A stretch of 64,000 nt of DNA, from NCBI GenBank assembly GCA_023250195.1, contig JAHFBF010000007.1, positions 1,128 through 65,127 of the forward strand, read 5' to 3'. A model generated the notes under the pieces. It had not been told where the DNA came from, did no database searches, and worked only from the letters and a program-made list of their open reading frames with translations. The DNA comes from Candidatus Melainabacteria bacterium (GTDB lineage Bacteria; Cyanobacteriota; Vampirovibrionia; 2-02-FULL-35-15). The position numbers were made by a program, and so were the translations under genes. Of this stretch, positions 1 to 64,000 are shown piece after piece. Every line of letters begins with the position of its first letter. Positions within the stretch are counted from its first letter, which is position 1.

Positions 1-1218
1 TGTAAAAAGTGGTACTCCTTCATTACCATCTGTTGTTGTTGAAGTCTGTGAAGTATGGTAACCACCACCGTAGAAAATCACTCTTCTACCGGGTCTTGGG
101 TTATGTAATCTTTCGGCTTCCAATCCTCTAAGACCTAAACCACTGATTCTTAGTCCTGGCATTCTTTCATCAGTCAAATTGCTGCCGGTCCATTCCGGTA
201 TGTGAATGTAGGGTACTATAGCTTCATACATTGCTCTGTCTCTTTCATTTTTTTGTTGTGCGGTGGGAGGTTGATCTCCAGTTGCACCATGCAATTGATC
301 GACACATATTACTTGAATACCCGATCTTTTTGCACCAATTATTACATTTGCAGTATTTCCAGCCCAGCTCGGTGCAAGTCCGGTAATTTCTGCAATTCTT
401 CTTACAAGAACATTTGTAGGCTGTGAGTAATCAAGTCCATTTATAGCTTCCTGGTGTCTTGGATGAATCTCTACAGCCAGTAAAACTTCTTCACCTCTTT
501 CTCTTGCCCTTTGGGCTAATCTGGGCATTGTCTCCCCGACTATATTTCCAAGCTCAGACATTGAATGGACTTCACCAATACCAATTATGTAATGGTTTTC
601 TACTGCTTCAATTAAAGTATCAGAAAGAGGTCTTTGATTTTGTGTGATGAGATTTCTGAATTCAGTCATTCTCGGTAAATGAAGTACAAGATCTCTATAT
701 CTTTGAGCAATATTTAAAAATCTATAATTATCTCCAAATATTGGATCATCAGGGCGGAACTGTAAAATTGCTCTTCTTACGTTTTGAGCATAAGCATCTA
801 TAAATCCTGCTCCCCTAATTATGCTTTCATCATCATTTCCCCAGTTAAGTCCATTAGGATTATAACTACTGATTATTGAATTTAGTTCAGAAATAGCAGT
901 GCTTAAATTTTCTCTTGTTACTGTAGGAGCAAGAATTTCTCTTCCACCCTGCAGATGAGTTACAAGCTGTTCAACCCCGATATCACCAACAATTGTTTGT
1001 ATTGGTGGGACTGCTCTTTGTGGCGGAGGAGGAGGTAAGAATACACAGTACTGTAGACGGCCAAAAGGATTTCTTTCTGTAAAAAATTCATCTTCATCTG
1101 ATAAAGGATGTACAAGACCCAAGTCTCTGTGAGGTCCATGACAATGTAATAAACCAGTTCTTGCAGTAACTGAACTTTCATTACTTCTATTAGGTAATAT
1201 AGCTAGTGGTTCTGACAT
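1..1218 (-). CDS. Partial ORF (runs off window start), EreA/ChaN/TraB(Tiki)-superfamily-like protein, >=406 aa
   Basis: Not in the ORF track. Manual translation from ATG at 1218 (MSEPLAILPNRSNESS...) stays open to base 1. Motifs IIGIGEVH, LLAVEIHP, IQVICVD, ERDRAMY and VIFYGGGYH occur in the order typical of EreA/ChaN-fold proteins. Confidence 0.7.
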   Translation of the reverse strand, partial: MSEPLAILPNRSNESSVTARTGLLHCHGPHRDLGLVHPLSDEDEFFTERNPFGRLQYCVFLPPPPPQRAVPPIQTIVGDIGVEQLVTHLQGGREILAPTVTRENLSTAISELNSIISSYNPNGLNWGNDDESIIRGAGFIDAYAQNVRRAILQFRPDDPIFGDNYRFLNIAQRYRDLVLHLPRMTEFRNLITQNQRPLSDTLIEAVENHYIIGIGEVHSMSELGNIVGETMPRLAQRARERGEEVLLAVEIHPRHQEAINGLDYSQPTNVLVRRIAEITGLAPSWAGNTANVIIGAKRSGIQVICVDQLHGATGDQPPTAQQKNERDRAMYEAIVPYIHIPEWTGSNLTDERMPGLRISGLGLRGLEAERLHNPRPGRRVIFYGGGYHTSQTSTTTDGNEGVPLFT

Positions 1219-1324
1219 TTAAAATTTGAATCCTGACTATACAAAGGATTCAAGTAAGATAAGTTGACAATTCTGTAAATATTTTTTTACTATTAATCGA
1301 TTCTTAAAATAAGAAGAAAATCTT

Positions 1325-1954
1325 TTAGCTTGCAAGCAAATTTTGATCTCTTAGTACTCGAGCAAATACTTCTGCACGTCCTAGTAATGTGGGTCGTATA
1401 TCATGAATCTCAGGACCTGTTGCTGGTCTGGAATCCGGCGGAAGTACGAGTCCCCGCTCTACAGCAAGTCTTTTCTTTGTTTCCTTGTCAACAAAACCTT
1501 GCCAGCTAACGTTATATTCAGATATTTGAGGATCTACCGTACCATCAGCACCAACTGTTCCATAGTAATTAATACGATTATCACTTCCATCATTATCTAG
1601 TCTGCGGCTACTAACACGAACATTGGCTTGTTCTGTAACAGGATCCAGCCTTAAGCTAACACTCTGATAATAAGAAAGACCCCAGCCACTCTTAAGTGGA
1701 TCTGCATAAAGAATAAGAGAATCATTTCTATTGCTTTCTTGACAGACATTAACAGTAGCCCCGCCTCTTTCTCGCAACAGCTTATCTACATCTGGCTCAA
1801 AGTAACATCCCATTCTTACCCCATTTACTTCCTGCTGTCCAAAAGATGCAGTTGGTTGAACACCTCTATCTTGGGCAGAAGCTACAAAACCTCTTACAGC
1901 AGGCCAATTAATCTTCCCAGCCTGGATTGGTAGAACTACAATTAATAAAAACAT
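1325..1954 (-). CDS. Hypothetical protein (209 aa)
   Basis: Long ORF with SD-like AGAGG and a sigma70-like promoter upstream; no recognised motif. Confidence 0.65.
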   Translation of the reverse strand: MFLLIVVLPIQAGKINWPAVRGFVASAQDRGVQPTASFGQQEVNGVRMGCYFEPDVDKLLRERGGATVNVCQESNRNDSLILYADPLKSGWGLSYYQSVSLRLDPVTEQANVRVSSRRLDNDGSDNRINYYGTVGADGTVDPQISEYNVSWQGFVDKETKKRLAVERGLVLPPDSRPATGPEIHDIRPTLLGRAEVFARVLRDQNLLAS

Positions 1955-1990
1955 TTCTAATTACCTCTTTCTCAACAACTATTTAATTTG

Positions 1991-2020
1991 AGTATAGAGC
2001 AAAAACTTAACAAAAGTCAA
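1991..2020 (-). promoter_or_regulatory. Putative sigma70 promoter TTGACT-N18-TATACT for ORF 1325-1954
   Basis: Near-consensus -35 and -10 boxes on the minus strand, 36 nt upstream of the ATG. Confidence 0.5.
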
Positions 2021-2072
2021 TATAAAACCTAAAGAAAAAATTAAAAATTCCACTTAAGATTGCTTAATTATT

Positions 2073-3113
2073 TTAATGTAGATTAAATGCCTGTTTGATC
2101 TCACCCATTGTTTTTATCGTAAGCGCTGTCAAATAAAAAGGTCTTTTAATTAACAACAAAAAAACTGTAAGCGGCAAAATTAAAACCAATAAAAACAATT
2201 TCAGCCATAAAAAGATTGATACTTTAAATATTTTTGTTTTTAATAAAAGCATTTCAAAAATTGGAGGCAGTTTATTTGCAATAAGACCTTCGATTCCAAG
2301 CATATGCTTATTTCTGATATTAAAGATTCTTCCGGTGTCTTTCACAAGATAAAGTGATTTCCCTAAATTAAAATACCACCTGTGTAAGTAGTTCACTGAA
2401 AGCCTTTCAGGAGCTACAGGATGATAAAGTGCAGCATAAGGCCAATAAAGAATTTTAAATTTATTTATCAGTGCATACCAGAAAAACTCAGTATCTTCAC
2501 AAAGCCCACTCTGACCGGCTCCCAAATCTTCTCTAAACGGACCAACTTTTTCAAATACTTCTTTCTTCACCAAAAAGCAAGCACCAATTGGATTTTGAGC
2601 TTTTCTGTTAGGATACTGCAGCACTTCTTTCCCAAGATCGTGAATAGGCAAAAAACTCTGAATTAGATTAAAAGGTTTTTTCAAGGCTAACCAGAACGGT
2701 GGCTTTGTAATTCCCTGCCAATCCGGCAAAACTCTAAAACCAAACATTTGAAATTCAGGATATTCCTGTACCCCAAATAAAGCATTACTTAAAAACTCAT
2801 TTGGAATTAAAATATCATCATCTGCAAATAATAAAAGTGAACCTTTTGAAGCCAATATACCTGCATTACGTGCACATGAAAGCCCGGGTTTTGGTTCAAA
2901 AATATAATTTATTTTTAAATTGCTGCCTTCACAAAATGCATATGCAACTTCTTTTGTGTTGTCATTTGAGTTATTATCAACAATGACAATTTCCCAGTTT
3001 AATTTCTCAATATTTTTTTGAGAACCAAGACACTGAATTAAAGTTGCCAGTTGTTTTGCTCTGTTTTTTGTACAGATGACTACTGAAAGTTCTATTTGTG
3101 TTTTCATATTCAT
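2073..3113 (-). CDS. Family 2 glycosyltransferase
   Basis: LSVVICTKNR, EIVIVDNNS, GLSCARNAG, FADDD (DxD) and CEDTEF motifs; C-terminal hydrophobic segment. Start adjusted to ATG 3113. Confidence 0.92.
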   Translation of the reverse strand: MNMKTQIELSVVICTKNRAKQLATLIQCLGSQKNIEKLNWEIVIVDNNSNDNTKEVAYAFCEGSNLKINYIFEPKPGLSCARNAGILASKGSLLLFADDDILIPNEFLSNALFGVQEYPEFQMFGFRVLPDWQGITKPPFWLALKKPFNLIQSFLPIHDLGKEVLQYPNRKAQNPIGACFLVKKEVFEKVGPFREDLGAGQSGLCEDTEFFWYALINKFKILYWPYAALYHPVAPERLSVNYLHRWYFNLGKSLYLVKDTGRIFNIRNKHMLGIEGLIANKLPPIFEMLLLKTKIFKVSIFLWLKLFLLVLILPLTVFLLLIKRPFYLTALTIKTMGEIKQAFNLH

Positions 3114-3198
3114 GTTTATTTTATTCAGCAACACAATTTTCTAATAAAATTGTGTTGCTTTCCATAGTGTTTTTGGTATGCTTAATCTGTCGTTATCC

Positions 3199-3228
3199 AG
3201 GTTTTGCCTAATGAATAGGACAAAACCT
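3199..3228 (-). promoter_or_regulatory. Bulged-U hairpin motif, copy 1 (GT2 leader)
   Basis: Minus strand AGGTTTTG-T-CCTA-TTCAT-TAGG-CAAAACCT; same architecture at 30036-30063 and 56210-56236. Confidence 0.5.
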
Positions 3229-3265
3229 TTCCTAGTGAATTTTTGTTATTCTGGTCAAATTACTA

Positions 3266-4315
3266 ATGTTAAGCAGTTACAATTTATTTGATCTTGAAAC
3301 ATATAACTATTCTCTTCCAAAAGAGCTAATTGCACAATATCCCTGTGAGAAACGTGATGAGTCTCGGTTACTTTGTTACAAAAGGGATAGGAATAAAATA
3401 TCACACCACAAATTTTATGAGCTTTCAGATATGCTTGGTGAAAATGATGTACTTGTTCTAAACAATACAAAGGTATTGCCTGCTAGATTTTACGCAAAGA
3501 CAAAAGAAGATAAAGAAGTCGAGATATTACTTGTAAATTCCATAAGTCCAGACAATCTAACCTGGAAAGTTTTGGCAAGTCCAAGAAAGCATTTAAAAGG
3601 TCTAGAGATGTTGCATGCAAAGTCTCTAGCACCAATTAACGTCATAGATCCTGACACAATTAAATTTAATTCTCACAACGATCTTGAATTAATCTTAAAT
3701 CAAATTGGTACAATGCCTCTTCCTCCTTACATTAAAAGAAAATCAGAGAACATAGACATTGATCGTTATCAAACAGTCTTTGCAAAAGAGTCAGGTGCTG
3801 TCGCTGCTCCAACTGCTGCATTACATTTTACAGAAGAACTTTTAAACAAAATAAAAAATCAGGGAACTGAAATCTTATACATTACACTGCATGTAGGACC
3901 CGGTACCTTTCTCCCAATAAGAACCGATGATATTAGAGAACACAAATTAATCCCCGAAAGATTCCATATAGAAGAAGAAGTCTGGAATAAAATCCTCAAA
4001 GCTAAAAAAAATAAAAAAAGAATAGTTGCCTGCGGCACGACAACGGTTAGAACAATTGAATATGTGGCATTGGCAGAGACATGCGGCCGTATGTCTCTGC
4101 AAGGATCAAACAATCTTTATATTAAACCAGGTTTTAAATTTCAAATTGTTGATTCATTAATTACAAATTTTCATTTGCCTAAAACATCACTGCTGGTATT
4201 AATAAGCGCTTTTATTGGCTGGGAAAGTGTTAAAAGGATTTACGAAGATGCCATTAAAGAAAAATACAGATTTTTTAGTTATGGAGATGCAATGTTTATC
4301 AATAAAGAACATTAA
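3266..4315 (+). CDS. queA: S-adenosylmethionine:tRNA ribosyltransferase-isomerase
   Basis: LPKELIAQYP, NNTKVLPAR, MPLPPYIKR, RYQTVFA, AVAAPTA, LHVGPGTF, TNFHLPK and YRFFSYGDAM motifs. Confidence 0.98.
   Translation: MLSSYNLFDLETYNYSLPKELIAQYPCEKRDESRLLCYKRDRNKISHHKFYELSDMLGENDVLVLNNTKVLPARFYAKTKEDKEVEILLVNSISPDNLTWKVLASPRKHLKGLEMLHAKSLAPINVIDPDTIKFNSHNDLELILNQIGTMPLPPYIKRKSENIDIDRYQTVFAKESGAVAAPTAALHFTEELLNKIKNQGTEILYITLHVGPGTFLPIRTDDIREHKLIPERFHIEEEVWNKILKAKKNKKRIVACGTTTVRTIEYVALAETCGRMSLQGSNNLYIKPGFKFQIVDSLITNFHLPKTSLLVLISAFIGWESVKRIYEDAIKEKYRFFSYGDAMFINKEH
3602..3629. repeat. Degenerate GTAG-type palindrome inside queA
   Basis: CTAGAGATGTTGCATGCAAAGTCTCTAG, read as LEMLHAKSL; same TTGCATGCAA core as the copies at 43063 and 44946. 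Confidence 0.75.
4073..4100. repeat. GTAG-type palindrome inside queA
   Basis: GCAGAGACATGCGGCCGTATGTCTCTGC, read as AETCGRMSL; GC-rich island in an AT-rich gene. Confidence 0.75.
4258..4299 (+). repeat. queA 3' end, direct repeat copy 1 (42 bp)
   Basis: Matches 6862-6903 at 40/42 positions. Confidence 0.9.
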
Positions 4316-4402
4316 TTAGAATCAAATAAAATCTTAAGTTAATAGCTTCTTAATTTCTTATTTGTATATTTAGGACAAAAGTCCTTTTCAATAAACATAC
4401 AA

Positions 4403-6832
4403 ATGGAACTGAGTCTTCAAAAAGCGCAGCTTGAACTTATTCAAGGAAAACTTATATCAAGAGATAGAAGTGCTACTCCGCTATCCAGCAGAGATAGCAT
4501 TGCTCTAGATGAAAGACCAAGAAGTCTTTCCAGTATAACTCCAGGTGATTTACTAACTAGAGAACTTACTCCAAATGAACTTCGTGAAGAAATTAAATTA
4601 GAAAATAGTGAAGAGACTGATGTTAGAAGAATTAAAGTAAACATTGCTGAACTCCTTATAACTAGAATGAAAGAAGAGTTAGAGCGACTTAACGCCATAT
4701 CTGTGAAATATTATGGAATGCTCGGGAAAGATCTTAAAGCTATAGCTGCTAAAAGATCAAAACAAGCTTTAGAAGCAAAAGATCTGCTATTGGTAAGAAG
4801 TGGTGATTTGCCTCTTTTTAAGATTGGGAGCCGAACTACAATTGACAAATTTATAAAAGTCTTAGAATTTGTAGCAAAGAAAAATGATATTGAGCAGGTA
4901 CTGGATGATGAAATTATTGCTTTAGCAGCCTACAAAGCTACATCAGAAGACGGGTTTTTGTCTAATCTTCCGGATGGGCTATTTGACAATAATACAGAAG
5001 TTCGGAAAGGTGTTCTTGTAAGACATTACATGCTTGATATAGCAAGACTTAGTACTGCACGTGAAATTGAAACTTGCAGGGGCATAAAAGAAGGAATGCT
5101 TAAAGCCAGATTGGATAGGTTATTCAGAGGCTCTTCAGTTCCAGAACTTTTAAAACTGGATTCAGCATTTGGGAGTTTGTATAAAGGAGAAGATCCGCCC
5201 ATCAGAGAATGGCAAGTTTACTCAAACAAATGGCAAGAAACTGATTCCAGAGAATTAGCTAAAAGAGCATGTGCATGGTTTTTAAGGTTTGGGATAAAAG
5301 TTGTAAAAACAGAAGAAGGAAATCTATCTTTTGATGTTGAAAAGATTAAAAGCATTTCTTGGGCACAAGCATTGCTTAAACATGATTTAAGGAGTATGCA
5401 TGAATATTGTGAATCTGCTAATAATGGGAAAAAAATTGTAGAGCTTGGAGCAGAAGGATTGAACTTGCCAAAACCTATAGGCATAAATGGAGAACCTTTA
5501 CTTCCGTGGGAGATTACTTCAGTTGGAATGTGGCAGGAAGTAGACAAGGAAACAGGCAGAATGTTAATAGATGATGTTACAGACTATTTAATTGCCAACT
5601 TAAGAAAATCAAATCCTGAACTCTTCGAAAAAGTTGATCATCATGGATATGGAACAGGAGAATTAAACCCAAAGGAAGCCAGTAAGTTTAAATGGTATGA
5701 AGCCTATAATTTAATAGCAAATGGTTGTTTAGACGGTTCAAAAACAGCAGCTCCTGAAGCACTAAAACGCAGATTGCCCAGATCATTTGGTTGGGGAAAA
5801 AATCAACTCAAGCCTTACCAAATCAAAATTGATGATATGTGGGAAGGGGAAGGTGGAAAAGTATTGTTTAGAAAATCTGTAGCCTGTGCCTTAAGAGAAT
5901 CCGGACTAGGAACTTTTTCTATACATAACAATGAATTAATTTATACCTTTAATAAGGCAGAATTCGAGACTTGGTATGAAACAGAAATCAGACAAAATAA
6001 TAAGAATAACGTTATTGAATTTTTGGCAAAACATGGACTATCTGGAGGATTTCGTTATAAGGCAGGCAGCATTTCCGGGTTATTGAAAATATTGTTTAAT
6101 GTTCCAGCTGGTACAGAGCTAGAGCTAGCTAAGTGCAGAAGCAGCGAAAAAGTAAAAGAAACTATTAAAGACTTACTGACACAAGAAGGAGATCAATTAA
6201 AAATTTCTTTGGGAATAATTAATGAAACGGAAAAGGAAACAATCTTACAGGAAGGGTGCTCTGAAAAATTTGATATCCCGATTTCAAAGAAATGGACAGA
6301 AAAAGCAGAAAGACCTTTTTTAGACTATGGTATTTGTATTAAAGGAAGATATAGCTCAAGAAATCGATTTTCAGTTGATGGAACAAATCTTGAAAAATTG
6401 TTTGGAGACACATCTAGAAATCCCTTAAAAGATTCTCTGGACAAAATGCAAAGCATTTTTCTGTCTTCAAATTTTGAATTAAGGCAATTCGGAAGAATAG
6501 AGGCTTTACTAAAACCTTCAAAAAAATTCTCTGATCAAGATTTTATTAATGTTTTAACTGTAATTTCACAAAACCTGGATGACATCAACTTCAGATCTGA
6601 TACCCCTTTAAAAGACAATTTAAGAAATGTTATTAATGAAACTCTTGAAGATCCAAGAAGATTAAAAGCAATTCTTGAAGAAGCAGTAACCAACTCAAAA
6701 AAAGAGGATAATACAACAAGAGAAATTTTTCACAATGCAAGCCCCCTTGATGCTCTAGAACATATTCTTGATTTTCTCGGACAAGCAATGACAAATCACG
6801 AGATCAGCAAACTGAGAGCAGGAAGAAATTAA
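4403..6832 (+). CDS. Large orphan protein with Trp-rich repeats (DUF4046-like), paralogue of 7025-10567
   Basis: 809 aa. Repeated P-x-(R/P)-(W/E/Y)...W motifs (GEDPPIREWQVYSNKW, LLPWEITSVGMW, LKPYQIKIDDMW); aligns by eye with the downstream ORF. Confidence 0.75.
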   Translation: MELSLQKAQLELIQGKLISRDRSATPLSSRDSIALDERPRSLSSITPGDLLTRELTPNELREEIKLENSEETDVRRIKVNIAELLITRMKEELERLNAISVKYYGMLGKDLKAIAAKRSKQALEAKDLLLVRSGDLPLFKIGSRTTIDKFIKVLEFVAKKNDIEQVLDDEIIALAAYKATSEDGFLSNLPDGLFDNNTEVRKGVLVRHYMLDIARLSTAREIETCRGIKEGMLKARLDRLFRGSSVPELLKLDSAFGSLYKGEDPPIREWQVYSNKWQETDSRELAKRACAWFLRFGIKVVKTEEGNLSFDVEKIKSISWAQALLKHDLRSMHEYCESANNGKKIVELGAEGLNLPKPIGINGEPLLPWEITSVGMWQEVDKETGRMLIDDVTDYLIANLRKSNPELFEKVDHHGYGTGELNPKEASKFKWYEAYNLIANGCLDGSKTAAPEALKRRLPRSFGWGKNQLKPYQIKIDDMWEGEGGKVLFRKSVACALRESGLGTFSIHNNELIYTFNKAEFETWYETEIRQNNKNNVIEFLAKHGLSGGFRYKAGSISGLLKILFNVPAGTELELAKCRSSEKVKETIKDLLTQEGDQLKISLGIINETEKETILQEGCSEKFDIPISKKWTEKAERPFLDYGICIKGRYSSRNRFSVDGTNLEKLFGDTSRNPLKDSLDKMQSIFLSSNFELRQFGRIEALLKPSKKFSDQDFINVLTVISQNLDDINFRSDTPLKDNLRNVINETLEDPRRLKAILEEAVTNSKKEDNTTREIFHNASPLDALEHILDFLGQAMTNHEISKLRAGRN

Positions 6833-6861
6833 GAAACGGTAAATTTATTATTTAATCAAAT

Positions 6862-6910
6862 AGAAAAATACAGATTTTTCAGTTATGGCGATGCAATGTT
6901 TATTGAATAG
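6862..6910 (+). pseudogene. Displaced copy of the queA 3' end (EKYRFFSYGDAMFIE*)
   Basis: 42 bp direct repeat of 4258-4299 with two synonymous changes (TTT/TTC, GGA/GGC), followed by its own stop codon. Confidence 0.85.
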
Positions 6911-7024
6911 TTTCTAAGCAGATTTTAAAGGAGAAATTGCATAGTTCACTGATTTAACCTATTTAGCTTGCTCCCCCTGTAAAATGTTAAAGACTTCTTT
7001 TTAGTTTAAGAAAAATTTTAAAAT

Positions 7025-10000
7025 ATGAGTATAAATTTAACGGTTCGTTCAGTAGGCATTCCTAAAACAGGTCCTGTTACCCCTTCAGATTCACTTGCTA
7101 TAAATGGTTCTGCAACAGACCATAGAAATGGTTCTTCTCCCACTGTTAATACTTCTGCTTTGGCGATTTTACTTAGCAGAGCATCAATCTCTCCATTAGC
7201 AAGAACAAAAATTGAGCCTGGTGCAGATACAAAAGAAGCAGCAGGAAGCAAAAATAAAACAATAGGTTCTCAACAAATAAAATTCACTCCATATACTCAT
7301 CCAACACCAGGACAATCAGAAGTCTGCATAAGAGGTAAAGGCAAAGATTCAAAAATCCTTATTCCTTATGACCCAAAAACTATACCTGATCCTAAGCAGA
7401 TCCCAAGAAGCGAGATAAAAATAAATGGACTGAATAATGATTATATAAAACAAGCAAGAAGAGTTTCAGATGCAATTCTTGAAGAATGGAAAGCAGCCTA
7501 CGGATTACGAGCCGAATATGCAACTGTAAGAGATGCTTATACAGAAGAGCTTAAAGGCTCATTTAAATATAAGGTTAAAGACGCTGGTGATGAAGGGCAA
7601 GAACAAAAAAGAATAAAAGTCCGCTACAAATCAACTGAAGCAAAAACTGCTCTTAGAGGAGAAATGTCAGCAGCTAAAAGAAAATGCGAAGAGCATCCAT
7701 TTGGCAGGCTTTATGGAAAACATACTTCCACAACAATGGAAGTATTCAATGGAGTATATGAGCAAAAAGCCAATGAACTGATAGCCTTAGATAAAGTAGA
7801 TCTGAAAGATGATCCTGCATTTAAAACTCTTGTTGCATATTTATGCTTGAGAAAAGAGAAAGAAGCAGGGCTTAGCATGCTTCCACATGGACTTTTAAAT
7901 CATGATGATGAGCATCTAGTTGAAAAAGTAAGAGTGCTTGGCACCTATTTGTTTGTAAATAAATTAGGACTTGATACTGCTGAAAAATTTGAAAGATTTA
8001 AGAACTGGACCAATGCATTTAATGAAGGTGACTTACCACAAGTAGGTAAGCTTATATCAAATGTTGAGCTTTTAAAGTTAATGTTACCAGGATATCTTGA
8101 TGGAGAAAATCCACCTGTTAGAGAGTGGCTTGTATCTGCCACAAACAAATGGCGTGGTGATGATAGTGAACTTCTTGCAATTAAAAGAAATGCTGAAAGG
8201 GCCTGTAAGCATGTAATCTCTGCTCAAGAAGGTATTGTAAAGGAAGACGGAACAATTGACGTTGAAAAGTTTGCAGAAAAGGACTGGGGAAAGATTTTTC
8301 ATGAAGAAAAATATGGATTAAGAGGAGCTATTGGTCCTTGTATTTATATTCCGGGGGTAATCGGTGCAATAAACCTTGCAATACCAGGAATGATTGGAGG
8401 TAAAAATGGTTTACCAAGAGCAAAATTTAAATATCCAGATAAATGGGATGAAGGAAGCAGACTGGAAATCATTGATGAGTTGACTAGATATATAGTTGAA
8501 AGAAAACTAAAGCTGACTGATGAACATGGAAAAGCAACTGCAGAAAAAATAAAACAAGTTACAAACTGGCATGAACAATTTGATGAAGAATGTGCAGGTT
8601 GTCTAAGACGCTCTGGAGTAATGACTGCAGAAGCAGCACTTAAGAGAGTTTATCCTCACTTATTTGGATGGAGAACAGAAACAGATCAGGTTAATCCAGG
8701 CGACATAAGATCTTCAGGAATGTGGGACAGTGAAGCTGGAGAAAAACTTTTCAAATTAAAATTTGCAAAAAGCCTTCATACTGTTTTTGAGAAGTTAAAA
8801 GAAGCTGGTATAGAAGGTTTTGAAAACCATGGGGTGAAATTTTATCCTAATATTGAATATCCCTTACGCTTGCCTAGAAAAGATTTTATTAGTTTGAAAA
8901 ATTATTATATTGCTCATGGGATAAGCTGGCAGGAACATTTTCTTGTTTTTAATCTAGCTGGTGGATTTGCTGAGGTATGTAAATCCACTGAAAGAGCATT
9001 TGAATTAACACTTGGAAAGAAAAACAAAAGAACCAATTGTTTTGGTACTACTGATATTTTAGTTGCTGATGTTATTGACAAGAATCCTATACGTAATTCA
9101 CTGCTGATAGACCTTTTAAAAGATTTTCCTCCTCATCTTAAAGGAGCTGATATTAAAATTAACAATTCAGAAAAAAGCCTGAGAAGACCTGATTATACAG
9201 GTGTTGAAGATACTTGTCTTGAGCCGCTTCTTGCACATAGGCCACAAAGTATTGTTCTTGAAAAGACAGAAGCTCTATATAACGCTTTTGCTGCAGCTGT
9301 TTTGCCTTGTCAAAAGAAGGATAAAGAAACTCAGGTAAAAGATAATTTTACTGCTCTTGAAAAAATTTTATCAGCTGTTTATCCTACAGGGGACAGAAAA
9401 AATGATCTTATACTTTCAGACCGAAGACTGGTTCACCTATTAACTGCAATAAGGGATAACATCATTGATGAAACAAATATAGACGGTGAATTAAAAGCAA
9501 GACTAAAGGATCTCATAACCAGAATATGCAGTGTTAAAAAACCCAGCAATACTCCAAGAGAAGTACTGCTAGCAGCTTGTCAAACTGATATCAGATATGG
9601 AGAAAGATTTAATGCCTTAGGCACATTAAATAAAGTTATTGAACATGTCTTTGAACTTATGGCAATTCATGAAATGAGATATCTCCGAGAAAATGATTCT
9701 AACACTTCTCACTTTCAAAGAGTTTTAGGAAGTCTAGAAATTGTTGAAGGCTCTAAAGAGCTTGAAGAAGATGTTGTTGAAGAAGTTACAGATGAAGAAG
9801 TTACAGAACAGGCTGAAGAAGCAGACCCAATCCGTCCACCAGATGAAGATGATGAATTACCTGATGTGGATTTGGGTATTGTTACTGAGCAAACAAAAAG
9901 AATTGCTGAGGGGAGAGAAGAAGAAGAAGAGACAATAATCAGAACCCTTGTAGAAATTGCTCAGAATAAAACATCTGGCAGAAGACCTTTGACAGAATTA

Positions 10001-10567
10001 TTTAAATTAATCTATTCAGGTGAAATGCCAGTTCAGTTACGAATCCTTTATCAGCTGCATGAAAGATCAAGAAAAAGATCTCTGAATAAATTTGATTATG
10101 CTTCACTTAGAGCAAAAACATTACCAACTACAAATATTACATCTATAGTTAATCCTGAGGATGGCAGTGTTGCAACTCAACTGATTGATAAAGAATTACT
10201 TTCCTGTATACCTAAATGGTGGCCAACCAATCGCGGTGAGCCTATTGCTGTACCATTGCTTTATTACAATAGTACTCTTTATGTAGGTATCCATGAAAGT
10301 TCATCAGATAAATTAGGACAAACACTTATAGGGTCTGCTAAAGACTGTGAAGTTAAATTAATTCAGATTAAAGAACCTTCATGGTCAGTACTTGTTGAAT
10401 TTTTCAGAAGAAACCATCGTTATAAAGCTGAAGTCAAGGGTAAAGAAGCAATAAAACAGTTTATTCAAAAAGCGGAAGAAGATAGAGCTATAGAAAATCT
10501 CGCTGCACTTAGAAAAGCAGTGCCAGAATATAAAAAAGAAACTCTACAAAAGACATTCCAGTCTTAG
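7025..10567 (+). CDS. Large orphan protein with Trp-rich repeats (DUF4046-like), acidic linker and possible GspE/PilB N-terminal-like C-terminal domain
   Basis: 1180 aa. Motifs GENPPVREWLVSATNKW, IIDELTRYIVERKLKL, AALKRVYPHLFGW and SSGMWDSEAGEKLF; Ser/Pro/Thr-rich N-terminus. Confidence 0.75.
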   Translation: MSINLTVRSVGIPKTGPVTPSDSLAINGSATDHRNGSSPTVNTSALAILLSRASISPLARTKIEPGADTKEAAGSKNKTIGSQQIKFTPYTHPTPGQSEVCIRGKGKDSKILIPYDPKTIPDPKQIPRSEIKINGLNNDYIKQARRVSDAILEEWKAAYGLRAEYATVRDAYTEELKGSFKYKVKDAGDEGQEQKRIKVRYKSTEAKTALRGEMSAAKRKCEEHPFGRLYGKHTSTTMEVFNGVYEQKANELIALDKVDLKDDPAFKTLVAYLCLRKEKEAGLSMLPHGLLNHDDEHLVEKVRVLGTYLFVNKLGLDTAEKFERFKNWTNAFNEGDLPQVGKLISNVELLKLMLPGYLDGENPPVREWLVSATNKWRGDDSELLAIKRNAERACKHVISAQEGIVKEDGTIDVEKFAEKDWGKIFHEEKYGLRGAIGPCIYIPGVIGAINLAIPGMIGGKNGLPRAKFKYPDKWDEGSRLEIIDELTRYIVERKLKLTDEHGKATAEKIKQVTNWHEQFDEECAGCLRRSGVMTAEAALKRVYPHLFGWRTETDQVNPGDIRSSGMWDSEAGEKLFKLKFAKSLHTVFEKLKEAGIEGFENHGVKFYPNIEYPLRLPRKDFISLKNYYIAHGISWQEHFLVFNLAGGFAEVCKSTERAFELTLGKKNKRTNCFGTTDILVADVIDKNPIRNSLLIDLLKDFPPHLKGADIKINNSEKSLRRPDYTGVEDTCLEPLLAHRPQSIVLEKTEALYNAFAAAVLPCQKKDKETQVKDNFTALEKILSAVYPTGDRKNDLILSDRRLVHLLTAIRDNIIDETNIDGELKARLKDLITRICSVKKPSNTPREVLLAACQTDIRYGERFNALGTLNKVIEHVFELMAIHEMRYLRENDSNTSHFQRVLGSLEIVEGSKELEEDVVEEVTDEEVTEQAEEADPIRPPDEDDELPDVDLGIVTEQTKRIAEGREEEEETIIRTLVEIAQNKTSGRRPLTELFKLIYSGEMPVQLRILYQLHERSRKRSLNKFDYASLRAKTLPTTNITSIVNPEDGSVATQLIDKELLSCIPKWWPTNRGEPIAVPLLYYNSTLYVGIHESSSDKLGQTLIGSAKDCEVKLIQIKEPSWSVLVEFFRRNHRYKAEVKGKEAIKQFIQKAEEDRAIENLAALRKAVPEYKKETLQKTFQS

Positions 10568-10613
10568 CAACTTAATTTACTTCTGCCTTGATACGATTTA
10601 TAATTAATTTTCC

Positions 10614-11096
10614 ATGGAATCAATCCTATCCAAAATTAAAATCGAAAAAGCCAAGGCAGAAGATTGGCAGGAGATCCTGCAACTCATGAAAGAAACAGAT
10701 AGAACTGTTTTCTTTACTGGGAAAGAAAGTTATGAAAAATTCTATGTTGTACGAGAGCCTGATCCAGAAAAGATTATTTGTTCATTTGCAATTGAGTTTA
10801 AAAATGAAATTGCAATTTTAAAATTTTTAGGTGTGAAAAAAATCTTGCAGAGAAGTGGAGCAGGTAAGCACATTGTTAACAAAACTCCTGAACTGTTAAA
10901 AAAACTGGGAATTAAAAAGCTTTATGCCTCCACATGGGAAGCCCCGGGGTTCTGGAATAAAACTGTTTTTAAAGAAATTGAAATTAAAGATATAAAAGAT
11001 AAATTCTTTTTGGATTATTTAGGTGAACTTGAAAAAGGATTTCCATATGAATACAATAATCTTCTAAAAAATTATTTGCTTCAGATAAGTGACTAA
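10614..11096 (+). CDS. GNAT family N-acetyltransferase
   Basis: LGVKKILQRSGAGK acetyl-CoA motif A; APGFWNKTVF motif B. Confidence 0.8.
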   Translation: MESILSKIKIEKAKAEDWQEILQLMKETDRTVFFTGKESYEKFYVVREPDPEKIICSFAIEFKNEIAILKFLGVKKILQRSGAGKHIVNKTPELLKKLGIKKLYASTWEAPGFWNKTVFKEIEIKDIKDKFFLDYLGELEKGFPYEYNNLLKNYLLQISD

Positions 11097-11244
11097 TCCC
11101 TACGAAAACAGTCTGCTTTAAAGGGTCTTTTAAGGTTAAAAAATTAAAACATTATAAAATCTCTATTTAATTTAATAGATTTTAATCCCTTCGCTAAAAG
11201 CATTCCACAGCATGTTTCTACGGTGTTGTACAATCATCTTCATA

Positions 11245-12174
11245 ATGGACAGTTTAAAACAAAAAAGAATTTTAATTGTTGGAGCTGGTGCCATAGGATG
11301 TTATTTTGGTGGAAAGCTTATACAAAATGATTTTAATGTAACTTTTGTTGCCCGTGGGAAAACCCTTGAAACACTAAAACAAAATGGATTGACTATAAAG
11401 GAAAAAAATGTCTTATCTAATTTTCCAATAAATGTTGTCTCTGATACACAAGACTTAGGGACATTTGAATATATTTTTATGTGTGTAAAATCAAAGGATA
11501 CAAAGTCTGCTACAGAAAAAATAAAAGATAACATTTCAAAAAATACTTCTGTAGTTTCTTTTCAAAACGGAATTGACAATGAAGAAATTATAGGCAGTGT
11601 GATTGGAATAGATAAAGTTATTGGTGCATCTTTATATGTTGCTTCTAAGATGATAGAACCAGCTATAGTAGAAACCACAGGAATAGTTTATTTAGAAGTC
11701 GGGGAATTAAATAGAACAAAAACAGACAGGATCCTGGAACTTCAAAATATTTTAAAAACTTCTGGTATTGATTGTAACGTTTCATTCGATATATGGGCTG
11801 AGCTATGGAATAAGCTCATAAGAAATGCTTCTATAAACCCTATAAGTGTTTTAAGTAGAAAAACTGTAGGTGAAGTATTGGATGATAAAAAACTATATGA
11901 ATTATTGAGAAGCACCATGCTTGAAGTAAAACATGTAGCATTTTTAAATGGGATCAATATTGAGGATGAAATTGTAGATTTTCACTTAAAAAATCTAAAT
12001 GAATACAGAAGCTTTAAGACCTCTATGCTTCAGGACTTTGAAGCAGGCAAACCAATTGAGTTGGAAGAACTTGTCGGAGTAGTAGTCAGAAAAGCAAAAG
12101 AGAAAAATATTTCTGTACCAAACACTGAAAGTGTTTATAATAGTTTATTAAAGCTGACCAGTGTTTATGCATAA
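11245..12174 (+). CDS. panE: 2-dehydropantoate 2-reductase (ApbA/PanE family), copy 1
   Basis: GAGAIG, CVKS, SFQNG, WNKL and TSMLQD motifs. Confidence 0.9.
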   Translation: MDSLKQKRILIVGAGAIGCYFGGKLIQNDFNVTFVARGKTLETLKQNGLTIKEKNVLSNFPINVVSDTQDLGTFEYIFMCVKSKDTKSATEKIKDNISKNTSVVSFQNGIDNEEIIGSVIGIDKVIGASLYVASKMIEPAIVETTGIVYLEVGELNRTKTDRILELQNILKTSGIDCNVSFDIWAELWNKLIRNASINPISVLSRKTVGEVLDDKKLYELLRSTMLEVKHVAFLNGINIEDEIVDFHLKNLNEYRSFKTSMLQDFEAGKPIELEELVGVVVRKAKEKNISVPNTESVYNSLLKLTSVYA

Positions 12175-12193
12175 TTTTTAAAGTCAATATTCC

Positions 12194-13165
12194 ATGAAAA
12201 GTATTAAAGATAAAAAGTTATTAATCTATGGCACTGGTGCTGTCGGTGGGTATTATGGTGGTGCACTGGTTAAAGCCGGATATGATGTTACTTTCGTGGC
12301 ACGTGGAAAAACTTATGCGGTATTAAGAGAAAATGGATTAACTTTAATTACAGACGGTAAAAAAGAAATAATACCTATCAATGTAAATGCAATTCATGAA
12401 TTACCTCAACAGGAGAGATTTGATTACATTTTTATCTGTGTAAAATCAAAAGATACAAAAGTTGCCGCAGAACAAATTAAAAATAATGTAGGTCCGAGTA
12501 CAAGTGTTTTATCATTTCAAAATGGTGTAGATAATGAAGAAATTATTGGGGGAATTGTTGGGATTGATAAAGTTATCGGAGCAAATGTATATGTAGCTTC
12601 AATGCAAATGGAACCTGGAGTAATTGACCAGTTTGGATATAATGCAGTTGTAATTGGAGAGTTAGATCGAAAGCAATCAAAAAGGGTCTCAGAGCTAAAA
12701 AATATCCTTGAATCAGCAGGAATTTTATGTACTATTCCGGCAGATATCATGGCTGAACTCTGGAATAAGCTCGTTTGGAATGCATCATTTAACCCGGTAA
12801 GTGTTGTAACAGGAGAAACTGTAGATAAGATTTTAGAAAACAAGGAATTATTTGAACTTGTAAGAAACATTATGATAGAGGTAAGAGATGTCGCTATTGC
12901 ACATGGAATTAATATAAGAAAAGACACTGTTGAATTTAATTTAGAAAGATCAAAAGGAGTTAATAAAAGAACTATGGATGGAGCTCAGAATTTTATTGGT
13001 TTTAAAACCTCTATGCTTCAGGATTTTGAAAGAGGCAAACCACTGGAAATAGAAGAGCTGGCAGGCGTAGTAATTAGAAAAGCTAAAGAGAAGAATATCC
13101 CTGTACCAAATATTAAAAAAGTTTATAATGAAGTCAAACAAAAGACGATCAAAACAAAAGTCTAA
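12194..13165 (+). CDS. panE: 2-dehydropantoate 2-reductase (ApbA/PanE family), copy 2
   Basis: GTGAVG, CVKS, SFQNG, WNKLVWN and TSMLQD motifs; tandem paralogue of copy 1. Confidence 0.9.
   Translation: MKSIKDKKLLIYGTGAVGGYYGGALVKAGYDVTFVARGKTYAVLRENGLTLITDGKKEIIPINVNAIHELPQQERFDYIFICVKSKDTKVAAEQIKNNVGPSTSVLSFQNGVDNEEIIGGIVGIDKVIGANVYVASMQMEPGVIDQFGYNAVVIGELDRKQSKRVSELKNILESAGILCTIPADIMAELWNKLVWNASFNPVSVVTGETVDKILENKELFELVRNIMIEVRDVAIAHGINIRKDTVEFNLERSKGVNKRTMDGAQNFIGFKTSMLQDFERGKPLEIEELAGVVIRKAKEKNIPVPNIKKVYNEVKQKTIKTKV
12383..12410. repeat. Degenerate GTAG-type palindrome inside panE copy 2
   Basis: GTAAATGCAATTCATGAATTACCTCAAC, read as VNAIHELPQ; absent from the aligned region of panE copy 1. 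Confidence 0.6.
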
Positions 13166-14447
13166 AAAACAAAAATCTCTTACTATACTTCTTGGATATC
13201 TTCTGCAGATTTTCACTTGTCTCTCTGGCTTTTTGAGCGGTAACTTTTATATTTTCCTTAAATTCTTTATCAGCCACAATACCATTCAATTCACCAGTTA
13301 ATTTATCAAGCTTTTCTGAAAGTGAATTTAAATTTGAAATTGTTTTTGGTAATTCCAGATTCTCCTGCGTTTGTCTTAAATCTTTAATAAAGTCGGATAA
13401 TTCATGAGACGTATCTTTTGCTGTCTGTCCTATTTCCAGAATATCTTTTGCTAAGCCCTGTTCATCCAGAAGTTTAGCAGCCTGAGTAGTAATTACTCTT
13501 AAAGAAGATGTGGTCGATTTAACATCCTGCCTTATCTGCTCATCACCAATTATTTTATTTATATTTTCTCCCACTTCCGTAACACTCTTAGACAAGGTGT
13601 TTGAGCTTGTCGCCAGCTGATCAAGTTTTTCACTTGTTGTGCTTAACAGTAAACCGGCATTATCTACAAGTTTATTTACGCCATGAATCACTGTTCTTAC
13701 ATCCTGAATCGTAGAGACAAGCAATTCAACATCTTCATCCTTCAAGAGTTTATTTATTTTCGTTATTGCTTCTTTAAACGCTTCCGAAGATTCAATATTA
13801 GCTCTCATAAAGCGTTCAAAGCGTAATGGTTCCTGTGTTATAAAAACCTGCTTGAAATTTTTATCAGATGAGACTTGGTTTATCACGGGACTTATCTCTA
13901 CATACTGTTCACCAATAAAACCTGTAGGTACAATGCTAATCTTTGACAATGGTCCAAGCGGTATATTTTTCTTTGTTATTACTAAAGTAAGCTCTACATG
14001 GGTTTTGCTCTCTTTTAATTTCTGCTGCTCATATGCCAGCCCTTGCTGCAAATGTATCCTAGAAACATCCTGAAAATTTTCAAGTTTTTCAGTAAGTACT
14101 TTTATTTCATTTGGAGCTTTTAATTCTGCAATTCTACTTTCTGTTTCTTTTGCCTGCTGGGCTTCTTTAGTACTTAGTTCTAAAAATTCATTTTTATTTT
14201 GTGGCTGATTCTTCAAATCTTTTCCAACTTTGAGAACAGGCTTAATATTTTCAACTACCCCAACTCTAAGCCCACTCCATCTGACAATTGAACCTTCTTC
14301 AAGACCGCTTACATCTTCAAAATGAACTTTTATTTTTTTGATGTTATAAAATTTATAACCTTTTAACCAGAACAAACTAAAAACTAATATAGATAAACCT
14401 AATATTGTTATTAATGAAACTTTTGCTAGGTCTTCTTGTTTTGACAT
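13149..14447 (-). CDS. MlaD/MCE family protein with long helical C-terminus
   Basis: N-terminal TM helix; FEDVSGLEEGSIVRWSGLRVGVV and GFIGEQYVEI motifs. Confidence 0.88.
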   Translation of the reverse strand: MSKQEDLAKVSLITILGLSILVFSLFWLKGYKFYNIKKIKVHFEDVSGLEEGSIVRWSGLRVGVVENIKPVLKVGKDLKNQPQNKNEFLELSTKEAQQAKETESRIAELKAPNEIKVLTEKLENFQDVSRIHLQQGLAYEQQKLKESKTHVELTLVITKKNIPLGPLSKISIVPTGFIGEQYVEISPVINQVSSDKNFKQVFITQEPLRFERFMRANIESSEAFKEAITKINKLLKDEDVELLVSTIQDVRTVIHGVNKLVDNAGLLLSTTSEKLDQLATSSNTLSKSVTEVGENINKIIGDEQIRQDVKSTTSSLRVITTQAAKLLDEQGLAKDILEIGQTAKDTSHELSDFIKDLRQTQENLELPKTISNLNSLSEKLDKLTGELNGIVADKEFKENIKVTAQKARETSENLQKISKKYSKRFLFFRLLF

Positions 14448-14612
14448 AATTTTTTAAACGCTTCGTTGTATCTTCAGTATTTATATTTTATAGGGAACTA
14501 CTATGACTCCTCAGCTATTTTTCTGCATTATTTTACGATACTCGAATTCCCTAAGTACAGAAATCCTCGCTTGAATCCATTCTATAACTAAAAATGCTAA
14601 AATTAACTGCTT

Positions 14613-15779
14613 ATGAAACCAAATGAAACAATTACTCCTCATGGCGGTACATTAATTAACTGCTTTGCAAATAATGTAAATAAATTATCAGAAGAAGCAA
14701 AAAAGCTAACCAGCATCACTGTTACAAAAAGAGTCCTTTGTGACTTAGAAATGTTTGCCATAGGAGCTTTTAGCCCACTTGACGGATTTGTAGGCAAAAA
14801 AGATTATGAATCAATTGTTGAAAATATGCGATTATCAAACAGCTTAATCTGGCCTATTCCAATTACACTTCAGGTAAATAAAGAAATATATGAAAAAGTT
14901 AAAAGTCAAAATAAAATTGCACTAAAAGACGAATCTGGTAAAATTGTTGCGACTTTAAATTTGAAAGAGATTTATGAGCCTGATCTAAAAAAAGAAGCTG
15001 AGCTGGTTTTCAGGACATCGGACTTAAATCACCCTGCTGTTAAATATTTGTTTGAAGCCGGGGAATACTATCTGGCTGGAGATATAAAAGTTTTAAAAAG
15101 CACCTATGATGAGTTTCCTGAATATAATCTGGGCTGTGCAAAGACAAGAGAAATATTTTCTGAAAAAGGCTGGAAACAGGTTGTTGCATTTCAGACAAGA
15201 AATCCTGTACACAGAGCTCATGAATATTTGCTAAGGGTTGCACTTGAAACCGTCGATGGTTTAATGCTTCACCCAACTATGGGTGAAACGAAAGGTGATG
15301 ATATTCCAGCAAATATAAGAATGAAATGTTATAAGGAAATTCTAGAAAAATATTTTCCAAAGAATAGAACATTGCTGTGTATAATGCCGGCAAGTATGCG
15401 TTATGCAGGACCAAGAGAAGCAATTTTACATGCCATTATCAGGAAGAACTACGGCTGCAGTCATTTTATAATAGGGCGTGATCATGCAGGAGTAGGAAAT
15501 TATTACGGAACCTATGATGCACAAAAAATATTCAGTGAATTTAACCCAAATGAGCTTGGAATTACGCTTTTATTTTTTGAACACAGCTTTTACTGTAAAG
15601 CCTGCGATGAAATGGCATCTTATAAAACCTGCCCACATGATGCTTCTAATCACATGATACTGAGCGGTACCAAAGTAAGGGAAATGCTTAAAAATGGCGA
15701 AATACCACCTGTAGAATTCACAAGACCTGAGATAGCTAAAATATTAATTGAGAGTATGAGAGAAAAGACAGTAGCATAA
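14613..15779 (+). CDS. sat: Sulfate adenylyltransferase
   Basis: PHGG, AFQTRNPVHRAHE, MRYAGPREA, GRDHAG and LSGTKVREML motifs. Confidence 0.97.
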   Translation: MKPNETITPHGGTLINCFANNVNKLSEEAKKLTSITVTKRVLCDLEMFAIGAFSPLDGFVGKKDYESIVENMRLSNSLIWPIPITLQVNKEIYEKVKSQNKIALKDESGKIVATLNLKEIYEPDLKKEAELVFRTSDLNHPAVKYLFEAGEYYLAGDIKVLKSTYDEFPEYNLGCAKTREIFSEKGWKQVVAFQTRNPVHRAHEYLLRVALETVDGLMLHPTMGETKGDDIPANIRMKCYKEILEKYFPKNRTLLCIMPASMRYAGPREAILHAIIRKNYGCSHFIIGRDHAGVGNYYGTYDAQKIFSEFNPNELGITLLFFEHSFYCKACDEMASYKTCPHDASNHMILSGTKVREMLKNGEIPPVEFTRPEIAKILIESMREKTVA

Positions 15780-15789
15780 ATTACTGTTT

Positions 15790-16119
15790 TTACTGGCTTT
15801 CAAGCCAAGCCTGCATTTCTGCTCTTCCATATTCTCTTTGTTCATCTTCCCGGAAAGAGTCTTCCTTTATTGGGGTAATAGTCCCTTTTAATACTGCAAT
15901 AGTGTAATCCACTAACTTGTCTCTAAATTCTAAACTAATAGGTGGATTACCCTGTTCAGAAATCTGCTCATTGACTGCTCTGGTTACTTGTTCACGTGTA
16001 GAGCTTTGTGTAAGTCCAATTGTCTTCATCCACTGTTCTCTAAGTAGGGGCACTTCGTCAGGAGTAACCTTTTGAGAAAGTATGATTTGTCTATTAAATC
16101 TTAATGGATCTATTAACAT
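15790..16119 (-). CDS. Hypothetical protein (109 aa)
   Basis: ORF filling the gap between sat and trpC; GAGGA SD upstream. Confidence 0.6.
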   Translation of the reverse strand: MLIDPLRFNRQIILSQKVTPDEVPLLREQWMKTIGLTQSSTREQVTRAVNEQISEQGNPPISLEFRDKLVDYTIAVLKGTITPIKEDSFREDEQREYGRAEMQAWLESQ

Positions 16120-16233
16120 AAAATATTCCTCAACTTATATAATTAAAGAATACTAAACTAATCTTTTAAAGACAACTTTAAAAGATTAAATCTTTCTAAA
16201 GATAGGCATAAAAATACCGGTACACTGAAGTTT

Positions 16234-17067
16234 ATGAACATTTTAGAAGAAATCATTGCTTACAAAAAAACTGAAATAGAAAAATCTAAAGAGAATTTAC
16301 CTCTTGATAAATTAAAAAATTTGATCAGTAGAGACGCGGTTAACCGCGTCTCTACCATACAATTTGCACAAGCATTAAAAGACAAGATCGATAAAAAACA
16401 AATCGCTTTAATCACAGAAATTAAAAAAGCCTCTCCTTCAAAAGGCATAATTAGAGCTGATTTTAATCATCTGGAAATAGCAAAGTCATATAAATCAGGT
16501 GGTGCAACATGTTTATCAGTACTTACTGATGAAAAATATTTCCAAGGAAATCTTAAATATATTTCAGAAATTAAAAATGTCTGTGATTTGCCCGTGCTCA
16601 GAAAAGATTTTATAGTAGATTCTTATCAGATCTACGAATCAATTCATAATCAGACTGATTGTATTTTATTAATTGTCGGGGCATTAGACAAGAATCAATT
16701 AAAAGAATTATTTGAATTATCATGTGAGATTGGAATTGATACGCTAATCGAGATCCATAACGAAAGAGAGATGGAGATTGCGTTAGACATTGTAGGGTCA
16801 GGTCGCGACCTGACCCTACTGGGGATAAACAATCGAAACCTTAAAACCTTTGAAACAGATTTACAAGTAACAATAAATTTGGCGGGGAAATATAAAAAGG
16901 ATTTACAAAATAAAATTATCGTCAGTGAATCAGGAATATTTACGAATGAAGATATTAAATCATTAATAGAACATAATGTTTATGCATTCCTGGTGGGAGA
17001 AAGTTTAATGAGAGAAGAAGATATCGAAATAGCTACAAAGAAATTAATTGGTTCTATTTCTTTATAA
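16234..17067 (+). CDS. trpC: Indole-3-glycerol phosphate synthase
   Basis: EIKKASPSKG, LSVLTD, LRKDF, GINNRNL and SESGI motifs. Confidence 0.97.
   Translation: MNILEEIIAYKKTEIEKSKENLPLDKLKNLISRDAVNRVSTIQFAQALKDKIDKKQIALITEIKKASPSKGIIRADFNHLEIAKSYKSGGATCLSVLTDEKYFQGNLKYISEIKNVCDLPVLRKDFIVDSYQIYESIHNQTDCILLIVGALDKNQLKELFELSCEIGIDTLIEIHNEREMEIALDIVGSGRDLTLLGINNRNLKTFETDLQVTINLAGKYKKDLQNKIIVSESGIFTNEDIKSLIEHNVYAFLVGESLMREEDIEIATKKLIGSISL
16328..16355. repeat. Perfect 28 bp GTAG palindrome inside trpC
   Basis: GTAGAGACGCGGTTAACCGCGTCTCTAC, read as SRDAVNRVST. Confidence 0.92.
16792..16819. repeat. Perfect 28 bp GTAG palindrome inside trpC
   Basis: GTAGGGTCAGGTCGCGACCTGACCCTAC, read as VGSGRDLTL immediately before the LGINNRNL motif. 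Confidence 0.92.
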
Positions 17068-17818
17068 TCTTTAAGATTCCACAGCTAATAAAATACAATA
17101 AAATCAATATCCCACTTACAATGCTCATATTAAAAGGATCTGGAGTAGGGGTAAGAACAGCACCAAGAATTACACCTGATAACACTGCATATTTCCATCT
17201 TTTTACAAGCATTTCAGAATTCACAATGCCAACATTTGCCAAAGCTAAAATTATAATTGGCAAGAGAAAGGTAGAACCACATATTGCCATAATCATTAAA
17301 GCAAATGAAACAAAGCTTTCAATGCTTATACTTGTAGAAATTATATCTTTCCCAAATCCAAATAAAAAATTTAACATTGATGGAACTACAAAAAAATAAG
17401 CAAAAACAGCTCCAGTAAAAAACAAAAATGGTGCCCCTGCCACTATTGGAACAGCAATATTTTTTTCTTTTTTAGTTAATCCAGGAAGTATAAAACTTGC
17501 AAGCTGCCAAATGATAATCGGTGAAGCACTTATAATTCCTGCAAATAAAGCTACTCGCAAACTTGTAAAAAAGAATTCTCCTGGTCTGATTTGTAGAAAT
17601 GTTGTCTCAAGCGGAGCAATGTTAGTTAGTAATTTAACGATTTCTTTGCTACACAAAAACCCAATAAGAGTTGTAATGCAAACAGTAAAAAGTGAAATTA
17701 TAATTTTATTTCTTAATTCATCAAGATGTATAGATAGAGGCATTAGAGTTTCTATATTTTCATTGTTGATATCTTTCTTTTTATACAAGTCAAGTTCTTT
17801 TGTAGAAATTGGTTTCAT
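17054..17818 (-). CDS. tatC: Twin-arginine translocase subunit TatC
   Basis: HLDELR, PGEFF, FILPGL and LTPTPDP motifs; multiple TM segments. Confidence 0.95.
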   Translation of the reverse strand: MKPISTKELDLYKKKDINNENIETLMPLSIHLDELRNKIIISLFTVCITTLIGFLCSKEIVKLLTNIAPLETTFLQIRPGEFFFTSLRVALFAGIISASPIIIWQLASFILPGLTKKEKNIAVPIVAGAPFLFFTGAVFAYFFVVPSMLNFLFGFGKDIISTSISIESFVSFALMIMAICGSTFLLPIIILALANVGIVNSEMLVKRWKYAVLSGVILGAVLTPTPDPFNMSIVSGILILLYFISCGILKIIKK

Positions 17819-18942
17819 TTTAATATTGCAAGATCATCTCTATGAATTACTGTTTCTCCATAAGTATAACCCAATGCTTTTTCTATATCAGCACTTTTTA
17901 AGCCAATTATCTTTTCAAGCTCTGCTTTTCCATAATTTGTAATCCCTTTCGCAAAGGGAGAATTTGAATCCAATAAACAAATTTCAACTCCTGAACCCCT
18001 TTCAAAATTTCCTGAGACTTTCTTAACCCCGGCAGGCAAAAGACTTTTGCCATTAGTTAAAATTGCTTTTTGGGCGCCTGAGTCTACATAAATTTTCCCT
18101 GCAGCAATTAATGTATGAGCTATCCAGCTTTTTCTTTTTTCTACTTTATTTGAACCTGGAAGAAAAGTCGTACCTATTCTTTTATTTTCCAAAAGATCTA
18201 AAATTGCTTCAGGGTTTTTACCATAAATTATATGAGTGATAATTCCTACAGATGTAGCAAGTTTTGCCGCCTGAATCTTTGTAGTCATTCCACCAAGACT
18301 AAACTCACTGCCTTCACCTGAAGCCATCTTTTCGATTTGTGGAGTAATTTTTTCTACAAGTGATATAAGCTTTGCATCTTTATTCTTTTTCGGATTACTG
18401 TCATAAAGACCTTCTTCATCAGTAAGTATAATCAAGTGATCTGCAGAAATTAAATCACTGACAAGAGCACTTAACATGTCATTATCACCAAACCTTATTT
18501 CTTCACTTGCTACCGCATCATTTTCATTTATTATTGGAAGAATGTTCATGTTAAACATTTCTAAAATTGTCTCTCTGGCATTAATATAAATTTCTCTTTG
18601 AGCAAATCCATCTCTAGTTAAAAGAATCTGTGCAACAGGAATACCATGTTTTGAAAAATATTTTTCATAAGTCTGCATTAGCAATGCCTGTCCAACTGCA
18701 GCAGCAACCTGCTTTCCTAAAATCGTTTTTGGCTTCCTTGAAAGAGACAACTTCTTTACTCCAAGCGCTACAGCCCCTGAAGTAACCAAGACAACCTTAT
18801 GTCCTGATTTTTTTAATTTTGAAATTACATTTGTAAGTTTTTCAATAATTTCAATGTTTATTGCATTAACACTATCTAAAGAACTTAATGTAGCAGTACC
18901 AACTTTAATTACCAATTTTTCTAGTTTTTTATCTGCCGGCAT
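17815..18942 (-). CDS. proB: Glutamate 5-kinase with PUA domain
   Basis: VIKVGT, VTSGAV, INENDAV, FGDNDML and GGMTTK motifs. Start adjusted to 18942. Confidence 0.97.
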   Translation of the reverse strand: MPADKKLEKLVIKVGTATLSSLDSVNAINIEIIEKLTNVISKLKKSGHKVVLVTSGAVALGVKKLSLSRKPKTILGKQVAAAVGQALLMQTYEKYFSKHGIPVAQILLTRDGFAQREIYINARETILEMFNMNILPIINENDAVASEEIRFGDNDMLSALVSDLISADHLIILTDEEGLYDSNPKKNKDAKLISLVEKITPQIEKMASGEGSEFSLGGMTTKIQAAKLATSVGIITHIIYGKNPEAILDLLENKRIGTTFLPGSNKVEKRKSWIAHTLIAAGKIYVDSGAQKAILTNGKSLLPAGVKKVSGNFERGSGVEICLLDSNSPFAKGITNYGKAELEKIIGLKSADIEKALGYTYGETVIHRDDLAILK

Positions 18943-19384
18943 TCTGCAAAGTAACAATTCTAAGTTTTTTAACACCTAAACCTGCAGCAGCATCAAGCAC
19001 AGCAACTACATATTTTTGTCTGGATTCTTCATCTGCTCTTACTGCTACCGGGATATCTTTTGAACCCATTTTTTCAAATTCTTTTCTCATAGCATCACTT
19101 ACAAGTCCTTGAATTCTTTCAATCTGAGTTTTGTCATCTGAGACTTTCATACTATTAACTGCAATAATTCCATCTTTGCTGACTTCAACAGTAATTGTTT
19201 TGTTTTGTTGTTCTGCTTTGCCATGCTGTGCTACAGGAGGTTCTACTTTTAGAGAACTTTGATTTATAAGTGGTGCAATTAAAATCATAATAATAAGGAG
19301 TACAAGAAAAACATCTGTCAGAGGAGTAATATTTATCTCCGTAAATATTTGCCTTCCACCAGATCCACTGCTACCAAATGCCAT
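18929..19384 (-). CDS. exbD: Biopolymer transporter ExbD/TolR
   Basis: EINITPLTDVFLVLLIIM and VRADE motifs. Confidence 0.92.
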   Translation of the reverse strand: MAFGSSGSGGRQIFTEINITPLTDVFLVLLIIMILIAPLINQSSLKVEPPVAQHGKAEQQNKTITVEVSKDGIIAVNSMKVSDDKTQIERIQGLVSDAMRKEFEKMGSKDIPVAVRADEESRQKYVVAVLDAAAGLGVKKLRIVTLQNAGR

Positions 19385-19391
19385 ATTATAA

Positions 19392-19468
19392 AAATTGACA
19401 ATTTACAATTGAAAATTGAAAATTAAGGATTTTTTTCCACAATTCTCAATTCTCCATTATCAATTATC
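19392..19468. repeat. Inverted pair of degenerate heptamer arrays (AATTGAA-like then CAATTCT-like)
   Basis: Visible 7-nt periodicity on both sides of a short spacer between exbB and exbD. Confidence 0.6.
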
Positions 19469-19472
19469 CTCC

Positions 19473-20147
19473 TTACCTTCTATATCCTGTTTGCGAAGCC
19501 CCAGTTGGCATTCTGTTTGAAAAGCTTAAAAATAATAGTTTTAAAAGCTGAAAATCTTCTTCAAACCTTCTAACTGTATTCGTATAATAGTTATTCATTA
19601 TTACCGCTAAAATAGCTACAATTAAACCATAGCCTGTAGCAATTAATGCTTTTGCAATACCAATAACAACTTCCTGTGTCTGTCCGCCAGCTTCACCTAA
19701 AACCTGCAGGGTAACTATAACTCCAACGACAGTACCAAATAAGCCAAGGAAAGGCGCAGTAGCACCAATGGTTCCAAGAATTGAAAGATATTTTTCCAGT
19801 TTTCTGCTGACTATATTTACTGTAATATCAAAAGCTCTGGAGAAATCTTCTTTTTCTACTGTAATTAATCGTATCCCTTCTTCTGCAATTTCTCCGACTA
19901 CACCGCCAAGCTGATTTGCAAGTGACTGAGCACCATCCAGGTTCCCTTTTTCAAGCTCTCTCTGAAGCCTTTGGATAAAGGTAGTAACATCTCTTTTATT
20001 TCTAATATAATATAAGGACCGTTCTATAACTACAGCAATTGTAAGGATAGAGCAGATTGTAATTGGCCAAAAAGCGAACCAATCTTGAACCATAAATGCA
20101 AAAAAATATTCAATAAACTTATTTCCGTGTACTGTAGCTGTATCCAT
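19473..20147 (-). CDS. exbB: MotA/TolQ/ExbB proton channel protein
   Basis: APFLGLFGTVVG and GIAKALIATGYGL motifs. Confidence 0.92.
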   Translation of the reverse strand: MDTATVHGNKFIEYFFAFMVQDWFAFWPITICSILTIAVVIERSLYYIRNKRDVTTFIQRLQRELEKGNLDGAQSLANQLGGVVGEIAEEGIRLITVEKEDFSRAFDITVNIVSRKLEKYLSILGTIGATAPFLGLFGTVVGVIVTLQVLGEAGGQTQEVVIGIAKALIATGYGLIVAILAVIMNNYYTNTVRRFEEDFQLLKLLFLSFSNRMPTGASQTGYRR

Positions 20148-20220
20148 ATCGATTATTAATCCTTCCTTCAAAACTTTAACACATTAAGCTGCTCATTTTT
20201 CTCTTCTTATCTTTGATTAT

Positions 20221-21591
20221 CTAGTATCGTCTATAAGATCCACTTGCTCCAAATACATTATAGTCAAATGTAAATTCAATATCTACAGAATTTGGGGCTC
20301 CTTCAGGCAAGCGTGCAAATGGTGCTGCATTTTGAATAGCAAGAAGGGCCGCTTTATCAGATGGTTCAAAACCACTACCTTTTTTAATTAAAAGATTTGA
20401 AAGCTCTCCGCCCTTATTAATTTTAAATGTAACTATAACTCTTTTTGATTCATTGCCTCTTGGAGGCCTCCATGCATGTTTAATCCTGCGTTGTAATTCA
20501 TTCATATATGGACCAAAATCAATATCTTTTTTTGCAGCAATACTCGGTGGTGCAAATGGTTTTGCATTTGGTGGTGGATTTCCTACTGCCCCTAAACCAC
20601 CAGTACCGGTCACCCCGGGAACTCTTGGAGTAACTGCATTTAAACTGCCAGGACTACTGGATTCTGCAGCAGAAGGTGATTCGGGTGCTGGTCCAGCACG
20701 TCCTGGTGAATCCTGATTAGTAGAAGAAGTTTGTGTATTTTGAATCGGTGCAGGCTGTGCTTGAGTCAATGCCGGACGTTCAACTATTTTAGGAACCGGT
20801 CTTGGGGCCTGCTTTGGCTCCGGAGATGCAATCGGTTTTGGCGGAGTAGCAACCATCATCTGTACTACTTTTGGAACAGCAAGTGGTGGACTTGCCGGTC
20901 TTGAAGGAGTAACAGGCGTTACTGGTTTATTCGGAATATGTTTTCCTTGATTAATTGACTGCACTGATGAGCGTCTTGTCGTTTCAGGTGGCGGTGGTTT
21001 TGGAGATTCAACCTGAGGAAGTATAAATTCGATTTCTGTTATTTGCTCCTTATTTTTTGTAGGAATAACAAAAAATAAACTGGTTAAAAACAAAAGTATA
21101 AAAATAATTGAATGAAGAATATATGAACTTGCTGTAGATTCTGAGAAGCGAAAATTCGTGGAGTCCGTACTAATTATTTTGTAATCAAACTGCTGATTGA
21201 CTTTTTCAGCATCAAGATAAGCATCAACCATGCTGTATATTACAAAACTGATGATTGTTAGAACTAACAAATATGAAAATGATCCTCCAAATTTAATTGA
21301 ATTCATTAGGAATTCTGCAGCAGGCGAAGGATGGAAGTTAAACTTAAAAATAAATCCTAAAAGAAATTGACATATAGCCAGTATTACAAGTGCAAAATCA
21401 AGTGTTGCAGGAGGATTAAGCGAACCATAAAGCATTGAAAGGCTGATAAATGTTGCAAGTAGAAATACAATTCCTTTTGCGGTTTTACCATTATAAAGCT
21501 GACCAACACCAGGAACAATAGAATAAAAAGCAACAATTAGTGGTTCTGTTCCTTTGCTTTTAGGTTTTTGTTCAAATAAAATACTTGTCAT
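20221..21591 (-). CDS. TonB/TolA family protein with extra N-terminal membrane domain
   Basis: Pro-rich linker; C-terminal YMNELQRRIKHAWRPP...DKAALLAIQNAAPF; N-terminal VPGVGQLYNG and several TM segments. Confidence 0.85.
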   Translation of the reverse strand: MTSILFEQKPKSKGTEPLIVAFYSIVPGVGQLYNGKTAKGIVFLLATFISLSMLYGSLNPPATLDFALVILAICQFLLGFIFKFNFHPSPAAEFLMNSIKFGGSFSYLLVLTIISFVIYSMVDAYLDAEKVNQQFDYKIISTDSTNFRFSESTASSYILHSIIFILLFLTSLFFVIPTKNKEQITEIEFILPQVESPKPPPPETTRRSSVQSINQGKHIPNKPVTPVTPSRPASPPLAVPKVVQMMVATPPKPIASPEPKQAPRPVPKIVERPALTQAQPAPIQNTQTSSTNQDSPGRAGPAPESPSAAESSSPGSLNAVTPRVPGVTGTGGLGAVGNPPPNAKPFAPPSIAAKKDIDFGPYMNELQRRIKHAWRPPRGNESKRVIVTFKINKGGELSNLLIKKGSGFEPSDKAALLAIQNAAPFARLPEGAPNSVDIEFTFDYNVFGASGSYRRY

Positions 21592-21636
21592 TTTTTTCAG
21601 CTTAACGATACCCCAAATAGCTTATCTTACAGCAGA

Positions 21637-22131
21637 TTAATCAATCTGAATTTTGATAGGAGAACCCTGCGGTAGTACAGAACCAGGTAACTCTATTGAA
21701 TCCTGTGAATTATGAAAAATTGCGCCTAGTACATTTGTTTTTGTTTGTTTGTATAAAGTTTTTCCAATTTTTCCAGAGATCCCGCCAATTTGGCCACTTA
21801 TATTTGAACTTAAGTTTGATTTTGCAATAACCTGTTGAATCTTGCCTTCAGAATTTTGAGTAGTATTAAAATAAATCACATACCCGGAATCTTCTTTATT
21901 CAGCTTCCCTATAAACCTTGTACCTTTTTGGAGTTTCTTGCCATCTGGTAACATCTGCTCTAAAAGGGAAATGGCATAAACCTGTTCCGGAGGATTATTT
22001 AAATCAATCTGATACTGCAAAACTGCAGAGACAGTCGCTTTTTTTAAATATTGAGTATAACCATAAGCAAAAATTCCAAGAGTCAGAATCAAAGCTAACA
22101 TCATTCCTAATTTGCTTTTAGTAATGTTCAT
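21637..22131 (-). CDS. Membrane-anchored hypothetical protein, TrbI/VirB10-like beta domain
   Basis: N-terminal TM; KGTRFIGKL...LPQGSPIKIQI pattern shared with 26010-26783 and 61376-62458. Confidence 0.55.
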   Translation of the reverse strand: MNITKSKLGMMLALILTLGIFAYGYTQYLKKATVSAVLQYQIDLNNPPEQVYAISLLEQMLPDGKKLQKGTRFIGKLNKEDSGYVIYFNTTQNSEGKIQQVIAKSNLSSNISGQIGGISGKIGKTLYKQTKTNVLGAIFHNSQDSIELPGSVLPQGSPIKIQID

Positions 22132-22133
22132 AT

Positions 22134-22610
22134 TTATCCTATTTGATAAATAAATTCTATTTCCACAAGTGCATTTAAAGGCAGCTCAGCAATACCTAAA
22201 GCAGATCTCACATGTTTTCCATTTTCACCAAAGACACTTACCAGTAAATCAGATGCTCCATTTATTACTTTTGACTGATCGGTAAAACCAGCACTACTAT
22301 TAACAAATCCTGTAACCTTTACTACTCTTTTTACTTTAGATAGACTCCCTAAAGCATTTTTTACTGCACTTAGAGAATTTAATGTGGCTAATTTGCTCGC
22401 TTCATATCCAGTTTCAATTACATTATTCTTTTCACCCATTTTCCCAGTGTAAACTACTTTTCCGTTTTCCATTGGCAATGTACCTGATGTATACAAAAAG
22501 TTTGAAACAATTAATGTCGGGATATAACTTGCAACTGGCTTTGGAACCTCAGGCAGGGACAACCCCATTTCTTTTAATTTAGCTTCCGGGTCTTTTTCTA
22601 GTTCTAGCAT
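22134..22610 (-). CDS. RidA/YjgF family protein
   Basis: PKPVASYIP, VVKVTGFVNS, INGASDLL, GKHVRSA and VEIE motifs. Confidence 0.92.
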   Translation of the reverse strand: MLELEKDPEAKLKEMGLSLPEVPKPVASYIPTLIVSNFLYTSGTLPMENGKVVYTGKMGEKNNVIETGYEASKLATLNSLSAVKNALGSLSKVKRVVKVTGFVNSSAGFTDQSKVINGASDLLVSVFGENGKHVRSALGIAELPLNALVEIEFIYQIG

Positions 22611-22759
22611 ATATCCTCCAAGTAATTAATTTCTATCATTTAACAGTTTACCTCATCTTTTAAGTTAGGGCTATTTCCATATTTAAAAATCATTTAATTC
22701 TACTTATTACCGATTACTTTCTATGAGCTTTTTACTTTTCTTTAACAAAAAGTAATTTG

Positions 22760-22831
22760 ACGACAAAGGCAAACCACAAGAAATTGTGGGACGCAAAACT
22801 ACAGGCCCAAGTGGGTGGCTGAGTTACCGAA
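22760..22831 (+). ncRNA. Cyclic-di-GMP-I (GEMM) riboswitch
   Basis: GGCAAACC-ACAA-GAAA-TTGT-GGGACGCAAAAC...GTTACCGA matches the GEMM layout (GAAA tetraloop; G at the ligand-selecting position). Confidence 0.85.
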
Positions 22832-22837
22832 TCAAAT

Positions 22838-24175
22838 ATGAACAAAATCAGAGACCAGAGACCAGAGACCAGAGATCAGAGAATAGGGAACAGAAAAAAA
22901 TCTGTTTTTTGTTTTTTGTCTTCTGTTTTCTGTCTTATATTTTCTCTCTTTTGTTCTCAGCTCTCAGCCCTCAGCTCTGATCTCTCAAATGACTATGATT
23001 CTTTGATCGTAAAACCAAAAGAAATATTTATAAAATCCAAAAGAGCAGGCAGATTAATGTATAAATATGCCGGTCACAACTATCAAAGAATAAATGATAG
23101 TATTTATTTAATCCCTTTAAATGAAAATGATACGGCTGAAACTAAAAAACAAAAAATTGAAGCATTACAACAAAGCGGAGCCTTTGAATTAATTGAACCT
23201 GACTATAAGCTGGCGTTAGACCAGGAAAGAATTTATACGACTATAACCAGGCACTCAGAAACAGAACAACCCAATTTACCAGCAAATATAAGTGAGCCAA
23301 AAGAAGTCACACCAAATGACAAAGATTTTACTGCTCAATACTATTTAAAAATAGTAAATGCACCAAAAGCATGGGGAATTACAACCGGCAATTCATTATC
23401 AGTTGGAGTCCTCGATACTGGTGTAGATGCAAATCACCCGGATCTAAATGGCAAAATATCAAGCGGTTCTGGGGCAGATGACATAGATCTAAACGATACT
23501 ATTGGACATGGAACAGAAGTTAGCGGGATTATTGCAGCAAACACAAATAATAATCAGGGGATTGCCGGCGTATCCTGGAATACAAAAATTGTATCTTTAA
23601 AAATTACAGATGATTTTGGTCAAGCAAGAGTATCAAGTTTAGTCAGTGCACTGGAACAGGCATATCAAAAAGGCGTAAAGATTGTACATATCAGCTTAAG
23701 TACAAATCAATTTTCTCAGACCTTAAAAGATGCTATTAAAGAAGCTCACGACAGAGGGATTTTAATTATTTCAACCACAGGAAATTCAGGCATTGAAGAA
23801 CTAAGATATCCTGCAGCATTTAACGGGGTAATTGGAGTGGGTGCTGTTGATGAAACAAAGCAGCTGGAGTTTTACAGCACAACAGGTGAACATGTAAGCT
23901 TAGTTGCCCCAGGTGCATCAATTTATACCACTTCACTAAATTCTACCTATACCAAAGTTACAGGAACATCATTCGCAGCACCACAGGTATCAGGGGCTGC
24001 AGCATTAATATGGTCTATTGCACCAAATTTAACAAATGATGAAATAAGAAATATTTTAATCAGTTCAGCTGATGACTTAGGAGATCCCAGCAAAGATAAA
24101 CAATACGGCTATGGATTATTAAACATTGAAAAGGCTGCTGAAATGGCAAAAGCAAAATCTATAAGCAATCAATAA
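22838..24175 (+). CDS. Secreted S8 (subtilisin/thermitase-like) serine peptidase
   Basis: Catalytic triad motifs VLDTG, HGTEVSG and GTSFAAP; N-terminus built from heptamer repeats. Confidence 0.93.
   Translation: MNKIRDQRPETRDQRIGNRKKSVFCFLSSVFCLIFSLFCSQLSALSSDLSNDYDSLIVKPKEIFIKSKRAGRLMYKYAGHNYQRINDSIYLIPLNENDTAETKKQKIEALQQSGAFELIEPDYKLALDQERIYTTITRHSETEQPNLPANISEPKEVTPNDKDFTAQYYLKIVNAPKAWGITTGNSLSVGVLDTGVDANHPDLNGKISSGSGADDIDLNDTIGHGTEVSGIIAANTNNNQGIAGVSWNTKIVSLKITDDFGQARVSSLVSALEQAYQKGVKIVHISLSTNQFSQTLKDAIKEAHDRGILIISTTGNSGIEELRYPAAFNGVIGVGAVDETKQLEFYSTTGEHVSLVAPGASIYTTSLNSTYTKVTGTSFAAPQVSGAAALIWSIAPNLTNDEIRNILISSADDLGDPSKDKQYGYGLLNIEKAAEMAKAKSISNQ
22848..22980. repeat. Heptamer arrays (CAGAGAC)n / (TTCTGTY)n / (CAGCTCT)n in the subtilase 5' end
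   Basis: Direct 7-nt periodicity; the first two arrays are roughly complementary. Confidence 0.8.
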
Positions 24176-24180
24176 TTTCC

Positions 24181-24212
24181 CTGTAGGTACGTAGCATGCT
24201 ACGTACCTACAG
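24181..24212. repeat. Perfect 32 bp GTAG palindrome overlapping the purQ stop codon
   Basis: CTGTAGGTACGTAGCATGCTACGTACCTACAG; near-identical to 62455-62482; lies between convergent genes. Confidence 0.92.
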
Positions 24213-24882
24213 AACATTGCATTATAATACTCTCAAATAACCTTTTACCATCTTCACCACCAAGAATACTTTCACAAACTCTTTCGGGATGCGGCATAAG
24301 TCCAAGCACATTTCCTTTTTTATTTATAATACCTGCAATATTTTCTATAGAACCATTTGGATTCGATTCTTCAGTTATCTTTCCATTTTTATCACAGTAC
24401 TGAAAAACAATTTGATCTTTATTTATATTTTTTGAAATATAACATCCATCTCCATGAGCAATTGGAAGTTTTATAATTTCACCTTCTTTATATAGACTTG
24501 TGAAACTGGTTTTATTATTTACGACTTTAAGATAGATTTCATCACAAATAAAACTTCTGGACTTATTTGTAGTTAAAGCCCCTTCAAGTAAATCCATTTC
24601 ACATAAAATTTGAAATCCATTGCATATGCCTATTACAAGACCACCTTTATTTGCAAAATCAATTATTGGATTTACAATCTTTGAAAACCTTGCTATAGCA
24701 CCCGATCTTAAGTAATCACCATAGCTAAATCCCCCTGGAAGAATCACACAATCTGTTTCCTTTGGTAAGGAAGCTTCGTCATGAAACATCTCCACGACAT
24801 CTTGTTTCAGAATATTCTTCAAGACATAAACACAGTCTTTGTCACAATTTGAGCCTGGGAATGTGATGACAGCAAATTTCAT
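24199..24882 (-). CDS. purQ: Phosphoribosylformylglycinamidine synthase subunit PurQ
   Basis: [24 protein letters not shown] and MPHPER motifs. Confidence 0.98.
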
Positions 24883-24915
24883 AGCTTAATTTTAACATCT
24901 GCTACAATATCTCTC

Positions 24916-26013
24916 ATGCTAAGTAAATCTACTATCTTTACCCGTCCATGGAAAGGAATCATTGATTGCTACAGCACATATTTACCTGTAAACAATAAAA
25001 CACCTATCATTACTTTAAATGAAGGAAATACCCCTTTAATTTTTGCACCACATATAACCAAACTCTGTAATATTCCTGGTCTGGCTGTTTATATAAAAGT
25101 AGAAGGTGCAAATCCTACAGGAAGTTTCAAAGATCGTGGAATGACTGTAGCCGTGAGTAAAGCAATTGAAGAAAAATCTAAAGCAATTATTTGTGCAAGC
25201 ACAGGAAATACCAGTGCAAGTGCTGCTGCTTATGCTGCATGCGCCAGAGCAAATGGATATAAAATGGATTGTTTTGTTTTAGTACCAAAAGGATATGTAG
25301 CACTTGGAAAACTTTCACAGGCAATGATTTATGGAGCAAAGGTAGTACAGGTAGCAGGAAATTTTGATGAAGCACTAAAACTTGTAAGAGACATTGTAAA
25401 ACAGTATCCAATTACATTAGTTAATTCAGTAAACCCATACAGAATTGAAGGACAAAAAACAGGAGCCTTTGAAGTCTGTGAACAGCTCGGAAGAGCACCT
25501 GATATTTTATCTATCCCTGTAGGAAATGCAGGAAACATAACTGCATACTGGAAAGGATTTTGTGAATACTTAAGAAATGACAATAGACCAAAGATGATTG
25601 GCTTTGAAGCAAGTGGTGCTGCCCCAATAGTCCATAATAAAATTATTGAGAAGCCTGAAACTATTGCAACTGCAATTAGAATTGGAAATCCGGCAAGCTG
25701 GGAACAGGCAGTAAATGCAGCACAGGAATCCGGTGGCTTTATAGATATGGTTACCGATGAAGAAATAATTCAGGCATACAAACTTTTACACCAAAGCGAA
25801 GGAATAGCATGTGAACCGGCAAGCGCAGCATCAGTAGCAGGACTTATTAAATCTGCAAAAGCAAATAAAATTTCCCCTGAGTCTACAGTAGTATGTGTTT
25901 TAACTGGAAACGGTTTAAAAGATCCTGACAGTGCAATAAAATATTCTGAGCAGGAAAGAATAGAAGTAAAGCCTGATTTAAAAGAGATCGCAGAACTGTT
26001 AGGTTTCAATTAA
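24916..26013 (+). CDS. thrC: Threonine synthase
   Basis: [30 protein letters not shown] and TGNGLKD motifs. Confidence 0.97.
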
Positions 26014-26783
26014 TTTCTTTGTGGTACTACTACCTGCAAAGATTGATCAAGCAAAACCGGAACTTGAGTTCCACTTTGTATAATTAGCTCTTTACCTTTA
26101 GATACAATAGCCCCAAGAGCACCGGCTCCACCACCAATCGCTGCACCAGACCATGCACCACGACCTGGCATTCCACCAGCAATAGCTCCTATAGCAGTTC
26201 CTAAAGCTGCTCCAAGCCCTGCACCAACAGCAGCTTTTCCAACTCCTTTAGCAAGTCTTGATCCACCAGTTTCAGCCTGAAGTTTAAATTGTGTTGTGTC
26301 TACTGAAGCACTTAAAGGATATCTTTGTCCATCCGGTGTTTGTATAGAAGTAAATCTAATTTCTAAAACACCCCCTGAACCAGCCATGAACCTTGCAGCA
26401 GGAATTGAATTTACTACCTGTCCAATAATCTGACTACCTGATGGTATAACAACATCAGAACCAACTACAAGTGGACTCGAGACACTTGCAGTAACAATAT
26501 CTCCAACTCGATTTATCCCGGAACTTAAAGTACTTACCAATGAAGCATCAAATCTAGATCCTGCAGGTGCAATTACAACCTTCCCTCTTAATGGTCGGTT
26601 TGGGGTACCAACTCCTGCTCCACGATTTCCCTGAACAGGTTGATCATATGATTCATCTAATTCCTGAGGATCCTGATAACCAGTTTGAGCAAAAACACAA
26701 GAATTATATAGAACAAGTAGACTTAAAAATAAAATTGGTAATTTAGTTAATGTTTTCATGGTTGTATTTTCCTTATTTCTCAT
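26010..26783 (-). CDS. Exported protein with TrbI/VirB10-like beta domain and glycine zipper
   Basis: Signal peptide; [20 protein letters not shown] and [17 protein letters not shown] motifs. Confidence 0.7.
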
Positions 26784-26815
26784 AACGTATGATTATATTA
26801 TAAATCTTGAATAAA

Positions 26816-27211
26816 CTACGCATTTATTATTGTATAGTCATGAAAGGATATTTGTGTCTCTTTACATATTTTTAATAAATTAAGCAGGTCAACCGGTTCA
26901 TTCTCTCCAGCAACAATTATCATGTATAAACTTTCTTTACTGCCAAATTTTGAAATAATCATGAGTCCTGATTCATTCAAAAGTGAATAAGTATGAAATT
27001 CATTAGAAAACAAATTTGAACCTATTAACTCTAGCAGAGATTCTGATTTAACCATATTTTGCACTTGTGTCAGGTAGCTCTCACTTGAAGTATTTCTGTG
27101 CTCTTTCAGCACCTGGTTGTTTTTTATAAAATAAACAATATCAATACCTGCAATATCTTTAATTTTAGTGATGATTTCATTAAAGAATTGATCCTGATTT
27201 TCAATAATCAT
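26816..27211 (-). CDS. Hypothetical protein (possibly roadblock-like fold)
   Basis: 131 aa ORF in operon-like order; the fold guess is weak. Confidence 0.55.
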   Translation of the reverse strand: MIIENQDQFFNEIITKIKDIAGIDIVYFIKNNQVLKEHRNTSSESYLTQVQNMVKSESLLELIGSNLFSNEFHTYSLLNESGLMIISKFGSKESLYMIIVAGENEPVDLLNLLKICKETQISFHDYTIINA

Positions 27212-27213
27212 TT

Positions 27214-27843
27214 TTACTTTAACTCTTTTTTATTTTTTTTATTTTTTGTTTCTGTTTTACTGGAGGGATTACTATCCTGTGATTTTTCAGCTCCTTTAAT
27301 TTCTTTATCTTCTGTTTTTTTAGGAGCACTTTCAATCATTTTAATTTCTAAAATATCTACCCATGGTTCATCCAGAGCTGCACTAAATACTTCACCATAA
27401 ATCTCCAACAGATCACCTTCTTCCAACTCTCGAATGATTTGATTTTCTTTTGCCTCTTTTACAGGATAAGCAAGTTTTAATTCCGAAAGCGGTATTTTAC
27501 TGTCAGATCTAAAAATACAAATTGAGATGTACTCCTTGGAAGCTCTCATAGCTGGTTTATAGTCCAGCGCCAGCGTAGTGAAAGAACTAAATTTTCCTCT
27601 GAATTTTATCTTCTTCTTAATATAATCCTGAGGCTTTTCAAGAAGCACTCCAATTAAAATAGGCTGAAAATCAGCTTCATTTATAGGCTCTTTTTTTTCT
27701 TTGGCTGTTTCTTCTTTTTTATCTTCTGTATTTTTTTTTACTTTAGCAATTAAGAACTTAGAGTCATAACTGAGAGCTGAAAGAGAAGATGTGAAGAAAC
27801 AAAGGAGACAAAGAATAGAAAATATATGCCTTTCATGCTTCAT
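27214..27843 (-). CDS. Exported hypothetical protein (OB-fold-like)
   Basis: Signal peptide; KKIKFRGKF...EGDLLEIYGEV pattern. Start moved to 27843, which shortens the coaBC overlap to 11 bp. Confidence 0.65.
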   Translation of the reverse strand: MKHERHIFSILCLLCFFTSSLSALSYDSKFLIAKVKKNTEDKKEETAKEKKEPINEADFQPILIGVLLEKPQDYIKKKIKFRGKFSSFTTLALDYKPAMRASKEYISICIFRSDSKIPLSELKLAYPVKEAKENQIIRELEEGDLLEIYGEVFSAALDEPWVDILEIKMIESAPKKTEDKEIKGAEKSQDSNPSSKTETKNKKNKKELK

Positions 27844-29068
27844 GCTTAGTGCCTCGTGATTCTTTCTTTGTAGGAGTTTCAAAAATATCAACCAACTTAT
27901 TACAAATATGCCTTGCTATTTGAATTTTTGATTGTCTTTGAAGAACTTCTTTACTTCCATCCCTGGTTAATATAATAACTGCGTTTTCATCTGCTCCAAA
28001 ACCAATGTCAGGAATTGTTATATCATTTGCAATTATCATATCTATTTTTTTCTTTTGAAGTTTTTCTATTGCATTTTTTTCAATATTTTCAGATTCAGCA
28101 GAAAAGCCAACTATTACCTGCTTCTCACGTTTTGTACGACCAAGAATTTCCAGGATATCAGGATTTCTTGTTAATTCAATTGTAATATCTTCGTTTTTCT
28201 TTTTAATTTTTTGTTTTGATGTTGTAATAGGTCTGAAATCACTTACTGCAGCAGCCATAATTAATGCATCTGCTTTATCAAACTCAGATTCAATCACTTC
28301 CTGCATTTCCTGTGCAGACTCTACCTCTATTACCTGATAATTACGATCTACAGATACAGTGGAAACAAGTACTACTTCTGCTCCCATACTGTTTACCACA
28401 TCAGCTAATGCAAGTCCCATTTTTCCGGAACTCCTGTTTCCAATAAACCTTACCGGATCAATTACTTCGCGTGTACCGCCGGCAGTAACAATAATTTTTT
28501 TCCCGAGAAAGGGTTTAGTTTCAGAGTCTCCATATAGAATAGTTTTAATTATTTTTTCGTTTGGAGCAATATGTCCAATTCCTGAATAGCCACAGACTAA
28601 ATCTCCATCTTCAGGCGGAATTATCTTATGCCCTAACTTAGTAACAAGAGTCTCAATATTTTTTTGAGTGGTGAAATGCTCCCACATATTGGTATTCATA
28701 GCCGGTGCAATATAAACCGGTGCACGGGTTGCAAGCAAAATACTTGTTATTAACTCATCAGAGATTCCACATGCCATCTTTGCAATAATATCAGCAGTCG
28801 CCGGTGCCAGTAAAACCAAGTCAGCACTGTCAGCCAGTTCTATGTGTACTGGTTTACTTTGAATTTCAGGAGAAAACATTTCACAGTAAACATTGTTTGA
28901 AGATAGAACTTTTAGCGGGAGCTCGTTAATAAAATGCCTGGCATCTTTTGTTAAAACTACAGTAACAGAATGTCCCAGCCTCTTTAATTCTTTTACAAGA
29001 TCATACATCTTGTAAGCTGCTATGCCAGCACTTATACCCAGGACTATATTTTTTGATTGACTTGTCAT
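27833..29068 (-). CDS. coaBC: Phosphopantothenoylcysteine decarboxylase/ligase
   Basis: GIAAYK, APATAD, PAMNTNMW, TAGGTRE..DPVRFIGNRSSGKMG and AAVSDF motifs. Confidence 0.97.
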   Translation of the reverse strand: MTSQSKNIVLGISAGIAAYKMYDLVKELKRLGHSVTVVLTKDARHFINELPLKVLSSNNVYCEMFSPEIQSKPVHIELADSADLVLLAPATADIIAKMACGISDELITSILLATRAPVYIAPAMNTNMWEHFTTQKNIETLVTKLGHKIIPPEDGDLVCGYSGIGHIAPNEKIIKTILYGDSETKPFLGKKIIVTAGGTREVIDPVRFIGNRSSGKMGLALADVVNSMGAEVVLVSTVSVDRNYQVIEVESAQEMQEVIESEFDKADALIMAAAVSDFRPITTSKQKIKKKNEDITIELTRNPDILEILGRTKREKQVIVGFSAESENIEKNAIEKLQKKKIDMIIANDITIPDIGFGADENAVIILTRDGSKEVLQRQSKIQIARHICNKLVDIFETPTKKESRGTKHEA

Positions 29069-29085
29069 AAAGTTGCTTGGAAATT

Positions 29086-29283
29086 CTATCTACTGTTTAC
29101 AAGGAGTGTTCCATCTTTTTGAGCAGCAATTTCCTGAAGAGCCTGAATGACAGGATTAGTAGTTCCTTCAAGTTCTTTTGTTTCTTCTTTAATTTGTTTT
29201 GCTAACTGAGCTACTTTTAAAACCGAATCATATCTGTTTCCTGATTCTTCCAGTAAATCACTTAACAATTTATTTATTGACAT
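29086..29283 (-). CDS. rpoZ: RNA polymerase omega subunit
   Basis: NRYDSVLKVAQLAKQI and PVIQALQEI motifs; gmk-rpoZ-coaBC synteny. Confidence 0.85.
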   Translation of the reverse strand: MSINKLLSDLLEESGNRYDSVLKVAQLAKQIKEETKELEGTTNPVIQALQEIAAQKDGTLLVNSR

Positions 29284-29308
29284 TTTTGATTATCCCTTTT
29301 TTTTATTT

Positions 29309-29382
29309 GAAAACATTTAGGCTTAAATGTTTTCTCTCCTTACCGGCGCTCAAAAAATTGCTCATCGCAATTTTCTTCGCTT
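29309..29382. repeat. Two stem-loops between gmk and rpoZ (11 bp perfect IR and an AGCGAAG-hairpin-GAGCG element)
   Basis: GAAAACATTTA-GGCT-TAAATGTTTTC at 29309-29334; 29347-29382 resembles the 49902/56100 element architecture. Confidence 0.5.
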
Positions 29383-29392
29383 ATACATATCT

Positions 29393-29977
29393 CTACTGTT
29401 TTACATTATTTATTCTACAACGCTCAGTACGAATTATACTAATGACATTATCTACAGCATTTGTTAACTCATCATTTACTACAAGATGGTGGAAAAGCTT
29501 TGTCTCATTCATCTCTTCCTTAGCTTTGTTAAGCCTGATTTTAACTTTATCAATTGATTCGGTTTTCCTTTTAATTAGTCTTTCTTCCAAAACTTCAAAT
29601 GAAGGCGGTGTTAAAAAGATAAGCACTGCGTCCGGACATTTTTGTTTAATCTGTTTTGCTCCCTGAACTTCTATTTCAAGAATTACATCTTTACCGCATG
29701 ACAGATAATTATTTATAGCAAATTTGGGTGAGCCATAAAAATTCCCCACAAATTCTGCCCATTCAAGAAATTGATTTGAATTAATCATTTCCTGAAATTC
29801 TTCTTTTGTTTTAAAAAAATAATTTATACCTTCTTTCTCGCCATCTCTCATCGGCCTTGTAGTCGCAGAAACAGACAGATATACATTGTCAACTTTTTTA
29901 AGTATTTCTCCAGCTACAGTACTCTTTCCAACACCGGATGGGCCACTAATTACAAAGATTTTGCCTTCGCTTGACAT
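29393..29977 (-). CDS. gmk: Guanylate kinase
   Basis: SGPSGVGKST, SVSATTR, EWAEF..NFYGS and EIEVQGA motifs. Confidence 0.98.
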   Translation of the reverse strand: MSSEGKIFVISGPSGVGKSTVAGEILKKVDNVYLSVSATTRPMRDGEKEGINYFFKTKEEFQEMINSNQFLEWAEFVGNFYGSPKFAINNYLSCGKDVILEIEVQGAKQIKQKCPDAVLIFLTPPSFEVLEERLIKRKTESIDKVKIRLNKAKEEMNETKLFHHLVVNDELTNAVDNVISIIRTERCRINNVKQ

Positions 29978-30027
29978 TTTTTATATAGCTCCAGACAAGC
30001 TGGAGTGTCCCTCGATCAATCCCTTTC
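29978..30027 (-). repeat. Start-proximal repeat (CAGCTTGYCTGGAGCTATATAAAAA) before gmk
   Basis: 24/25 identical to 60501-60525. Confidence 0.75.
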
Positions 30028-30035
30028 ACTGGATC

Positions 30036-30063
30036 GGATTTGCCCAATAAATGGGACAAATCC
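30036..30063 (-). promoter_or_regulatory. Bulged-U hairpin motif, copy 2 (gmk leader)
   Basis: GGATTTG-T-CCCA-TTTAT-TGGG-CAAATCC, just downstream of a TATAGT -10-like box. Confidence 0.55.
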
Positions 30064-30185
30064 TTTAAATACTATAGTGTTTTATTTCATTCTTTAATTT
30101 CTGTCTTCTGTCTTTCTTGCTTACTTCTACCCTTTAAATGAGTGTACAATATCTATGATATATTTTCTCTGTTAATTAAAGCGTT

Positions 30186-31385
30186 ATGAAGAAATTTGCA
30201 TTATTATTTGGTTTATTACTTCTAACTATTGGACTTGTTTTATCATTTATAGACACCCCTTTTAAGTACCTTTTTCAGGCTAACACCCATTTAACCAGTG
30301 GGAAAGTAGCCAAAGCAGTCAAGTTGCTTGAGGACGGATACAAAAAATACCCGAACAATCACAAAATTACATTTGCTCTGGCTAAAGCCTATCATCTGGC
30401 AGGTGAAACAGAACTTGCAAATAAAACAATATTTTCAAATTCAAAAAAAACAATAGACACTTTAAAGTGCGACAAAGATTTTAGGAATTTTTTAGTGGAT
30501 CTTGCAGATGCAAATCATGAGATTGGGGACGAACGATCTGCAAAATTTCTTGCTACACAATACCTGACATGTCAAGAGAATCCCAAACCATCACAACAAA
30601 CTGTAAAAAACTTACTTAGAGTAGGGCAGATACTGCCGGAAAGATCTCTTGAGGTCTGGGAAAAAGGATTTAACCTTGCTAATGCAATAAATAAACCTGA
30701 ACTAAAAGAAAGTTTAAAAGCATTACTTTTACCAAAATATTTTCAAATGGCTGATGATTTAAAAGGACAAAAAAAGTATAAAGATGCTCTTGAAATCTTA
30801 AATAAAGCTGGAGTTCTTGGGAAATGCGCCGAAGTAAATTACGAACAGGCAAAATTATGTATTGAACTCGGAAAAATCGGGCAGGCACAAAAATTATTTG
30901 AAGATGCCATTCAGCTTGAACCTGAGAATGATGACTATAAGATTTCTTATGCCAATGCCCTGAAAAAAGCTGCCTTAAGTACAAATGACAGAATTAAAAG
31001 AAATGAATATTTTGAAAAGATCAAATTATTACTTGCTGGAGATGACAATCCGGTAAAAGCTACTTTGCTTAAAAAAATCATGAACTTAAACGCAAAATAC
31101 AAAATTACCGACAGTAGTCTGAAATTAAAATATATTGGTGATTATTTATATCCATCTTTTACCTTTAAAATTATTCCTGTTTCCGACATTGAAATAAAAA
31201 AATACAAAGTAATATTTCTAAATGAAGAAAGAAGAGAACTGGATAATTATGAAGCTCCGTTAACAAATGAAGAACTAAATCAGCCTATAGAAGTTACATC
31301 CAGGAATTCCGTTCAAGATGATAACTTTATTAATGCAAAGCTTTTTGTAAATGATGAATTTGTAAAGGAATACATGAACAAATGA
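30186..31385 (+). CDS. Membrane-anchored TPR-repeat protein
   Basis: N-terminal TM; TPR-like LAKAYHLAG and AQKLFEDAIQLEPEN. Confidence 0.75.
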   Translation: MKKFALLFGLLLLTIGLVLSFIDTPFKYLFQANTHLTSGKVAKAVKLLEDGYKKYPNNHKITFALAKAYHLAGETELANKTIFSNSKKTIDTLKCDKDFRNFLVDLADANHEIGDERSAKFLATQYLTCQENPKPSQQTVKNLLRVGQILPERSLEVWEKGFNLANAINKPELKESLKALLLPKYFQMADDLKGQKKYKDALEILNKAGVLGKCAEVNYEQAKLCIELGKIGQAQKLFEDAIQLEPENDDYKISYANALKKAALSTNDRIKRNEYFEKIKLLLAGDDNPVKATLLKKIMNLNAKYKITDSSLKLKYIGDYLYPSFTFKIIPVSDIEIKKYKVIFLNEERRELDNYEAPLTNEELNQPIEVTSRNSVQDDNFINAKLFVNDEFVKEYMNK

Positions 31386-32098
31386 AACACGAAATTATTG
31401 GAAATGACATGCAGGTAGCTATTGTGGAACTTGATACAAACGAGTTTGTTCAGGCAGATGCAGGCAGTATGTTTTTTATAGAAGGTAATGTAGATATGGA
31501 TCTCAGAATGCCTGGTGGATGGGTTGGCGGTTTAAAAAGAATGTTTCTTGGGGAATCATTTATGCTTCCTGTTTTCAAATCAAAATCCATAGGTTCAAAA
31601 GTTGCATTTGCACCGCCATATCCCGGTAAAATAATTGAGCTTGAAGTAACAAATGATAAGATCTGGCAGGCACAGAAAAAAAGTTTTTTATTTGCTTATG
31701 GAAATATTTCTATAAATATCAGTTTTATCAGAAAATTTAAAGTTGGTTTTTTTGGCGGGGAAGGTTTTATTCTTGAAAAGTTTTCAGGAAATGGAAAAGT
31801 TTTTATAAATTGCGGCGGAATGGCTATTGAAAAAACTTTGGACATAAATGAAACCATTCAAGTTGATACCGGCTGTATAGTAGCTTTTGAAGACAGCATA
31901 CAATATGACGTCAAACGAATTAAAAGTATTAAAACAGCAATTTTTGGTGGGGAAGGTTTATTTTTATCTACTCTAACAGGTCCCGGGAAAATTATCCTAC
32001 AGTCAATGCCATGGTCCAGATTCCAAAATGCAATGTCTAATGGTAATGGCAGCAAAGGGCTACTTAGTGATGCGGGAAAGATTTTTGGTGGAGATTAG
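31382..32098 (+). CDS. AIM24 (TIGR00266-like) family protein
   Basis: Repeated GES/GGEG units; VDTGCIVAF and LTGPGKIILQS motifs. Confidence 0.9.
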   Translation: MKHEIIGNDMQVAIVELDTNEFVQADAGSMFFIEGNVDMDLRMPGGWVGGLKRMFLGESFMLPVFKSKSIGSKVAFAPPYPGKIIELEVTNDKIWQAQKKSFLFAYGNISINISFIRKFKVGFFGGEGFILEKFSGNGKVFINCGGMAIEKTLDINETIQVDTGCIVAFEDSIQYDVKRIKSIKTAIFGGEGLFLSTLTGPGKIILQSMPWSRFQNAMSNGNGSKGLLSDAGKIFGGD

Positions 32099-32236
32099 AA
32101 GATATCAGAGGATCTATTAAGATTCAGTTAAATTGAGAAATATCAAATATAACCATTCAGCAACTTTGTATTAACTGAGAACTATTAAAGACAATTATTC
32201 AGTAATTTTTTATTAACTGTTAACTATAAAATCAAA

Positions 32237-33850
32237 ATGTCATTAAACATTTCAAACTCTAATATTTCATTATCAATTCCAGGCATAGAATCTGTAGTTA
32301 ACTTTAATATTGGCAAATTGTTAAAGTTAATTAGAAATGAAGAAAATTTAACTCAGGCATTAATAGCTCAAAATACTCATGACCAATTTATCTCTTATGA
32401 ATTAGAGCTTGACGAACAATCATCTGAAAAGCTAAAGGAACTAGCCCCCCATGAAGAGTTAAAACTAAAGCTAAGATACTCCATTGAGATCAGATATAAA
32501 ATTATTCCTAGTGATTGTGAAAAACTTCACTCAAGATTTCCAACAATTCCTGGAGTTACTCCAAATGGAATATGGTTATATGATAAAAAGAAAGACTTAT
32601 TGATTTATGAGTATAAATCAGGAAGTACTATAGCCAATTTATTTTATGATAAAAATGGCAAAAAAGTTTCTGAAGAAGATTATAATTCTAAGACCAAAGA
32701 GAAAAAAATATATTCTGAGAATGGAGGATATGAGTTATATAAGAATGGGATCTTACTGGAAAAAACTGAGGTTTATGGAGAAATTAGTTCAGTCAAAGGA
32801 AAGGCAATTACTCATTATAAAGACGGGGAAATAAATTCCATAGAAGTATATGATTCCAATTCAAAATTATTAGATAAAGTAAGGACTGATGGAAAAAAAG
32901 AGGTTATTTCACTTGGAAAAGAATTCCTTACTCTTATTTATAACCATAGAAAAGATAAACCAATAAATCTGGACATCTTTAAGTTTATAAAAGATAAAAC
33001 CAAGACGAAGGAAGATTATTTAAAATTTGAAGAACAATATCTAGCTGATTTTGGGGTCACAGTAAAAAGAGATCCTTTTATTGGAATAATTTTGCGTGAT
33101 GTTAGAAACCATGGGCTTGAAATTGCTGGACTAAATAAAGACAAAGAAAAGATTGAAAAAAAATATGGGATAAAAATTGAAATTAATGATTGTAGAAGTT
33201 CTCAATTCACTTACACCCGTATGCCAATAAGAAGTGTTGAAAAAGAACTAAAACTGCTTGACAGAGAGATTCAAAAATATCCTCCTGGATTTATAAAAAA
33301 ACAAAATCTCACTGTTTACCTTGTTGATAATATAAGGACTAATGGATTAGAGAGCTCTCCAAGAGGTTTATATCTATCTGAAGTAAGTGGAATAGTCATT
33401 ACAACATCAAGTGTGTTTGATCATGAATTTTATCATCGTTTAGATGATGCTAATGACGGCTTATCAAAGAACAATTCTGAATGGGTAAAATTATCACCTG
33501 ATTATAATAAAGATGGAAACAAAGGATTTACATGGCAGAATAAAATAGGGTGGAGAGCATCTGATAAAGATCTCCCTAAAGGATTTGCAAGGCATTATGG
33601 CAGAGTTAACCCAGACGAAGATCAAGCTACTATTGCAGAATGTCTTTTTCGCAAGGATGGTGATCAAAGTTACAGTGTCCTTATGAGAAAAGCAAAGAGA
33701 GATAAGGTCCTTATGGCAAAAATAAATTTCATTAAAGCTGAATATAAAAAATGGAGTGGTGGAATGATTGACGAAAAGTATTTTAATGATTTAAGTGATG
33801 GCGTTATTATAAATGAAGCTTATTGGGAGAAAAGAGCAAAGGCTAAATAA
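32237..33850 (+). CDS. Orphan protein with MORN-like beta repeats and C-terminal HExxH zinc metallopeptidase domain
   Basis: FDHEFYHRLD plus downstream NPDEDQATIAE; YDKNG/YKNG/YKDG repeats. Confidence 0.7.
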   Translation: MSLNISNSNISLSIPGIESVVNFNIGKLLKLIRNEENLTQALIAQNTHDQFISYELELDEQSSEKLKELAPHEELKLKLRYSIEIRYKIIPSDCEKLHSRFPTIPGVTPNGIWLYDKKKDLLIYEYKSGSTIANLFYDKNGKKVSEEDYNSKTKEKKIYSENGGYELYKNGILLEKTEVYGEISSVKGKAITHYKDGEINSIEVYDSNSKLLDKVRTDGKKEVISLGKEFLTLIYNHRKDKPINLDIFKFIKDKTKTKEDYLKFEEQYLADFGVTVKRDPFIGIILRDVRNHGLEIAGLNKDKEKIEKKYGIKIEINDCRSSQFTYTRMPIRSVEKELKLLDREIQKYPPGFIKKQNLTVYLVDNIRTNGLESSPRGLYLSEVSGIVITTSSVFDHEFYHRLDDANDGLSKNNSEWVKLSPDYNKDGNKGFTWQNKIGWRASDKDLPKGFARHYGRVNPDEDQATIAECLFRKDGDQSYSVLMRKAKRDKVLMAKINFIKAEYKKWSGGMIDEKYFNDLSDGVIINEAYWEKRAKAK

Positions 33851-33927
33851 GCCAACTGCTTGAATTTACATTTTGTTCGCTATTATAATTCTTTTCAGGA
33901 CTGCTGACTTATGCTATAAATAAAGCC

Positions 33928-34302
33928 ATGTCTTCTCAATTCACACAAATTGCAATTTTTACAATAGTTGGTTTTGTCCTTGGTGCTACTTTACTTACAC
34001 TTTCAGCAACCATACAAAGAATTTTTGGAATATCTAATCCTACAAAAGTAAAAACAGAATCATATGAATGTGGAATGAAAGTTTTTCACGACACAAAGAT
34101 CCAGTTTGATATTAAATATTACTTATTTGCACTTATGTTCATTGTGTTTGATGTAGAGTTTGTTTTTCTTGTACCATGGGCTGTGATTTTTGATATTTCA
34201 TGTAATAAAATTTTCCTTATCATTGAAGCTTTTATTTTTGTTTTTATCCTTGTACTTGGACTATATTATGCATGGCAAAAAGGTGTGTTGGAATTTGATT
34301 AA
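33928..34302 (+). CDS. ndhC: NADH dehydrogenase subunit A (NuoA/NdhC)
   Basis: YECGM, YYLFALMFIVFDVE and YAWQKG motifs. Confidence 0.93.
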   Translation: MSSQFTQIAIFTIVGFVLGATLLTLSATIQRIFGISNPTKVKTESYECGMKVFHDTKIQFDIKYYLFALMFIVFDVEFVFLVPWAVIFDISCNKIFLIIEAFIFVFILVLGLYYAWQKGVLEFD

Positions 34303-34359
34303 AACATGTAAATCTCACTGATTCTAAAATTGTGAGTATAATTTACTTGTAAAGAAAAA

Positions 34360-34968
34360 ATGACAGAACCACTTATAAAATTACCAAGTAAACCAGTTCC
34401 TGAAGATTTAAAAGGAAATGTTATTGTTGCAGGACTTTCTGGGTTTTTGGATCTTATTTATAATTGGGCAAGATCAAATTCAGTCTGGCCGCTTACCTTT
34501 GGAACATCATGCTGCGCAATTGAAATGATGTCTACAGGAATGAGTAAGTTTGATATTTCAAGATTTGGATCTGAAGTTTTTAGAGCTACTCCCAGACAGG
34601 CAGATTTAATAATTACTGCAGGTACTATAACCAGAAAAATGGCACCCGCACTTATCAGACTCTATGAGCAAATGCCAGAACCAAAATATGTAATTGCAAT
34701 GGGAGCATGTACTATTACAGGCGGAATGTTTCATGATTCTTATTCAGTGGTACAGGGAGTAGACAGAATAATCCCTGTAGATGTTTATGTGCCGGGCTGT
34801 CCACCAAGACCAGAAGGTTTATTACACGGACTGATGATTTTGCAGAGAAAAATAAGAAATGAATCTTTGGCTTCGCGAAGACTTTATGCAAAAGATCATC
34901 ATCCTGTAACATATGTAGATGAGTTAACCGGTCTGCCATTTCCATTTAAAGAAGAACAAAAAGTATAA
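34360..34968 (+). CDS. ndhK: NADH dehydrogenase subunit B (NuoB/NdhK)
   Basis: CCAIEM, TPRQADL, MGAC and PGCPPRPE motifs. Confidence 0.95.
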
Positions 34969-34970
34969 CA

Positions 34971-35531
34971 ATGTCAACCGAACAAACTATTCAAACACTG
35001 CCGCCGCCAGCTCCTCCTTCAGCAGGGGAATTTGGAAAGTTTTTAAAGGACAAAGGAATTAATTCAATCCCTTTAGGAAATGATGCTGACAGTATAGAGA
35101 TGCTGGAGCTTGAAACAAATAACTTAGTTAATGCCTGTAAATTATTAAAAGAATCAAGTGAAACTGATTTTGATTTTCTTGTTTTAATGACATCTACAGA
35201 TACAAAAAAAGGCTTCCAGTCAATTTACACATTACAATCCATAAAAAGCAAAAAATCACTCCGAATAAAGGTTACAGTACCAAAAGATAATCTAAAAATC
35301 CCAAGTGTAAGTCACCTCTGGAACACAGCAAACTGGTACGAACGCGAGGCATATGACATGATGGGCATAGTTTATACTAACCATCCAAATTTAAAAAGGA
35401 TTTTAAACCCTGACAACTGGGAAGGATACCCGCTTAGAAAAGATTACATACCACCCACTGATTCCCTAAATGGCCCTCATCCACTTACTGAAACTGCAAT
35501 GGCTGAGAAAACTTTAGGTAAACCTAGCTAA
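34971..35531 (+). CDS. ndhJ: NADH dehydrogenase subunit C (NuoC/NdhJ)
   Basis: ANWYEREAYDM, HPNLKRIL and GYPLRKDY motifs. Confidence 0.93.
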   Translation: MSTEQTIQTLPPPAPPSAGEFGKFLKDKGINSIPLGNDADSIEMLELETNNLVNACKLLKESSETDFDFLVLMTSTDTKKGFQSIYTLQSIKSKKSLRIKVTVPKDNLKIPSVSHLWNTANWYEREAYDMMGIVYTNHPNLKRILNPDNWEGYPLRKDYIPPTDSLNGPHPLTETAMAEKTLGKPS

Positions 35532-35550
35532 ATATAGAAAGGAAAAAGCA

Positions 35551-36774
35551 TTGTCAATAGTTAAAGACACAAACCAATTAGAAAAAAGTTTTAAAACCGA
35601 TGAAATGGTTATAAACATGGGCCCTCAACATCCATCTACCCATGGAGTTTTAAGACTGATTTTAAAGTTAGATGGAGAAATTGTTAAAGATTGTGAGCCT
35701 GTTATTGGTTATTTGCATAGAGGAATGGAATGGCTTGGACAAAACCGGACCTATGTTCAGTATCAGGCACTTGTAGATCGTGTGGATTATTTAGCCGGGA
35801 TGTCTGACAGTCATGCTTACATTCTGGCAGCAGAAAAAATTGCAGGGATTAAGGTTCCTCTTCGTGCAGAATACATAAGAGTAATTTGTTCAGAGTTAAA
35901 CAGAATTATTTCCCATCTTCTTGGACTTGGGATTTTTCTTCTTGATCTTGGAGCAATGATGGGTTTTCCATTTTATACATTTAGAGATCGTGAATCTATC
36001 CTTTCATTTTTAGAAGAAGTTTCCGGACAAAGAATGATGTTTAATTATTTTAGAATTGGTGGAGTATTTAAAGATCTGCCAAAAGGCTGGACAAGGAAAG
36101 TAAAGAAATGGATTAATGAAGAGTTTTTTAAATATGTTGATGAGTATGAAGCTATCGCTACAAATAATCCGATATTTCTTGTAAGAACACAAAACATAGG
36201 ATACCTGGATCCAAAATTAGCTATCAGCTACGGTGTTACCGGTCCAAATCTCAGAGCATCCGGCTTTGATCTTGATCTCAGAAAGCACAGTCCATATTCT
36301 GTTTACGACAAGCTTGAATTTAATGTCCCTGTATTAACTGCCGGGGATACTCATTCCAGATACAAATGTAGAATTCAGGAATTAAGAGAATCAGCAAAAT
36401 TAGTTCTTCAGGCAATAGATAAACTTCCCGGTGGAGATACAGAAGATTTAGAAAAAAATAAAGCTGCTTTAACAAGCGGTGACAATCCTGCTTATAAACC
36501 AGAAGATCTCATGGTATTAGCAAAAGGTAAAAATGTAGCCCCTTCCTTTAAATGCGGTCCTGGTGAAGCTTATACAGCAGTTGAATCTCCACGCGGACAG
36601 TTAGGCGTTCACTTAATAGCAGACGGCAGTTCAGTACCATACAGAATAAAATGGCGTTCGCCGTCTTTTAACAATGTTTCGATTTTAGCTGAATTGGTAA
36701 AAGGACATCCTGTAGCAGATACTGTAGCAATATTCAGCAGTCTTGATGTCATTCTTCCTGACGTAGATAGATAA
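35551..36774 (+). CDS. ndhH: NADH dehydrogenase subunit D (NuoD/NdhH)
   Basis: NMGPQHPSTHGVLRL, GYLHRG, ESPRG and C-terminal DVDR; GAAAGGA SD before the TTG start. Confidence 0.96.
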   Translation: MSIVKDTNQLEKSFKTDEMVINMGPQHPSTHGVLRLILKLDGEIVKDCEPVIGYLHRGMEWLGQNRTYVQYQALVDRVDYLAGMSDSHAYILAAEKIAGIKVPLRAEYIRVICSELNRIISHLLGLGIFLLDLGAMMGFPFYTFRDRESILSFLEEVSGQRMMFNYFRIGGVFKDLPKGWTRKVKKWINEEFFKYVDEYEAIATNNPIFLVRTQNIGYLDPKLAISYGVTGPNLRASGFDLDLRKHSPYSVYDKLEFNVPVLTAGDTHSRYKCRIQELRESAKLVLQAIDKLPGGDTEDLEKNKAALTSGDNPAYKPEDLMVLAKGKNVAPSFKCGPGEAYTAVESPRGQLGVHLIADGSSVPYRIKWRSPSFNNVSILAELVKGHPVADTVAIFSSLDVILPDVDR

Positions 36775-36781
36775 ACAGTAT

Positions 36782-37363
36782 TTATTCTTTTTCAAAGATG
36801 ATCATGGATATGTTGCCTCCATTTGCCTCTATTCCTAATCTTCTTGCTATATCACCACCATGTTCGTTTTGTCTTAAAGAAGAATCCCTTGCAACCGCCT
36901 TCCATAACTCATCAAAGTGTTTTGAAGCAGTATAACCTTCTCCATAAGGTACTACCCGAGCTATTTTTAGAGCAGCTCTTTCCTTATCCCAAATAAAATA
37001 ATAATCATCTGTACCTATTGCAGGTCTACAGTCTTTTGAATCTCCTGTAACTCTTAGCGTTAAAATTCCTGGAACCTGAACGCCCTTTCTTCCTCTTTGT
37101 GTTTCAGTTTGCCATTCACTCACTTTATACGTTACGGGTAACTTGCGATTACTGGGCTGCATTGTTCTTCCAACTAAATTAGGCAACATAGTTTCTAATG
37201 CAGCTCTAGCTGTGGAACTGGCTTCTTCTGGAACTGACTTAGTTATTTCATCTATAGCAGCAGTAATTTCTCCTGAATTAGATATACTTAAACCTTTTTC
37301 TTGAGTTGTTCTTGAAGCGCCCCCACCAATTAACGAAAATGGCCATGGCACTATTTTCCACAT
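36782..37363 (-). CDS. Hypothetical protein (193 aa)
   Basis: Strong SD (AAGGAGA); no recognised motif. Confidence 0.7.
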   Translation of the reverse strand: MWKIVPWPFSLIGGGASRTTQEKGLSISNSGEITAAIDEITKSVPEEASSTARAALETMLPNLVGRTMQPSNRKLPVTYKVSEWQTETQRGRKGVQVPGILTLRVTGDSKDCRPAIGTDDYYFIWDKERAALKIARVVPYGEGYTASKHFDELWKAVARDSSLRQNEHGGDIARRLGIEANGGNISMIIFEKE

Positions 37364-37445
37364 ATTTGATCTCCTTCCTTATTTAACCAATTTAATTGTT
37401 AGAAATAATAGCATTTCCAGAGCATCATCAGGTTAAAATATAGAT

Positions 37446-38471
37446 ATGCAAACTATGAGTACAAAACCAATATACAGTGGCAAAGCTAAAGACATTTTTG
37501 AAACAGAAGACCCCAATGTCTTTCGGGCCTATTTTAGAGACAGCGCTACAGCATTTAATGCCCAGAAAAAAGGCGAAATACATGGTAAAGGCAAAGTCAA
37601 TGCCACAATATCAGCACTTTTATTTAATCTTGTAGAACAAAATGGAATTAAAACACATTTTATAAAGCAAGTTACAGAAAACGAACTTTTAATTAAAAAG
37701 GTAAATATTATTCCTCTTGAAGTTATTGTTAGGAATATTGCTGCAGGAAGCCTTTGCAAAAGGTTAGGAATTAAAGAAGGAAAGATTTTAAAAACACCGA
37801 TAGTTGAATTTAGTTATAAAAAAGATGAGCTTGGTGATCCACTTTTAACAAGAGCATATATTAAAAATGCACTGGAAATTACTGATGATAAAACTTTGGA
37901 TTATATTACCGAATTAACTCTAAAAGCAAACGATATCTTTAAAGATTTCTTTTTAAAAATTGGAATCAAAGTAGTTGATTTTAAACTTGAATACGGTTTT
38001 GATAAAAATGGTGATGTACTTTTAGCCGATGAGCTGTCACCTGATAATTTCAGATTCTGGGATGCAACAACAAATGAAAAACTTGACAAAGATAGATTTA
38101 GACAGGATCTTGGGAATGTAGAAGGTGCATATCAGGAGATGTTAAAACGTATAAAAGAAGGTTGCGCTGGTGTCATTGCGAGGAGTGAAACGACGAAGCA
38201 ATCTCAAAAACGTAATGTGGAAACTCAACACTTCTCTGTCCGAGTCCAGGTTCTTCCAAAACAAGACATCTTAGATCCACAGGGACAGGCAGTTGAAAAA
38301 GCATTAATATCAATGGGTTATAAAAATATAAAAGACTTAAGAATTGGGAAAGAAATTGTTTTTAAAGTAAAAGCTGAATCATCTGAAAAAGCAAAATCTG
38401 AAGTTGACCAAATGTGTGAGCGGCTTTTAGCTAATCCAGTAATTGAAGACTATAAAATTGAAATATCATAA
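37446..38471 (+). CDS. purC: PurC (SAICAR synthase) fused in-frame to PurS
   Basis: YSGKAK, IPLEVIVRN, DFKLEYG, ADELSPD and DKDRFR, followed by ILDPQG...LLANPVIEDY (PurS). Confidence 0.93.
   Translation: MQTMSTKPIYSGKAKDIFETEDPNVFRAYFRDSATAFNAQKKGEIHGKGKVNATISALLFNLVEQNGIKTHFIKQVTENELLIKKVNIIPLEVIVRNIAAGSLCKRLGIKEGKILKTPIVEFSYKKDELGDPLLTRAYIKNALEITDDKTLDYITELTLKANDIFKDFFLKIGIKVVDFKLEYGFDKNGDVLLADELSPDNFRFWDATTNEKLDKDRFRQDLGNVEGAYQEMLKRIKEGCAGVIARSETTKQSQKRNVETQHFSVRVQVLPKQDILDPQGQAVEKALISMGYKNIKDLRIGKEIVFKVKAESSEKAKSEVDQMCERLLANPVIEDYKIEIS
38172..38213 (+). repeat. Half CGTC-type element translated as the PurC-PurS linker
   Basis: GTCATTGCGAGGAGTGAAACGACGAAGCAATCTCAAAAACGT (VIARSETTKQSQKR) matches the left arms of 47710-47807 and 53084-53172. 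Confidence 0.85.
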
Positions 38472-38502
38472 TATAAAACGCTAAGTCTTAACCTAATAAA
38501 AC
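38451..38502 (+). repeat. purS 3' end plus downstream spacer, direct repeat copy 1 (52 bp)
   Basis: 51/52 identical to 39022-39073. Confidence 0.92.
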
Positions 38503-38607
38503 TAATTCTAAAAAAATAATAAACTCTTTAAATATTAGATTAATTTTTTTTAATAATCTTGCACTATTTCATTTCTATATGTTACGGTCAAATTAGGAGA
38601 TAAAAAT

Positions 38608-39042
38608 ATGAACTTTGATAATGTTGGCCCCCATTTAAAAACAACTTTCCCAGGTACAAATCAAGAACCTACAAAAGCAATTACACTTATTAAGGATCCA
38701 ATTACTCCACGAGTTGAAATAAATTTAAAAGCTTTTACAGAAGAGGAAGGACTCCCTCCTAGTATTGCTGCACGAGAAGCTATAGGACGTTTAATAGCAT
38801 TTATAACTGATGAAAACGAAAAAAGAATAAATATACACTGTGGCGATCCACATGAAACTTGTTTAGGTGGACTTAGATATACTGGAGACGCTAGACAAGC
38901 ACAGAAGGATGTAGCAGATTTAACTTCTCGTGCAACACTTGAAACTATTCAAAATAGAACTGGAGAATCTATATCTGTGAAACAGTTTAATGATCCTGTT
39001 GATGGTAATCCTGTTATTTCATATAAAGTTGAAATATCATAA
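38608..39042 (+). CDS. Orphan protein (144 aa) ending in a copy of the PurS C-terminus
   Basis: AGGAG SD; ends NPVISYKVEIS versus PurS NPVIEDYKIEIS. Confidence 0.75.
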   Translation: MNFDNVGPHLKTTFPGTNQEPTKAITLIKDPITPRVEINLKAFTEEEGLPPSIAAREAIGRLIAFITDENEKRINIHCGDPHETCLGGLRYTGDARQAQKDVADLTSRATLETIQNRTGESISVKQFNDPVDGNPVISYKVEIS

Positions 39043-39073
39043 TATAAAACGCTAAGTCTTAACCTAATAAAAC
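39022..39073 (+). repeat. purS 3' end plus spacer, direct repeat copy 2
   Basis: 51/52 identical to 38451-38502. Confidence 0.92.
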
Positions 39074-39188
39074 CAAGCCATTTGGTAAAATATCTAAATC
39101 AATTAAAGATGTTATTTAACCTTTTCAGCTTTTACTATCAATAGTAGAGGGTTGTCTAAGTTAAAGAACCAAAATTCAGGTTAGTTTT

Positions 39189-40151
39189 ATGAGACTATTT
39201 CCACTTAGTTTTTTATTTAGCGCCCCTAGACAAGAACAAAACAACCAAGTTCCTTTTTCTATAGTTGAAGAAAAAACAAAGGTTACCATTAAATTACATA
39301 AGCCAGAAGCTGTTTACCTAAAGAACAAAGTAAATACTGAGATAAGAGAAGAGTTGATTTCACAAATTTCAGCATTTATTTCTCTTGGTAGAGCTGTAGA
39401 AATAAACTGTGGGGAAGTTAATTCAAAGACAAACTATGTTATGGATGAATTGTTAAGCAAAGAAATTATAAATTTAATTGAAAAGCAGGACGATCAAAAA
39501 ATCGAGGCTAAAAAAGAACAACGATTACTTAAAAATTCAAATCGATGGTTCTTTTCTGGCAGAACAAATTATGGTTTTGTTATTTATGAAAAGAAGGAGA
39601 CAGAAGGGAGAGCAAAAATAATTGATTTCAACAGGCTTCCTAAATTTGCAGACTATGTTCCTCAAAGCAATGGTAATAAATATTCAAAAGCTCCTTCTTT
39701 AATTACAGATAAATCAATTTGTTTGTATATGGATCAATTAGATGAACTGTTAAAGGAAAATTCAATCGTACAAATTCGTAGAAGAAGACTTCATGGAAAA
39801 CCTGAAGAGCTTGGAATGTTTGTAGAGAAAAAGCCTGATACCCAGGAAATTATTTTTAACTTCAATGGACAAAATGAAATCCATTTTGATGAATTATTTA
39901 TTCCTTTAGCACTTTATTTTTTAGAAAGAGGATATCCGGTTTTAGTAGAGTGTGATCTTGATGCTTCAGAAGAAGATATTGAAAGAATCAAAGAAAGGAT
40001 TTCTCAAGGAGATATTTACGATCAAGCTTATAAAGGGATACTTAGGAAAACCAGGGCAACAATCTATGTAGAAAGAAGAATCATACACCCTGATATAAAT
40101 CAAGAGTCCAATTTTATAGTTATGAAACCAAATAGAACTCAAGAAACATAG
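39189..40151 (+). CDS. Orphan protein (320 aa), distant paralogue of 38608-39042
   Basis: KVTIKL...REELISQISAFI...VEINCGE versus RVEINL...REAIGRLIAFI...INIHCGD. Confidence 0.7.
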   Translation: MRLFPLSFLFSAPRQEQNNQVPFSIVEEKTKVTIKLHKPEAVYLKNKVNTEIREELISQISAFISLGRAVEINCGEVNSKTNYVMDELLSKEIINLIEKQDDQKIEAKKEQRLLKNSNRWFFSGRTNYGFVIYEKKETEGRAKIIDFNRLPKFADYVPQSNGNKYSKAPSLITDKSICLYMDQLDELLKENSIVQIRRRRLHGKPEELGMFVEKKPDTQEIIFNFNGQNEIHFDELFIPLALYFLERGYPVLVECDLDASEEDIERIKERISQGDIYDQAYKGILRKTRATIYVERRIIHPDINQESNFIVMKPNRTQET

Positions 40152-40157
40152 AAAAAT

Positions 40158-40994
40158 TTATTGTTTTGTATTTTTCCTTTTCTTTATAAGATTCAATTTC
40201 TCCGGTTCAAGCACAGGCAAATTTTCAGAACCCTCTGTTTCTTCGCTTTGAACTTCCACAGGTTTACTAAACATCGTAATAATTTTCCCCGAAACTGATT
40301 TGTTTATACTTTCAGAAAGCCCTCTTGTAAGTTCTATGTCGTTTTCTGCAGAATAGTATTTACCTTTAGTATTCAAAGCAATGCACATCAATTGCTCCTG
40401 AGCAGCCCAGTCATCCTTTACACCAAAACCAACTACATCAATTTTTAAATCTATCCTTGAGCTAAGCAATGTCTGAGAAAGCTGACATGGATCACCTCCG
40501 CAAGTTTCTAAGCCATCACTAATTAAAATAATTGATTTTTCTCCTTTGTATGGAATTAAGTCCTGTACAGCCTGTGAAAGAGAATATGTAATCGGTGTAA
40601 ATCCTCTTGGTAGTATTTTATAAATTTCAGAGATTATTGCTCTTCTGTTATTTATCCCGGGCAAAACAACCAGTCTGGAATCACTACAATCTATGTACTG
40701 ATTTCCAGTAGGATTACTTGCACCATAAACTCTAAGTCCAATATTTATATTCTGCTCTGCTTTTGTGATTACATTTTCAAGAACTCTTTTTGCAATATGA
40801 ACCTTTGTTTCACCACTAATTTTATCTTCCATGCTGCCTGAAGCATCAAAAACTATTAAAACAGATCTAAAAGCTGATGAGTATGGATTTCGTTTTATTG
40901 ATTCCTTATTTAAAAAAGGATTGCTCTGCGAAAAAGCCGAGGTACAAGTAAAAAGAAAGAAGAGAAGAAGTGAGAAATATTTATCTCTTTTCAT
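40158..40994 (-). CDS. Exported von Willebrand factor A domain protein
   Basis: MIDAS DASGSM, TPI and ISDGLETCGGDPC motifs; signal peptide if started at 40994. Confidence 0.88.
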   Translation of the reverse strand: MKRDKYFSLLLFFLFTCTSAFSQSNPFLNKESIKRNPYSSAFRSVLIVFDASGSMEDKISGETKVHIAKRVLENVITKAEQNINIGLRVYGASNPTGNQYIDCSDSRLVVLPGINNRRAIISEIYKILPRGFTPITYSLSQAVQDLIPYKGEKSIILISDGLETCGGDPCQLSQTLLSSRIDLKIDVVGFGVKDDWAAQEQLMCIALNTKGKYYSAENDIELTRGLSESINKSVSGKIITMFSKPVEVQSEETEGSENLPVLEPEKLNLIKKRKNTKQ

Positions 40995-41160
40995 CAAAAA
41001 CCGTGTACTTTGCTTCTTCATGATCACCTGTAAACTCTCCAGATTTCTTTCCCCAAACATATAGGGCTAAAGCAACTACTGCAAAAATTATACAGATAGC
41101 AAAAGCTCCATAATATGCCGCTCCCAGCCCTGCTTGATTTAATACACAATTCGGACACAT
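40981..41160 (-). CDS. CcoS/FixS-like small membrane protein with N-terminal CxxC (59 aa)
   Basis: Manual translation MCPNCVLNQAGLGAAYYGAFAICIIFAVVALALYVWGKKSGEFTGDHEEAKYTVFDEKR; the W-x3-SG-x-F...A...FD pattern resembles CcoS. Confidence 0.6.
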   Translation of the reverse strand: MCPNCVLNQAGLGAAYYGAFAICIIFAVVALALYVWGKKSGEFTGDHEEAKYTVFDEKR

Positions 41161-41169
41161 GAAGTTATC

Positions 41170-41283
41170 CTATTTCCCTTTGCCTTCTTTAGCTCTATAG
41201 CTTTTCGTTTTGAAGACTCCAAAAAGTATGATTGATCCCATAGAAAGAAACAAAAAGATTGTTAAAAGTATTTGTGGATCCAT
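41170..41283 (-). CDS. Small single-TM protein (37 aa)
   Basis: MDPQILLTIFLFLSMGSIILFGVFKTKSYRAKEGKGK; tightly packed with its neighbours. Confidence 0.4.
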   Translation of the reverse strand: MDPQILLTIFLFLSMGSIILFGVFKTKSYRAKEGKGK

Positions 41284-41288
41284 AGTTT

Positions 41289-41414
41289 TTATTTTTCTGA
41301 TTTTTTTTGATTTAGTTTTTTATAGCCAAACTTATTTAAGAAAAATATTCCGACACAAATAGCTATTGCTGTCAAGAAAACCATACAGCCTATATAAATC
41401 AACTCATCATTCAT
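41289..41414 (-). CDS. Small single-TM protein (41 aa)
   Basis: MNDELIYIGCMVFLTAIAICVGIFFLNKFGYKKLNQKKSEK; ATGA overlap with the upstream ORF. Confidence 0.45.
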   Translation of the reverse strand: MNDELIYIGCMVFLTAIAICVGIFFLNKFGYKKLNQKKSEK

Positions 41415-41632
41415 TTCATTCCTTCTTCTAAAATTTCAATACTTCTTACAACAACTATTATACCTAAGTATAAAAGAATTAAGGAAAATATAACCGCAAT
41501 AAATAAATGAAAATTAACTGGTAGTGGTTCAAAATTGAAAAATCTTAAGATTAATCTACCGAATGGTGTCATAAGTATAAGTCCTAGTATTTGAAATAGA
41601 CTTGCCCTATGTTTTTGAGACTCAGTAACCAT
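41411..41632 (-). CDS. Small two-TM membrane protein (73 aa)
   Basis: Two hydrophobic segments; translationally coupled to the next ORF. Confidence 0.55.
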   Translation of the reverse strand: MVTESQKHRASLFQILGLILMTPFGRLILRFFNFEPLPVNFHLFIAVIFSLILLYLGIIVVVRSIEILEEGMK

Positions 41633-41735
41633 AAGTTTAGATTATAAAAACACATGTATAAAATCAATAGATAACTTTATAAACTTGTAACCCACGGTTA
41701 CATAAAAAGATAAAACTTAGTTAATGTTCAAGAAC

Positions 41736-42722
41736 TTATTTCAGATTATTTAAAATTTTAAGAATATCCTTAGCAAAATAACTAATTATAATATCTGCTC
41801 CAGCTCTTTTAATTCCTATAAGCATTTCCAGGATCGCTTTATTTCCATCTATCCAGCCATTTTGTGCTGCAGCTTTTATCATAGAATATTCACCAGATAC
41901 ATTATATGCAGCTATTGGCAAATTAACTTTTTCTTTAACCGCGGAAATAATATCCAGATAAGGCATTGCAGGTTTTACCATAATAATGTCAGCACCTTCT
42001 TTTTCATCAGTTAATGCTTCACAAATAGCTTCACGCTTATTTGCCGGGTTCATCTGATATGATTTTCTGTCTCCAAACTGCGGAGTTGATTCTGCCGCTT
42101 CACGAAATGGACCATAAAATGCGCTTGCATATTTAACTGCATAACTCATAATTGCTACATCCTGAAAACCATTTTGATCAAGAGCATTACGAATAACAGC
42201 AACCATCCCATCCATCATGCCTGACGGTGCAATAATATCTGCACCACTTACAGCCTGGGATACAGCAGTTTTCTTAATTACATCTAAGGTAGGATCATTT
42301 AAAACTTCATCACCAAGCACAATACCACAATGTCCATGCTCCATATATTCACAAAGGCATGTATCATTTACTAAAAGTACATCAGGAAAGGCTTCTTTGA
42401 TTTTCTTATTTGCTCTTTGAATAATTCCTCTTTCATTAAATGCAGAGGTAGCCTCTTTATCTTTCAAATTTGGTATTCCAAATAAAATTATAGACTTGAT
42501 TTCATTTTTACAAAGCTCCTCAATATGCTTAAGTACTCTATCAAGCGAAAACTGATAAATGCCAGGCATGGAATTAATTTTAATTTCCGGCTCATTCCCT
42601 TCATGAACAAATACTGGTGCAATGAACTGTGCCGGGGATAAAACTGTTTCCTGCACAAGACTTCTGATCACTTCGTTTTTACGAAGCCTGCGGGAGCGCA
42701 ACTTTAAATCCATATTCGTCAT
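41736..42722 (-). CDS. hemB: Porphobilinogen synthase
   Basis: RSRRLR, DTCLCEY..HGHCG, SGMMDG, FYGPFR and MVKP motifs. Start adjusted to 42722. Confidence 0.97.
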   Translation of the reverse strand: MTNMDLKLRSRRLRKNEVIRSLVQETVLSPAQFIAPVFVHEGNEPEIKINSMPGIYQFSLDRVLKHIEELCKNEIKSIILFGIPNLKDKEATSAFNERGIIQRANKKIKEAFPDVLLVNDTCLCEYMEHGHCGIVLGDEVLNDPTLDVIKKTAVSQAVSGADIIAPSGMMDGMVAVIRNALDQNGFQDVAIMSYAVKYASAFYGPFREAAESTPQFGDRKSYQMNPANKREAICEALTDEKEGADIIMVKPAMPYLDIISAVKEKVNLPIAAYNVSGEYSMIKAAAQNGWIDGNKAILEMLIGIKRAGADIIISYFAKDILKILNNLK

Positions 42723-42724
42723 GA

Positions 42725-44311
42725 TTATATGCCCTGTAGAGACTTGCCATGAGTCTCTACAGCAGCAAAACATTTCTCCATTGAATTAATCAATCCTTCT
42801 TCCGTAAATGGTTCTGCAATTATATCTACTCTTCCAAACAAATCTCGTGCTATTTTTGAGGTTTCATCACCAATTACGGCAAACAAAGGTTTACTGCGGC
42901 AAGCCTCTACAAGACTATGTTTTTCAATCAATTTATAAAAATGCTTACAGGTATTTGGACTAAACAATGTAATCACATCTAGACCCTCTTTAACTTGATT
43001 TATAATTTCTTGATCTAATTGTTCTATGAAATTGGCCTTGTAGATTCCCCAGGTTGTTATCTGTTGAGACGTTGCATGCAACGTCTCTCCTACTTGGGTT
43101 GGATATAAAATCTTTTTATCTTGTAGACTTGTTCTTTCGCTTAATTCATTTATTAAATCTTCAAAGGAAAATCTTTTTGGTATAAAATCAGCTTTTATAT
43201 TATATTTTTCCAGTTCAAGTTTTGTTTTATATCCTACTGCTGCGATTTGAGATTTAAATAATGCTCTTGAATCATAACAATTTTTTTCTAAGATTTCAAA
43301 GAAAAACTTTACTGCATTTTGACTGGTAAAAAACATCCAGTCAAAGGATGATAAATTATTAATTATATTTTTATTGTATACTTCTTTGTCATTCAACTCA
43401 TAGCTGACTATAGGACAGTTTATCGGCTTAGCGCCTAGTTTGATAAGTTTTGAAGCAAATGAGAAAGACTGCTCTTTTTCTCTTGTAATTAAAACTCTTT
43501 TCCCAAACAATGCTTTTGATTCAAACCAGTTTAATACTTCTCTAAAGTTTACAACTTCTCCTATAATAATTACTGAAGGAGCTTTTATTTTGTTTTTTTC
43601 AATATCCTCAACTACTTCCCCAAGCTTTGATGTAATTGTAATTTGTTTACTTGTTGTCCCCCAGTAAATAATTGCTACTGGAGTATCTTTTGATCTCCCC
43701 AATGAAATAAGTTTACTGGCAATTTTTGGAAGATTTTTTACTCCCATTAAAAGCACAAGTGTACTTTTTGTTGCATCAAAATCATTCCAGTTTATAGAAC
43801 AATCCGGACTGTCAGGATCTTCATGTGCAGTAAGAACAGTAAATGAACTTGTACAATCCCTGTGTGTAAGGGGTATTCCTGCATAAGCAGGAACAGCAGT
43901 AACGCTTGAAACTCCCGGAATAATTTCAAAGTTTATATTATGCTCTTTTAAGAAAACAGCTTCCTCTCCACCACGCCCAAATATATTTGGATCTCCACCT
44001 TTTAAGCGACAAATTATTTTGTACTCTTTAGAGAATTCAAGCAGAAGTTTATTTATCTGCTCCTGACTGATTGATTTTTCATGCTCACCGCCGGCTTTTC
44101 CAACATAAATAAGCAAGGGGTTACTGCGGTAAGGTCCTTCAGTGTTTTTATTGATCGATACTGCATATTCTAAAATTTCTTTTGAAACCAGGCTGTCATA
44201 TACAATAACATCTGCTTTTTCAATTATTTCTTTGGCCTTTACAGTTAAAAGATCCGGATCTCCCGGACCTGCTCCGGTAATATAAATTGTAGATTCAACC
44301 TTATTCTTCAT
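42725..44311 (-). CDS. cobA: Uroporphyrinogen-III C-methyltransferase / uroporphyrinogen-III synthase fusion (CobA-HemD)
   Basis: GAGPGDPDLLT and RLKGGDP.IFGRGGEE, followed by VLITRE, FTSQNAV and AVGYKT. Confidence 0.93.
   Translation of the reverse strand: MKNKVESTIYITGAGPGDPDLLTVKAKEIIEKADVIVYDSLVSKEILEYAVSINKNTEGPYRSNPLLIYVGKAGGEHEKSISQEQINKLLLEFSKEYKIICRLKGGDPNIFGRGGEEAVFLKEHNINFEIIPGVSSVTAVPAYAGIPLTHRDCTSSFTVLTAHEDPDSPDCSINWNDFDATKSTLVLLMGVKNLPKIASKLISLGRSKDTPVAIIYWGTTSKQITITSKLGEVVEDIEKNKIKAPSVIIIGEVVNFREVLNWFESKALFGKRVLITREKEQSFSFASKLIKLGAKPINCPIVSYELNDKEVYNKNIINNLSSFDWMFFTSQNAVKFFFEILEKNCYDSRALFKSQIAAVGYKTKLELEKYNIKADFIPKRFSFEDLINELSERTSLQDKKILYPTQVGETLHATSQQITTWGIYKANFIEQLDQEIINQVKEGLDVITLFSPNTCKHFYKLIEKHSLVEACRSKPLFAVIGDETSKIARDLFGRVDIIAEPFTEEGLINSMEKCFAAVETHGKSLQGI
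42736..42760. repeat. GTAG palindrome at the cobA/hemD 3' end
   Basis: GTAGAGACTTGCCATGAGTCTCTAC, read as VETHGKSL. Confidence 0.85.
42883..42910. repeat. Degenerate GTAG palindrome in cobA/hemD
   Basis: Minus strand GTAGAGGCTTGCCGCAGTAAACCTTTGT, read as VEACRSKPL. Confidence 0.65.
43063..43093. repeat. GTAG palindrome in cobA/hemD
   Basis: GAGACGTTGCATGCAACGTCTC core, read as VGETLHATSQ. Confidence 0.85.
44113..44140. repeat. Degenerate palindrome in cobA
   Basis: GCAAGGGGTTACTGCGGTAAGGTCCTTC, read as EGPYRSNPL in an apparent insertion before YVGK. Confidence 0.55.
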
Positions 44312-44323
44312 AAGAAAACGATA

Positions 44324-45316
44324 TCACACGCCCATAGAGACCCCGCGATTAGGCATCTCTATAAAGATTTCCTGAAGAATCTCTTTAGCCCCCATTTGTA
44401 ATAACGTTTTTGCAAGATTTTCTCCAACCAGTTTACATTCATTTATTTTTAAATTACCAGTATTTTTATCTTTTATATTTTTTTTTCCATCTAGACTTGC
44501 AACCAATCCATATAAAATAATTTGTCCATCTTTAATTTCAGAATAAGCCCCAATTGGTACCTGACAGCCCCCCTGTAAAATTTCTAAAAAAGCCCTCTCT
44601 GCCATTGAAGCTAAATAAGTTTCATTATGATTTAACTTTGAAACTATATTTTCAATATTTTTATCATCCTGTCTAATTTCAATTGCTAAAGCTCCTTGAC
44701 CAACTGCCGGCAAAATATCTTTCGGGTTAAAGTGTTCTGTAATTTTATCCTCAAGTCCAAGTCTTTTGACACCAGCATATGCAAGAATTATTGCATCATA
44801 GCTTCCTTCTTCAAGTTTTCTAATTCTTGTATCAAGATTTCCTCTTAAATCTAAATATTCCAAATCATTTCTTAAAGCTTTCAGCTGTGCAATTCTTCGC
44901 AAGCTTGAGGTACCGATTTTTGATTTTGCTGGCAATGTAACAAACGTAGAAGCGTTGCATGCAACGCTTCTACCGACAATCAACACATCATGGGGTTTTT
45001 CTCTCTTTAAAACTGCACCAAGCTTTAATCCATCAGGTAATTTCGTCGGTAAATCCTTTAAACTATGCACTGCTAAGTCAATTTCTTTTGCTAACAAAGC
45101 ATCTTCAATTTCCCTGGTAAAAAGTCCCTTATCACCAATCTTTGAAAGGGCTACATCTGTAATATGATCACCTTTTGTTTTTATTTCTTTTAAAACAATT
45201 TCCGGTAGTAGCAAACCAGTGTGTTTGCTTAGTTTTAAGAGCTCGTCTCTTATATAATTTGCTTGCCAGATAGCAAGCTTACTGGAGCGAGTGCCAATTG
45301 TAAGTTTATAACCCAA
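44324..45316 (-). CDS. hemC: Hydroxymethylbilane synthase
   Basis: GTRSSKLA.WQ, KGLFT, VHSLKD, GTSSLRR, RGNLDTR and GGCQVP motifs. Confidence 0.97.
   Translation of the reverse strand: MGYKLTIGTRSSKLAIWQANYIRDELLKLSKHTGLLLPEIVLKEIKTKGDHITDVALSKIGDKGLFTREIEDALLAKEIDLAVHSLKDLPTKLPDGLKLGAVLKREKPHDVLIVGRSVACNASTFVTLPAKSKIGTSSLRRIAQLKALRNDLEYLDLRGNLDTRIRKLEEGSYDAIILAYAGVKRLGLEDKITEHFNPKDILPAVGQGALAIEIRQDDKNIENIVSKLNHNETYLASMAERAFLEILQGGCQVPIGAYSEIKDGQIILYGLVASLDGKKNIKDKNTGNLKINECKLVGENLAKTLLQMGAKEILQEIFIEMPNRGVSMGV
44334..44362. repeat. Degenerate GTAG palindrome at the hemC 3' end
   Basis: ATAGAGACCCCGCGATTAGGCATCTCTAT, read as IEMPNRGVSM. Confidence 0.6.
44946..44973. repeat. Perfect 28 bp GTAG palindrome inside hemC
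   Basis: GTAGAAGCGTTGCATGCAACGCTTCTAC, read as GRSVACNAST. Confidence 0.92.
45205..45233. repeat. Degenerate GTAG palindrome in the hemC N-terminal region
   Basis: GTAGTAGCAAACCAGTGTGTTTGCTTAGT, read as LSKHTGLLL. Confidence 0.5.
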
Positions 45317-46643
45317 ATAAATCTCTTATAAGCTGAATTTTGTCTTCTTGAGAACCAGGCAAATGAGACTCCTTCAAAGTTTTAATGGGCAGATGAAGCA
45401 TAGTATTTGTAAGATTATTTACGATATAATCAACTTCTTCTCTTGTAAAAGTGGCTTTGCCACTGGTTAGTTTTGTAAGCTTATCTTTTTTAACACTTTC
45501 AACTTTTTCCTTTAAGTCTTTAATTAATAAATCCAGGTCCTGATTTGCAATTTGTTCATAAAGAGTTTTTGTCCCATTCAAAATAATTTGTTCTGCTTGA
45601 ATCAAATCCTCATTATTTGCATGAATTGTCTTACTATAAGCAGTCTGGAGACTATCTATATCATAGAGCTTTATATTTGGCAGTTTCCCAAATTCAGAAT
45701 CAACATTTCTTGGCATTGAAACATCAAAAACAAATAATTCTTTAGATTGATCTTTTCTGGATTGTTTAAATTGTTCTGCAAAAATAATAAAATGTGGTGC
45801 ACCTGCTGCACAAATCAAGATATCTACATCATTTAAAACATTGTAAATATCTTCAAAAGGAAACGACCTGTCTATTTTATATTTTTCCGAGAATTCAATA
45901 ACTCTATGTGGTGATTTGTTCAATACAACCGTTTCTTTTGAACCCCCAATCTTTAGAATGTGATCCAAAGCAAGTTGTGCCATTTTTCCTGCCCCTAAGA
46001 CCATAATTGATTTTGTTTTAATAGGACCTGAAATATTATTAGCCAGATCAATTGCTGCAGAACTTATGGACTGAGAGTTTTTAGATAAATTTGTTTGTTG
46101 ATGAACCACTTTAGCTGTTTTTATTATGCTTTGAAATAAAAGCTCAAGTGTTTTATCTAAAGTTTTTTCCTTTTGTGCTGTGGAATAAGCAAACTTAACC
46201 TGAGACAAAATCTGAGTTTCACCTAAAACAAGGCTATCAAGTCCGCTTGCAAGTTTAAAGGCATGCTCTGCAACTTCATTTTCTTTCAAAAGAGCACTGT
46301 ATTCCTTTGCTACTTTTATTTCAAGCCCTAAAAACTGTTTAAAGAAGTTTGATATTTCATTCAGTGATTTTTCAAAATCGTTGGATGTAAAGTAAATTTC
46401 TGTTCTGTTGCATGTACTGAGAATAATAAAAGACCTTAGTGTCTTATAATTCTTCAGATTTTGATTTGCTTCAATAAGTCTGTACTCAGGAATTGCAAAT
46501 TTTTCCCTTACTGCAACAGGTGCTGTTTTATGATTTACCGTAAAAAGATACAAGTCTTTTATTGCAGGCAGCAGTAAATTTTTATTTTCAAAAGCTTTAA
46601 ATTCTTTTTCTGAAACATTTTCTTTTACTTGATTTGTAATCAT
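45306..46643 (-). CDS. hemA: Glutamyl-tRNA reductase
   Basis: HKTAPVAVRE, LSTCNRTE, SGLDSLVLGETQI and GAGKM motifs. Confidence 0.96.
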   Translation of the reverse strand: MITNQVKENVSEKEFKAFENKNLLLPAIKDLYLFTVNHKTAPVAVREKFAIPEYRLIEANQNLKNYKTLRSFIILSTCNRTEIYFTSNDFEKSLNEISNFFKQFLGLEIKVAKEYSALLKENEVAEHAFKLASGLDSLVLGETQILSQVKFAYSTAQKEKTLDKTLELLFQSIIKTAKVVHQQTNLSKNSQSISSAAIDLANNISGPIKTKSIMVLGAGKMAQLALDHILKIGGSKETVVLNKSPHRVIEFSEKYKIDRSFPFEDIYNVLNDVDILICAAGAPHFIIFAEQFKQSRKDQSKELFVFDVSMPRNVDSEFGKLPNIKLYDIDSLQTAYSKTIHANNEDLIQAEQIILNGTKTLYEQIANQDLDLLIKDLKEKVESVKKDKLTKLTSGKATFTREEVDYIVNNLTNTMLHLPIKTLKESHLPGSQEDKIQLIRDLFGL

Positions 46644-46728
46644 AAAAATACAGTCTGATTTTATCAAATTTGTATATTATGACGTAACCAAATTGTTATA
46701 CCTTTTAGAGACACAATTAATCGTACTT

Positions 46729-47667
46729 CTACGATTTTTTCGTAAATCTACCTAATAACATACTTAAGATTGATGCTGTTAATTCTCTAGAAAGCTGCTC
46801 TTTCTCTTCAAGCGATAATTGCTCAGAATATTTTGTATTTTGAATAGCTGTTTGGAGCAATTCTTTAACAAGATTAAGGATCCTTTGAAAGACAGGAGAA
46901 CTATTCTCAAAAAGCTTTTTAAATAAATTCTTGATCTTAAAAGCTTGTTTTAAGTTTTGGAAAAGTTGAGAACCTTCCCTCGCTTCAACATCTCTTCCAA
47001 AAGTTCTATGTCTATATTTAATTAACTCTTCAATTAATTTTGGCTCTAATGTTTTTATATTGCCAATTGTATGTGCATTAAATAAAATTTCTGCAGTATG
47101 CTCAAGTAGTTCTGCTTTGTAGAAAGCATCATAAATATCTTTTCCAACAGCTACTGCACCATGCCTATCAAGAATAATGACATCATGTTTCTCAAGAGCA
47201 GAGACTGTTAGTTTTAATTCTTCATCTCTATCTGGTCCAGGGAATGGAATAAAAGCCACCTCACCAAGCTGAACAATTGAATCAGGAAGAACCGGTTCAT
47301 TAAAATCAATTCCACAAACAGTAAGCGAGATTACTTTTGGCGGGTGAGCATGAACAAAAGAATTTATATCAGGTCTTTTTTTGTAAGCAGCTAAATGAAT
47401 TAATAAATCTGACGATGGAACATGCCACGGCATGTCCTTACCAACTGGAAGAATATTTCCATCTAAATCTACAACTACAAAATCTTCTTCGTCTATTAAC
47501 CCTTTATGACTACCTTTTGGAGTAATTAAAATGTTTCCATTATCTAACTTTAAACTAAAGTTCCCATCAAATCCAGAAACCAGGCCATTCTTATAAGCCA
47601 TATGGCAAACCTTCTTAAGATCCTCTCTATGTTTTGTTTCAGTATTTTCCTTTGTCAAAGTTGGCAT
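46729..47667 (-). CDS. Class II aldolase/adducin family protein with C-terminal helical extension
   Basis: DGNFS, ITPKG, PSSD...H, HAH and RHG motifs. Confidence 0.85.
   Translation of the reverse strand: MPTLTKENTETKHREDLKKVCHMAYKNGLVSGFDGNFSLKLDNGNILITPKGSHKGLIDEEDFVVVDLDGNILPVGKDMPWHVPSSDLLIHLAAYKKRPDINSFVHAHPPKVISLTVCGIDFNEPVLPDSIVQLGEVAFIPFPGPDRDEELKLTVSALEKHDVIILDRHGAVAVGKDIYDAFYKAELLEHTAEILFNAHTIGNIKTLEPKLIEELIKYRHRTFGRDVEAREGSQLFQNLKQAFKIKNLFKKLFENSSPVFQRILNLVKELLQTAIQNTKYSEQLSLEEKEQLSRELTASILSMLLGRFTKKS
47414..47441. repeat. GTAG-type palindrome inside the aldolase gene
   Basis: Minus strand GTAAGGACATGCCGTGGCATGTTCCATC, read as GKDMPWHVPS. Confidence 0.75.
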
Positions 47668-47709
47668 ATGTAACATTATAATATCGGAGATATAAAGAAA
47701 AACGTAGTG

Positions 47710-47807
47710 CGTCATTGCGAGGAGTCCGCCTTTGGCGGACGACGAAGCAATCTCAAAACGTGAATTAGTTAGTAAGATTGCTTCGGGCTAAAGCCCTCGC
47801 AATGACG
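47710..47807. mobile_element. CGTC-tagged palindromic element (MITE/REP-like) with 13 bp terminal inverted repeats
   Basis: CGTCATTGCGAGG...CCTCGCAATGACG with internal GAAGCAATCT/AGATTGCTTC arms; homologous to 53084-53172. Confidence 0.85.
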
Positions 47808-47839
47808 TGACAAGTTATAATTTCATTGTTACATACCAT

Positions 47840-49870
47840 ATGCCAACTAATTCCTCACAATTCCAAATCAAATCTCCCTTTCAGCCTGCAGGAGATCAAC
47901 CACAGGCAATAAAAGAATTAAAAGAAGGAATTAAAAAAAAGTTGCGCTATCAAACGCTTCTTGGTGTAACCGGCTCAGGAAAAACCTTTACAATTGCTAA
48001 TGTAATTGCTGAGGTTAAAAAACCAGCTCTTATAATCGCCCACAATAAAACACTTGCAGCACAGTTATGTAATGAGTTTCGGGATTTTATGCCTGATAAT
48101 GCTGTTGAATATTTTATTAGTTACTATGACTATTACCAACCTGAGTCTTATCTCCCACAGACTGATACATACATCGAAAAAGTTGCAAGTGTAAATGAAG
48201 AAATAGACAGATTAAGACACTCTACTACAAGATCACTCTTTGAAAGGGACGATGTTGTAGTAGTTGCTTCTGTAAGCTGCATATATGGTTTAGGAGTACC
48301 AGAATTATATTATAAGTCTGCAATCATGCTTAAACAGGGACAAAATATTGAACGGGATGAATTGATACATAACTTTGTAGGTATTCACTACGAAAGAAAT
48401 GACATAGAGCTTACAAGAGGAAGATTTCGTGTTCGCGGTGAAATTGTAGAAATTTTTCCTGTCTACGAAGAAGAGATTCTAAAAATAAGCTTCTTTGGAG
48501 ATCAGATTGAAAGCCTTACTAAAATTAATCCAATGACAGGCGAAGTAACCTCTACAATGAAAGAAATATCAATTTATCCAGCCAAGCATTACATAGCGGA
48601 TGAAGAAAGTATTGAAGAAGCATGTAAACAAATTGACAAAGAGCTGAAAGAAAGATGTGACGAATTAAAATCACAGGACAAAAATATAGAAGCCCAAAGA
48701 CTCTGGCAACGGACAAAATTTGACCTTGAAATGTTACGTGAAGTAGGTTACTGCAATGGTGTTGAAAACTATTCAAGAATCCTGGAAGGAAGAAAGTCCG
48801 GTGAACCGCCAAATGTTTTAATAGATTATTTCAATAGAAAATTTGGAGAAGACGGCTGGGTATGTATTATAGATGAATCACACGTAACCGTTCCACAAGT
48901 GGGGGGCATGTATCATGGAGATTTATCCAGAAAAAATACTCTTATAGATTATGGGTTTCGTCTTCCCTGTGCAAAAGACAATAGGCCTTTAAAACCTGAT
49001 GAATTCTGGAGTAGAATCAACCAGGCAATTTTTGTAAGCGCAACTCCTGGCGATTACGAATTAAAAATAAGTGAGAAGATTGTAGAACAGATAGTACGGC
49101 CTACCGGACTTATAGATCCTGGAGTTGAGATACGACCAACAAAAGGACAAATTGATGATTTAATTCATGAAATCAGATTAAGAGTTGAAAAAAAAGAAAG
49201 GATTTTAATTTCCACACTTACAAAAAGAATGGCGGAAGATTTAACAGCATATTTAACCGGATCAAATTTAAAAGTCAGATGGTTACACAGTGAAATAGTT
49301 GCACTTGATAGGATTGAAATTTTAAGAGATTTAAGGCTTGGAGAATTTGATGTGCTGGTTGGAGTAAATCTTTTACGCGAAGGTATTGATTTGCCTGAAG
49401 TAAGTCTGGTTTGCATAATGGATGCAGACAAAGAAGGTTTTTTAAGAGCCGAAAGATCTTTAATTCAAATGATAGGACGTGCTGCAAGAAATGCCGCAGG
49501 AAAAGTTATTTTATATGCTGATAAAATTACAAATTCAATGCAAAGAGCAATTAGCGAAACTAATCGTAGAAGAGAGGTACAGATTGAGTACAATAAATTG
49601 CATAATATTACCCCAAAAACAATTATTAAAGGACATGCAAATCCGCTTCTAGAAGCGCTTCGCTCAAATAAAAATATTGAAGAGGTTATAGCAGAAGAAC
49701 TTGCACATGAAAAACTTGACTTAAAAGAACTTCCAAAAGTTTTGAAAAAAATTGAACAGCAGATGAAAAATGCTGCATTATTATTGGATTTTGAAAGAGC
49801 TGCAAAATTAAGAGATGAGTTATACAAATTAAGAGAACAAGCAAAAAAAATTAGATCAGAGAAATATTAA
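47840..49870 (+). CDS. uvrB: Excinuclease ABC subunit B
   Basis: PAGDQP, GVTGSGKT, YYDYYQPE, DESH, NLLREG, QMIGRAAR and C-terminal UVR motif. Confidence 0.98.
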   Translation: MPTNSSQFQIKSPFQPAGDQPQAIKELKEGIKKKLRYQTLLGVTGSGKTFTIANVIAEVKKPALIIAHNKTLAAQLCNEFRDFMPDNAVEYFISYYDYYQPESYLPQTDTYIEKVASVNEEIDRLRHSTTRSLFERDDVVVVASVSCIYGLGVPELYYKSAIMLKQGQNIERDELIHNFVGIHYERNDIELTRGRFRVRGEIVEIFPVYEEEILKISFFGDQIESLTKINPMTGEVTSTMKEISIYPAKHYIADEESIEEACKQIDKELKERCDELKSQDKNIEAQRLWQRTKFDLEMLREVGYCNGVENYSRILEGRKSGEPPNVLIDYFNRKFGEDGWVCIIDESHVTVPQVGGMYHGDLSRKNTLIDYGFRLPCAKDNRPLKPDEFWSRINQAIFVSATPGDYELKISEKIVEQIVRPTGLIDPGVEIRPTKGQIDDLIHEIRLRVEKKERILISTLTKRMAEDLTAYLTGSNLKVRWLHSEIVALDRIEILRDLRLGEFDVLVGVNLLREGIDLPEVSLVCIMDADKEGFLRAERSLIQMIGRAARNAAGKVILYADKITNSMQRAISETNRRREVQIEYNKLHNITPKTIIKGHANPLLEALRSNKNIEEVIAEELAHEKLDLKELPKVLKKIEQQMKNAALLLDFERAAKLRDELYKLREQAKKIRSEKY

Positions 49871-49901
49871 ACACAAAAGGAGTTATAATATAGCAGATAA
49901 A

Positions 49902-49939
49902 AGCGGAGCATTTTCTTGAAAATGCGGAGCGTTATATAA
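49902..49939 (+). repeat. Start-proximal hairpin repeat AGCGGAGCATTTTCTTGAAAATGCGGAGCG-TTATATAA
   Basis: 30 bp identical to the reverse complement of 56100-56129; directly precedes an ATG in both cases. Confidence 0.85.
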
Positions 49940-50056
49940 ATGATGGAGTTCTTTCGAAAATATTCTAAGTTCTTTGTACTAATCATGCTTATTGCTTTTT
50001 TGGTGGTTTCAGTAGTACCAATGTTTTATGTTTTCACGATTAAAAAACCGTACTAG
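49940..50056 (+). CDS. Small single-TM protein (38 aa)
   Basis: MMEFFRKYSKFFVLIMLIAFLVVSVVPMFYVFTIKKPY; GGAG upstream. Confidence 0.5.
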   Translation: MMEFFRKYSKFFVLIMLIAFLVVSVVPMFYVFTIKKPY

Positions 50057-50078
50057 AACTATTTGATTTTTAATATTT

Positions 50079-51224
50079 ATGAATAAAAAAAGGATTGTTT
50101 ATAGCTTGCTTTTAATCATACTTACCATGATTAATTCTTCATCTTTATGCGCATACTCCTCATTCAGCAAAGCAAAATCAAGGGCTTTAAGAGAAATAGA
50201 ACAAAAAAGCGAGTTTTTAAAAAGGAAGATTCAAGAAACCAAGGAAAAAGAAAAAGTTGCTACAGGAAAATTAATTGTAATTCAACATAAACTTTATAAA
50301 ACACAGGAACAATTAAGAAAAAATAAAAATGAGCTTTCAAGCACTCAAAACAGTTTACAGCTTACAGAAGAAAAACTAACAAAGCTAAAAAAGGACTACA
50401 TTACCTTAAGAGCAGATGCTGAAAACAGAATTAAACAGATTTATGAGGGGCAAAGATTAAAAGTATTGGAGATTTTATTAAAAACCCCTAGTCTGACTGA
50501 ATTCCTGGATGTACTGTACTACCAAAAACTTCTTATTGCACAGGATAAAAATCTGCTTGAAAGGCTATCTACCCAATCAAAAGAAATAAAGAATTTCAAA
50601 GAGCGTCTTGCTCAAGAAAAAATCAGGATTGCAAGTATTGTTAGTGTTATAGAAAAACAAAAAATAGAAATAGCCAGAGAACATACTAATCAGTCACATC
50701 TGGTACAAAAGCTAAGAACAGAAAGAGCTTCTTATGAATCTGCTGAAAGACAAATCGAAAGAGATTCACAGCAGTTGATTTCAGAGATAAACAGACTTGT
50801 TGGAAAAGGTGGGTTTAATGGTCCTTCAGTTCCAGGTTCAGGAGCTTTTTCATATCCTATCCATGGGCGTCTAACATCACCATTTGGATTACGCAGACAT
50901 CCTATCTTTAAAGTCGTAAGCTTTCACAGTGGAGTTGACCTGGCAGCGCCATACGGAACAGCAATTATGGCAAGCGATACAGGAAGAGTGATTTTTAACG
51001 GTTGGTATGGCGGCTATGGAAAAGTTGTAATCGTAGACCATGGGATGAATTACTCTACTCTTTATGCTCACTTAAGCAGAACATCTGCTTCAAGAGGACA
51101 GACAATTATAAAAGGACAAACCGTTGGCTATGAAGGCCAAACCGGATACTCCACAGGACCTCATTTACACTTTGAGGTTAGAAAAAACGGAAGACCGGAG
51201 AACCCGTTAAATTATCTAAGATAG
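50079..51224 (+). CDS. Coiled-coil M23 peptidase (EnvC/murein hydrolase activator-like)
   Basis: Signal peptide, coiled coil, and HSGVD, LYAHL and STGPHLHFEV motifs. Confidence 0.93.
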   Translation: MNKKRIVYSLLLIILTMINSSSLCAYSSFSKAKSRALREIEQKSEFLKRKIQETKEKEKVATGKLIVIQHKLYKTQEQLRKNKNELSSTQNSLQLTEEKLTKLKKDYITLRADAENRIKQIYEGQRLKVLEILLKTPSLTEFLDVLYYQKLLIAQDKNLLERLSTQSKEIKNFKERLAQEKIRIASIVSVIEKQKIEIAREHTNQSHLVQKLRTERASYESAERQIERDSQQLISEINRLVGKGGFNGPSVPGSGAFSYPIHGRLTSPFGLRRHPIFKVVSFHSGVDLAAPYGTAIMASDTGRVIFNGWYGGYGKVVIVDHGMNYSTLYAHLSRTSASRGQTIIKGQTVGYEGQTGYSTGPHLHFEVRKNGRPENPLNYLR

Positions 51225-51234
51225 AAATTAATTT

Positions 51235-51861
51235 TCAGGTTCTATTTACCGCCCAGACCATTGCATGTTTTTTACTTAAGTGAATTTCTGTAATTGAGCC
51301 ATTTTCTACTTTTAAGTGCCAGAACTTATCAACATCTGCTTTTAATAACTGTAAAATAAAAAGCCTTATCGGTCCTGAGTGACAAACAACAATAATGTTT
51401 TTACCTGCATATTTCTTTAGGACTATTTTATAAAATTTATTTACTCTTTTATCTAAATCAACGACTGATTCACCTCTTGGGGGCTTATTCCTGTAAGGAT
51501 CTTTTAGCCACTGTTTATATCCCTTAGGATCATCCTTCCTAACCTCCCAGTAATTTTTCCCTTCCCATAAACCTTCAGATTTTTCCATAAGATTTTTATC
51601 AATAATGATCTTGGAGACAGGTTTCCTGCCTAAAGCAATAATTTTTGCAGTGTGAATAGCACGTTTTAAAGGACTTGAAATTATATAATCTGTTTTCACT
51701 TTAGAGAGCTTGTGGGCTGCTCTCCGGGCTTGTGTAACCCCTTCATTATTCAAATCCCAATTTAATTGCCCAAATAAAAGCTTATCCTTATTTGCTTTTG
51801 TCTCACCGTGACGGACAAAATAAATTTTTGTTATGGGTTCTTTGTAGTCAAGTATATCCAT
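51235..51861 (-). CDS. Histidine phosphatase (phosphoglycerate mutase/CobC family)
   Basis: RHGET, SSPLKRA, GLWEG, GES and VCHSG motifs. Confidence 0.92.
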   Translation of the reverse strand: MDILDYKEPITKIYFVRHGETKANKDKLLFGQLNWDLNNEGVTQARRAAHKLSKVKTDYIISSPLKRAIHTAKIIALGRKPVSKIIIDKNLMEKSEGLWEGKNYWEVRKDDPKGYKQWLKDPYRNKPPRGESVVDLDKRVNKFYKIVLKKYAGKNIIVVCHSGPIRLFILQLLKADVDKFWHLKVENGSITEIHLSKKHAMVWAVNRT

Positions 51862-51864
51862 ACT

Positions 51865-51893
51865 GTTGAGGCAGGTTTTAAACCTGCCTTTAC
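51865..51893. repeat. Intergenic GTAG-type palindrome
   Basis: GTTGAGGCAGGTTTTAAACCTGCCTTTAC. Confidence 0.75.
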
Positions 51894-51903
51894 AAAGGCT
51901 CCT

Positions 51904-53061
51904 TTATGTTTTATTTTTATTAATAAGCCAACTCATAATTAACGCTGTTGCCGGAATTGCAATAATCAATCCAATACTTCCTGCAATTGCTGCTGTAATT
52001 TCTGACACAACAAGTTCCAAATTTAAAAACTTTGCTGGATTTTTTTCATGGCTGATTAAAAGAAGCATCGGTAAGGCCATCCCTGTATAAGCTAAAACAA
52101 GAGTATTTGTCATGGTTCCCATAATGTCTTTCCCAACATTCATTCCAGACTTAAAAAGATCGCCAATAGAATAGTTTGGATTTGCAATTTTAATTTCCTG
52201 TATTGAACTTGCAACTGAAATTGCTACATCCATTACAGCACCCAGGCATGAAACAATCATTCCTGCTGCAAGCAAACCTTTGAAATTAATCTGATAAAGC
52301 TGGTTTCCCCACAAAATCATTGCTTCTGTACTTGCCAACCCCGAAAGAGGGGCTATTGTAATTATAATTGTTGCAATAAAACCACTCACACTTACTCCTA
52401 TCCCTGTCCCAAGCGTACTGGCTAAAGATTTTATGTTCGTGCCAGCCACAAACACCATGGTAAGTGCAGTTGCAAGGATTGAAACAATAACTGCAGAAAA
52501 AAGTGGATTAACTCCTTTTTCAATAGAAGGAATCAATACAAAAGAAATAAGAAGAATGGTAACAAATAAAGAAATAATTGCTCTTATTCCTTTAAACCCG
52601 CCTACTGCAACTAAAGTAATCAGAAATAACGCACTTAAAATCCAGATTAAATACTCACGATTATAATCAACTATAAAATAATCTTCATTGCCGGTATCTA
52701 TATTTTCTACTTTAGTTACAAGATATTTTTTGCCAACCTGCCCTACAATTGCAAATGCCGGATTATCCGGGATTACATTTGCTGCTGACCTTTTTTTACC
52801 TGCATCTTCACCTGAAACTATTTTCAAAAGCAATTGCTGGGTTCTTTGTTTATTACCGCCGGGTAATTCTTCTTTAATATCTGAAATAATCTTTATGACT
52901 TTCGCTAAACAATAAGTTTCTTTTGTATGCGGTTCATCACTATCAACTGTTTCATCTTTTTCTGATTCAAGACTTACAGCTTGTTTACTTAATGTTATTC
53001 CTAATCCGGAAAAAGAAATTGTTAGAATCGTTATAAGTAAAAAAATCTTTGAAAGTTTCAT
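51904..53061 (-). CDS. YibE/F family membrane protein
   Basis: LGAVMDVAISV, SGMNVGKDIMGTMTNTLVLAY and GSIG motifs. Confidence 0.92.
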   Translation of the reverse strand: MKLSKIFLLITILTISFSGLGITLSKQAVSLESEKDETVDSDEPHTKETYCLAKVIKIISDIKEELPGGNKQRTQQLLLKIVSGEDAGKKRSAANVIPDNPAFAIVGQVGKKYLVTKVENIDTGNEDYFIVDYNREYLIWILSALFLITLVAVGGFKGIRAIISLFVTILLISFVLIPSIEKGVNPLFSAVIVSILATALTMVFVAGTNIKSLASTLGTGIGVSVSGFIATIIITIAPLSGLASTEAMILWGNQLYQINFKGLLAAGMIVSCLGAVMDVAISVASSIQEIKIANPNYSIGDLFKSGMNVGKDIMGTMTNTLVLAYTGMALPMLLLISHEKNPAKFLNLELVVSEITAAIAGSIGLIIAIPATALIMSWLINKNKT

Positions 53062-53083
53062 CTGTATAATTTTAGCAAAATCA

Positions 53084-53172
53084 CGTCATTGCGAGGGCTT
53101 TAGCTCAAAGCAACCTCCCTAACTCTTTCACGTTGTTGAGATTACTTCGTCGTTTCACTTCTCGCAATGACG
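53084..53172. mobile_element. CGTC-tagged palindromic element, inverted copy of 47710-47807
   Basis: CGTCATTGCGAG...CTCGCAATGACG termini; internal sequence homologous to the 47710 copy. Confidence 0.85.
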
Positions 53173-53181
53173 CATCACCTT

Positions 53182-53223
53182 TTCATGCTTCATGCTTCAT
53201 GCTTCATGCTTCATGCTTCATGC
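53182..53223. repeat. (TTCATGC)x6 heptamer tandem repeat overlapping the lipA stop codon
   Basis: Six perfect units; the same unit occurs x2 at about 27832-27848 over the coaBC stop codon. Confidence 0.92.
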
Positions 53224-54096
53224 TCTATGCAATGCTCCAGCATGATAAGAACTCCTGACAAGTGGTCCGCTAAAGACTTTTTTAAATCCTATTTTTAATC
53301 CGATTTCTTTAAGGTCTTCAAATTCTTGCGGTAAAAGATACCTATAGACAGGCAGACTTTCCCGAGTTGGCTGCATATACTGACCAAGGGTAAGATAATC
53401 ACATTTGTAACAAAATAAATCCTGCATAACATGAATGACTTCTTTTATTTCTTCTCCAAGACCAAGCATAAGTCCTGACTTTGTAATAATTTGTGGATTT
53501 GATTCTTTAACAAATTTGATGAGTTCCAGTGATCTCTCATAAATAGCGCCAGGTCTAACATCTCTGTATAACCTTGGAACTGTTTCTAAATTATGATTAT
53601 AAATATCCGGACAAGCATCAACTACAATTTTAATACAGTTTTCATCACCGCGAAAATCTGGCGTCAGAACTTCTATTGTTACATTTGGAATTTCTTTTCT
53701 TAATATATTAATTGTTTTTGCAAATTGTTTAGAGCCCTGATCTAAAAGCTCATCTCTGTTTACCGAAGTAATTACTACATGGTTTAATCCTAAGGTCTTC
53801 GCAGCATATGAAATGTTCACCGGTTCATTTTCATCCGGAAGATCAGGCGGTTTCCCCTTTGGTACACTACAAAAAGTACACCCCCTGGTACAGACATTTC
53901 CATTAATCATGAATGTAGCTGTGCCACTTGAAAAACATTCATCTTTATTTGGGCATCTGGCACTCTGGCAAACTGTATTTAAGTCAAATTCCTGAATAAG
54001 TGAATGAACTCTTCTTGATTTGTCATTTAACAAAACATTTTTCCTAAGCCACTCTGGCAGTCGTAATGGTTTTTCGGTTTCTGCATCAGTCAGCAT
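53218..54096 (-). CDS. lipA: Lipoyl synthase
   Basis: CxxxxCxxxxxC and CxxxCxxC clusters; NHNLETV and VRSSYHA motifs. Confidence 0.97.
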   Translation of the reverse strand: MLTDAETEKPLRLPEWLRKNVLLNDKSRRVHSLIQEFDLNTVCQSARCPNKDECFSSGTATFMINGNVCTRGCTFCSVPKGKPPDLPDENEPVNISYAAKTLGLNHVVITSVNRDELLDQGSKQFAKTINILRKEIPNVTIEVLTPDFRGDENCIKIVVDACPDIYNHNLETVPRLYRDVRPGAIYERSLELIKFVKESNPQIITKSGLMLGLGEEIKEVIHVMQDLFCYKCDYLTLGQYMQPTRESLPVYRYLLPQEFEDLKEIGLKIGFKKVFSGPLVRSSYHAGALHRA

Positions 54097-54118
54097 AGGT
54101 GATTATAATAACATTGCT

Positions 54119-54156
54119 ATTGCTTCGTCAGTCTTTCGGACTTCCTCACGATGACG
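54119..54156 (-). repeat. Half CGTC-type element overlapping the flippase stop codon
   Basis: Minus strand CGTCATCGTGAGGAAGTCCGAAAGACTGACGAAGCAAT. Confidence 0.7.
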
Positions 54157-55618
54157 TCCCCCTAAAAATTTTAATGACTAAATCTTTATCATCTTTACTG
54201 AATACCCTCATAATAAATAGAAACAAGAAATAGCTTAACAAAAGAAAAGATATTTGAAGAAATAGATTTGTTTTGTTTGTCAAAAGGCTGTAAGTCAACC
54301 ACAGAGCTGTCAAACCAGCAATTATTGGTTTAAAACTCATAAAGAAAACATCTTTCAAATTCCATACTAAATATTTTGTACCTAAACCAATAATTATTAT
54401 TAAGAGCAACCCTTCGCTAACTACTGTAGCAATACTTGCTCCAAGAACAGAGTGTTTTGGTATTAGAACTAGATTTAAAATAAGATTTACAATACTGCTT
54501 ACAGCTTGAAAATAAACCATACTTTTATGCTTATGCATTGCAATATAAAATAAGTTAAATGGTGTTTGAATAAATCTAAAGTAAATAAACAAGCTAAATA
54601 ACTGTACAAGAGGAATGGACAAATCATATTTCCTGCCAAATATTAAGTGGATAATAGAACCGGAAAACAAAAATATGGAAATTACAAATGGTGTAGCAAA
54701 AATCACCATATATTTAAAGATAATTTTAAAGACTCTTTTTTGATTTTCTGATTCTTTTATCTTATCGTCTTCCAGTATTCTGTAAATTGTAGGCAAAAGA
54801 GCAAACCTGACCTGGTTAGGAAATAGATTTGCAACATTTGTAAATTTTATTGCCGCGCTAAAAATACCGACAGCATGTAAATTAGAAAAAATTGAAAGCA
54901 ATACCGTGCTGATTTTTGCATAAATCCCTACAAAAAAATCACTCAAGCTAAATATTGTTGAATCTTTAAAAAAATCCTTTACAAGTTCTAATTTTAATTT
55001 TGGTTTTAGAAGTAAAACTGAATTTATTAAAGAAACAATAAAAATAATTATATTCAAAAGTACACTTGCAAGTGCAAGATATAAAACCGAGTTATTGATT
55101 GAAAGAGCAATTATAACTATTACAAGATTAATTGTCGTTTTAAGTATTCTAAAGAAAGAAACAAGTTTAAAATCTCCTAGAATTCTTCTTATGCTGCTAA
55201 AGATACTTCCATAGCTTTCAAGCACCATGGTCAATGTAAATAATTCAAAGATTACAATTTCACTATTTCTATATCCTGCCAGATATCCAACAAAAGTAAC
55301 CAGAGCAAAAGTAGGAATAATAAGGATAGTTTTCAGGAATAAGGCATTTCCAAAACTAAACTGTGTATTAGAAATACTTGTAGAACCAAATTTTAATAAC
55401 GTTCTGTTTAAACCAAAATCACTTAAAAATTGAAATAGTCCCACGAAGGAAATGATTGTTGAATAAAGTCCAAAATTTTCAACTCCAAGCGCTCTGGCAA
55501 CAAAACCTATAAGAACTACATTTAAAGCAACAGTAACTCCTGAACTTGATAATAAGTAAAAAATTCCGAAAGTTAATTTTCTGGAAAGAGGGTCTTTTTT
55601 ACCGCCTTCCTCACTCAT
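54146..55618 (-). CDS. Wzx-type polysaccharide flippase
   Basis: ARALGVENFGLY, SDFGL, VGIFSAA and NLVLIP..GASIAT motifs; many TM segments. Confidence 0.9.
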   Translation of the reverse strand: MSEEGGKKDPLSRKLTFGIFYLLSSSGVTVALNVVLIGFVARALGVENFGLYSTIISFVGLFQFLSDFGLNRTLLKFGSTSISNTQFSFGNALFLKTILIIPTFALVTFVGYLAGYRNSEIVIFELFTLTMVLESYGSIFSSIRRILGDFKLVSFFRILKTTINLVIVIIALSINNSVLYLALASVLLNIIIFIVSLINSVLLLKPKLKLELVKDFFKDSTIFSLSDFFVGIYAKISTVLLSIFSNLHAVGIFSAAIKFTNVANLFPNQVRFALLPTIYRILEDDKIKESENQKRVFKIIFKYMVIFATPFVISIFLFSGSIIHLIFGRKYDLSIPLVQLFSLFIYFRFIQTPFNLFYIAMHKHKSMVYFQAVSSIVNLILNLVLIPKHSVLGASIATVVSEGLLLIIIIGLGTKYLVWNLKDVFFMSFKPIIAGLTALWLTYSLLTNKTNLFLQISFLLLSYFLFLFIMRVFSKDDKDLVIKIFRGTSS

Positions 55619-55752
55619 TCTTCGCTTGTCAGGCTTTGCATAGTGCATCTAAATAGCTTTCTATAACACTATTCAGATTTTACCGAATGAATTGAATAAA
55701 ATCTTACCTTATAAGAAGTTTACTGAGAAATGTTACATTATATAGGCAGCAA

Positions 55753-56088
55753 TTATTGTTCTTCTAATTTAGCAACTAACGCTATTTGGTTTATAACAAG
55801 CTCACTCAGTTCAGCCTCTGTCATTTTATTAAATCTGGACCAGACCGATCTTACCCATTGCAATTGAAAATAATTATGTTTAAAGTTAAAAACATTTGCA
55901 ATAAAATAATCAACTTCGGGATACAATCTGTAGTAATAAACAGCCGTTAAAATATCAGCTGAACAAAGAGCAGTAGGATAATAATCATTGTTTCTAACAG
56001 TTTTTTTACATTGAGCTACAAAATTTGTCAAAAGCTCAAATGAATTTATTGTTACTTCTTCACTTTGTACTGGGAATTCGTTTTCCAT
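55753..56088 (-). CDS. Hypothetical protein (111 aa)
   Basis: ORF preceded by a long structured leader. Confidence 0.65.
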   Translation of the reverse strand: MENEFPVQSEEVTINSFELLTNFVAQCKKTVRNNDYYPTALCSADILTAVYYYRLYPEVDYFIANVFNFKHNYFQLQWVRSVWSRFNKMTEAELSELVINQIALVAKLEEQ

Positions 56089-56089
56089 C

Positions 56090-56150
56090 TTTTATATATC
56101 GCTCCGCATTTTCAAGAAAATGCTCCGCTCTTAGCGGCTAATTCCTTTCA
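56090..56150 (-). repeat. Start-proximal hairpin repeat, copy of 49902-49939
   Basis: 30 bp exact match; preceded by GAAAGGAATT. Confidence 0.85.
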
Positions 56151-56209
56151 ACATTTCGGTTTTTCGTTTATAGAAAAACCTGCCTTTGGATGTTTCTTTT
56201 ACCCAATCT

Positions 56210-56236
56210 GATTTACCGGGTGAGCCGGACAAATCC
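56210..56236 (-). promoter_or_regulatory. Bulged-U hairpin motif, copy 3
   Basis: GGATTTG-T-CCGG-CTCAC-CCGG-TAAATC. Confidence 0.5.
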
Positions 56237-56359
56237 TTTTATCTTAAGAACGTCTGAATATATACATCTATAAAAAGGGAGTAAACCCATTATTTTGATA
56301 GAGAATTATTACCAAAAAACAGAGCAATATGTTAAATTTTTTTAATCTAGTCGCCTAAA

Positions 56360-57340
56360 TTGCCTATATTTGAGGAAAAGTCTAAAATTAGAGGAAATTT
56401 GAATAATCTACAGATAAAAAAACCAGTAATCATAATAGGCTGTCCCCGTTCGGGGACAAGTCTTTTATTCACCATATTAAGTGCAAGCAAACATCTCTGG
56501 TCTTTATACAGAGAAAGTAATGATATATGGGAAGATTTTTATAAATTCACAGGAAAAGAATTTAACAACGAAGTATTAACCCGTGAAGATTTAAATGAAG
56601 AATCTAAAGAATTTTTATTACAAGAATTTCATAAGTATTCTTTCAATAATTACTATATTGGGTATTTTATTAGAGAATATCTTCAAAAAAATAATTCCCT
56701 AAAAACTTTATCCGTTCCTATTACACAGGCAAATCTTTTATACAAAAAATTAATCGCACAGGAATACAGACTTATTGAAAAAACGCCTAAAAACTGTTTC
56801 AGAATTTCATTTATAAACAAATTATTTGATGATTGTAAATTTATTTTTTTAAAACGTGACGGCAGATCCAACATTAATTCTTTAATTGAAGGCTGGCTGG
56901 CAAATGGAAAATACCTAAGGATGAAGAACCCTTCTTTATCCTTAAATATAAAAGGATACAACGGAAAGGGTTGGAATTTTGTTATGCCTCCTGCCTGGGA
57001 AAACTATGCCAATAAGTCTTTAGAAGAAGTTTGTGCATTTCAGTGGATTAGTTCAAACAAAAAAGCTATTGAGGGACTGAAAGAAATTGAAGACAAGAGA
57101 AAACTTTCTATTTCATATGAAGAGCTTACAGAAAACACATCCACAACGATAAGAAAAATCTGTGATTTTATTGAAATCCCATTTGTACATAATCTAAAAG
57201 AAATCTCAGATGATCCACCAAGGGTAAATTACGTCACCAAACCACAAAGAGAAAAATGGAGAAAAAATTCTCATTTAATAGAAAATGTTTATCCGCAAAT
57301 TGAACCTATAATGAAGGAATTAGGATATTCTTTGTCTTAA
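56360..57340 (+). CDS. PAPS-dependent sulfotransferase family protein
   Basis: IIGCPRSGTSLL (5'-PSB), EKTPKN, RDGR...S (3'-PB) and SYEEL motifs. Confidence 0.88.
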   Translation: MPIFEEKSKIRGNLNNLQIKKPVIIIGCPRSGTSLLFTILSASKHLWSLYRESNDIWEDFYKFTGKEFNNEVLTREDLNEESKEFLLQEFHKYSFNNYYIGYFIREYLQKNNSLKTLSVPITQANLLYKKLIAQEYRLIEKTPKNCFRISFINKLFDDCKFIFLKRDGRSNINSLIEGWLANGKYLRMKNPSLSLNIKGYNGKGWNFVMPPAWENYANKSLEEVCAFQWISSNKKAIEGLKEIEDKRKLSISYEELTENTSTTIRKICDFIEIPFVHNLKEISDDPPRVNYVTKPQREKWRKNSHLIENVYPQIEPIMKELGYSLS

Positions 57341-58111
57341 GATTTCAAACAATATAACGCCAAACGCTACCGATACATTTAATGAATCAACTTTATCACT
57401 AATAGGAATCTTTGCCAGAAAATCACAGTTCTTTTTTATAAGTTCTCCAAGTCCTTCATGTTCGTTGCCTACTATAATCGCAACTTGCTCCGGAAAATCA
57501 ATTTCATAGACAGATTTAGAAGTTTCTGAATTGGCTGTTCCAACTATCCAAAAATTATTTTTTTTCAACTCATTGATTACATTTATACAATTTGTAACCC
57601 TTGCAAAGTTGGCATGAAACAGGGCTCCAGCACTGGTTTTTATAGTAGTTGCGTTAATGCCGATATTTTTTCTTCCAGTTAAAATCACCCCATTCCCTTT
57701 ACCCGCTATAAATGTTCTGATCATTGCGCCAATATTATGCGCATCTTCAATTTCATGTGCTACGAGAATAATTTTTGATGAACTTACTGATTCATGAATG
57801 ACTTCACTTACAGATTTATACTTAATAGGAGATATACTTAAAACCATTCCCTGATGATTTTTGGTTTTTGTTAAAGAAAATATTTTTTCTTCCGGAACCA
57901 TATAAAAAGGGATTCTCTTTTCTTTAGCATAAGAAATAACTCTTTGTTTTATATCATTGTCTTTAAGAGTTTCGCTCAGCCATATTTTGTTAACCTGAAG
58001 AGAAGAGTTTTCAATTACTTCAAGGACAGGATTTTTTCCAAACACTAACTCGTGGTTCGTGACTTGTAAATCATGAGCCATAGGATTATTGTTTTCCTTT
58101 CTTTTCATCAT
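57320..58111 (-). CDS. rlmB: 23S rRNA (G2251-2'-O)-methyltransferase, TrmH family
   Basis: FGKNPV, HQG, DAHNIGAMIRT, GNEHEG and SLNVSVA motifs. Confidence 0.9.
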   Translation of the reverse strand: MMKRKENNNPMAHDLQVTNHELVFGKNPVLEVIENSSLQVNKIWLSETLKDNDIKQRVISYAKEKRIPFYMVPEEKIFSLTKTKNHQGMVLSISPIKYKSVSEVIHESVSSSKIILVAHEIEDAHNIGAMIRTFIAGKGNGVILTGRKNIGINATTIKTSAGALFHANFARVTNCINVINELKKNNFWIVGTANSETSKSVYEIDFPEQVAIIVGNEHEGLGELIKKNCDFLAKIPISDKVDSLNVSVAFGVILFEILRQRIS

Positions 58112-58117
58112 GAAAGT

Positions 58118-60499
58118 TTAAAGTCCATTTTCGTTTTCATCATCAGAATTTTCATCTTGTGAATCGTCTTGTGAATCTTCCTCTGACTCTATTCTTAAAA
58201 ATCTTGAGTCTTTCCTTCTCCTGATCTCTGCCCTGCTTTCAGGTCTCTTCTGTTCTATTCCCTGCATTCTGTCTCTTTCTTCAGCAGGAGTCGGTGGTTC
58301 ATCAATCAAATCTCCCTGTTTTTGTGAATCCGGGTTTAATTCAATAACTTCTCCATCATTTGCAAATCCTTCTCTGTTGTTTTTTTCACCACGTTCTCCC
58401 AAATCATCATTTGTTTCAATTTTATTCTGATCGGTAATTTCTTTTTTATGCTCTTTGTCGTCATCCAGCTTAAACTCTTTTTCTAAAAATTTATTTTTAT
58501 TTAGAAATGGTCCATATAAAAATCTTACCAATGGTCTGAATCTTGCAGCCCCGGGAGGCACAGGAGCATATTCCTCAGGTTCAGTACCAGGCACAAATAA
58601 TTTTTTTACAGGGTTTGAAGTATATTGCGTGGCTAAAAGTCCTGTAAGAGGATCTATAAGAACTATTTTCATATTTACTTCATTAGAGAATTTCCCGGGA
58701 ATAACCTCTTTGTCTTCATAATATGCTTCACAAAATCTTTTCCATACCTTTGCAACAATTGCACCACCGGTTACCCATTTACTGTTTATGGCTGTATTGT
58801 GATCGTTGCCACCCCATATTGCTACAGAAAGATCTGGAGTAAACCCAATAAACCATACATCCCTTGATTTGTCTGATGTACCGGTTTTACCTGCCACAGG
58901 CCTGTCCTTAAGTTTTGCTAGTGTTCCCGTTCCTCTTTTCACTACATCCTCCAGCACACTAACCAGAGTAGCTGCAGCATAAGCAGATACAACCCTCTGC
59001 GGAACAGGTATATTTTTTTCAATTATCCTTTTCTTTGGATCTTCAATTTTTCTAATTAATATTGGCTTTATGTAAATGCCACCTCTTGCAAACGTAGCAT
59101 AGCTACTAGCAGCCTCAAGAGGTGTAATTGCAGCACTTCCTAATGCAAGTGAGAGATGAGGTTCAAGCACAGTTTCAATACCACATGCCTTGGCAGTTTC
59201 TATAATTTTTTCAATTCCAACTTTATAAGCTACTTTTACTGCAGGTAGATTCCTGGAAAATGTTAATGCATCTCTCACAGTAAGAGTACCCCAGAATTGT
59301 CCATCAAAGTTTTTTGGAGTCCATGTCATTCCAGTTCCGTCTACAATTTCAAACTTTGAATCTTTAATTGTTGTTTCAAGATCAATTACTCCCTGTTCAA
59401 ACGCAGTCAGGTAAACAAATGGTTTAAATGCCGAACCAATTGTGTGAGGATTTGTAGCTCTGTTCCACTGATTTTTCCAGAAATCACCAACACCGCCTAC
59501 AAGTGCTCTAATCTGTGAAGTCTTTACATCAATTGCAACAAGTGCATACTGCGTTACCCCGCTTGGAGCAGTTTTTATTTCATCATTTAAAATCTTTTCT
59601 GCTTTTTCCTGTGCTTCAGGATCCAAACTCGTAAAAACTTTATATCCCTTTTCTTTTAATTGTTCAACATTAAATCTAGTTTTCAACTCTTCAAAGACAT
59701 AGGAAAAATAATATGGGTACAATTCAAATTGTCCTGGAGAAGAGGAAAAAATTAGTTTCTCATTTATTGCTATTTTATATTGTTTCTGGGTTATATAACC
59801 AAATTCAAGCATTTTCTGAAGAACAAGTTTTTTTCTTTCTCCACCTGCTTTCTTGTTCATGGAAAGTGCACTTGGAGCTTTAAGTAGTCCTGCCAGGTAT
59901 GCAGCTTCTCCTAAAGTTAATTGAGTAACTTTTTTATTAAAATATCTTTGAGCAGCTCTCTGGGCACCGTATGCACGATTTCCCCAAAACACCTGATTTA
60001 AATATAGTCCCAGTATTTTATCCTTATTTAATTTTCTCTCCATTTCCAACGCAAGTAAAAGTTCTTTAAACTTACGTCCAAAAGTTCTCCCTCTTTCCTT
60101 TTCTGGAATTAAAAGATTTTTTACAAGTTGCTGTGTAAGAGTGCTGCCACCTTCAACTACTCTTCCAGCCTGAAGATTTACAAAAAATGCTCTTATAATT
60201 GCAACAGGATCTACACCAATATGTTCATAAAAATTTTTATCCTCTATTGCAAGTACTGCTCTTTTCAAAAATGGAGAGATTTCACTTAAAGGAACAACCT
60301 GCCTGTCTTCTTCTCCCTGTAAAAAGCCAACAAAATTATCTCTATAGTCAAAAAGCTCAATTGAGCTAATTGGTTCATATTCAGTCAGATTGTCAATTGG
60401 AGGAAATCCAAGAAATCTATTTATTGAAGGCAGGAAGATATAGCTGCCAAGAAAGACAGTTACTATAAATGGAAGGAGAAAAATATATTTATTCTGCAT
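58118..60499 (-). CDS. Class A penicillin-binding protein (PBP1A family)
   Basis: EDKNFYEH.G, GGSTLTQQL, RKFKE, GSAFKP, SRN and KTG motifs. Start adjusted to 60499. Confidence 0.95.
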   Translation of the reverse strand: MQNKYIFLLPFIVTVFLGSYIFLPSINRFLGFPPIDNLTEYEPISSIELFDYRDNFVGFLQGEEDRQVVPLSEISPFLKRAVLAIEDKNFYEHIGVDPVAIIRAFFVNLQAGRVVEGGSTLTQQLVKNLLIPEKERGRTFGRKFKELLLALEMERKLNKDKILGLYLNQVFWGNRAYGAQRAAQRYFNKKVTQLTLGEAAYLAGLLKAPSALSMNKKAGGERKKLVLQKMLEFGYITQKQYKIAINEKLIFSSSPGQFELYPYYFSYVFEELKTRFNVEQLKEKGYKVFTSLDPEAQEKAEKILNDEIKTAPSGVTQYALVAIDVKTSQIRALVGGVGDFWKNQWNRATNPHTIGSAFKPFVYLTAFEQGVIDLETTIKDSKFEIVDGTGMTWTPKNFDGQFWGTLTVRDALTFSRNLPAVKVAYKVGIEKIIETAKACGIETVLEPHLSLALGSAAITPLEAASSYATFARGGIYIKPILIRKIEDPKKRIIEKNIPVPQRVVSAYAAATLVSVLEDVVKRGTGTLAKLKDRPVAGKTGTSDKSRDVWFIGFTPDLSVAIWGGNDHNTAINSKWVTGGAIVAKVWKRFCEAYYEDKEVIPGKFSNEVNMKIVLIDPLTGLLATQYTSNPVKKLFVPGTEPEEYAPVPPGAARFRPLVRFLYGPFLNKNKFLEKEFKLDDDKEHKKEITDQNKIETNDDLGERGEKNNREGFANDGEVIELNPDSQKQGDLIDEPPTPAEERDRMQGIEQKRPESRAEIRRRKDSRFLRIESEEDSQDDSQDENSDDENENGL

Positions 60500-60500
60500 C

Positions 60501-60581
60501 TTTTTATATAGCTCCAGGCAAGCTGCCACCTTTAGCGAGCCTCGCCTTCGGTGAGGAGCTTCCTTCGGTCAATTCCTTTTC
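60501..60581 (-). repeat. Start-proximal repeat before PBP1A, related to the gmk leader
   Basis: GAAAAGGAATTGACCGAAGG...CAGCTTGCCTGGAGCTATATAAAAA versus gmk GAAAGGGATTGATCGAGGG...CAGCTTGTCTGGAGCTATATAAAAA. Confidence 0.75.
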
Positions 60582-60583
60582 AA

Positions 60584-60624
60584 AATAAAAAGCCAGCACC
60601 TAAAATAAGCACTGGCTTTTTATT
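60584..60624 (-). terminator. Rho-independent terminator after 60651-61121
   Basis: AAAAAGCCAG...CTGGCTTTTT stem followed by a U tract. Confidence 0.7.
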
Positions 60625-60650
60625 ATATCGTTCACTTGAAAAAAGTGCTT

Positions 60651-61121
60651 TTAGCTTGAGAAAGCTTTTGCAGCACCGTTTGCAGTCCACTCTATTGCAT
60701 CAGGAATACCCTGTAAAGCAGAATGTAAGGATTCACACTTGAATGGTTTTTCCCAACCAGTTACAAAACCTTTTCCACCCCAGAGAAGTCCGCCTACTGC
60801 GCCATGTACTGCTGCGCCAGGAGGTGCTCCAACTACCCAACCAACGAGAGTTTCAGTAGTTCCTTTTTTATCACCAAGTGCATCTGCAACAGCCTCTGCC
60901 CCTTTTGAAGCGCCACGAACTAAACCAGATGTTGTACCAACAAGAACTCCTGTTACAGTGCTAAGTGCAGCACCAACTAATTTGAATGGTAAACCAACTG
61001 TCCATCCAATAATTGGATTCACTTTTTTGCAACCTGAGCTTGCTTCATCTGCAAAAGCAATTGTTGGCATTAAAACTGAAATAACCAACGCAAGTGCAAG
61101 TAATTTTGATTTTTTTGACAT
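60651..61121 (-). CDS. Exported glycine-rich hypothetical protein
   Basis: Signal peptide (AFA cleavage), GGAG SD and a downstream terminator. Confidence 0.7.
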   Translation of the reverse strand: MSKKSKLLALALVISVLMPTIAFADEASSGCKKVNPIIGWTVGLPFKLVGAALSTVTGVLVGTTSGLVRGASKGAEAVADALGDKKGTTETLVGWVVGAPPGAAVHGAVGGLLWGGKGFVTGWEKPFKCESLHSALQGIPDAIEWTANGAAKAFSS

Positions 61122-61375
61122 TCTTTTTTTGCTCCTTATTCTAAATAATCTAGCCCTAAGTTGTTTATTAAATCAAGTTGAGCAAGTCTTGAACACCTTA
61201 TATTATGTATTTTTTACAAAATGTATGAGTATCTGGTCCTATAAAGTTCTAAAAATCTAACTTTGCTAATTTAATCTCTTACTTAGGGGAATAAATAGCA
61301 TTACATATTTTTATTAATTGGCTTTTTTGCCTGGTTTTTGAAAAACCCCTAAATCTATGCTAAACAAATATAACA

Positions 61376-62458
61376 ATGAATCCCTATAAACAATTTTTCT
61401 GTATATTTACTCTGATTTTTATATTTACTTTAGATTTTTCTTGGAATAAAGTTTTTTCACAAAACTCTTCGCCGGTTTTAAAAGGTGGGATTACTACCGT
61501 AATCCAAAAAGGTGAAGTTATAAATGTGAATTTAAATACACCGATCAATTTTTACTTCAGTCAGATTGGTGATAAGGTTGCCTTTTTTACAAATGAAGAT
61601 ACTGCCATTGGAGAGAATTCCTACATCCCAAAAGGAAGCAGAATTGAAGGAATAATTACAAATATAAAAGAACCAAAAGGATTTGGACAAAACGGATCTT
61701 TTGAAGTAAGTTTTAATGAAATTATTACACCAGAAAATATTTTTATTCCAATATCAGCCACAGCCAGTACTGACATTCAAAAAGCAAGTGCAAAAACTGC
61801 AGAAATTTTAAGTTATGATGCAGCATTGATTGCGTATGGAACTTTCCATGGATTTATAGCCGGGGTTCAATACGGAGGAATACCGCTTGCCATTTCAAGT
61901 CATGGAATTAGCTTATTAGCCGGGGCAGGTATAGGAGCAGGGGCAGGAATAATAGGTTCTGCAATTAGAAAAGGTAAAATACCAACTACTATTACAGGAA
62001 GCAGGACTCCTCTAATACTAAAAAGCGATTTGTTTATTTTAGGAGAACTCCCAAAGAAAGGAGATCAGAGATCAGAAATCAGAAATCAGAGAGAAGAATT
62101 TAAAGGTTTTAGATTTTTCCCGCAGCCAGGTAAAGATGAAATAGAACTTTCAATCCTTAAGATAAGAAAAAATAATAATAAAACTTTTGGAGATTACTTC
62201 ATTCTTGAAATCAGGATTAAAAATGATTCACAAAAAACAATTAATTTAACAGATGTAGTCCTAACGAAAAACAAAGATTCAAATTTGTTGCATGCTGATT
62301 TATTTTTAACAGGGATAAAAGCTCTTCAATCAATTAAACCATTCGAAGAATTAAGTACTTCATTAGCATTTGCAACTGAAGAAGAAATTGAAGATTATTC
62401 AATAACAATAATTGATCCCTTGGATGGGAATGAAATTATAACGATACCGTTAAAGTAG
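61376..62458 (+). CDS. Exported protein with TrbI/VirB10-like domain, glycine zipper and C-terminal Ig-like domain
   Basis: LKGG, IPKGSRIEGII, FEVSFNEI and GAGIGAGAG motifs; in-frame heptamer linker. Confidence 0.65.
   Translation: MNPYKQFFCIFTLIFIFTLDFSWNKVFSQNSSPVLKGGITTVIQKGEVINVNLNTPINFYFSQIGDKVAFFTNEDTAIGENSYIPKGSRIEGIITNIKEPKGFGQNGSFEVSFNEIITPENIFIPISATASTDIQKASAKTAEILSYDAALIAYGTFHGFIAGVQYGGIPLAISSHGISLLAGAGIGAGAGIIGSAIRKGKIPTTITGSRTPLILKSDLFILGELPKKGDQRSEIRNQREEFKGFRFFPQPGKDEIELSILKIRKNNNKTFGDYFILEIRIKNDSQKTINLTDVVLTKNKDSNLLHADLFLTGIKALQSIKPFEELSTSLAFATEEEIEDYSITIIDPLDGNEIITIPLK
62063..62090. repeat. (RATCAGA)x4 heptamer array in a coding linker
   Basis: Read as DQRSEIRNQR. Confidence 0.75.
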
Positions 62459-62482
62459 GTACGTAGCGTGCTACGTACCTAG
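62455..62482. repeat. GTAG palindrome supplying the stop codon of 61376-62458
   Basis: GTAGGTACGTAGCGTGCTACGTACCTAG, near-identical to 24183-24210. Confidence 0.9.
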
Positions 62483-62511
62483 TGGCATTGTTCCTGTTAT
62501 AATATTTGATT

Positions 62512-63489
62512 ATGTCAGAACAAACACTGGAGAAAAAAATGGCTTTTAAAGAAGGAATAGATCTGGATTCAATTGCTTATTTCAATGAACGGTTTGTCCC
62601 TCTCCGTGAAGCAACTATAAATATCATGACCCATGCATTTCAATATGGCACAGGGATCTTTGAAGGTATTCGTAGTTACTGGAATGAAAATGAAAAGCAA
62701 ATGTACATCTTTCGCATGAAAGAACACTATGAAAGACTAAGTAACAATGCAAAGCTATTAAGGCTTGAATTAAATAAATCCATAGATGAGCTCTGCCAAT
62801 TAACACTAGAATTAATGAAAAAAAATAACCCGACCTGTGATATGTACATAAGACCTAATCTTTATAAGTCTGGAATTATTGTAGGACCTTCTCTTATTAA
62901 TAAAAATGGGTCCAATCCAACCGGTCTTTCAATCTGTACTATGCCAATGGGAGAATATGTAGACATTTCAAAAGGGCTTCATGTATGTGTTAGTAGTTGG
63001 ACACGGGTGGAAGACAATGCAATTCCCGCCCGCGGAAAAATTCAGGGGAGTTATGTAAACACTGCTTTTGCAAAGACAGATGCCTTGCTTAATGGTTTTG
63101 ATGACTCAATAGTTTTGTCACGTGATGGTCATGTCTCCGAAGGCAGTGCAATGAATCTTTTCATAATACGAAATGGAAAGCTTATTACTACTCAGGTAGC
63201 AGACAATATTCTGGAAGGAATTACCAGAGATACAATAATTGAACTTGCAAAGAAGGAATTAAACCTTGAAACAGAAATCAGGCAGGTTGACAGAACCGAG
63301 CTATATATCTGTGACGAAGTATTTTTCTGTGGAACCGGGGCACAGGTAAGTCCGGTAACCATGATTGATCACAGACCAATCGGCACTGGAAAAGTTGGGC
63401 AACTCAGTAAACAGCTTCAGGAAATTTATTTTGACGTGGTTAAAGGAAAAAATTCAAAGTATAAGAAATGGTGTGCTCCTGTTTTTTAA
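62512..63489 (+). CDS. ilvE: Branched-chain amino acid aminotransferase
   Basis: HAFQYGTGIFEGIR, EGSAMNLF, LEGITR and FFCGT motifs. Confidence 0.95.
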   Translation: MSEQTLEKKMAFKEGIDLDSIAYFNERFVPLREATINIMTHAFQYGTGIFEGIRSYWNENEKQMYIFRMKEHYERLSNNAKLLRLELNKSIDELCQLTLELMKKNNPTCDMYIRPNLYKSGIIVGPSLINKNGSNPTGLSICTMPMGEYVDISKGLHVCVSSWTRVEDNAIPARGKIQGSYVNTAFAKTDALLNGFDDSIVLSRDGHVSEGSAMNLFIIRNGKLITTQVADNILEGITRDTIIELAKKELNLETEIRQVDRTELYICDEVFFCGTGAQVSPVTMIDHRPIGTGKVGQLSKQLQEIYFDVVKGKNSKYKKWCAPVF

Positions 63490-64000
63490 ACAGCTTGCTT
63501 TAGTTTCCATTGCAGGTGTCTTGCAAATATTTTTTCAACAAATGGTATTAATCTGGGAAAGTCATTCCTCTTTATTCTTGCTTGCTTACCTAGAATAAGA
63601 GCAACAATTTCTGCCATAGCTTCTCTGCGACCTAATCCTGAAGCTGTAATGTCAATCACACCTTTTGCACCAGAAAGATTTGCTCCAGTAATAAATTGAC
63701 TTAATTGTTTTTTTTGTAAAGGATTCATTTCTTTTACATCTTTAGCATGCAATTTTCTGAAAGTACGTAAGTTAGAAACAACCGGCGCTGAAATTTGCTT
63801 GCTATATCCCCCTGGAGGCTTAGTCTTTCCTAGAATTGTTAAATATTCTTTTAAGTCTTTTGCCCTATCAAGTTTTCGTATAAATCTAAAATAGTATAGA
63901 GCCCTATCCAGAGCATGTCCCCCTTCATGCAATACTGCTAACTTATAAAATGCCCTTAAACTAAATTTTTTAAATGTTGCATTAGTATTATGAGTTGCTA
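63486..64000 (-). CDS. Partial (5' end outside the window) HExxH zincin-like protein, lethal-factor/M34-like
   Basis: Frame stays open to the window end; AVLHEGGHALD and downstream REAMAE. Confidence 0.6.
   Translation of the reverse strand, partial: ATHNTNATFKKFSLRAFYKLAVLHEGGHALDRALYYFRFIRKLDRAKDLKEYLTILGKTKPPGGYSKQISAPVVSNLRTFRKLHAKDVKEMNPLQKKQLSQFITGANLSGAKGVIDITASGLGRREAMAEIVALILGKQARIKRNDFPRLIPFVEKIFARHLQWKLKQAV

Follow-up and report, generated by a model that had tools for sequence, protein, structure and literature searches.

Duplicated ends of queA and purC-purS beside orphan cassettes in a Candidatus Melainabacteria genome: probable scars of recombination

Why should the end of a housekeeping gene recur a short distance downstream of it, with orphan genes on either side of the copy? 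The question is raised by two loci in a 64,000-nt stretch of DNA (henceforth the window) from a Candidatus Melainabacteria genome. The genome is metagenome-derived and comprises 2.2 Mb in 7 contigs, with 0.07% contamination. The original prediction, made from the letters of the window, was that these loci belong to a system in which variable orphan cassettes are stacked on duplicated gene ends without an integrase. We describe the two loci, compare them with those of relatives, and weigh the ways in which the repeats could have arisen.

Anatomy of the two loci

The left anchor of the first locus is queA (3266..4315, + strand), which encodes 349 aa (Pfam Queuosine_synth, E 1.8e-119) and has orthologues in 34 of the 41 genomes searched. 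A 42-nt direct repeat with 2 mismatches joins positions 4258-4299 and 6862-6903, exactly as predicted. It has exactly two matches in the window at ≤3 mismatches, and two matches were obtained in 0 of 100 shuffles. The first copy (4258..4302, +) encodes ..EKYRFFSYGDAMFI close to the terminus of the functional gene. The second (6862..6910, +) is what remains of a queA 3' end and itself carries an in-frame stop (TAG, 6908-6910); the codons of the two copies differ at three places, all synonymous. Between them lies orphan A (P0002; 4403..6832, +), a family-less ORF of 809 aa for which the Atlas gave no usable match; the reading frame of the remnant is that of orphan A, one stop codon downstream. 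Orphan B (P0003; 7025..10567, +; 1180 aa) follows and is read here as the old neighbour of queA. It has 12 homologues in a search of 5.8 billion proteins, none of them named and none with a Pfam family. The conserved right flank (10614..13165, +) consists of a 160-aa gene and two tandem PanE/ApbA paralogues.

Orphans A and B are related and strongly diverged (25% identity over 698 columns, E 2e-23), and the regions upstream of them are unrelated to each other. Set against window repeats that are 95–96% identical between copies, these values rule out a recent simple tandem duplication, as had been argued from the start. The junction at this locus offers just a loose ATYAAA..G similarity.

The metagenomic origin of the genome makes it natural to ask whether the assembler strung two strain haplotypes together, and other queA-like ends do occur in the same runs, where they appear as loose contig ends at 4299 and 6905. 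Against such a chimera, Logan contigs from two runs, compared at this first locus, span it with 0 differences (X1, 8694 nt, covering 3424-11000; X2, 9223 nt, covering 3319-11000), although these may be the source samples and so provide an independent assembler rather than independent DNA. The junction partners also have no long exact word in common, and the assembly has few contigs and little contamination. We regard a chimera as hardly credible.

The second anchor is a purC-purS fusion gene (37446..38471, +; 341 aa; Pfam SAICAR_synt, E 6.7e-83, and PurS, E 3.1e-30) with orthologues in 5 of 5 relatives searched. Its direct repeat (38451-38505 versus 39022-39076) is 55 nt long with 2 mismatches and was matched in 0 of 100 shuffles, so that chance accounts for neither repeat; in the BLAST output its length is 52 nt with 1 mismatch, the figure given originally. 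The first copy (38451..38505, +) takes in the final 6 codons of purS with the stop and then 34 nt of intergenic DNA. The second (39022..39076, +) is a remnant of the purS 3' end with the same 34 nt, and it is fused in frame to orphan P0005. One I>V difference separates the copies in the coding part and one further difference in the non-coding part.

P0005 (38608..39042, +; 144 aa) ends in the purS tail (..ISY|KVEIS*): its ORF enters the second purS copy and stops at the purS-derived stop, which makes it a gene fusion. The predicted order of gene, orphan, copy and second orphan is therefore found at queA and only in modified form at purS, where the first orphan runs into the copy. Homologues of P0005 terminate in ..GNPVISYRIT and ..GNPVISYRTT*, so that P0005 is without exactly its native last three codons. 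In the DNA alignment, the switch from the P0005 family to purS falls at a TAT codon after a microhomology patch of 10 of 12 nt, and AATCCnGTnATT..TAT is common to both junction partners. Downstream lies P0006 (39189..40151, +; 320 aa; 3 homologues; AlphaFold2 model with pLDDT 71.6), followed by the right flank, a 300-aa gene with a Pfam VWA domain (40158..41060, - strand) that all 5 relatives retain beside purCS.

The expectation that the two orphans of a locus are recognisably related, borne out at queA, is not confirmed here. BLASTP finds P0005 and P0006 not to be related (best E 12), and a profile comparison gives a probability of 15% (E 0.0018, 65 N-terminal columns). The AlphaFold2 model of P0005 (pLDDT 78.9) has no match in the PDB at E ≤ 0.001. 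In the AlphaFold models, P0005 and the N-terminal half of P0006 have the same order of secondary-structure elements; this likeness between models may hint at relatedness and is no proof of it. No orphan of either locus falls into a Pfam, PHROG or PADLOC family, and none into a toxin, immunity or defence family.

Repeats and cassettes among relatives

The queA-end repeat is absent at 8 of 9 relatives' queA loci and the purCS-end repeat at all 5 purCS loci. Given this distribution and the 95–96% identity of the copies, the repeats are young; the orphans that flank them are old and diverged.

The cassettes themselves vary. Homologues of orphan A lie downstream of queA in relatives at 25–33% identity. 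A homologue of orphan B lies directly 3' of queA in two genomes (G004, 44% identity; G008, 39%), and in G008 the order is B-like and then A-like. In a further relative (G010), the 160-aa right-flank gene directly follows queA, an empty hot spot. At the purCS locus, G001 has a P0005-like gene alone, directly after purCS and without a repeat; G003 has a P0006-like and then a P0005-like gene; G004 has a P0006-like gene; and G002 and G009 have neither. Both loci are thus variable hot spots with differing cassette sets, as predicted, and the relatives did not show one identical two-gene arrangement free of cassette variation. The targets without the repeat that serve for comparison (the empty site in G010 and purCS with its P0005-like gene in G001) come from relatives at the genus and family level.

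These comparisons bear on the idea that the gene end was long ago duplicated in tandem together with its cassette, with the repeats kept alike by gene conversion. Orphans A and B are indeed paralogues, and the modelled element order common to P0005 and the N-terminal half of P0006 would fit. The remnants, however, are missing from 8 of the 9 queA and all 5 purCS loci despite paralogues there, which makes upkeep by gene conversion unlikely; the upstream regions of A and B are unrelated; and conversion tracts of 42–55 nt stopping at the stop codon would be odd. We consider this history highly improbable.

The queA end bears such a repeat in two families, that of the host genome and that of G039, which hints at a preference for this site. 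The remnant in G039 has 2 synonymous and 7 non-synonymous differences and has lost its stop.

Recurrence in the genome and the search for machinery

Self-BLAST of the 2.2-Mb genome found no copies of either window repeat beyond the pair. Scars of the same kind occur at the ends of at least four other protein genes (a ccsA-like gene, a VanX-like gene, PrpD and an uncharacterised gene at C2:171199) and at two tRNA genes. Repeats of 49 and 41 nt at two tRNA genes are 100% identical, and the tRNA-Arg and tRNA-Met repeats run from the anticodon arm through the 3' end. A 122-nt repeat at C2:171823 is likewise 100% identical. The neighbourhood at C2:171199 is uninterrupted in 4 of 4 relatives with data, and the gene downstream of PrpD is directly adjacent to it in 3 relatives. 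Repeat lengths over all cases range from 39 to 162 nt; the loci outside the window that were set beside the published long target duplications have 39–128 nt.

The cargo at different loci is unrelated and includes orphan genes, a ParE-type pair and gene-free modules of ~100 nt, and some scars enclose such an insert without any gene. Five small inserts (95–146 nt, with flanking repeats of ~40–72 nt) have a common A-rich motif directly before the second repeat, and three of the five are members of multi-copy families. Among family copies of the small modules, 1 of 5, 1–2 of 7 and 2 of 6 long copies carry the flanking repeat; most copies are without it.

In keeping with the original observation, Pfam searches of the orphans and their neighbours revealed no integrase or transposase beside either locus, the neighbours being housekeeping genes. 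There is no recombinase on the contig that carries the window; the 4 Phage_integrase hits and 1 Resolvase hit in the genome are all on other contigs. Eight repeats that were compared have no common motif beyond controls (shared k-mers: 2 versus a control mean of 4.4 at k = 7; 0 versus 0.6 at k = 8). No hairpin was found in the repeats, with fold z-scores of -0.06 for purS and -1.88 for queA. As regards DNA uptake by transformation, homologues of ComEC and DprA are present in the genome, as they are in non-competent control genomes.

A diversity-generating retroelement was considered and rejected: the genome has no reverse transcriptase hit (RVT_1), and the mismatches (T>C, A>C, A>G, T>C) are not confined to template adenines.

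The cassettes could instead be non-autonomous integrative elements moved by a recombinase acting in trans, with the repeats as attL and attR. The four tyrosine and one serine recombinase genes of the genome could supply the enzyme, the stretch repeated at the tRNA genes is a classic integrase target, and the queA end is affected in two families. Yet all these recombinase genes are off this contig, neither a cognate integrase nor a site motif common to the repeats emerged, repeat length varies fourfold, and at least seven different target genes would each need a matching specificity. In addition, the left junction at purS falls within the cargo ORF and truncates the cargo. On balance, we find this explanation quite improbable.

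Taken together, the absence of machinery from our searches, the unrelated cargo and the recurrence of the same scar around ~100-nt gene-free inserts and at tRNA genes argue against a "system", and this part of the original prediction does not stand. The best reading is that the repeats are recombination scars rather than parts of a machine, and that no dedicated gene-capture system is at work.

A recombination reading and its known counterparts

We consider it somewhat better than even (roughly 0.55) that the repeats arose where two haplotypes were joined, once through homology and once through microhomology. Each locus would be a hot spot between conserved genes at which orphan cassettes differ by lineage. 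DNA of a second haplotype, carrying the same conserved gene end and then a different cassette, would have been joined to the resident chromosome, most likely after uptake from a closely related strain or by copying from it as a template. The first junction would be homologous and lie inside the conserved gene end. The second would be illegitimate, using a few bases of microhomology to link the end of one cassette to a position that precedes the stop codon of the gene in the other haplotype by 40–60 nt. The product would be the gene, cassette 1, a short gene-end remnant and cassette 2: the functional gene would stay whole, a short direct repeat would be what is left of the displaced end, and neither cassette would be lost. 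Such a process would amount to homology-facilitated illegitimate recombination or to a template switch of like effect in the course of replication or repair.

The origin of the second haplotype in another strain, its route of entry and the identity of the cassette that arrived last are inferred rather than observed. In the six cases from this genome, remnants and functional ends are separated by 7 synonymous and 6 non-synonymous differences, an excess that by our estimate is not significant once the count is extended to changes in the functional copy. The in-frame stop is kept in 6 of 6 remnants, and altered stops are still stops in 3 of 3. In these respects the remnants look like the ends of working genes, and the counts of differences together with the changed stops suggest a relative's allele as donor. 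An exact 40-mer search with the remnant and its downstream DNA gave 0 hits in metagenome_contigs, and the parental haplotype was found neither there nor among the run contigs of the first locus; the sole read-level hint of it is a single contig joint of low depth, the shorter side of which has 21 letters. The proposal of an allelic cassette anchored by crossover and microhomology thus draws support from the TAT junction at purS and the variable loci, while its donor allele is just suggested.

[quoted passage not shown] A staggered break, for example two nicks 40–160 nt apart on opposite strands, would receive a segment, and fill-in would duplicate the target into copies that are identical at first and then drift; this would amount to active mobility for both the cassettes and the ~100-nt two-hairpin modules. 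Several repeats are 100% identical, which suits this route as well as it does the joining of haplotypes. The A-rich end common to the five small inserts looks more like that of an element with defined ends than like random illegitimate junctions; three of these inserts belong to multi-copy families; the remnant in G039 decays as a pseudogene would; and the same outcome, its mechanism stated as not known, appears in excerpts of Furuta et al. (2010; PMC2853133). Lengths of 39–162 nt, however, imply no fixed geometry, and most copies of the small-module families lack the flanking repeat. At the VanX-like gene, at C2:171199 and at the ccsA-like gene, similarity runs beyond the perfect repeat to a changed but preserved stop, so the "inserted" DNA would have begun with an allelic gene end. 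Finally, the P0005-like gene in G001 lies directly after purCS without a repeat, and P0005 is therefore not a fresh insert. We judge duplication in place to be unlikely.

A stronger proposal, to which we give slightly less credence still, is an active, recombinase-free insertion at gene ends that makes 40–160-nt target duplications and prefers certain conserved ends, such as queA in two families. The same process, just as doubtful, would place anything from ~100-nt two-hairpin, promoter-like modules with an A-rich end up to multi-kb cassettes. If real, it would offer a natural system for the 25-year-old question of how long target duplications arise.

To return to the two-haplotype reading, the scars resemble several known arrangements. 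Integrase-borne islands and prophages, such as e14 or phage 21 in icd, enter a protein or tRNA gene at its 3' end and bring a replacement for that end with them. As in those islands, the 3' end here occurs twice, in direct repeats that differ silently, and the gene remains intact; unlike them, our loci have neither an integrase of their own nor a fixed core site. Integron cassettes, or attC arrays without an integrase, are similar in being promoterless, ORF-sized units arrayed in series with a repeat behind each unit. They differ in that our loci have no attC-like hairpin and no IntI nearby, and in that each locus takes its repeat from the gene beside it.

Insertion with long target duplication was reportedly described by Nobusato et al. 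in 2000. In excerpts of Furuta et al. (2010; PMC2853133), who looked for cases among restriction-modification genes and found them there, gene segments lie between genome-unique direct repeats of >30 bp without an integrase or transposase. According to the same excerpts, the repeats frequently reach into the 3' end of an adjacent gene, and gene fusion at the junction is reported; in an H. influenzae example, a 46-bp repeat (44/46 identical) covers 15 bp of a gene end (PMC2853133). Compared with that part of the account, our repeats are likewise >30 bp and genome-unique, with no mobility gene in or next to the insert. The cargo differs, being orphans, a ParE-type pair and ~100-nt gene-free modules instead of restriction-modification genes. 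Here, too, the gene-end copies differ in an allele-like way, and the cassette that comes next is distantly related to the inserted cassette.

Orphan stacking by homology-facilitated illegitimate recombination is said to have been described by Jackson et al. in 2009. As presented in parts of Kirchberger et al. (2017; PMC5361080), it occurs at T6SS effector-immunity, Rhs and CDI loci, where homology in a conserved stretch upstream anchors one end, the other end is illegitimate and no integrase takes part; the previous module is displaced downstream together with a 3' remnant, and repeated rounds lengthen the array. In those parts of the account, the anchor belongs to a toxin or delivery gene and the cargo that is kept consists of immunity genes, for whose retention there is a clear selective reason, whereas metabolic genes, queA and purC-purS among them, act as anchors here, and neither toxin nor immunity domains were found in the orphans. 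What the two have in common, so far as those parts go, is the geometry: one junction in homology and the other in microhomology, which is resolved at purS and just a loose similarity at queA.

Gene-end repeats at queA and purC-purS

The genome studied (2.21 Mb in seven contigs, 34% G+C) carries two direct repeats in which the 3′ end of a housekeeping gene recurs behind an orphan gene. In queA (3266-4315; Queuosine_synth, E 1.8e-119), a stretch within the last codons (4258-4299) returns at 6862-6903 over 42 nt with 2 mismatches, the figures given in the original prediction. The purC-purS fusion gene (37446-38471) contributes its six terminal codons and stop together with the next 34 nt, which are intergenic (38451-38505); this stretch returns at 39022-39076 over 55 nt with 2 mismatches. 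The predicted near-identical copy of the purS end is present as well. With up to three mismatches allowed, each pattern matched only its own two places in the window, none of 100 dinucleotide-preserving shuffles gave two matches, and whole-genome self-comparison found no further copies. Read in the queA frame, the second copy gives ..EKYRFFSYGDAMFIE followed by its own stop codon, and all three changes relative to queA are synonymous. The second purS copy forms the end of a 144-aa orphan ORF (38608-39042), whose stop derives from purS. Within 6830-6910, the queA remnant lies in the reading frame of the preceding orphan A, with one TAA stop and 10 codons between them; because the chance of a shared frame is about 1 in 3, we draw no inference from this.

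The stacked form at queA is spanned by contigs assembled independently from sequencing runs (Logan), which argues against the assembly chimera that the original prediction had named as a danger. One 8694-nt contig from run X1 covers 3424-11000 and one 9223-nt contig from run X2 covers 3319-11000, each with 0 differences. Both runs may be source samples, so this may represent a second assembler working on the same reads; the junction holds no long common word able to mislead a de Bruijn graph. All sampled words of 3900-7300 occur in two runs, and part of them in two more. Signals from runs X3 (one contig joint from 4186 to 6880, depth 2.76, shorter side 21 letters) and X4 (a loose end after 6905) were too weak to use, and the parts of the stretch that they leave uncovered are uninformative. 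The run contigs of this locus contained no parental haplotype, and an exact 40-mer had 0 matches in metagenome_contigs, a collection that may omit near relatives.

None of the four orphans matched Pfam, PHROG or PADLOC families, and with no usable Atlas match either, these searches yielded no function. Orphans A (4403-6832, 809 aa) and B (7025-10567, 1180 aa) behind queA are related (25% identity, E 2e-23); a large protein collection contains only 12 homologues, all unnamed, and the genome holds no other copy of either. The predicted kinship of the two orphans at each locus thus holds at queA. Behind purC-purS, BLASTP found no relationship between the 144-aa orphan and its 320-aa neighbor (39189-40151), and comparison of their profiles, built from 4 and 6 sequences, gave a probability of 15% (E 0.0018) over 65 N-terminal columns. 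AlphaFold2 models of the two (pLDDT 78.9 and 71.6, respectively) have a common order of elements, namely two strands, two helices, a strand, two helices and two strands, spanning residues 25-142 of the shorter protein and 23-135 of the longer. This modeled order hints at a relationship and does not prove it. The model of the 320-aa protein suggests two consecutive domains of similar element order, the first of which matches the 144-aa orphan. Foldseek found no match for the 144-aa model in the PDB at E ≤ 0.001.

The junction at purC-purS can be placed to the codon. Homologues of the 144-aa orphan end in ..GNPVISYRIT (P0019) or, in a genome of the same genus (G001), in ..GNPVISYRTT and a stop, and the window protein ends in ..GNPVISY-KVEIS and a stop. 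In the DNA alignment the window gene tracks its family to the TAT codon and then continues as purS sequence; directly before the switch, 10 of 12 nt are common to both partners (AATCCnGTnATT). Exactly three codons of the orphan were lost in this in-frame fusion to the purS end. We also considered the orphan as a PurS paralogue and rejected this, as BLASTP of P0019 against purC-purS found nothing (best E 6.8); the ..NPVI..Y.. patch common to the orphan family and purS is only the junction microhomology. Since the G001 orphan directly follows purC-purS without a repeat, the simplest history is that a segment beginning inside a purS end and carrying the 320-aa gene would have been attached behind a resident 144-aa orphan.

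Cassettes at the two loci in related genomes

The queA gene was present in 34 of the 41 genomes searched. Of the nine loci fetched, five (L022, L024, L025, L026 and L028) have an A or B homologue downstream of queA and four have none. A B-like gene directly follows queA in G004 (44% identity) and G008 (39%), where an A-like gene comes next; G005 has four copies, and in G010 queA directly adjoins the 160-aa gene that forms the right flank of the hot spot in the window. A queA search of genome_contigs gave only 9 loci, from distant phyla, and no close relatives. At purC-purS we compared the interval that ends at a conserved VWA-domain gene. G001 has only a homologue of the 144-aa orphan, G003 a homologue of the 320-aa orphan followed by one of the 144-aa orphan, G004 a homologue of the 320-aa orphan, and G002 and G009 neither. 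Because cassette content varies among relatives, both loci are hot spots with changing cassettes, in agreement with the original prediction.

Among the loci examined, a downstream copy of the gene end is confined to the window genome and G039, a member of another family. In G039 the repeat is 162 nt long and 91% identical; it covers the queA end together with the beginning of the next gene, and two small opposite-strand ORFs lie between its copies. The remnant there has lost its stop and shows decay, with 2 synonymous against 7 non-synonymous differences. A 26-nt stretch of the window's queA remnant is identical to G039 queA, an observation made post hoc that may be a coincidence of codon choice. 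This distribution indicates that the repeats are young and the cassettes old, which excludes a recent simple duplication, likewise set aside in the original prediction, and makes an ancient duplication maintained by conversion very unlikely.

Gene-end scars and other repeats in the genome

We screened the genome by self-comparison for direct repeats 28-260 nt long whose copies lie no more than 15 kb apart, touching a stop codon. The search revealed more scars of the same layout (a gene 3′ end, an insert and a displaced short copy of that end). The genome contains at least seven such scars at protein-gene ends and two at tRNA genes, and their cargo is diverse. The end copy lies 163 nt downstream of a cytochrome c assembly gene (C1:6962-7882) and 177 nt downstream of a D-Ala-D-Ala dipeptidase gene (C5:206991-207710; both by Pfam). 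At prpD (Pfam; C6:466786-468162) the spacing is 1228 nt and encloses a ParE-type gene pair; at a gene of no known identity (C2:171199-171948) a repeat of 122 nt, 100% identical, is spaced by 1366 nt containing one 343-aa gene on the other strand. Two cassettes with three end-region copies (C6:22252, 23193 and 24211) follow what we take to be a PIN-domain gene, and a 68-aa ORF has its pair at C6:507310/507497. The repeats at tRNA-Arg and tRNA-Met are 49 and 41 nt, respectively, both 100% identical. The genes flanking the C2 scar are directly adjacent in all four relatives with data. The gene downstream of the prpD scar directly adjoins prpD in three (G001, G004 and G009) and lies ~880 nt away in G002; the G003 locus stops at a contig end.

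In the six cases scored, the repeats carry 7 synonymous and 6 non-synonymous changes in their coding parts. If a dead copy simply decayed, roughly a quarter of the changes would be expected to look synonymous; by our estimate, the excess is no longer significant once changes in the live copy are taken into account. The in-frame stop is kept in all six remnants, and the three stops that changed are still stops. At three loci similarity extends beyond the perfect repeat exactly to the altered stop and then ends, as expected if the two copies were alleles of one gene placed in differing contexts.

Several candidates were dropped. The C4:101828/102942 pair, the C7 arrays (109.9-126.7 kb) and the C5/C7 arrays had been considered as stacked gene-end remnants, but the ~85-nt unit is a conserved dispersed repeat. 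It is always an open frame of just 27-50 codons whose peptide-like reading is conserved, and it never forms the end of a long gene. It occurs at C5:223674-240066 and C7:260-3691 in arrays with spacings of 0.7-2 kb and in 8 of 11 same-family relatives (loci L060-L063), keeps 80-94% DNA identity across genera, and is conserved more strongly than the surrounding proteins; on C5, all four copies that follow a plus-strand gene are in that gene's frame, behind one or two stops. The pair C2:160012/160669 resembles tandem paralogues, and many intergenic pairs belong to hairpin repeat families. The SpoU methylase 3′ end plus ~20 nt (C1:428117-428180) is copied at C1:430450-430513, directly upstream of the start of what is presumably RNase J and two genes away from SpoU; this suggests an old gene-order change, and we did not count it because the layout differs.

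Other repeats were noted in passing. An accessory-gene island (C7:109896-126734) contains a YafQ-type toxin pair, two Fic genes, PPK2, a P-type ATPase and trypsin-like peptidases, separated by 9-11 direct copies of a 55-160-nt repeat. The repeat core resembles the coding sequence of a short peptide whose stop is fixed, and it has no hairpin; the repeat has no Rfam match, and weaker copies of it occur in 5 of 11 same-family relatives. Families of two-hairpin intergenic modules, ~95-125 nt long and A-rich at their end, occur at C1:71183-71276, C1:434217-434320, C1:7886-8007 and C6:507375-507496, with family copies, and in the window at 3187-3230, 30023-30066 and 56196-56239; many lie directly before a start codon or tRNA gene, and they may be terminator-plus-promoter units, possibly mobile. 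Perfect intergenic palindromes of 27 nt (24183-24209, 43063-43089, 44946-44972 and 62455-62481) are likely terminator hairpins. Tandem ketopantoate reductase (PanE/ApbA) paralogues (11212-12174 and 12194-13165), ~52% identical, show DNA repeats of 73-82% identity. Outside the window, a tRNA-His (C3:69309-69378) has a nearly complete copy 1222 nt downstream (70531-70603; 92% identical), and three copies of a ~100-nt repeat follow tRNA-Pro (C1:12544-13790); these look like further att-like or duplication scars. ARAGORN found 42 tRNA genes and no tmRNA in this genome, rated 98.9% complete; a permuted or divergent tmRNA may be missed.

Mechanism and comparison with known insertions

We favor, with a probability of roughly 0.55, the reading that the scars join two haplotypes of a variable locus through a homologous junction in the gene end and a microhomology junction. 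The codon-resolved junction, the allele-like gene-end copies and the varied cargo point to recombination between haplotypes rather than to activity of the cargo itself. Either a template switch or homology-facilitated illegitimate recombination of incoming DNA could account for the joining. The genome encodes ComEC and DprA homologues and lacks Ku, a gene content that permits the incoming-DNA route but is no demonstration of it. The mechanism originally proposed, a homologous crossover plus a microhomology junction, is thus the best available reading, with its donor step only suggested.

Integration by a recombinase acting in trans is improbable. Four tyrosine and one serine recombinase genes lie elsewhere in the genome; the contig has none, the immediate neighbors of the orphans are housekeeping genes, and eight repeats share no k-mers beyond the level among random gene ends, which agrees with the lack of an adjacent integrase or transposase stated in the original prediction and gives no sign of a cognate site. 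A diversity-generating retroelement was rejected, as the genome has no reverse transcriptase and the mismatches are not adenine-specific, and so was an integron with attC sites, as folding of the repeats gave no hairpin and two repeat-array loci had no Rfam match. The main rival, which we consider unlikely but more credible than a recombinase in trans, is an insertion process that duplicates a long target in place. Several repeats are perfect, which fits in-place duplication as well as haplotype joining. Five small inserts, of 95-146 nt, are intergenic modules with two hairpins, and all five end in one common A-rich motif that immediately precedes the second repeat copy. Three are members of multi-copy families; the remaining copies of these families frequently lie directly before a start codon, mostly without flanking repeats. 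Because such ends are defined, they point to an element more than to random junctions. The use of the queA end in two families and the lack of a parental haplotype also count against haplotype joining, and on these four grounds we retain both rivals.

Cases of insertion with long target duplication have been on record since 2000, and we know of no mechanism for them. The scars have the same outcome as the cases described by Furuta et al. (PMC2853133), in which repeats of >30 bp without mobility genes overlap gene 3′ ends, genes are occasionally fused and the mechanism is given as not known. Nearly all catalogued cases involve restriction-modification genes, to which the supplementary figures of PMC2853133 may add non-restriction cargo. 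The haplotype-joining model that we apply matches, as outlined in PMC5361080, the homologous plus illegitimate joining proposed for orphan immunity arrays and the displacement of Rhs C-termini. Out-of-register pairing of the donor's two ends might be achieved by unequal exchange between sister chromosomes, which in pneumococcus has been demonstrated to be driven by transformation, according to the account in PMC3784515. The scars also show how variable orphan genes can accumulate beside housekeeping genes without any mobile-element gene, which is relevant to the interpretation of hot spots in metagenome-assembled genomes. The label of a system is not warranted, since no machinery was found and this is not a new kind of genetic system; the kind is known, and its novelty lies in the lineage, in the cargo and in how densely the cases occur.

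What the first reader, a model, noticed from the sequence alone, without database searches (positions are those of the whole stretch)
3602..62482. Dense set of GTAG...CTAC palindromes translated inside essential enzymes
Seen: about 17 GC-rich 25-31 bp palindromes with GTAG-like ends but several different cores. Locations are queA x2, panE2, trpC x2, cobA/hemD x4, hemC x3, the aldolase, purQ stop, ORF 62458 stop, one intergenic copy and a weak one at about 51611. Three internal copies are perfect 28-mers. Established: GTAG-tagged REPs are associated with RAYT (HUH) transposases and are normally extragenic; coding palindromes are best known from Rickettsia RPEs. Inference: here most copies are coding. 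Since 28 is not a multiple of 3, frame must be rescued by local deletion. Internal copies use the two open frames, and in two genes the element supplies the TAG stop. The range from perfect to eroded copies suggests ongoing peptide-loop creation.
Basis: partly seen in the sequence, partly recalled or inferred. Interest (0 to 1): 0.75.

Follow-up and report, generated by a model that had tools for sequence, protein, structure and literature searches.

The report
Double-foot REP palindromes inside genes
The window is dotted with 28-base DNA palindromes of an already described kind of selfish bacterial repeat tied to a small transposase, many of them tolerated and translated inside housekeeping genes, so this is a clear new example and not a new phenomenon.

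Summary
The genome (2.2 Mb, an uncultured groundwater Melainabacteria by earlier scan notes) carries at least 121 GTAG...CTAC palindromes, sharply 28 bp long. I confirm 12 in the window, not about 17. Genome-wide, 60 lie wholly inside ORFs, always in the two stop-free frames, and 17 give a TAG stop. Codon shuffling removes them.

They are the "double-foot" REPs of TnpA-REP/RAYT subclass 2.4 (Quentin et al. 2018). REPs inside genes, and REPs that give stop codons, were described by Di Nocera et al. 2013. The genome has three RAYT-like genes. The two of the main clade each carry one such palindrome in frame between the HuH and Tyr motifs, a published hallmark. Elements and RAYT co-occur across relatives and across Cyanobacteriota.

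This scan has filed the same thing on other DNA (24 earlier findings).

Details that I did not find in print:
- A filled site is never 27-30 nt longer than an empty one. Host sequence is overwritten (net -3 to +27 nt, +15 in 5 of 19 sites).
- Orthologous sites in different genera hold different, still palindromic cores.
- The symmetry is at DNA level, not mRNA level.

Verdict: new member of a known kind. Transposase-driven spread is inferred, not shown.

The parts
3602..3629 (.). Eroded 28-bp element in queA (site 1), feet CTAG/CTAG, read in frame 0
   Evidence: 2 mismatched pairs. Intact or near-intact copies sit at the same codons in G001, G003 and G009. It aligns without a gap to T. maritima QueA, 1vky.
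4073..4100 (.). 28-bp element in queA (site 2), feet GCAG/CTGC, frame 0
   Evidence: 1 mismatched pair. G001, G003, G009 and G010 have 13 nt there, a net +15 nt.
12383..12410 (.). Eroded copy in the second panE paralogue
   Evidence: 4 mismatched pairs. G002, G003 and G010 hold palindromes at the same codons, with three different cores.
16328..16355 (.). Perfect 28-bp element in trpC (site 1), frame 1 (SRDAVNRVST)
   Evidence: Orthologous copies in G009 and G002, eroded in G001. The ssDNA hairpin is -13.6 kcal/mol.
16792..16819 (.). Perfect 28-bp element in trpC (site 2), frame 0 (VGSGRDLTL)
   Evidence: It stands where G001, G002, G009, G007 and 8 outgroups have 5 fewer codons. It is +5 aa against the solved IGPS 3tsm.
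24183..24210 (.). Perfect 28-bp element (32-bp palindrome with its flanks) between a subtilisin-like ORF and purQ. Its inner CTA (24199-24201) is purQ's stop.
   Evidence: The same core occurs 4 times in the genome.
42736..42760 (.). 25-bp deletion form at the 3' end of cobA/hemD and the called 5' end of hemB
   Evidence: The HemB family match starts at residue 23 of the called ORF.
42883..42910 (.). Eroded copy in cobA/hemD (site B)
   Evidence: 6 mismatched pairs. G002 has a near-perfect element at the same codons; G001 and G009 have eroded ones.
43063..43090 (.). 28-bp element in cobA/hemD (site A), feet GTTG/CTCC
   Evidence: 2 mismatched pairs. All six genomes compared hold a palindrome or a remnant here, with differing cores.
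44946..44973 (.). Perfect 28-bp element in hemC, frame 1 (GRSVACNAST)
   Evidence: G001, G003 and G009 have 13 nt there, a net +15. It is +5 aa against E. coli PBGD 1ah5.
51865..51893 (.). 29-bp type, intergenic, feet GTTG/TTAC. Its core is that of the element inside the intact RAYT gene.
   Evidence: The RAYT copy at C5:196227-196255 is.
62455..62482 (.). 28-bp element whose first TAG (62456-62458) is the stop of ORF 61376-62458
   Evidence: 2 mismatched pairs.

Best explanation
These are 'double-foot' GTAG REPs: short hairpin-forming repeats with GTAG at the 5' end and CTAC at the 3' end. They belong with REP-associated tyrosine transposases (TnpA-REP/RAYT) of subclass 2.4, also called RAYT group 4.

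Shown:
- The repeat family, its sharp length, and the covariation of its two arms.
- Its restriction to one Melainabacteria family among the class relatives searched, and its abundance in many photosynthetic cyanobacteria.
- Its co-occurrence with RAYT genes, of which the main-clade copies carry one element in frame.
- Its placement in ORFs only in the two stop-free frames.

Inferred:
- The RAYT binds the hairpin in single-stranded DNA, cuts at the feet, and thereby copies or moves elements.
- New copies land anywhere. Selection removes those that break a frame or hit a structured part of a protein. The survivors are intergenic copies, copies whose TAG ends a gene, and in-frame copies read as about 10 extra or replaced residues (VExxxxxxL or xRDxxxxxST).
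- Entry overwrites host bases and is not a clean 28-bp addition.
- The copies are passengers, not adaptations.
For: Family.
- 121 copies, 98 of them exactly 28 bp.
- 50 perfect 28-mers with GTAG/CTAC feet, 38 of them distinct.
- Core pairs 5-14 are paired in 91.5% of cells, against 46.9% (maximum 50.8%) in 500 arm shuffles, with 3-4 Watson-Crick pair types at each position.
- Perfect copies fold as 12-bp ssDNA hairpins of -10.6 to -13.6 kcal/mol.

RAYT.
- Pfam Y1_Tnp scores 36.0 and 42.6 bits against a cut-off of 23.
- NCBIfam REP_Tyr_transpos is the best hit but falls under its cut-off: 60.8 and 72.1 bits against 80.
- The motifs MPNH[IVL]HGI or MPDHIHGI, WQ and YIxNNP are present. They fit Quentin's subclass 2.4: NH[IFV]H, WQ, YIxNNP.
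- 10 of 13 RAYT copies fetched from 8 genomes hold one GTAG...CTAC element between HuH and Tyr, 4 in frame 0 and 6 in frame 1.

Co-occurrence.
- In family f1, element counts with RAYT found are 100, 32, 29, 26, 25, 15, 61 and 68. Counts with none found are 6, 28, 1 and 2.
- 29 genomes of other families of the class have 0-5 hits, which equals the control; 1 of them has the RAYT.
- Phylum sample of 201 genomes: 20 of 30 element-rich genomes have the RAYT, against 25 of the other 171. This is not corrected for kinship.

Selection filter.
- Frames of the in-ORF copies are 33, 27 and 0.
- 17 of 121 give a stop with their terminal TAG.
- 60 of 121 lie in ORFs although ORFs cover 88.8% of the DNA.
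- Inserts appear as gaps against solved TrpC and HemC sequences.

DNA level, not mRNA level.
- Mismatches read in mRNA sense are G-U 14 and A-C 13.
- The perfect fraction is the same in ORFs (29 of 60), between genes (15 of 31) and at gene ends (13 of 30).

Print: Quentin 2018 and Di Nocera 2013 (passages read).
Against: - No transposition was seen.
- The metagenome contigs laid on the window listed no filled/empty polymorphism at the elements. Contigs cannot exclude one.
- There is no target-site duplication, and no filled site is 27-30 nt longer than an empty one. A simple cut-and-paste of a 28-bp unit does not predict this.
- G006 has 28 pattern hits (control 6), 6 of them perfect. G004 has 6 hits, 4 of them perfect. 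Neither shows a Y1 gene. These genomes are 95% and 94% complete.
- 10 of 30 element-rich genomes of the phylum gave no match to this RAYT.
- The RAYT copy that holds the major 28-bp core (C2:133782-134309) has an in-frame TGA. The intact copy holds the minor 29-bp type.
- No intact REPs flank the RAYT genes within 1.5 kb, apart from one degenerate copy about 70 nt upstream of the C5 gene.
Confidence: 0.85

Rival explanations
1. RAYT-independent origin and upkeep. The palindromes arise and stay symmetric through hairpin-templated strand switching or mismatch correction during replication (quasi-palindrome correction). The RAYT is a fellow traveller that merely tolerates one in its gene.
For: - Perfect copies exist in G004 (4 of 6 hits) and G006 (6 perfect among 28 hits) although no Y1 gene was found there.
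- In 16 orthologous pairs, 42 stem pairs changed on both sides in a complementary way, against 34 one-sided changes.
- Two sites were overwritten with zero net length change.
- At trpC site 3 the left arm in G010 nearly equals the native VGAL codons of the empty orthologues.
- Tandem runs of single arms occur in G001 and G010.
Against: - Strand switching does not explain the constant GTAG/CTAC feet, the sharp 28-bp length or the shared core consensus.
- It does not explain the co-occurrence with RAYT or the element kept in the same loop of RAYT genes only about 50% identical to each other.
- Solitary foot words are not in excess: 258 against 359 for reversed control words.
- The pair counts are conditioned on both copies being palindromic, so they lean toward this reading.
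Confidence: 0.1
2. The palindromes are functional host signals, such as protein-binding sites, terminators, mRNA stabilisers or recombination sites, kept by selection at each place.
For: - 17 copies sit exactly at gene ends and 31 lie between genes.
- REPs in E. coli have been assigned such roles. I saw this only in the abstracts listed.
Against: - Half lie inside ORFs at all positions along the gene; the deciles hold 8, 5, 9, 8, 6, 4, 6, 3, 4 and 7 copies.
- There is no G-U over A-C preference in mRNA sense.
- Presence at a given site is patchy among close relatives.
- Sister genomes have 1-6 hits.
Confidence: 0.04
3. Chance or codon-usage artefact: the palindromes follow from composition and amino-acid content.
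For: None beyond the weak candidates, which are indeed at chance level.
Against: - 200 palindromes against 15 in shuffled DNA.
- Codon shuffling removes all in-ORF copies.
- The reversed-pattern control gives 3 hits against 100.
Confidence: 0.01

Closest known systems
'Double-foot' REP sequences of TnpA-REP subclass 2.4 (RAYT group 4): Quentin, Siguier, Chandler, Fichant 2018, BMC Genomics 19:475, PMC6006769 (passages read)
   Same: - 5' GT[AG]G and 3' C[TC]AC feet on one hairpin.
- Cognate transposase with NH[IFV]H, WQ and YIxNNP motifs.
- A REP copy inside the tnpA-REP gene, in frame, between HuH and Tyr.
- Cyanobacteria as a main host group.
   Different: - The host is a non-photosynthetic Melainabacteria family.
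- No intact REPs flank the transposase genes.
- Some copies have DH instead of NH in the HuH motif.
- The paper's Figures S6 and S10 and its tables were not seen, so I cannot say how close the sequences are.
GTAG-tagged REPs: Di Nocera, De Gregorio, Rocco 2013, BMC Genomics 14:522, PMC3733652 (passages read)
   Same: - GTAG tag.
- Termini that supply the TAG stop of flanking ORFs.
- Units lying wholly within ORFs of known proteins.
- Presence in cyanobacteria.
- Proposed RAYT mobilisation.
   Different: - Their families carry an unpaired GTAG at one end only. Here the tag is paired and present at both ends.
- Their intragenic lists (Additional file 3) were not seen.
REPINs and RAYTs: Bertels and Rainey 2011, PLoS Genet 7:e1002132, PMC3116915 (passages read)
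   Same: - A non-autonomous, hairpin-forming repeat population tied to a low-copy Y1 transposase.
- Vertical persistence, with sequence diversity around common types.
   Different: - REPINs are two inverted REPs with a spacer, and they are extragenic.
- Here the unit is a single 28-bp palindrome without a spacer, and half the copies are in ORFs.
Rickettsia palindromic elements (RPE), as summarised in Di Nocera 2013
   Same: Palindromic repeats inserted in frame and translated inside housekeeping genes.
   Different: - Some RPEs (RPE-4, RPE-6) are filed there as CGTC-tagged REPs; others (RPE-1) as longer palindromic insertions.
- CGTC REPs have no dedicated transposase known.

Membership tests
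Double-foot REP of TnpA-REP subclass 2.4 | [quoted passage not shown] | tested here: met
   93 of 139 GC-rich 28-nt palindromes have GTAG/CTAC ends. 121 copies of 27-29 nt.
Double-foot REP of TnpA-REP subclass 2.4 | Stable hairpin in single-stranded DNA | tested here: met
   The four perfect window copies fold as a 12-bp stem with a 4-nt loop, -10.6 to -13.6 kcal/mol. None of 200 shuffles folds as well.
Double-foot REP of TnpA-REP subclass 2.4 | The genome encodes a subclass 2.4 transposase (HuH NH[IFV]H, WQ, Tyr motif YIxNNP) | tested here: met
   Motifs seen in the alignment of 13 copies. Pfam Y1_Tnp is over its cut-off. NCBIfam REP_Tyr_transpos is the best hit but under its cut-off, 60.8 and 72.1 against 80. 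No tree with reference subclass members was built.
Double-foot REP of TnpA-REP subclass 2.4 | REP inserted in frame inside tnpA-REP between HuH and Tyr | tested here: met
   10 of 13 copies hold one. The divergent own copy holds a different GC-rich hairpin.
Double-foot REP of TnpA-REP subclass 2.4 | REPs flank the tnpA-REP gene (REPtron) | tested here: not met
   Within 1.5 kb on each side there is only one degenerate 25-nt copy, upstream of the C5 gene, and one eroded copy in L004.
Double-foot REP of TnpA-REP subclass 2.4 | The transposase binds and cleaves the REP | not testable with these tools
   Needs purified protein and single-stranded oligonucleotides.
REPIN (REP doublet) | Two inverted REPs separated by a spacer, forming a long hairpin | tested here: not met
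   The unit is one uninterrupted 28-bp palindrome. Quentin 2018 notes that a double foot could come from a REP dimer by central deletion.
Rickettsia palindromic elements / CGTC REPs | CGTC tag (RPE-4, RPE-6) or a longer unit (RPE-1) | tested here: not met
   The tag here is GTAG and the length is 28 bp.

The most novel reading that the evidence does not exclude
Double-foot REPs do not enter DNA as a 28-bp insertion. They overwrite a patch of host sequence: net change -3 to +27 nt at 19 coding sites, +15 at 5 of them and 0 at 2. Once a site is occupied, its core can be exchanged for another core while the feet, the length and the reading frame stay fixed.

This would point to a RAYT-catalysed cut-and-replace (cassette exchange) at the feet, or to capture of excised hairpins as filler during gap repair, sometimes seeded by foot-like words already present in the target. 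It would make these elements a steady source of heritable variation in surface loops of core enzymes.
Probability: 0.2. Interest if true: 0.6.

Novelty: new member of a known kind. Interest (0 to 1): 0.3.

Why it matters
The finding extends a described repeat-transposase pair to non-photosynthetic relatives of cyanobacteria with small, gene-dense genomes. It also gives an unusually clean data set. Syntenic genomes of several genera carry filled, empty and swapped states at the same codons. That makes the open question of how REPs actually spread testable by comparison and by a simple enzyme assay.

For annotation, it explains odd 5-10-residue inserts (VExxxxxxL, xRDxxxxxST) and some TAG stops in otherwise conserved enzymes.

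Tried and rejected
- Structure mapping. Whether the inserts sit on surface loops was therefore not tested. I only have gaps against solved sequences.
- Sequencing runs. No RNA holder was listed. Contigs of four groundwater runs laid on 42600-62590 listed no indel at the elements among the rows shown, and unitigs tend to end at elements. Contigs cannot show rare alleles.
- Target-site duplication. Identical flanks of 2, 3 or 4 nt occur in 11, 1 and 3 of 93 copies, which is no signal.
- Half-element model. Solitary foot 8-mers number 258, against 359 reversed control words.
- A fixed '+15 rule'. It holds at 5 of 19 sites only.
- Homology of the empty 13-15 nt to either arm. None at trpC site 2, hemC or the G009 queA site. 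Read by eye, 8 of 14 at queA site 2 against G001 only.
- Weak window candidates at 2388, 44113, 44334, 45208 and 51611 are at chance level.
- tRNA scan of the window: none found.
- Elhai 2008 (small dispersed repeats of Nostoc) is not in the library. Any likeness to those repeats is recalled, not checked.
Full report
**What is in the window.** The DNA is 34% G+C and almost wholly coding. GTAG-N17-23-CTAC occurs 7 times, against a mean of 1.85 in 100 shuffles.

Palindrome scans give four perfect 28-mers, at 16328, 16792, 24183 and 44946. They give four near-perfect copies at 3602, 4073, 43063 and 62455, a 29-bp form at 51865 and a 25-bp deletion form at 42736. Eroded copies at 12383 and 42883 count only because relatives hold intact copies at the same codons. 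That makes 12 copies.

Five further candidates cannot be told from chance. At the loose settings needed to see them, 30 shuffles of the 3.7-kb hem stretch give 5-15 hits each, against 16 in the real stretch, the solid copies among them.

Family scans confirm QueA, two PanE, TrpC, PurQ, CobA/HemD and HemC. The purQ stop is the CTA at 24199-24201 inside the element. The stop of ORF 61376-62458 is the element's first TAG.

**The family in the genome.** The assembly has 2.21 Mb in 7 contigs. Earlier scan notes call it Melainabacteria.

- It holds 200 palindromes of 28 nt with at most 2 mismatched pairs, against 15 after shuffling. 93 of them have GTAG/CTAC ends and 63 are perfect.
- Among GTAG...CTAC palindromes with at most 3 mismatched pairs, 98 are 28 nt, 9 are 27 nt and 14 are 29 nt. 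Other lengths have 0-7 each.
- The arms covary. Pairs 5-14 show 3-4 Watson-Crick types each and are paired in 91.5% of cells, against 46.9% after dealing the right arms out anew (maximum 50.8% in 500 trials). There are 38 distinct perfect 28-mers.
- A consensus remains: GTAG-R-G-R-C-N-T-N-N-C-R and its complement.
- Perfect copies fold as 12-bp ssDNA hairpins.

**Where the copies sit.** I used a crude ORF map that covers 88.8% of the DNA.

- 60 of the 121 copies lie wholly in ORFs, 30 overlap an ORF end and 31 are intergenic. Copies are therefore depleted in genes but far from excluded.
- In-ORF copies use frame 0 (33 copies, typically V-E-A-L-H-A-T-P-L) or frame 1 (27 copies, x-R-D-V-A-x-N-V-S-T). 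None uses the TAG frame.
- 17 copies give a stop with a terminal TAG.
- Copies are spread over all deciles of their ORFs.
- Ten codon shuffles leave 34-37 of the 121, roughly the number in or reaching into unshuffled DNA between ORFs (31 intergenic).

**DNA or RNA.** In 20 imperfect in-ORF 28-mers read in mRNA sense, mismatches are G-U 14, A-C 13 and other 5. The perfect fraction is the same in ORFs (29 of 60), between genes (15 of 31) and at gene ends (13 of 30). The symmetry is a property of the DNA duplex, not of a selected mRNA hairpin.

**The transposase.** A Pfam Y1_Tnp search of the genome and a protein search find three genes:

- C5:196028-196555, intact, 176 aa.
- C2:133782-134309, with one in-frame TGA.
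- C2:155942-156412, divergent.

Pfam Y1_Tnp is over its cut-off. NCBIfam 'REP-associated tyrosine transposase' is the best hit but under its cut-off.

I aligned 13 copies from 8 genomes. They show MPNH[IVL]HGI or MPDHIHGI, WQ and YIxNNP. Ten of them hold exactly one GTAG...CTAC element of 27, 28 or 29 bp between the HuH and Tyr motifs. Cores differ from copy to copy, 4 are read in frame 0 and 6 in frame 1. No intact copies flank the genes.

**Distribution.** A 28-bp pattern gives 100 hits in this genome (control 3).

- Eleven genomes of the same family give 32, 29, 26, 6, 25, 28, 1, 15, 61, 68 and 2 hits, against controls of 1-6. Twenty-nine genomes of other families of the class give 0-5.
- The RAYT is found in 7 of those 11 genomes and in 1 of the 29. 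The four family genomes without it also lack any Y1_Tnp match.
- Two of those four still hold perfect copies: G004 has 4 among its 6 hits, and G006 has 6 perfect among its 28 hits.
- In a sample of 201 genomes of the phylum, the same 28-bp architecture is abundant in many photosynthetic lineages, up to 244 hits against a control of 13. It is at control level in 74 genomes of family f6.
- 20 of 30 element-rich genomes have the RAYT, against 25 of the other 171. The odds ratio is 11.7. Kin are not independent, so this overstates the link.

**What is in print.** Quentin et al. 2018 describe, for TnpA-REP subclass 2.4 (Bertels' RAYT group 4), REPs with 5' GT[AG]G and 3' C[TC]AC ('double foot'). 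They also describe REP insertions inside the tnpA-REP genes that keep the frame and lie between HuH and Tyr, mainly in Cyanobacteria and Bacteroidetes (passages read).

Di Nocera et al. 2013 report that GTAG REP termini often supply the stop of flanking ORFs and that REPs lie wholly within ORFs in several species (passages read). The kind is therefore known.

This scan had reached the same filing in 24 earlier findings on other genomes. I saw those notes after finding the papers.

**How copies differ between relatives.** The window is syntenic in five relatives. A 23-gene tree gives ((G000,G002),G001), then G009, then G003 and G010. I used codon alignments for the window, flank alignments against 0.74 Mb of G001 and three further 19-20-kb regions.

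(a) Lineage-specific gains exist. The copies at queA site 2 and hemC are found only in this genome. G009 and G010 have gains of their own.

(b) At 19 coding sites where palindrome-free orthologues agree, the net length change is:

- +15 at 5 sites: queA site 2, the G009 queA site, trpC site 2, hemC, and one site in region L129
- +24 at 3 sites
- 0 at 2 sites
- +3 at 2 sites
- +6 to +9 at 2 sites
- +27, +21, +18, +12 and -3 at one site each

It is never 27-30. One further site was dropped as ambiguous. Intergenic comparisons with G001 also give +24, +20, +12, +9 and +8, though those alignments are less sure. Host bases are therefore overwritten.

(c) Some empty sites already hold foot-like words. 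Examples are GTAGAGCTA where G010 gained an element, and GTTGGGGCGTTG at trpC site 3.

(d) Many sites are occupied in several genera. In 16 orthologous pairs in which both copies are palindromic, 42 stem pairs differ on both sides in a complementary way, 34 on one side, and 3 otherwise. Total differences fall into two groups, 1-7 and 9-21. Random pairs between G000 and G001 elements differ by 10.07 on average, sd 3.71. About half the pairs therefore look like descent in place, and half look like a different core at the same feet.

(e) Presence is patchy against the species tree. At trpC site 2, G000, G003, G004, G006 and G010 are filled, while G001, G002, G007, G009 and all 8 outgroups are native. 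G000's right arm matches those of G004 and G006. TrpC is only 72% identical between G000 and G001, against 82.6% over the 23 genes. Allele exchange may be involved.

**Solved structures.** Against solved sequences the inserts show as gaps: TrpC +4 and +5 residues (3tsm), HemC +5 (1ah5), QueA site 2 +2. QueA site 1 aligns without a gap to 1vky. A structure model could not be run.

**Reading.** With about 0.85 confidence, these are double-foot REPs of a subclass 2.4 RAYT in a new host lineage, tolerated in permissive parts of genes. That the RAYT spreads them is inferred from co-occurrence, from the element inside its gene and from the literature. It is not shown here.

Against a simple cut-and-paste stand the overwriting, the lack of duplications, the perfect copies in genomes where no RAYT was found, and a nonsense codon in the RAYT that holds the major core.

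The most novel reading still open is patch replacement with in-place core exchange. I give it 0.2.

Noticed in passing
G002:C37 hemC orthologue (L063/L064) and G010:C21 queA orthologue (L050), at the codons matching window 44946 and 3602: A different repeat, with about 72 extra bases in G002 hemC and read as VIARRLEESTKQSQ... or VIARSTEGATEQSRT, sits in frame at the same permissive loops where this genome has the 28-bp element. It may be the CGTC-type family that earlier notes report in this genome.
   Followed up: no
Own genome C1:134270-134340 and C2:155942-156412 (L001): A second REP type has a single GTAG foot followed by a GGGCAGA...TCTGCCC stem, twice in tandem. The divergent RAYT copy carries a similar GC-rich hairpin in its coding sequence.
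   Followed up: partly
Own genome C2:133782-134309 (L012): The RAYT copy that holds the commonest 28-bp core has one in-frame TGA where the other copies have Arg. It is probably a recent pseudogene.
   Followed up: partly
G001:C11 around 30620-30690; G001 queA site 1 (L056); G010 orthologue of L131 ORF 1209-2327: Tandem partial duplications of single arms: two or three copies of one arm next to a full element. They suggest slippage at the hairpins.
   Followed up: no
window 16234-17067 (trpC): TrpC is 72% identical to G001's, against 82.6% over 23 syntenic genes. Element presence at trpC site 2, and at region L130 ORF 1556-2971, conflicts with the species tree. This hints at allele exchange between related lineages.
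   Followed up: partly
window 47710-47755 and 55600-55662: Metagenome contigs pile up here, with word depth up to 938 in the bin against 50-100 nearby, and many loose ends. These look like short conserved or repeated sequences between genes. No tRNA was found.
   Followed up: no
window 2388-2417: A 30-bp GTAG...CTAC imperfect palindrome lies in a glycosyltransferase ORF. Its core is unlike the family's, so it is probably chance.
   Followed up: no
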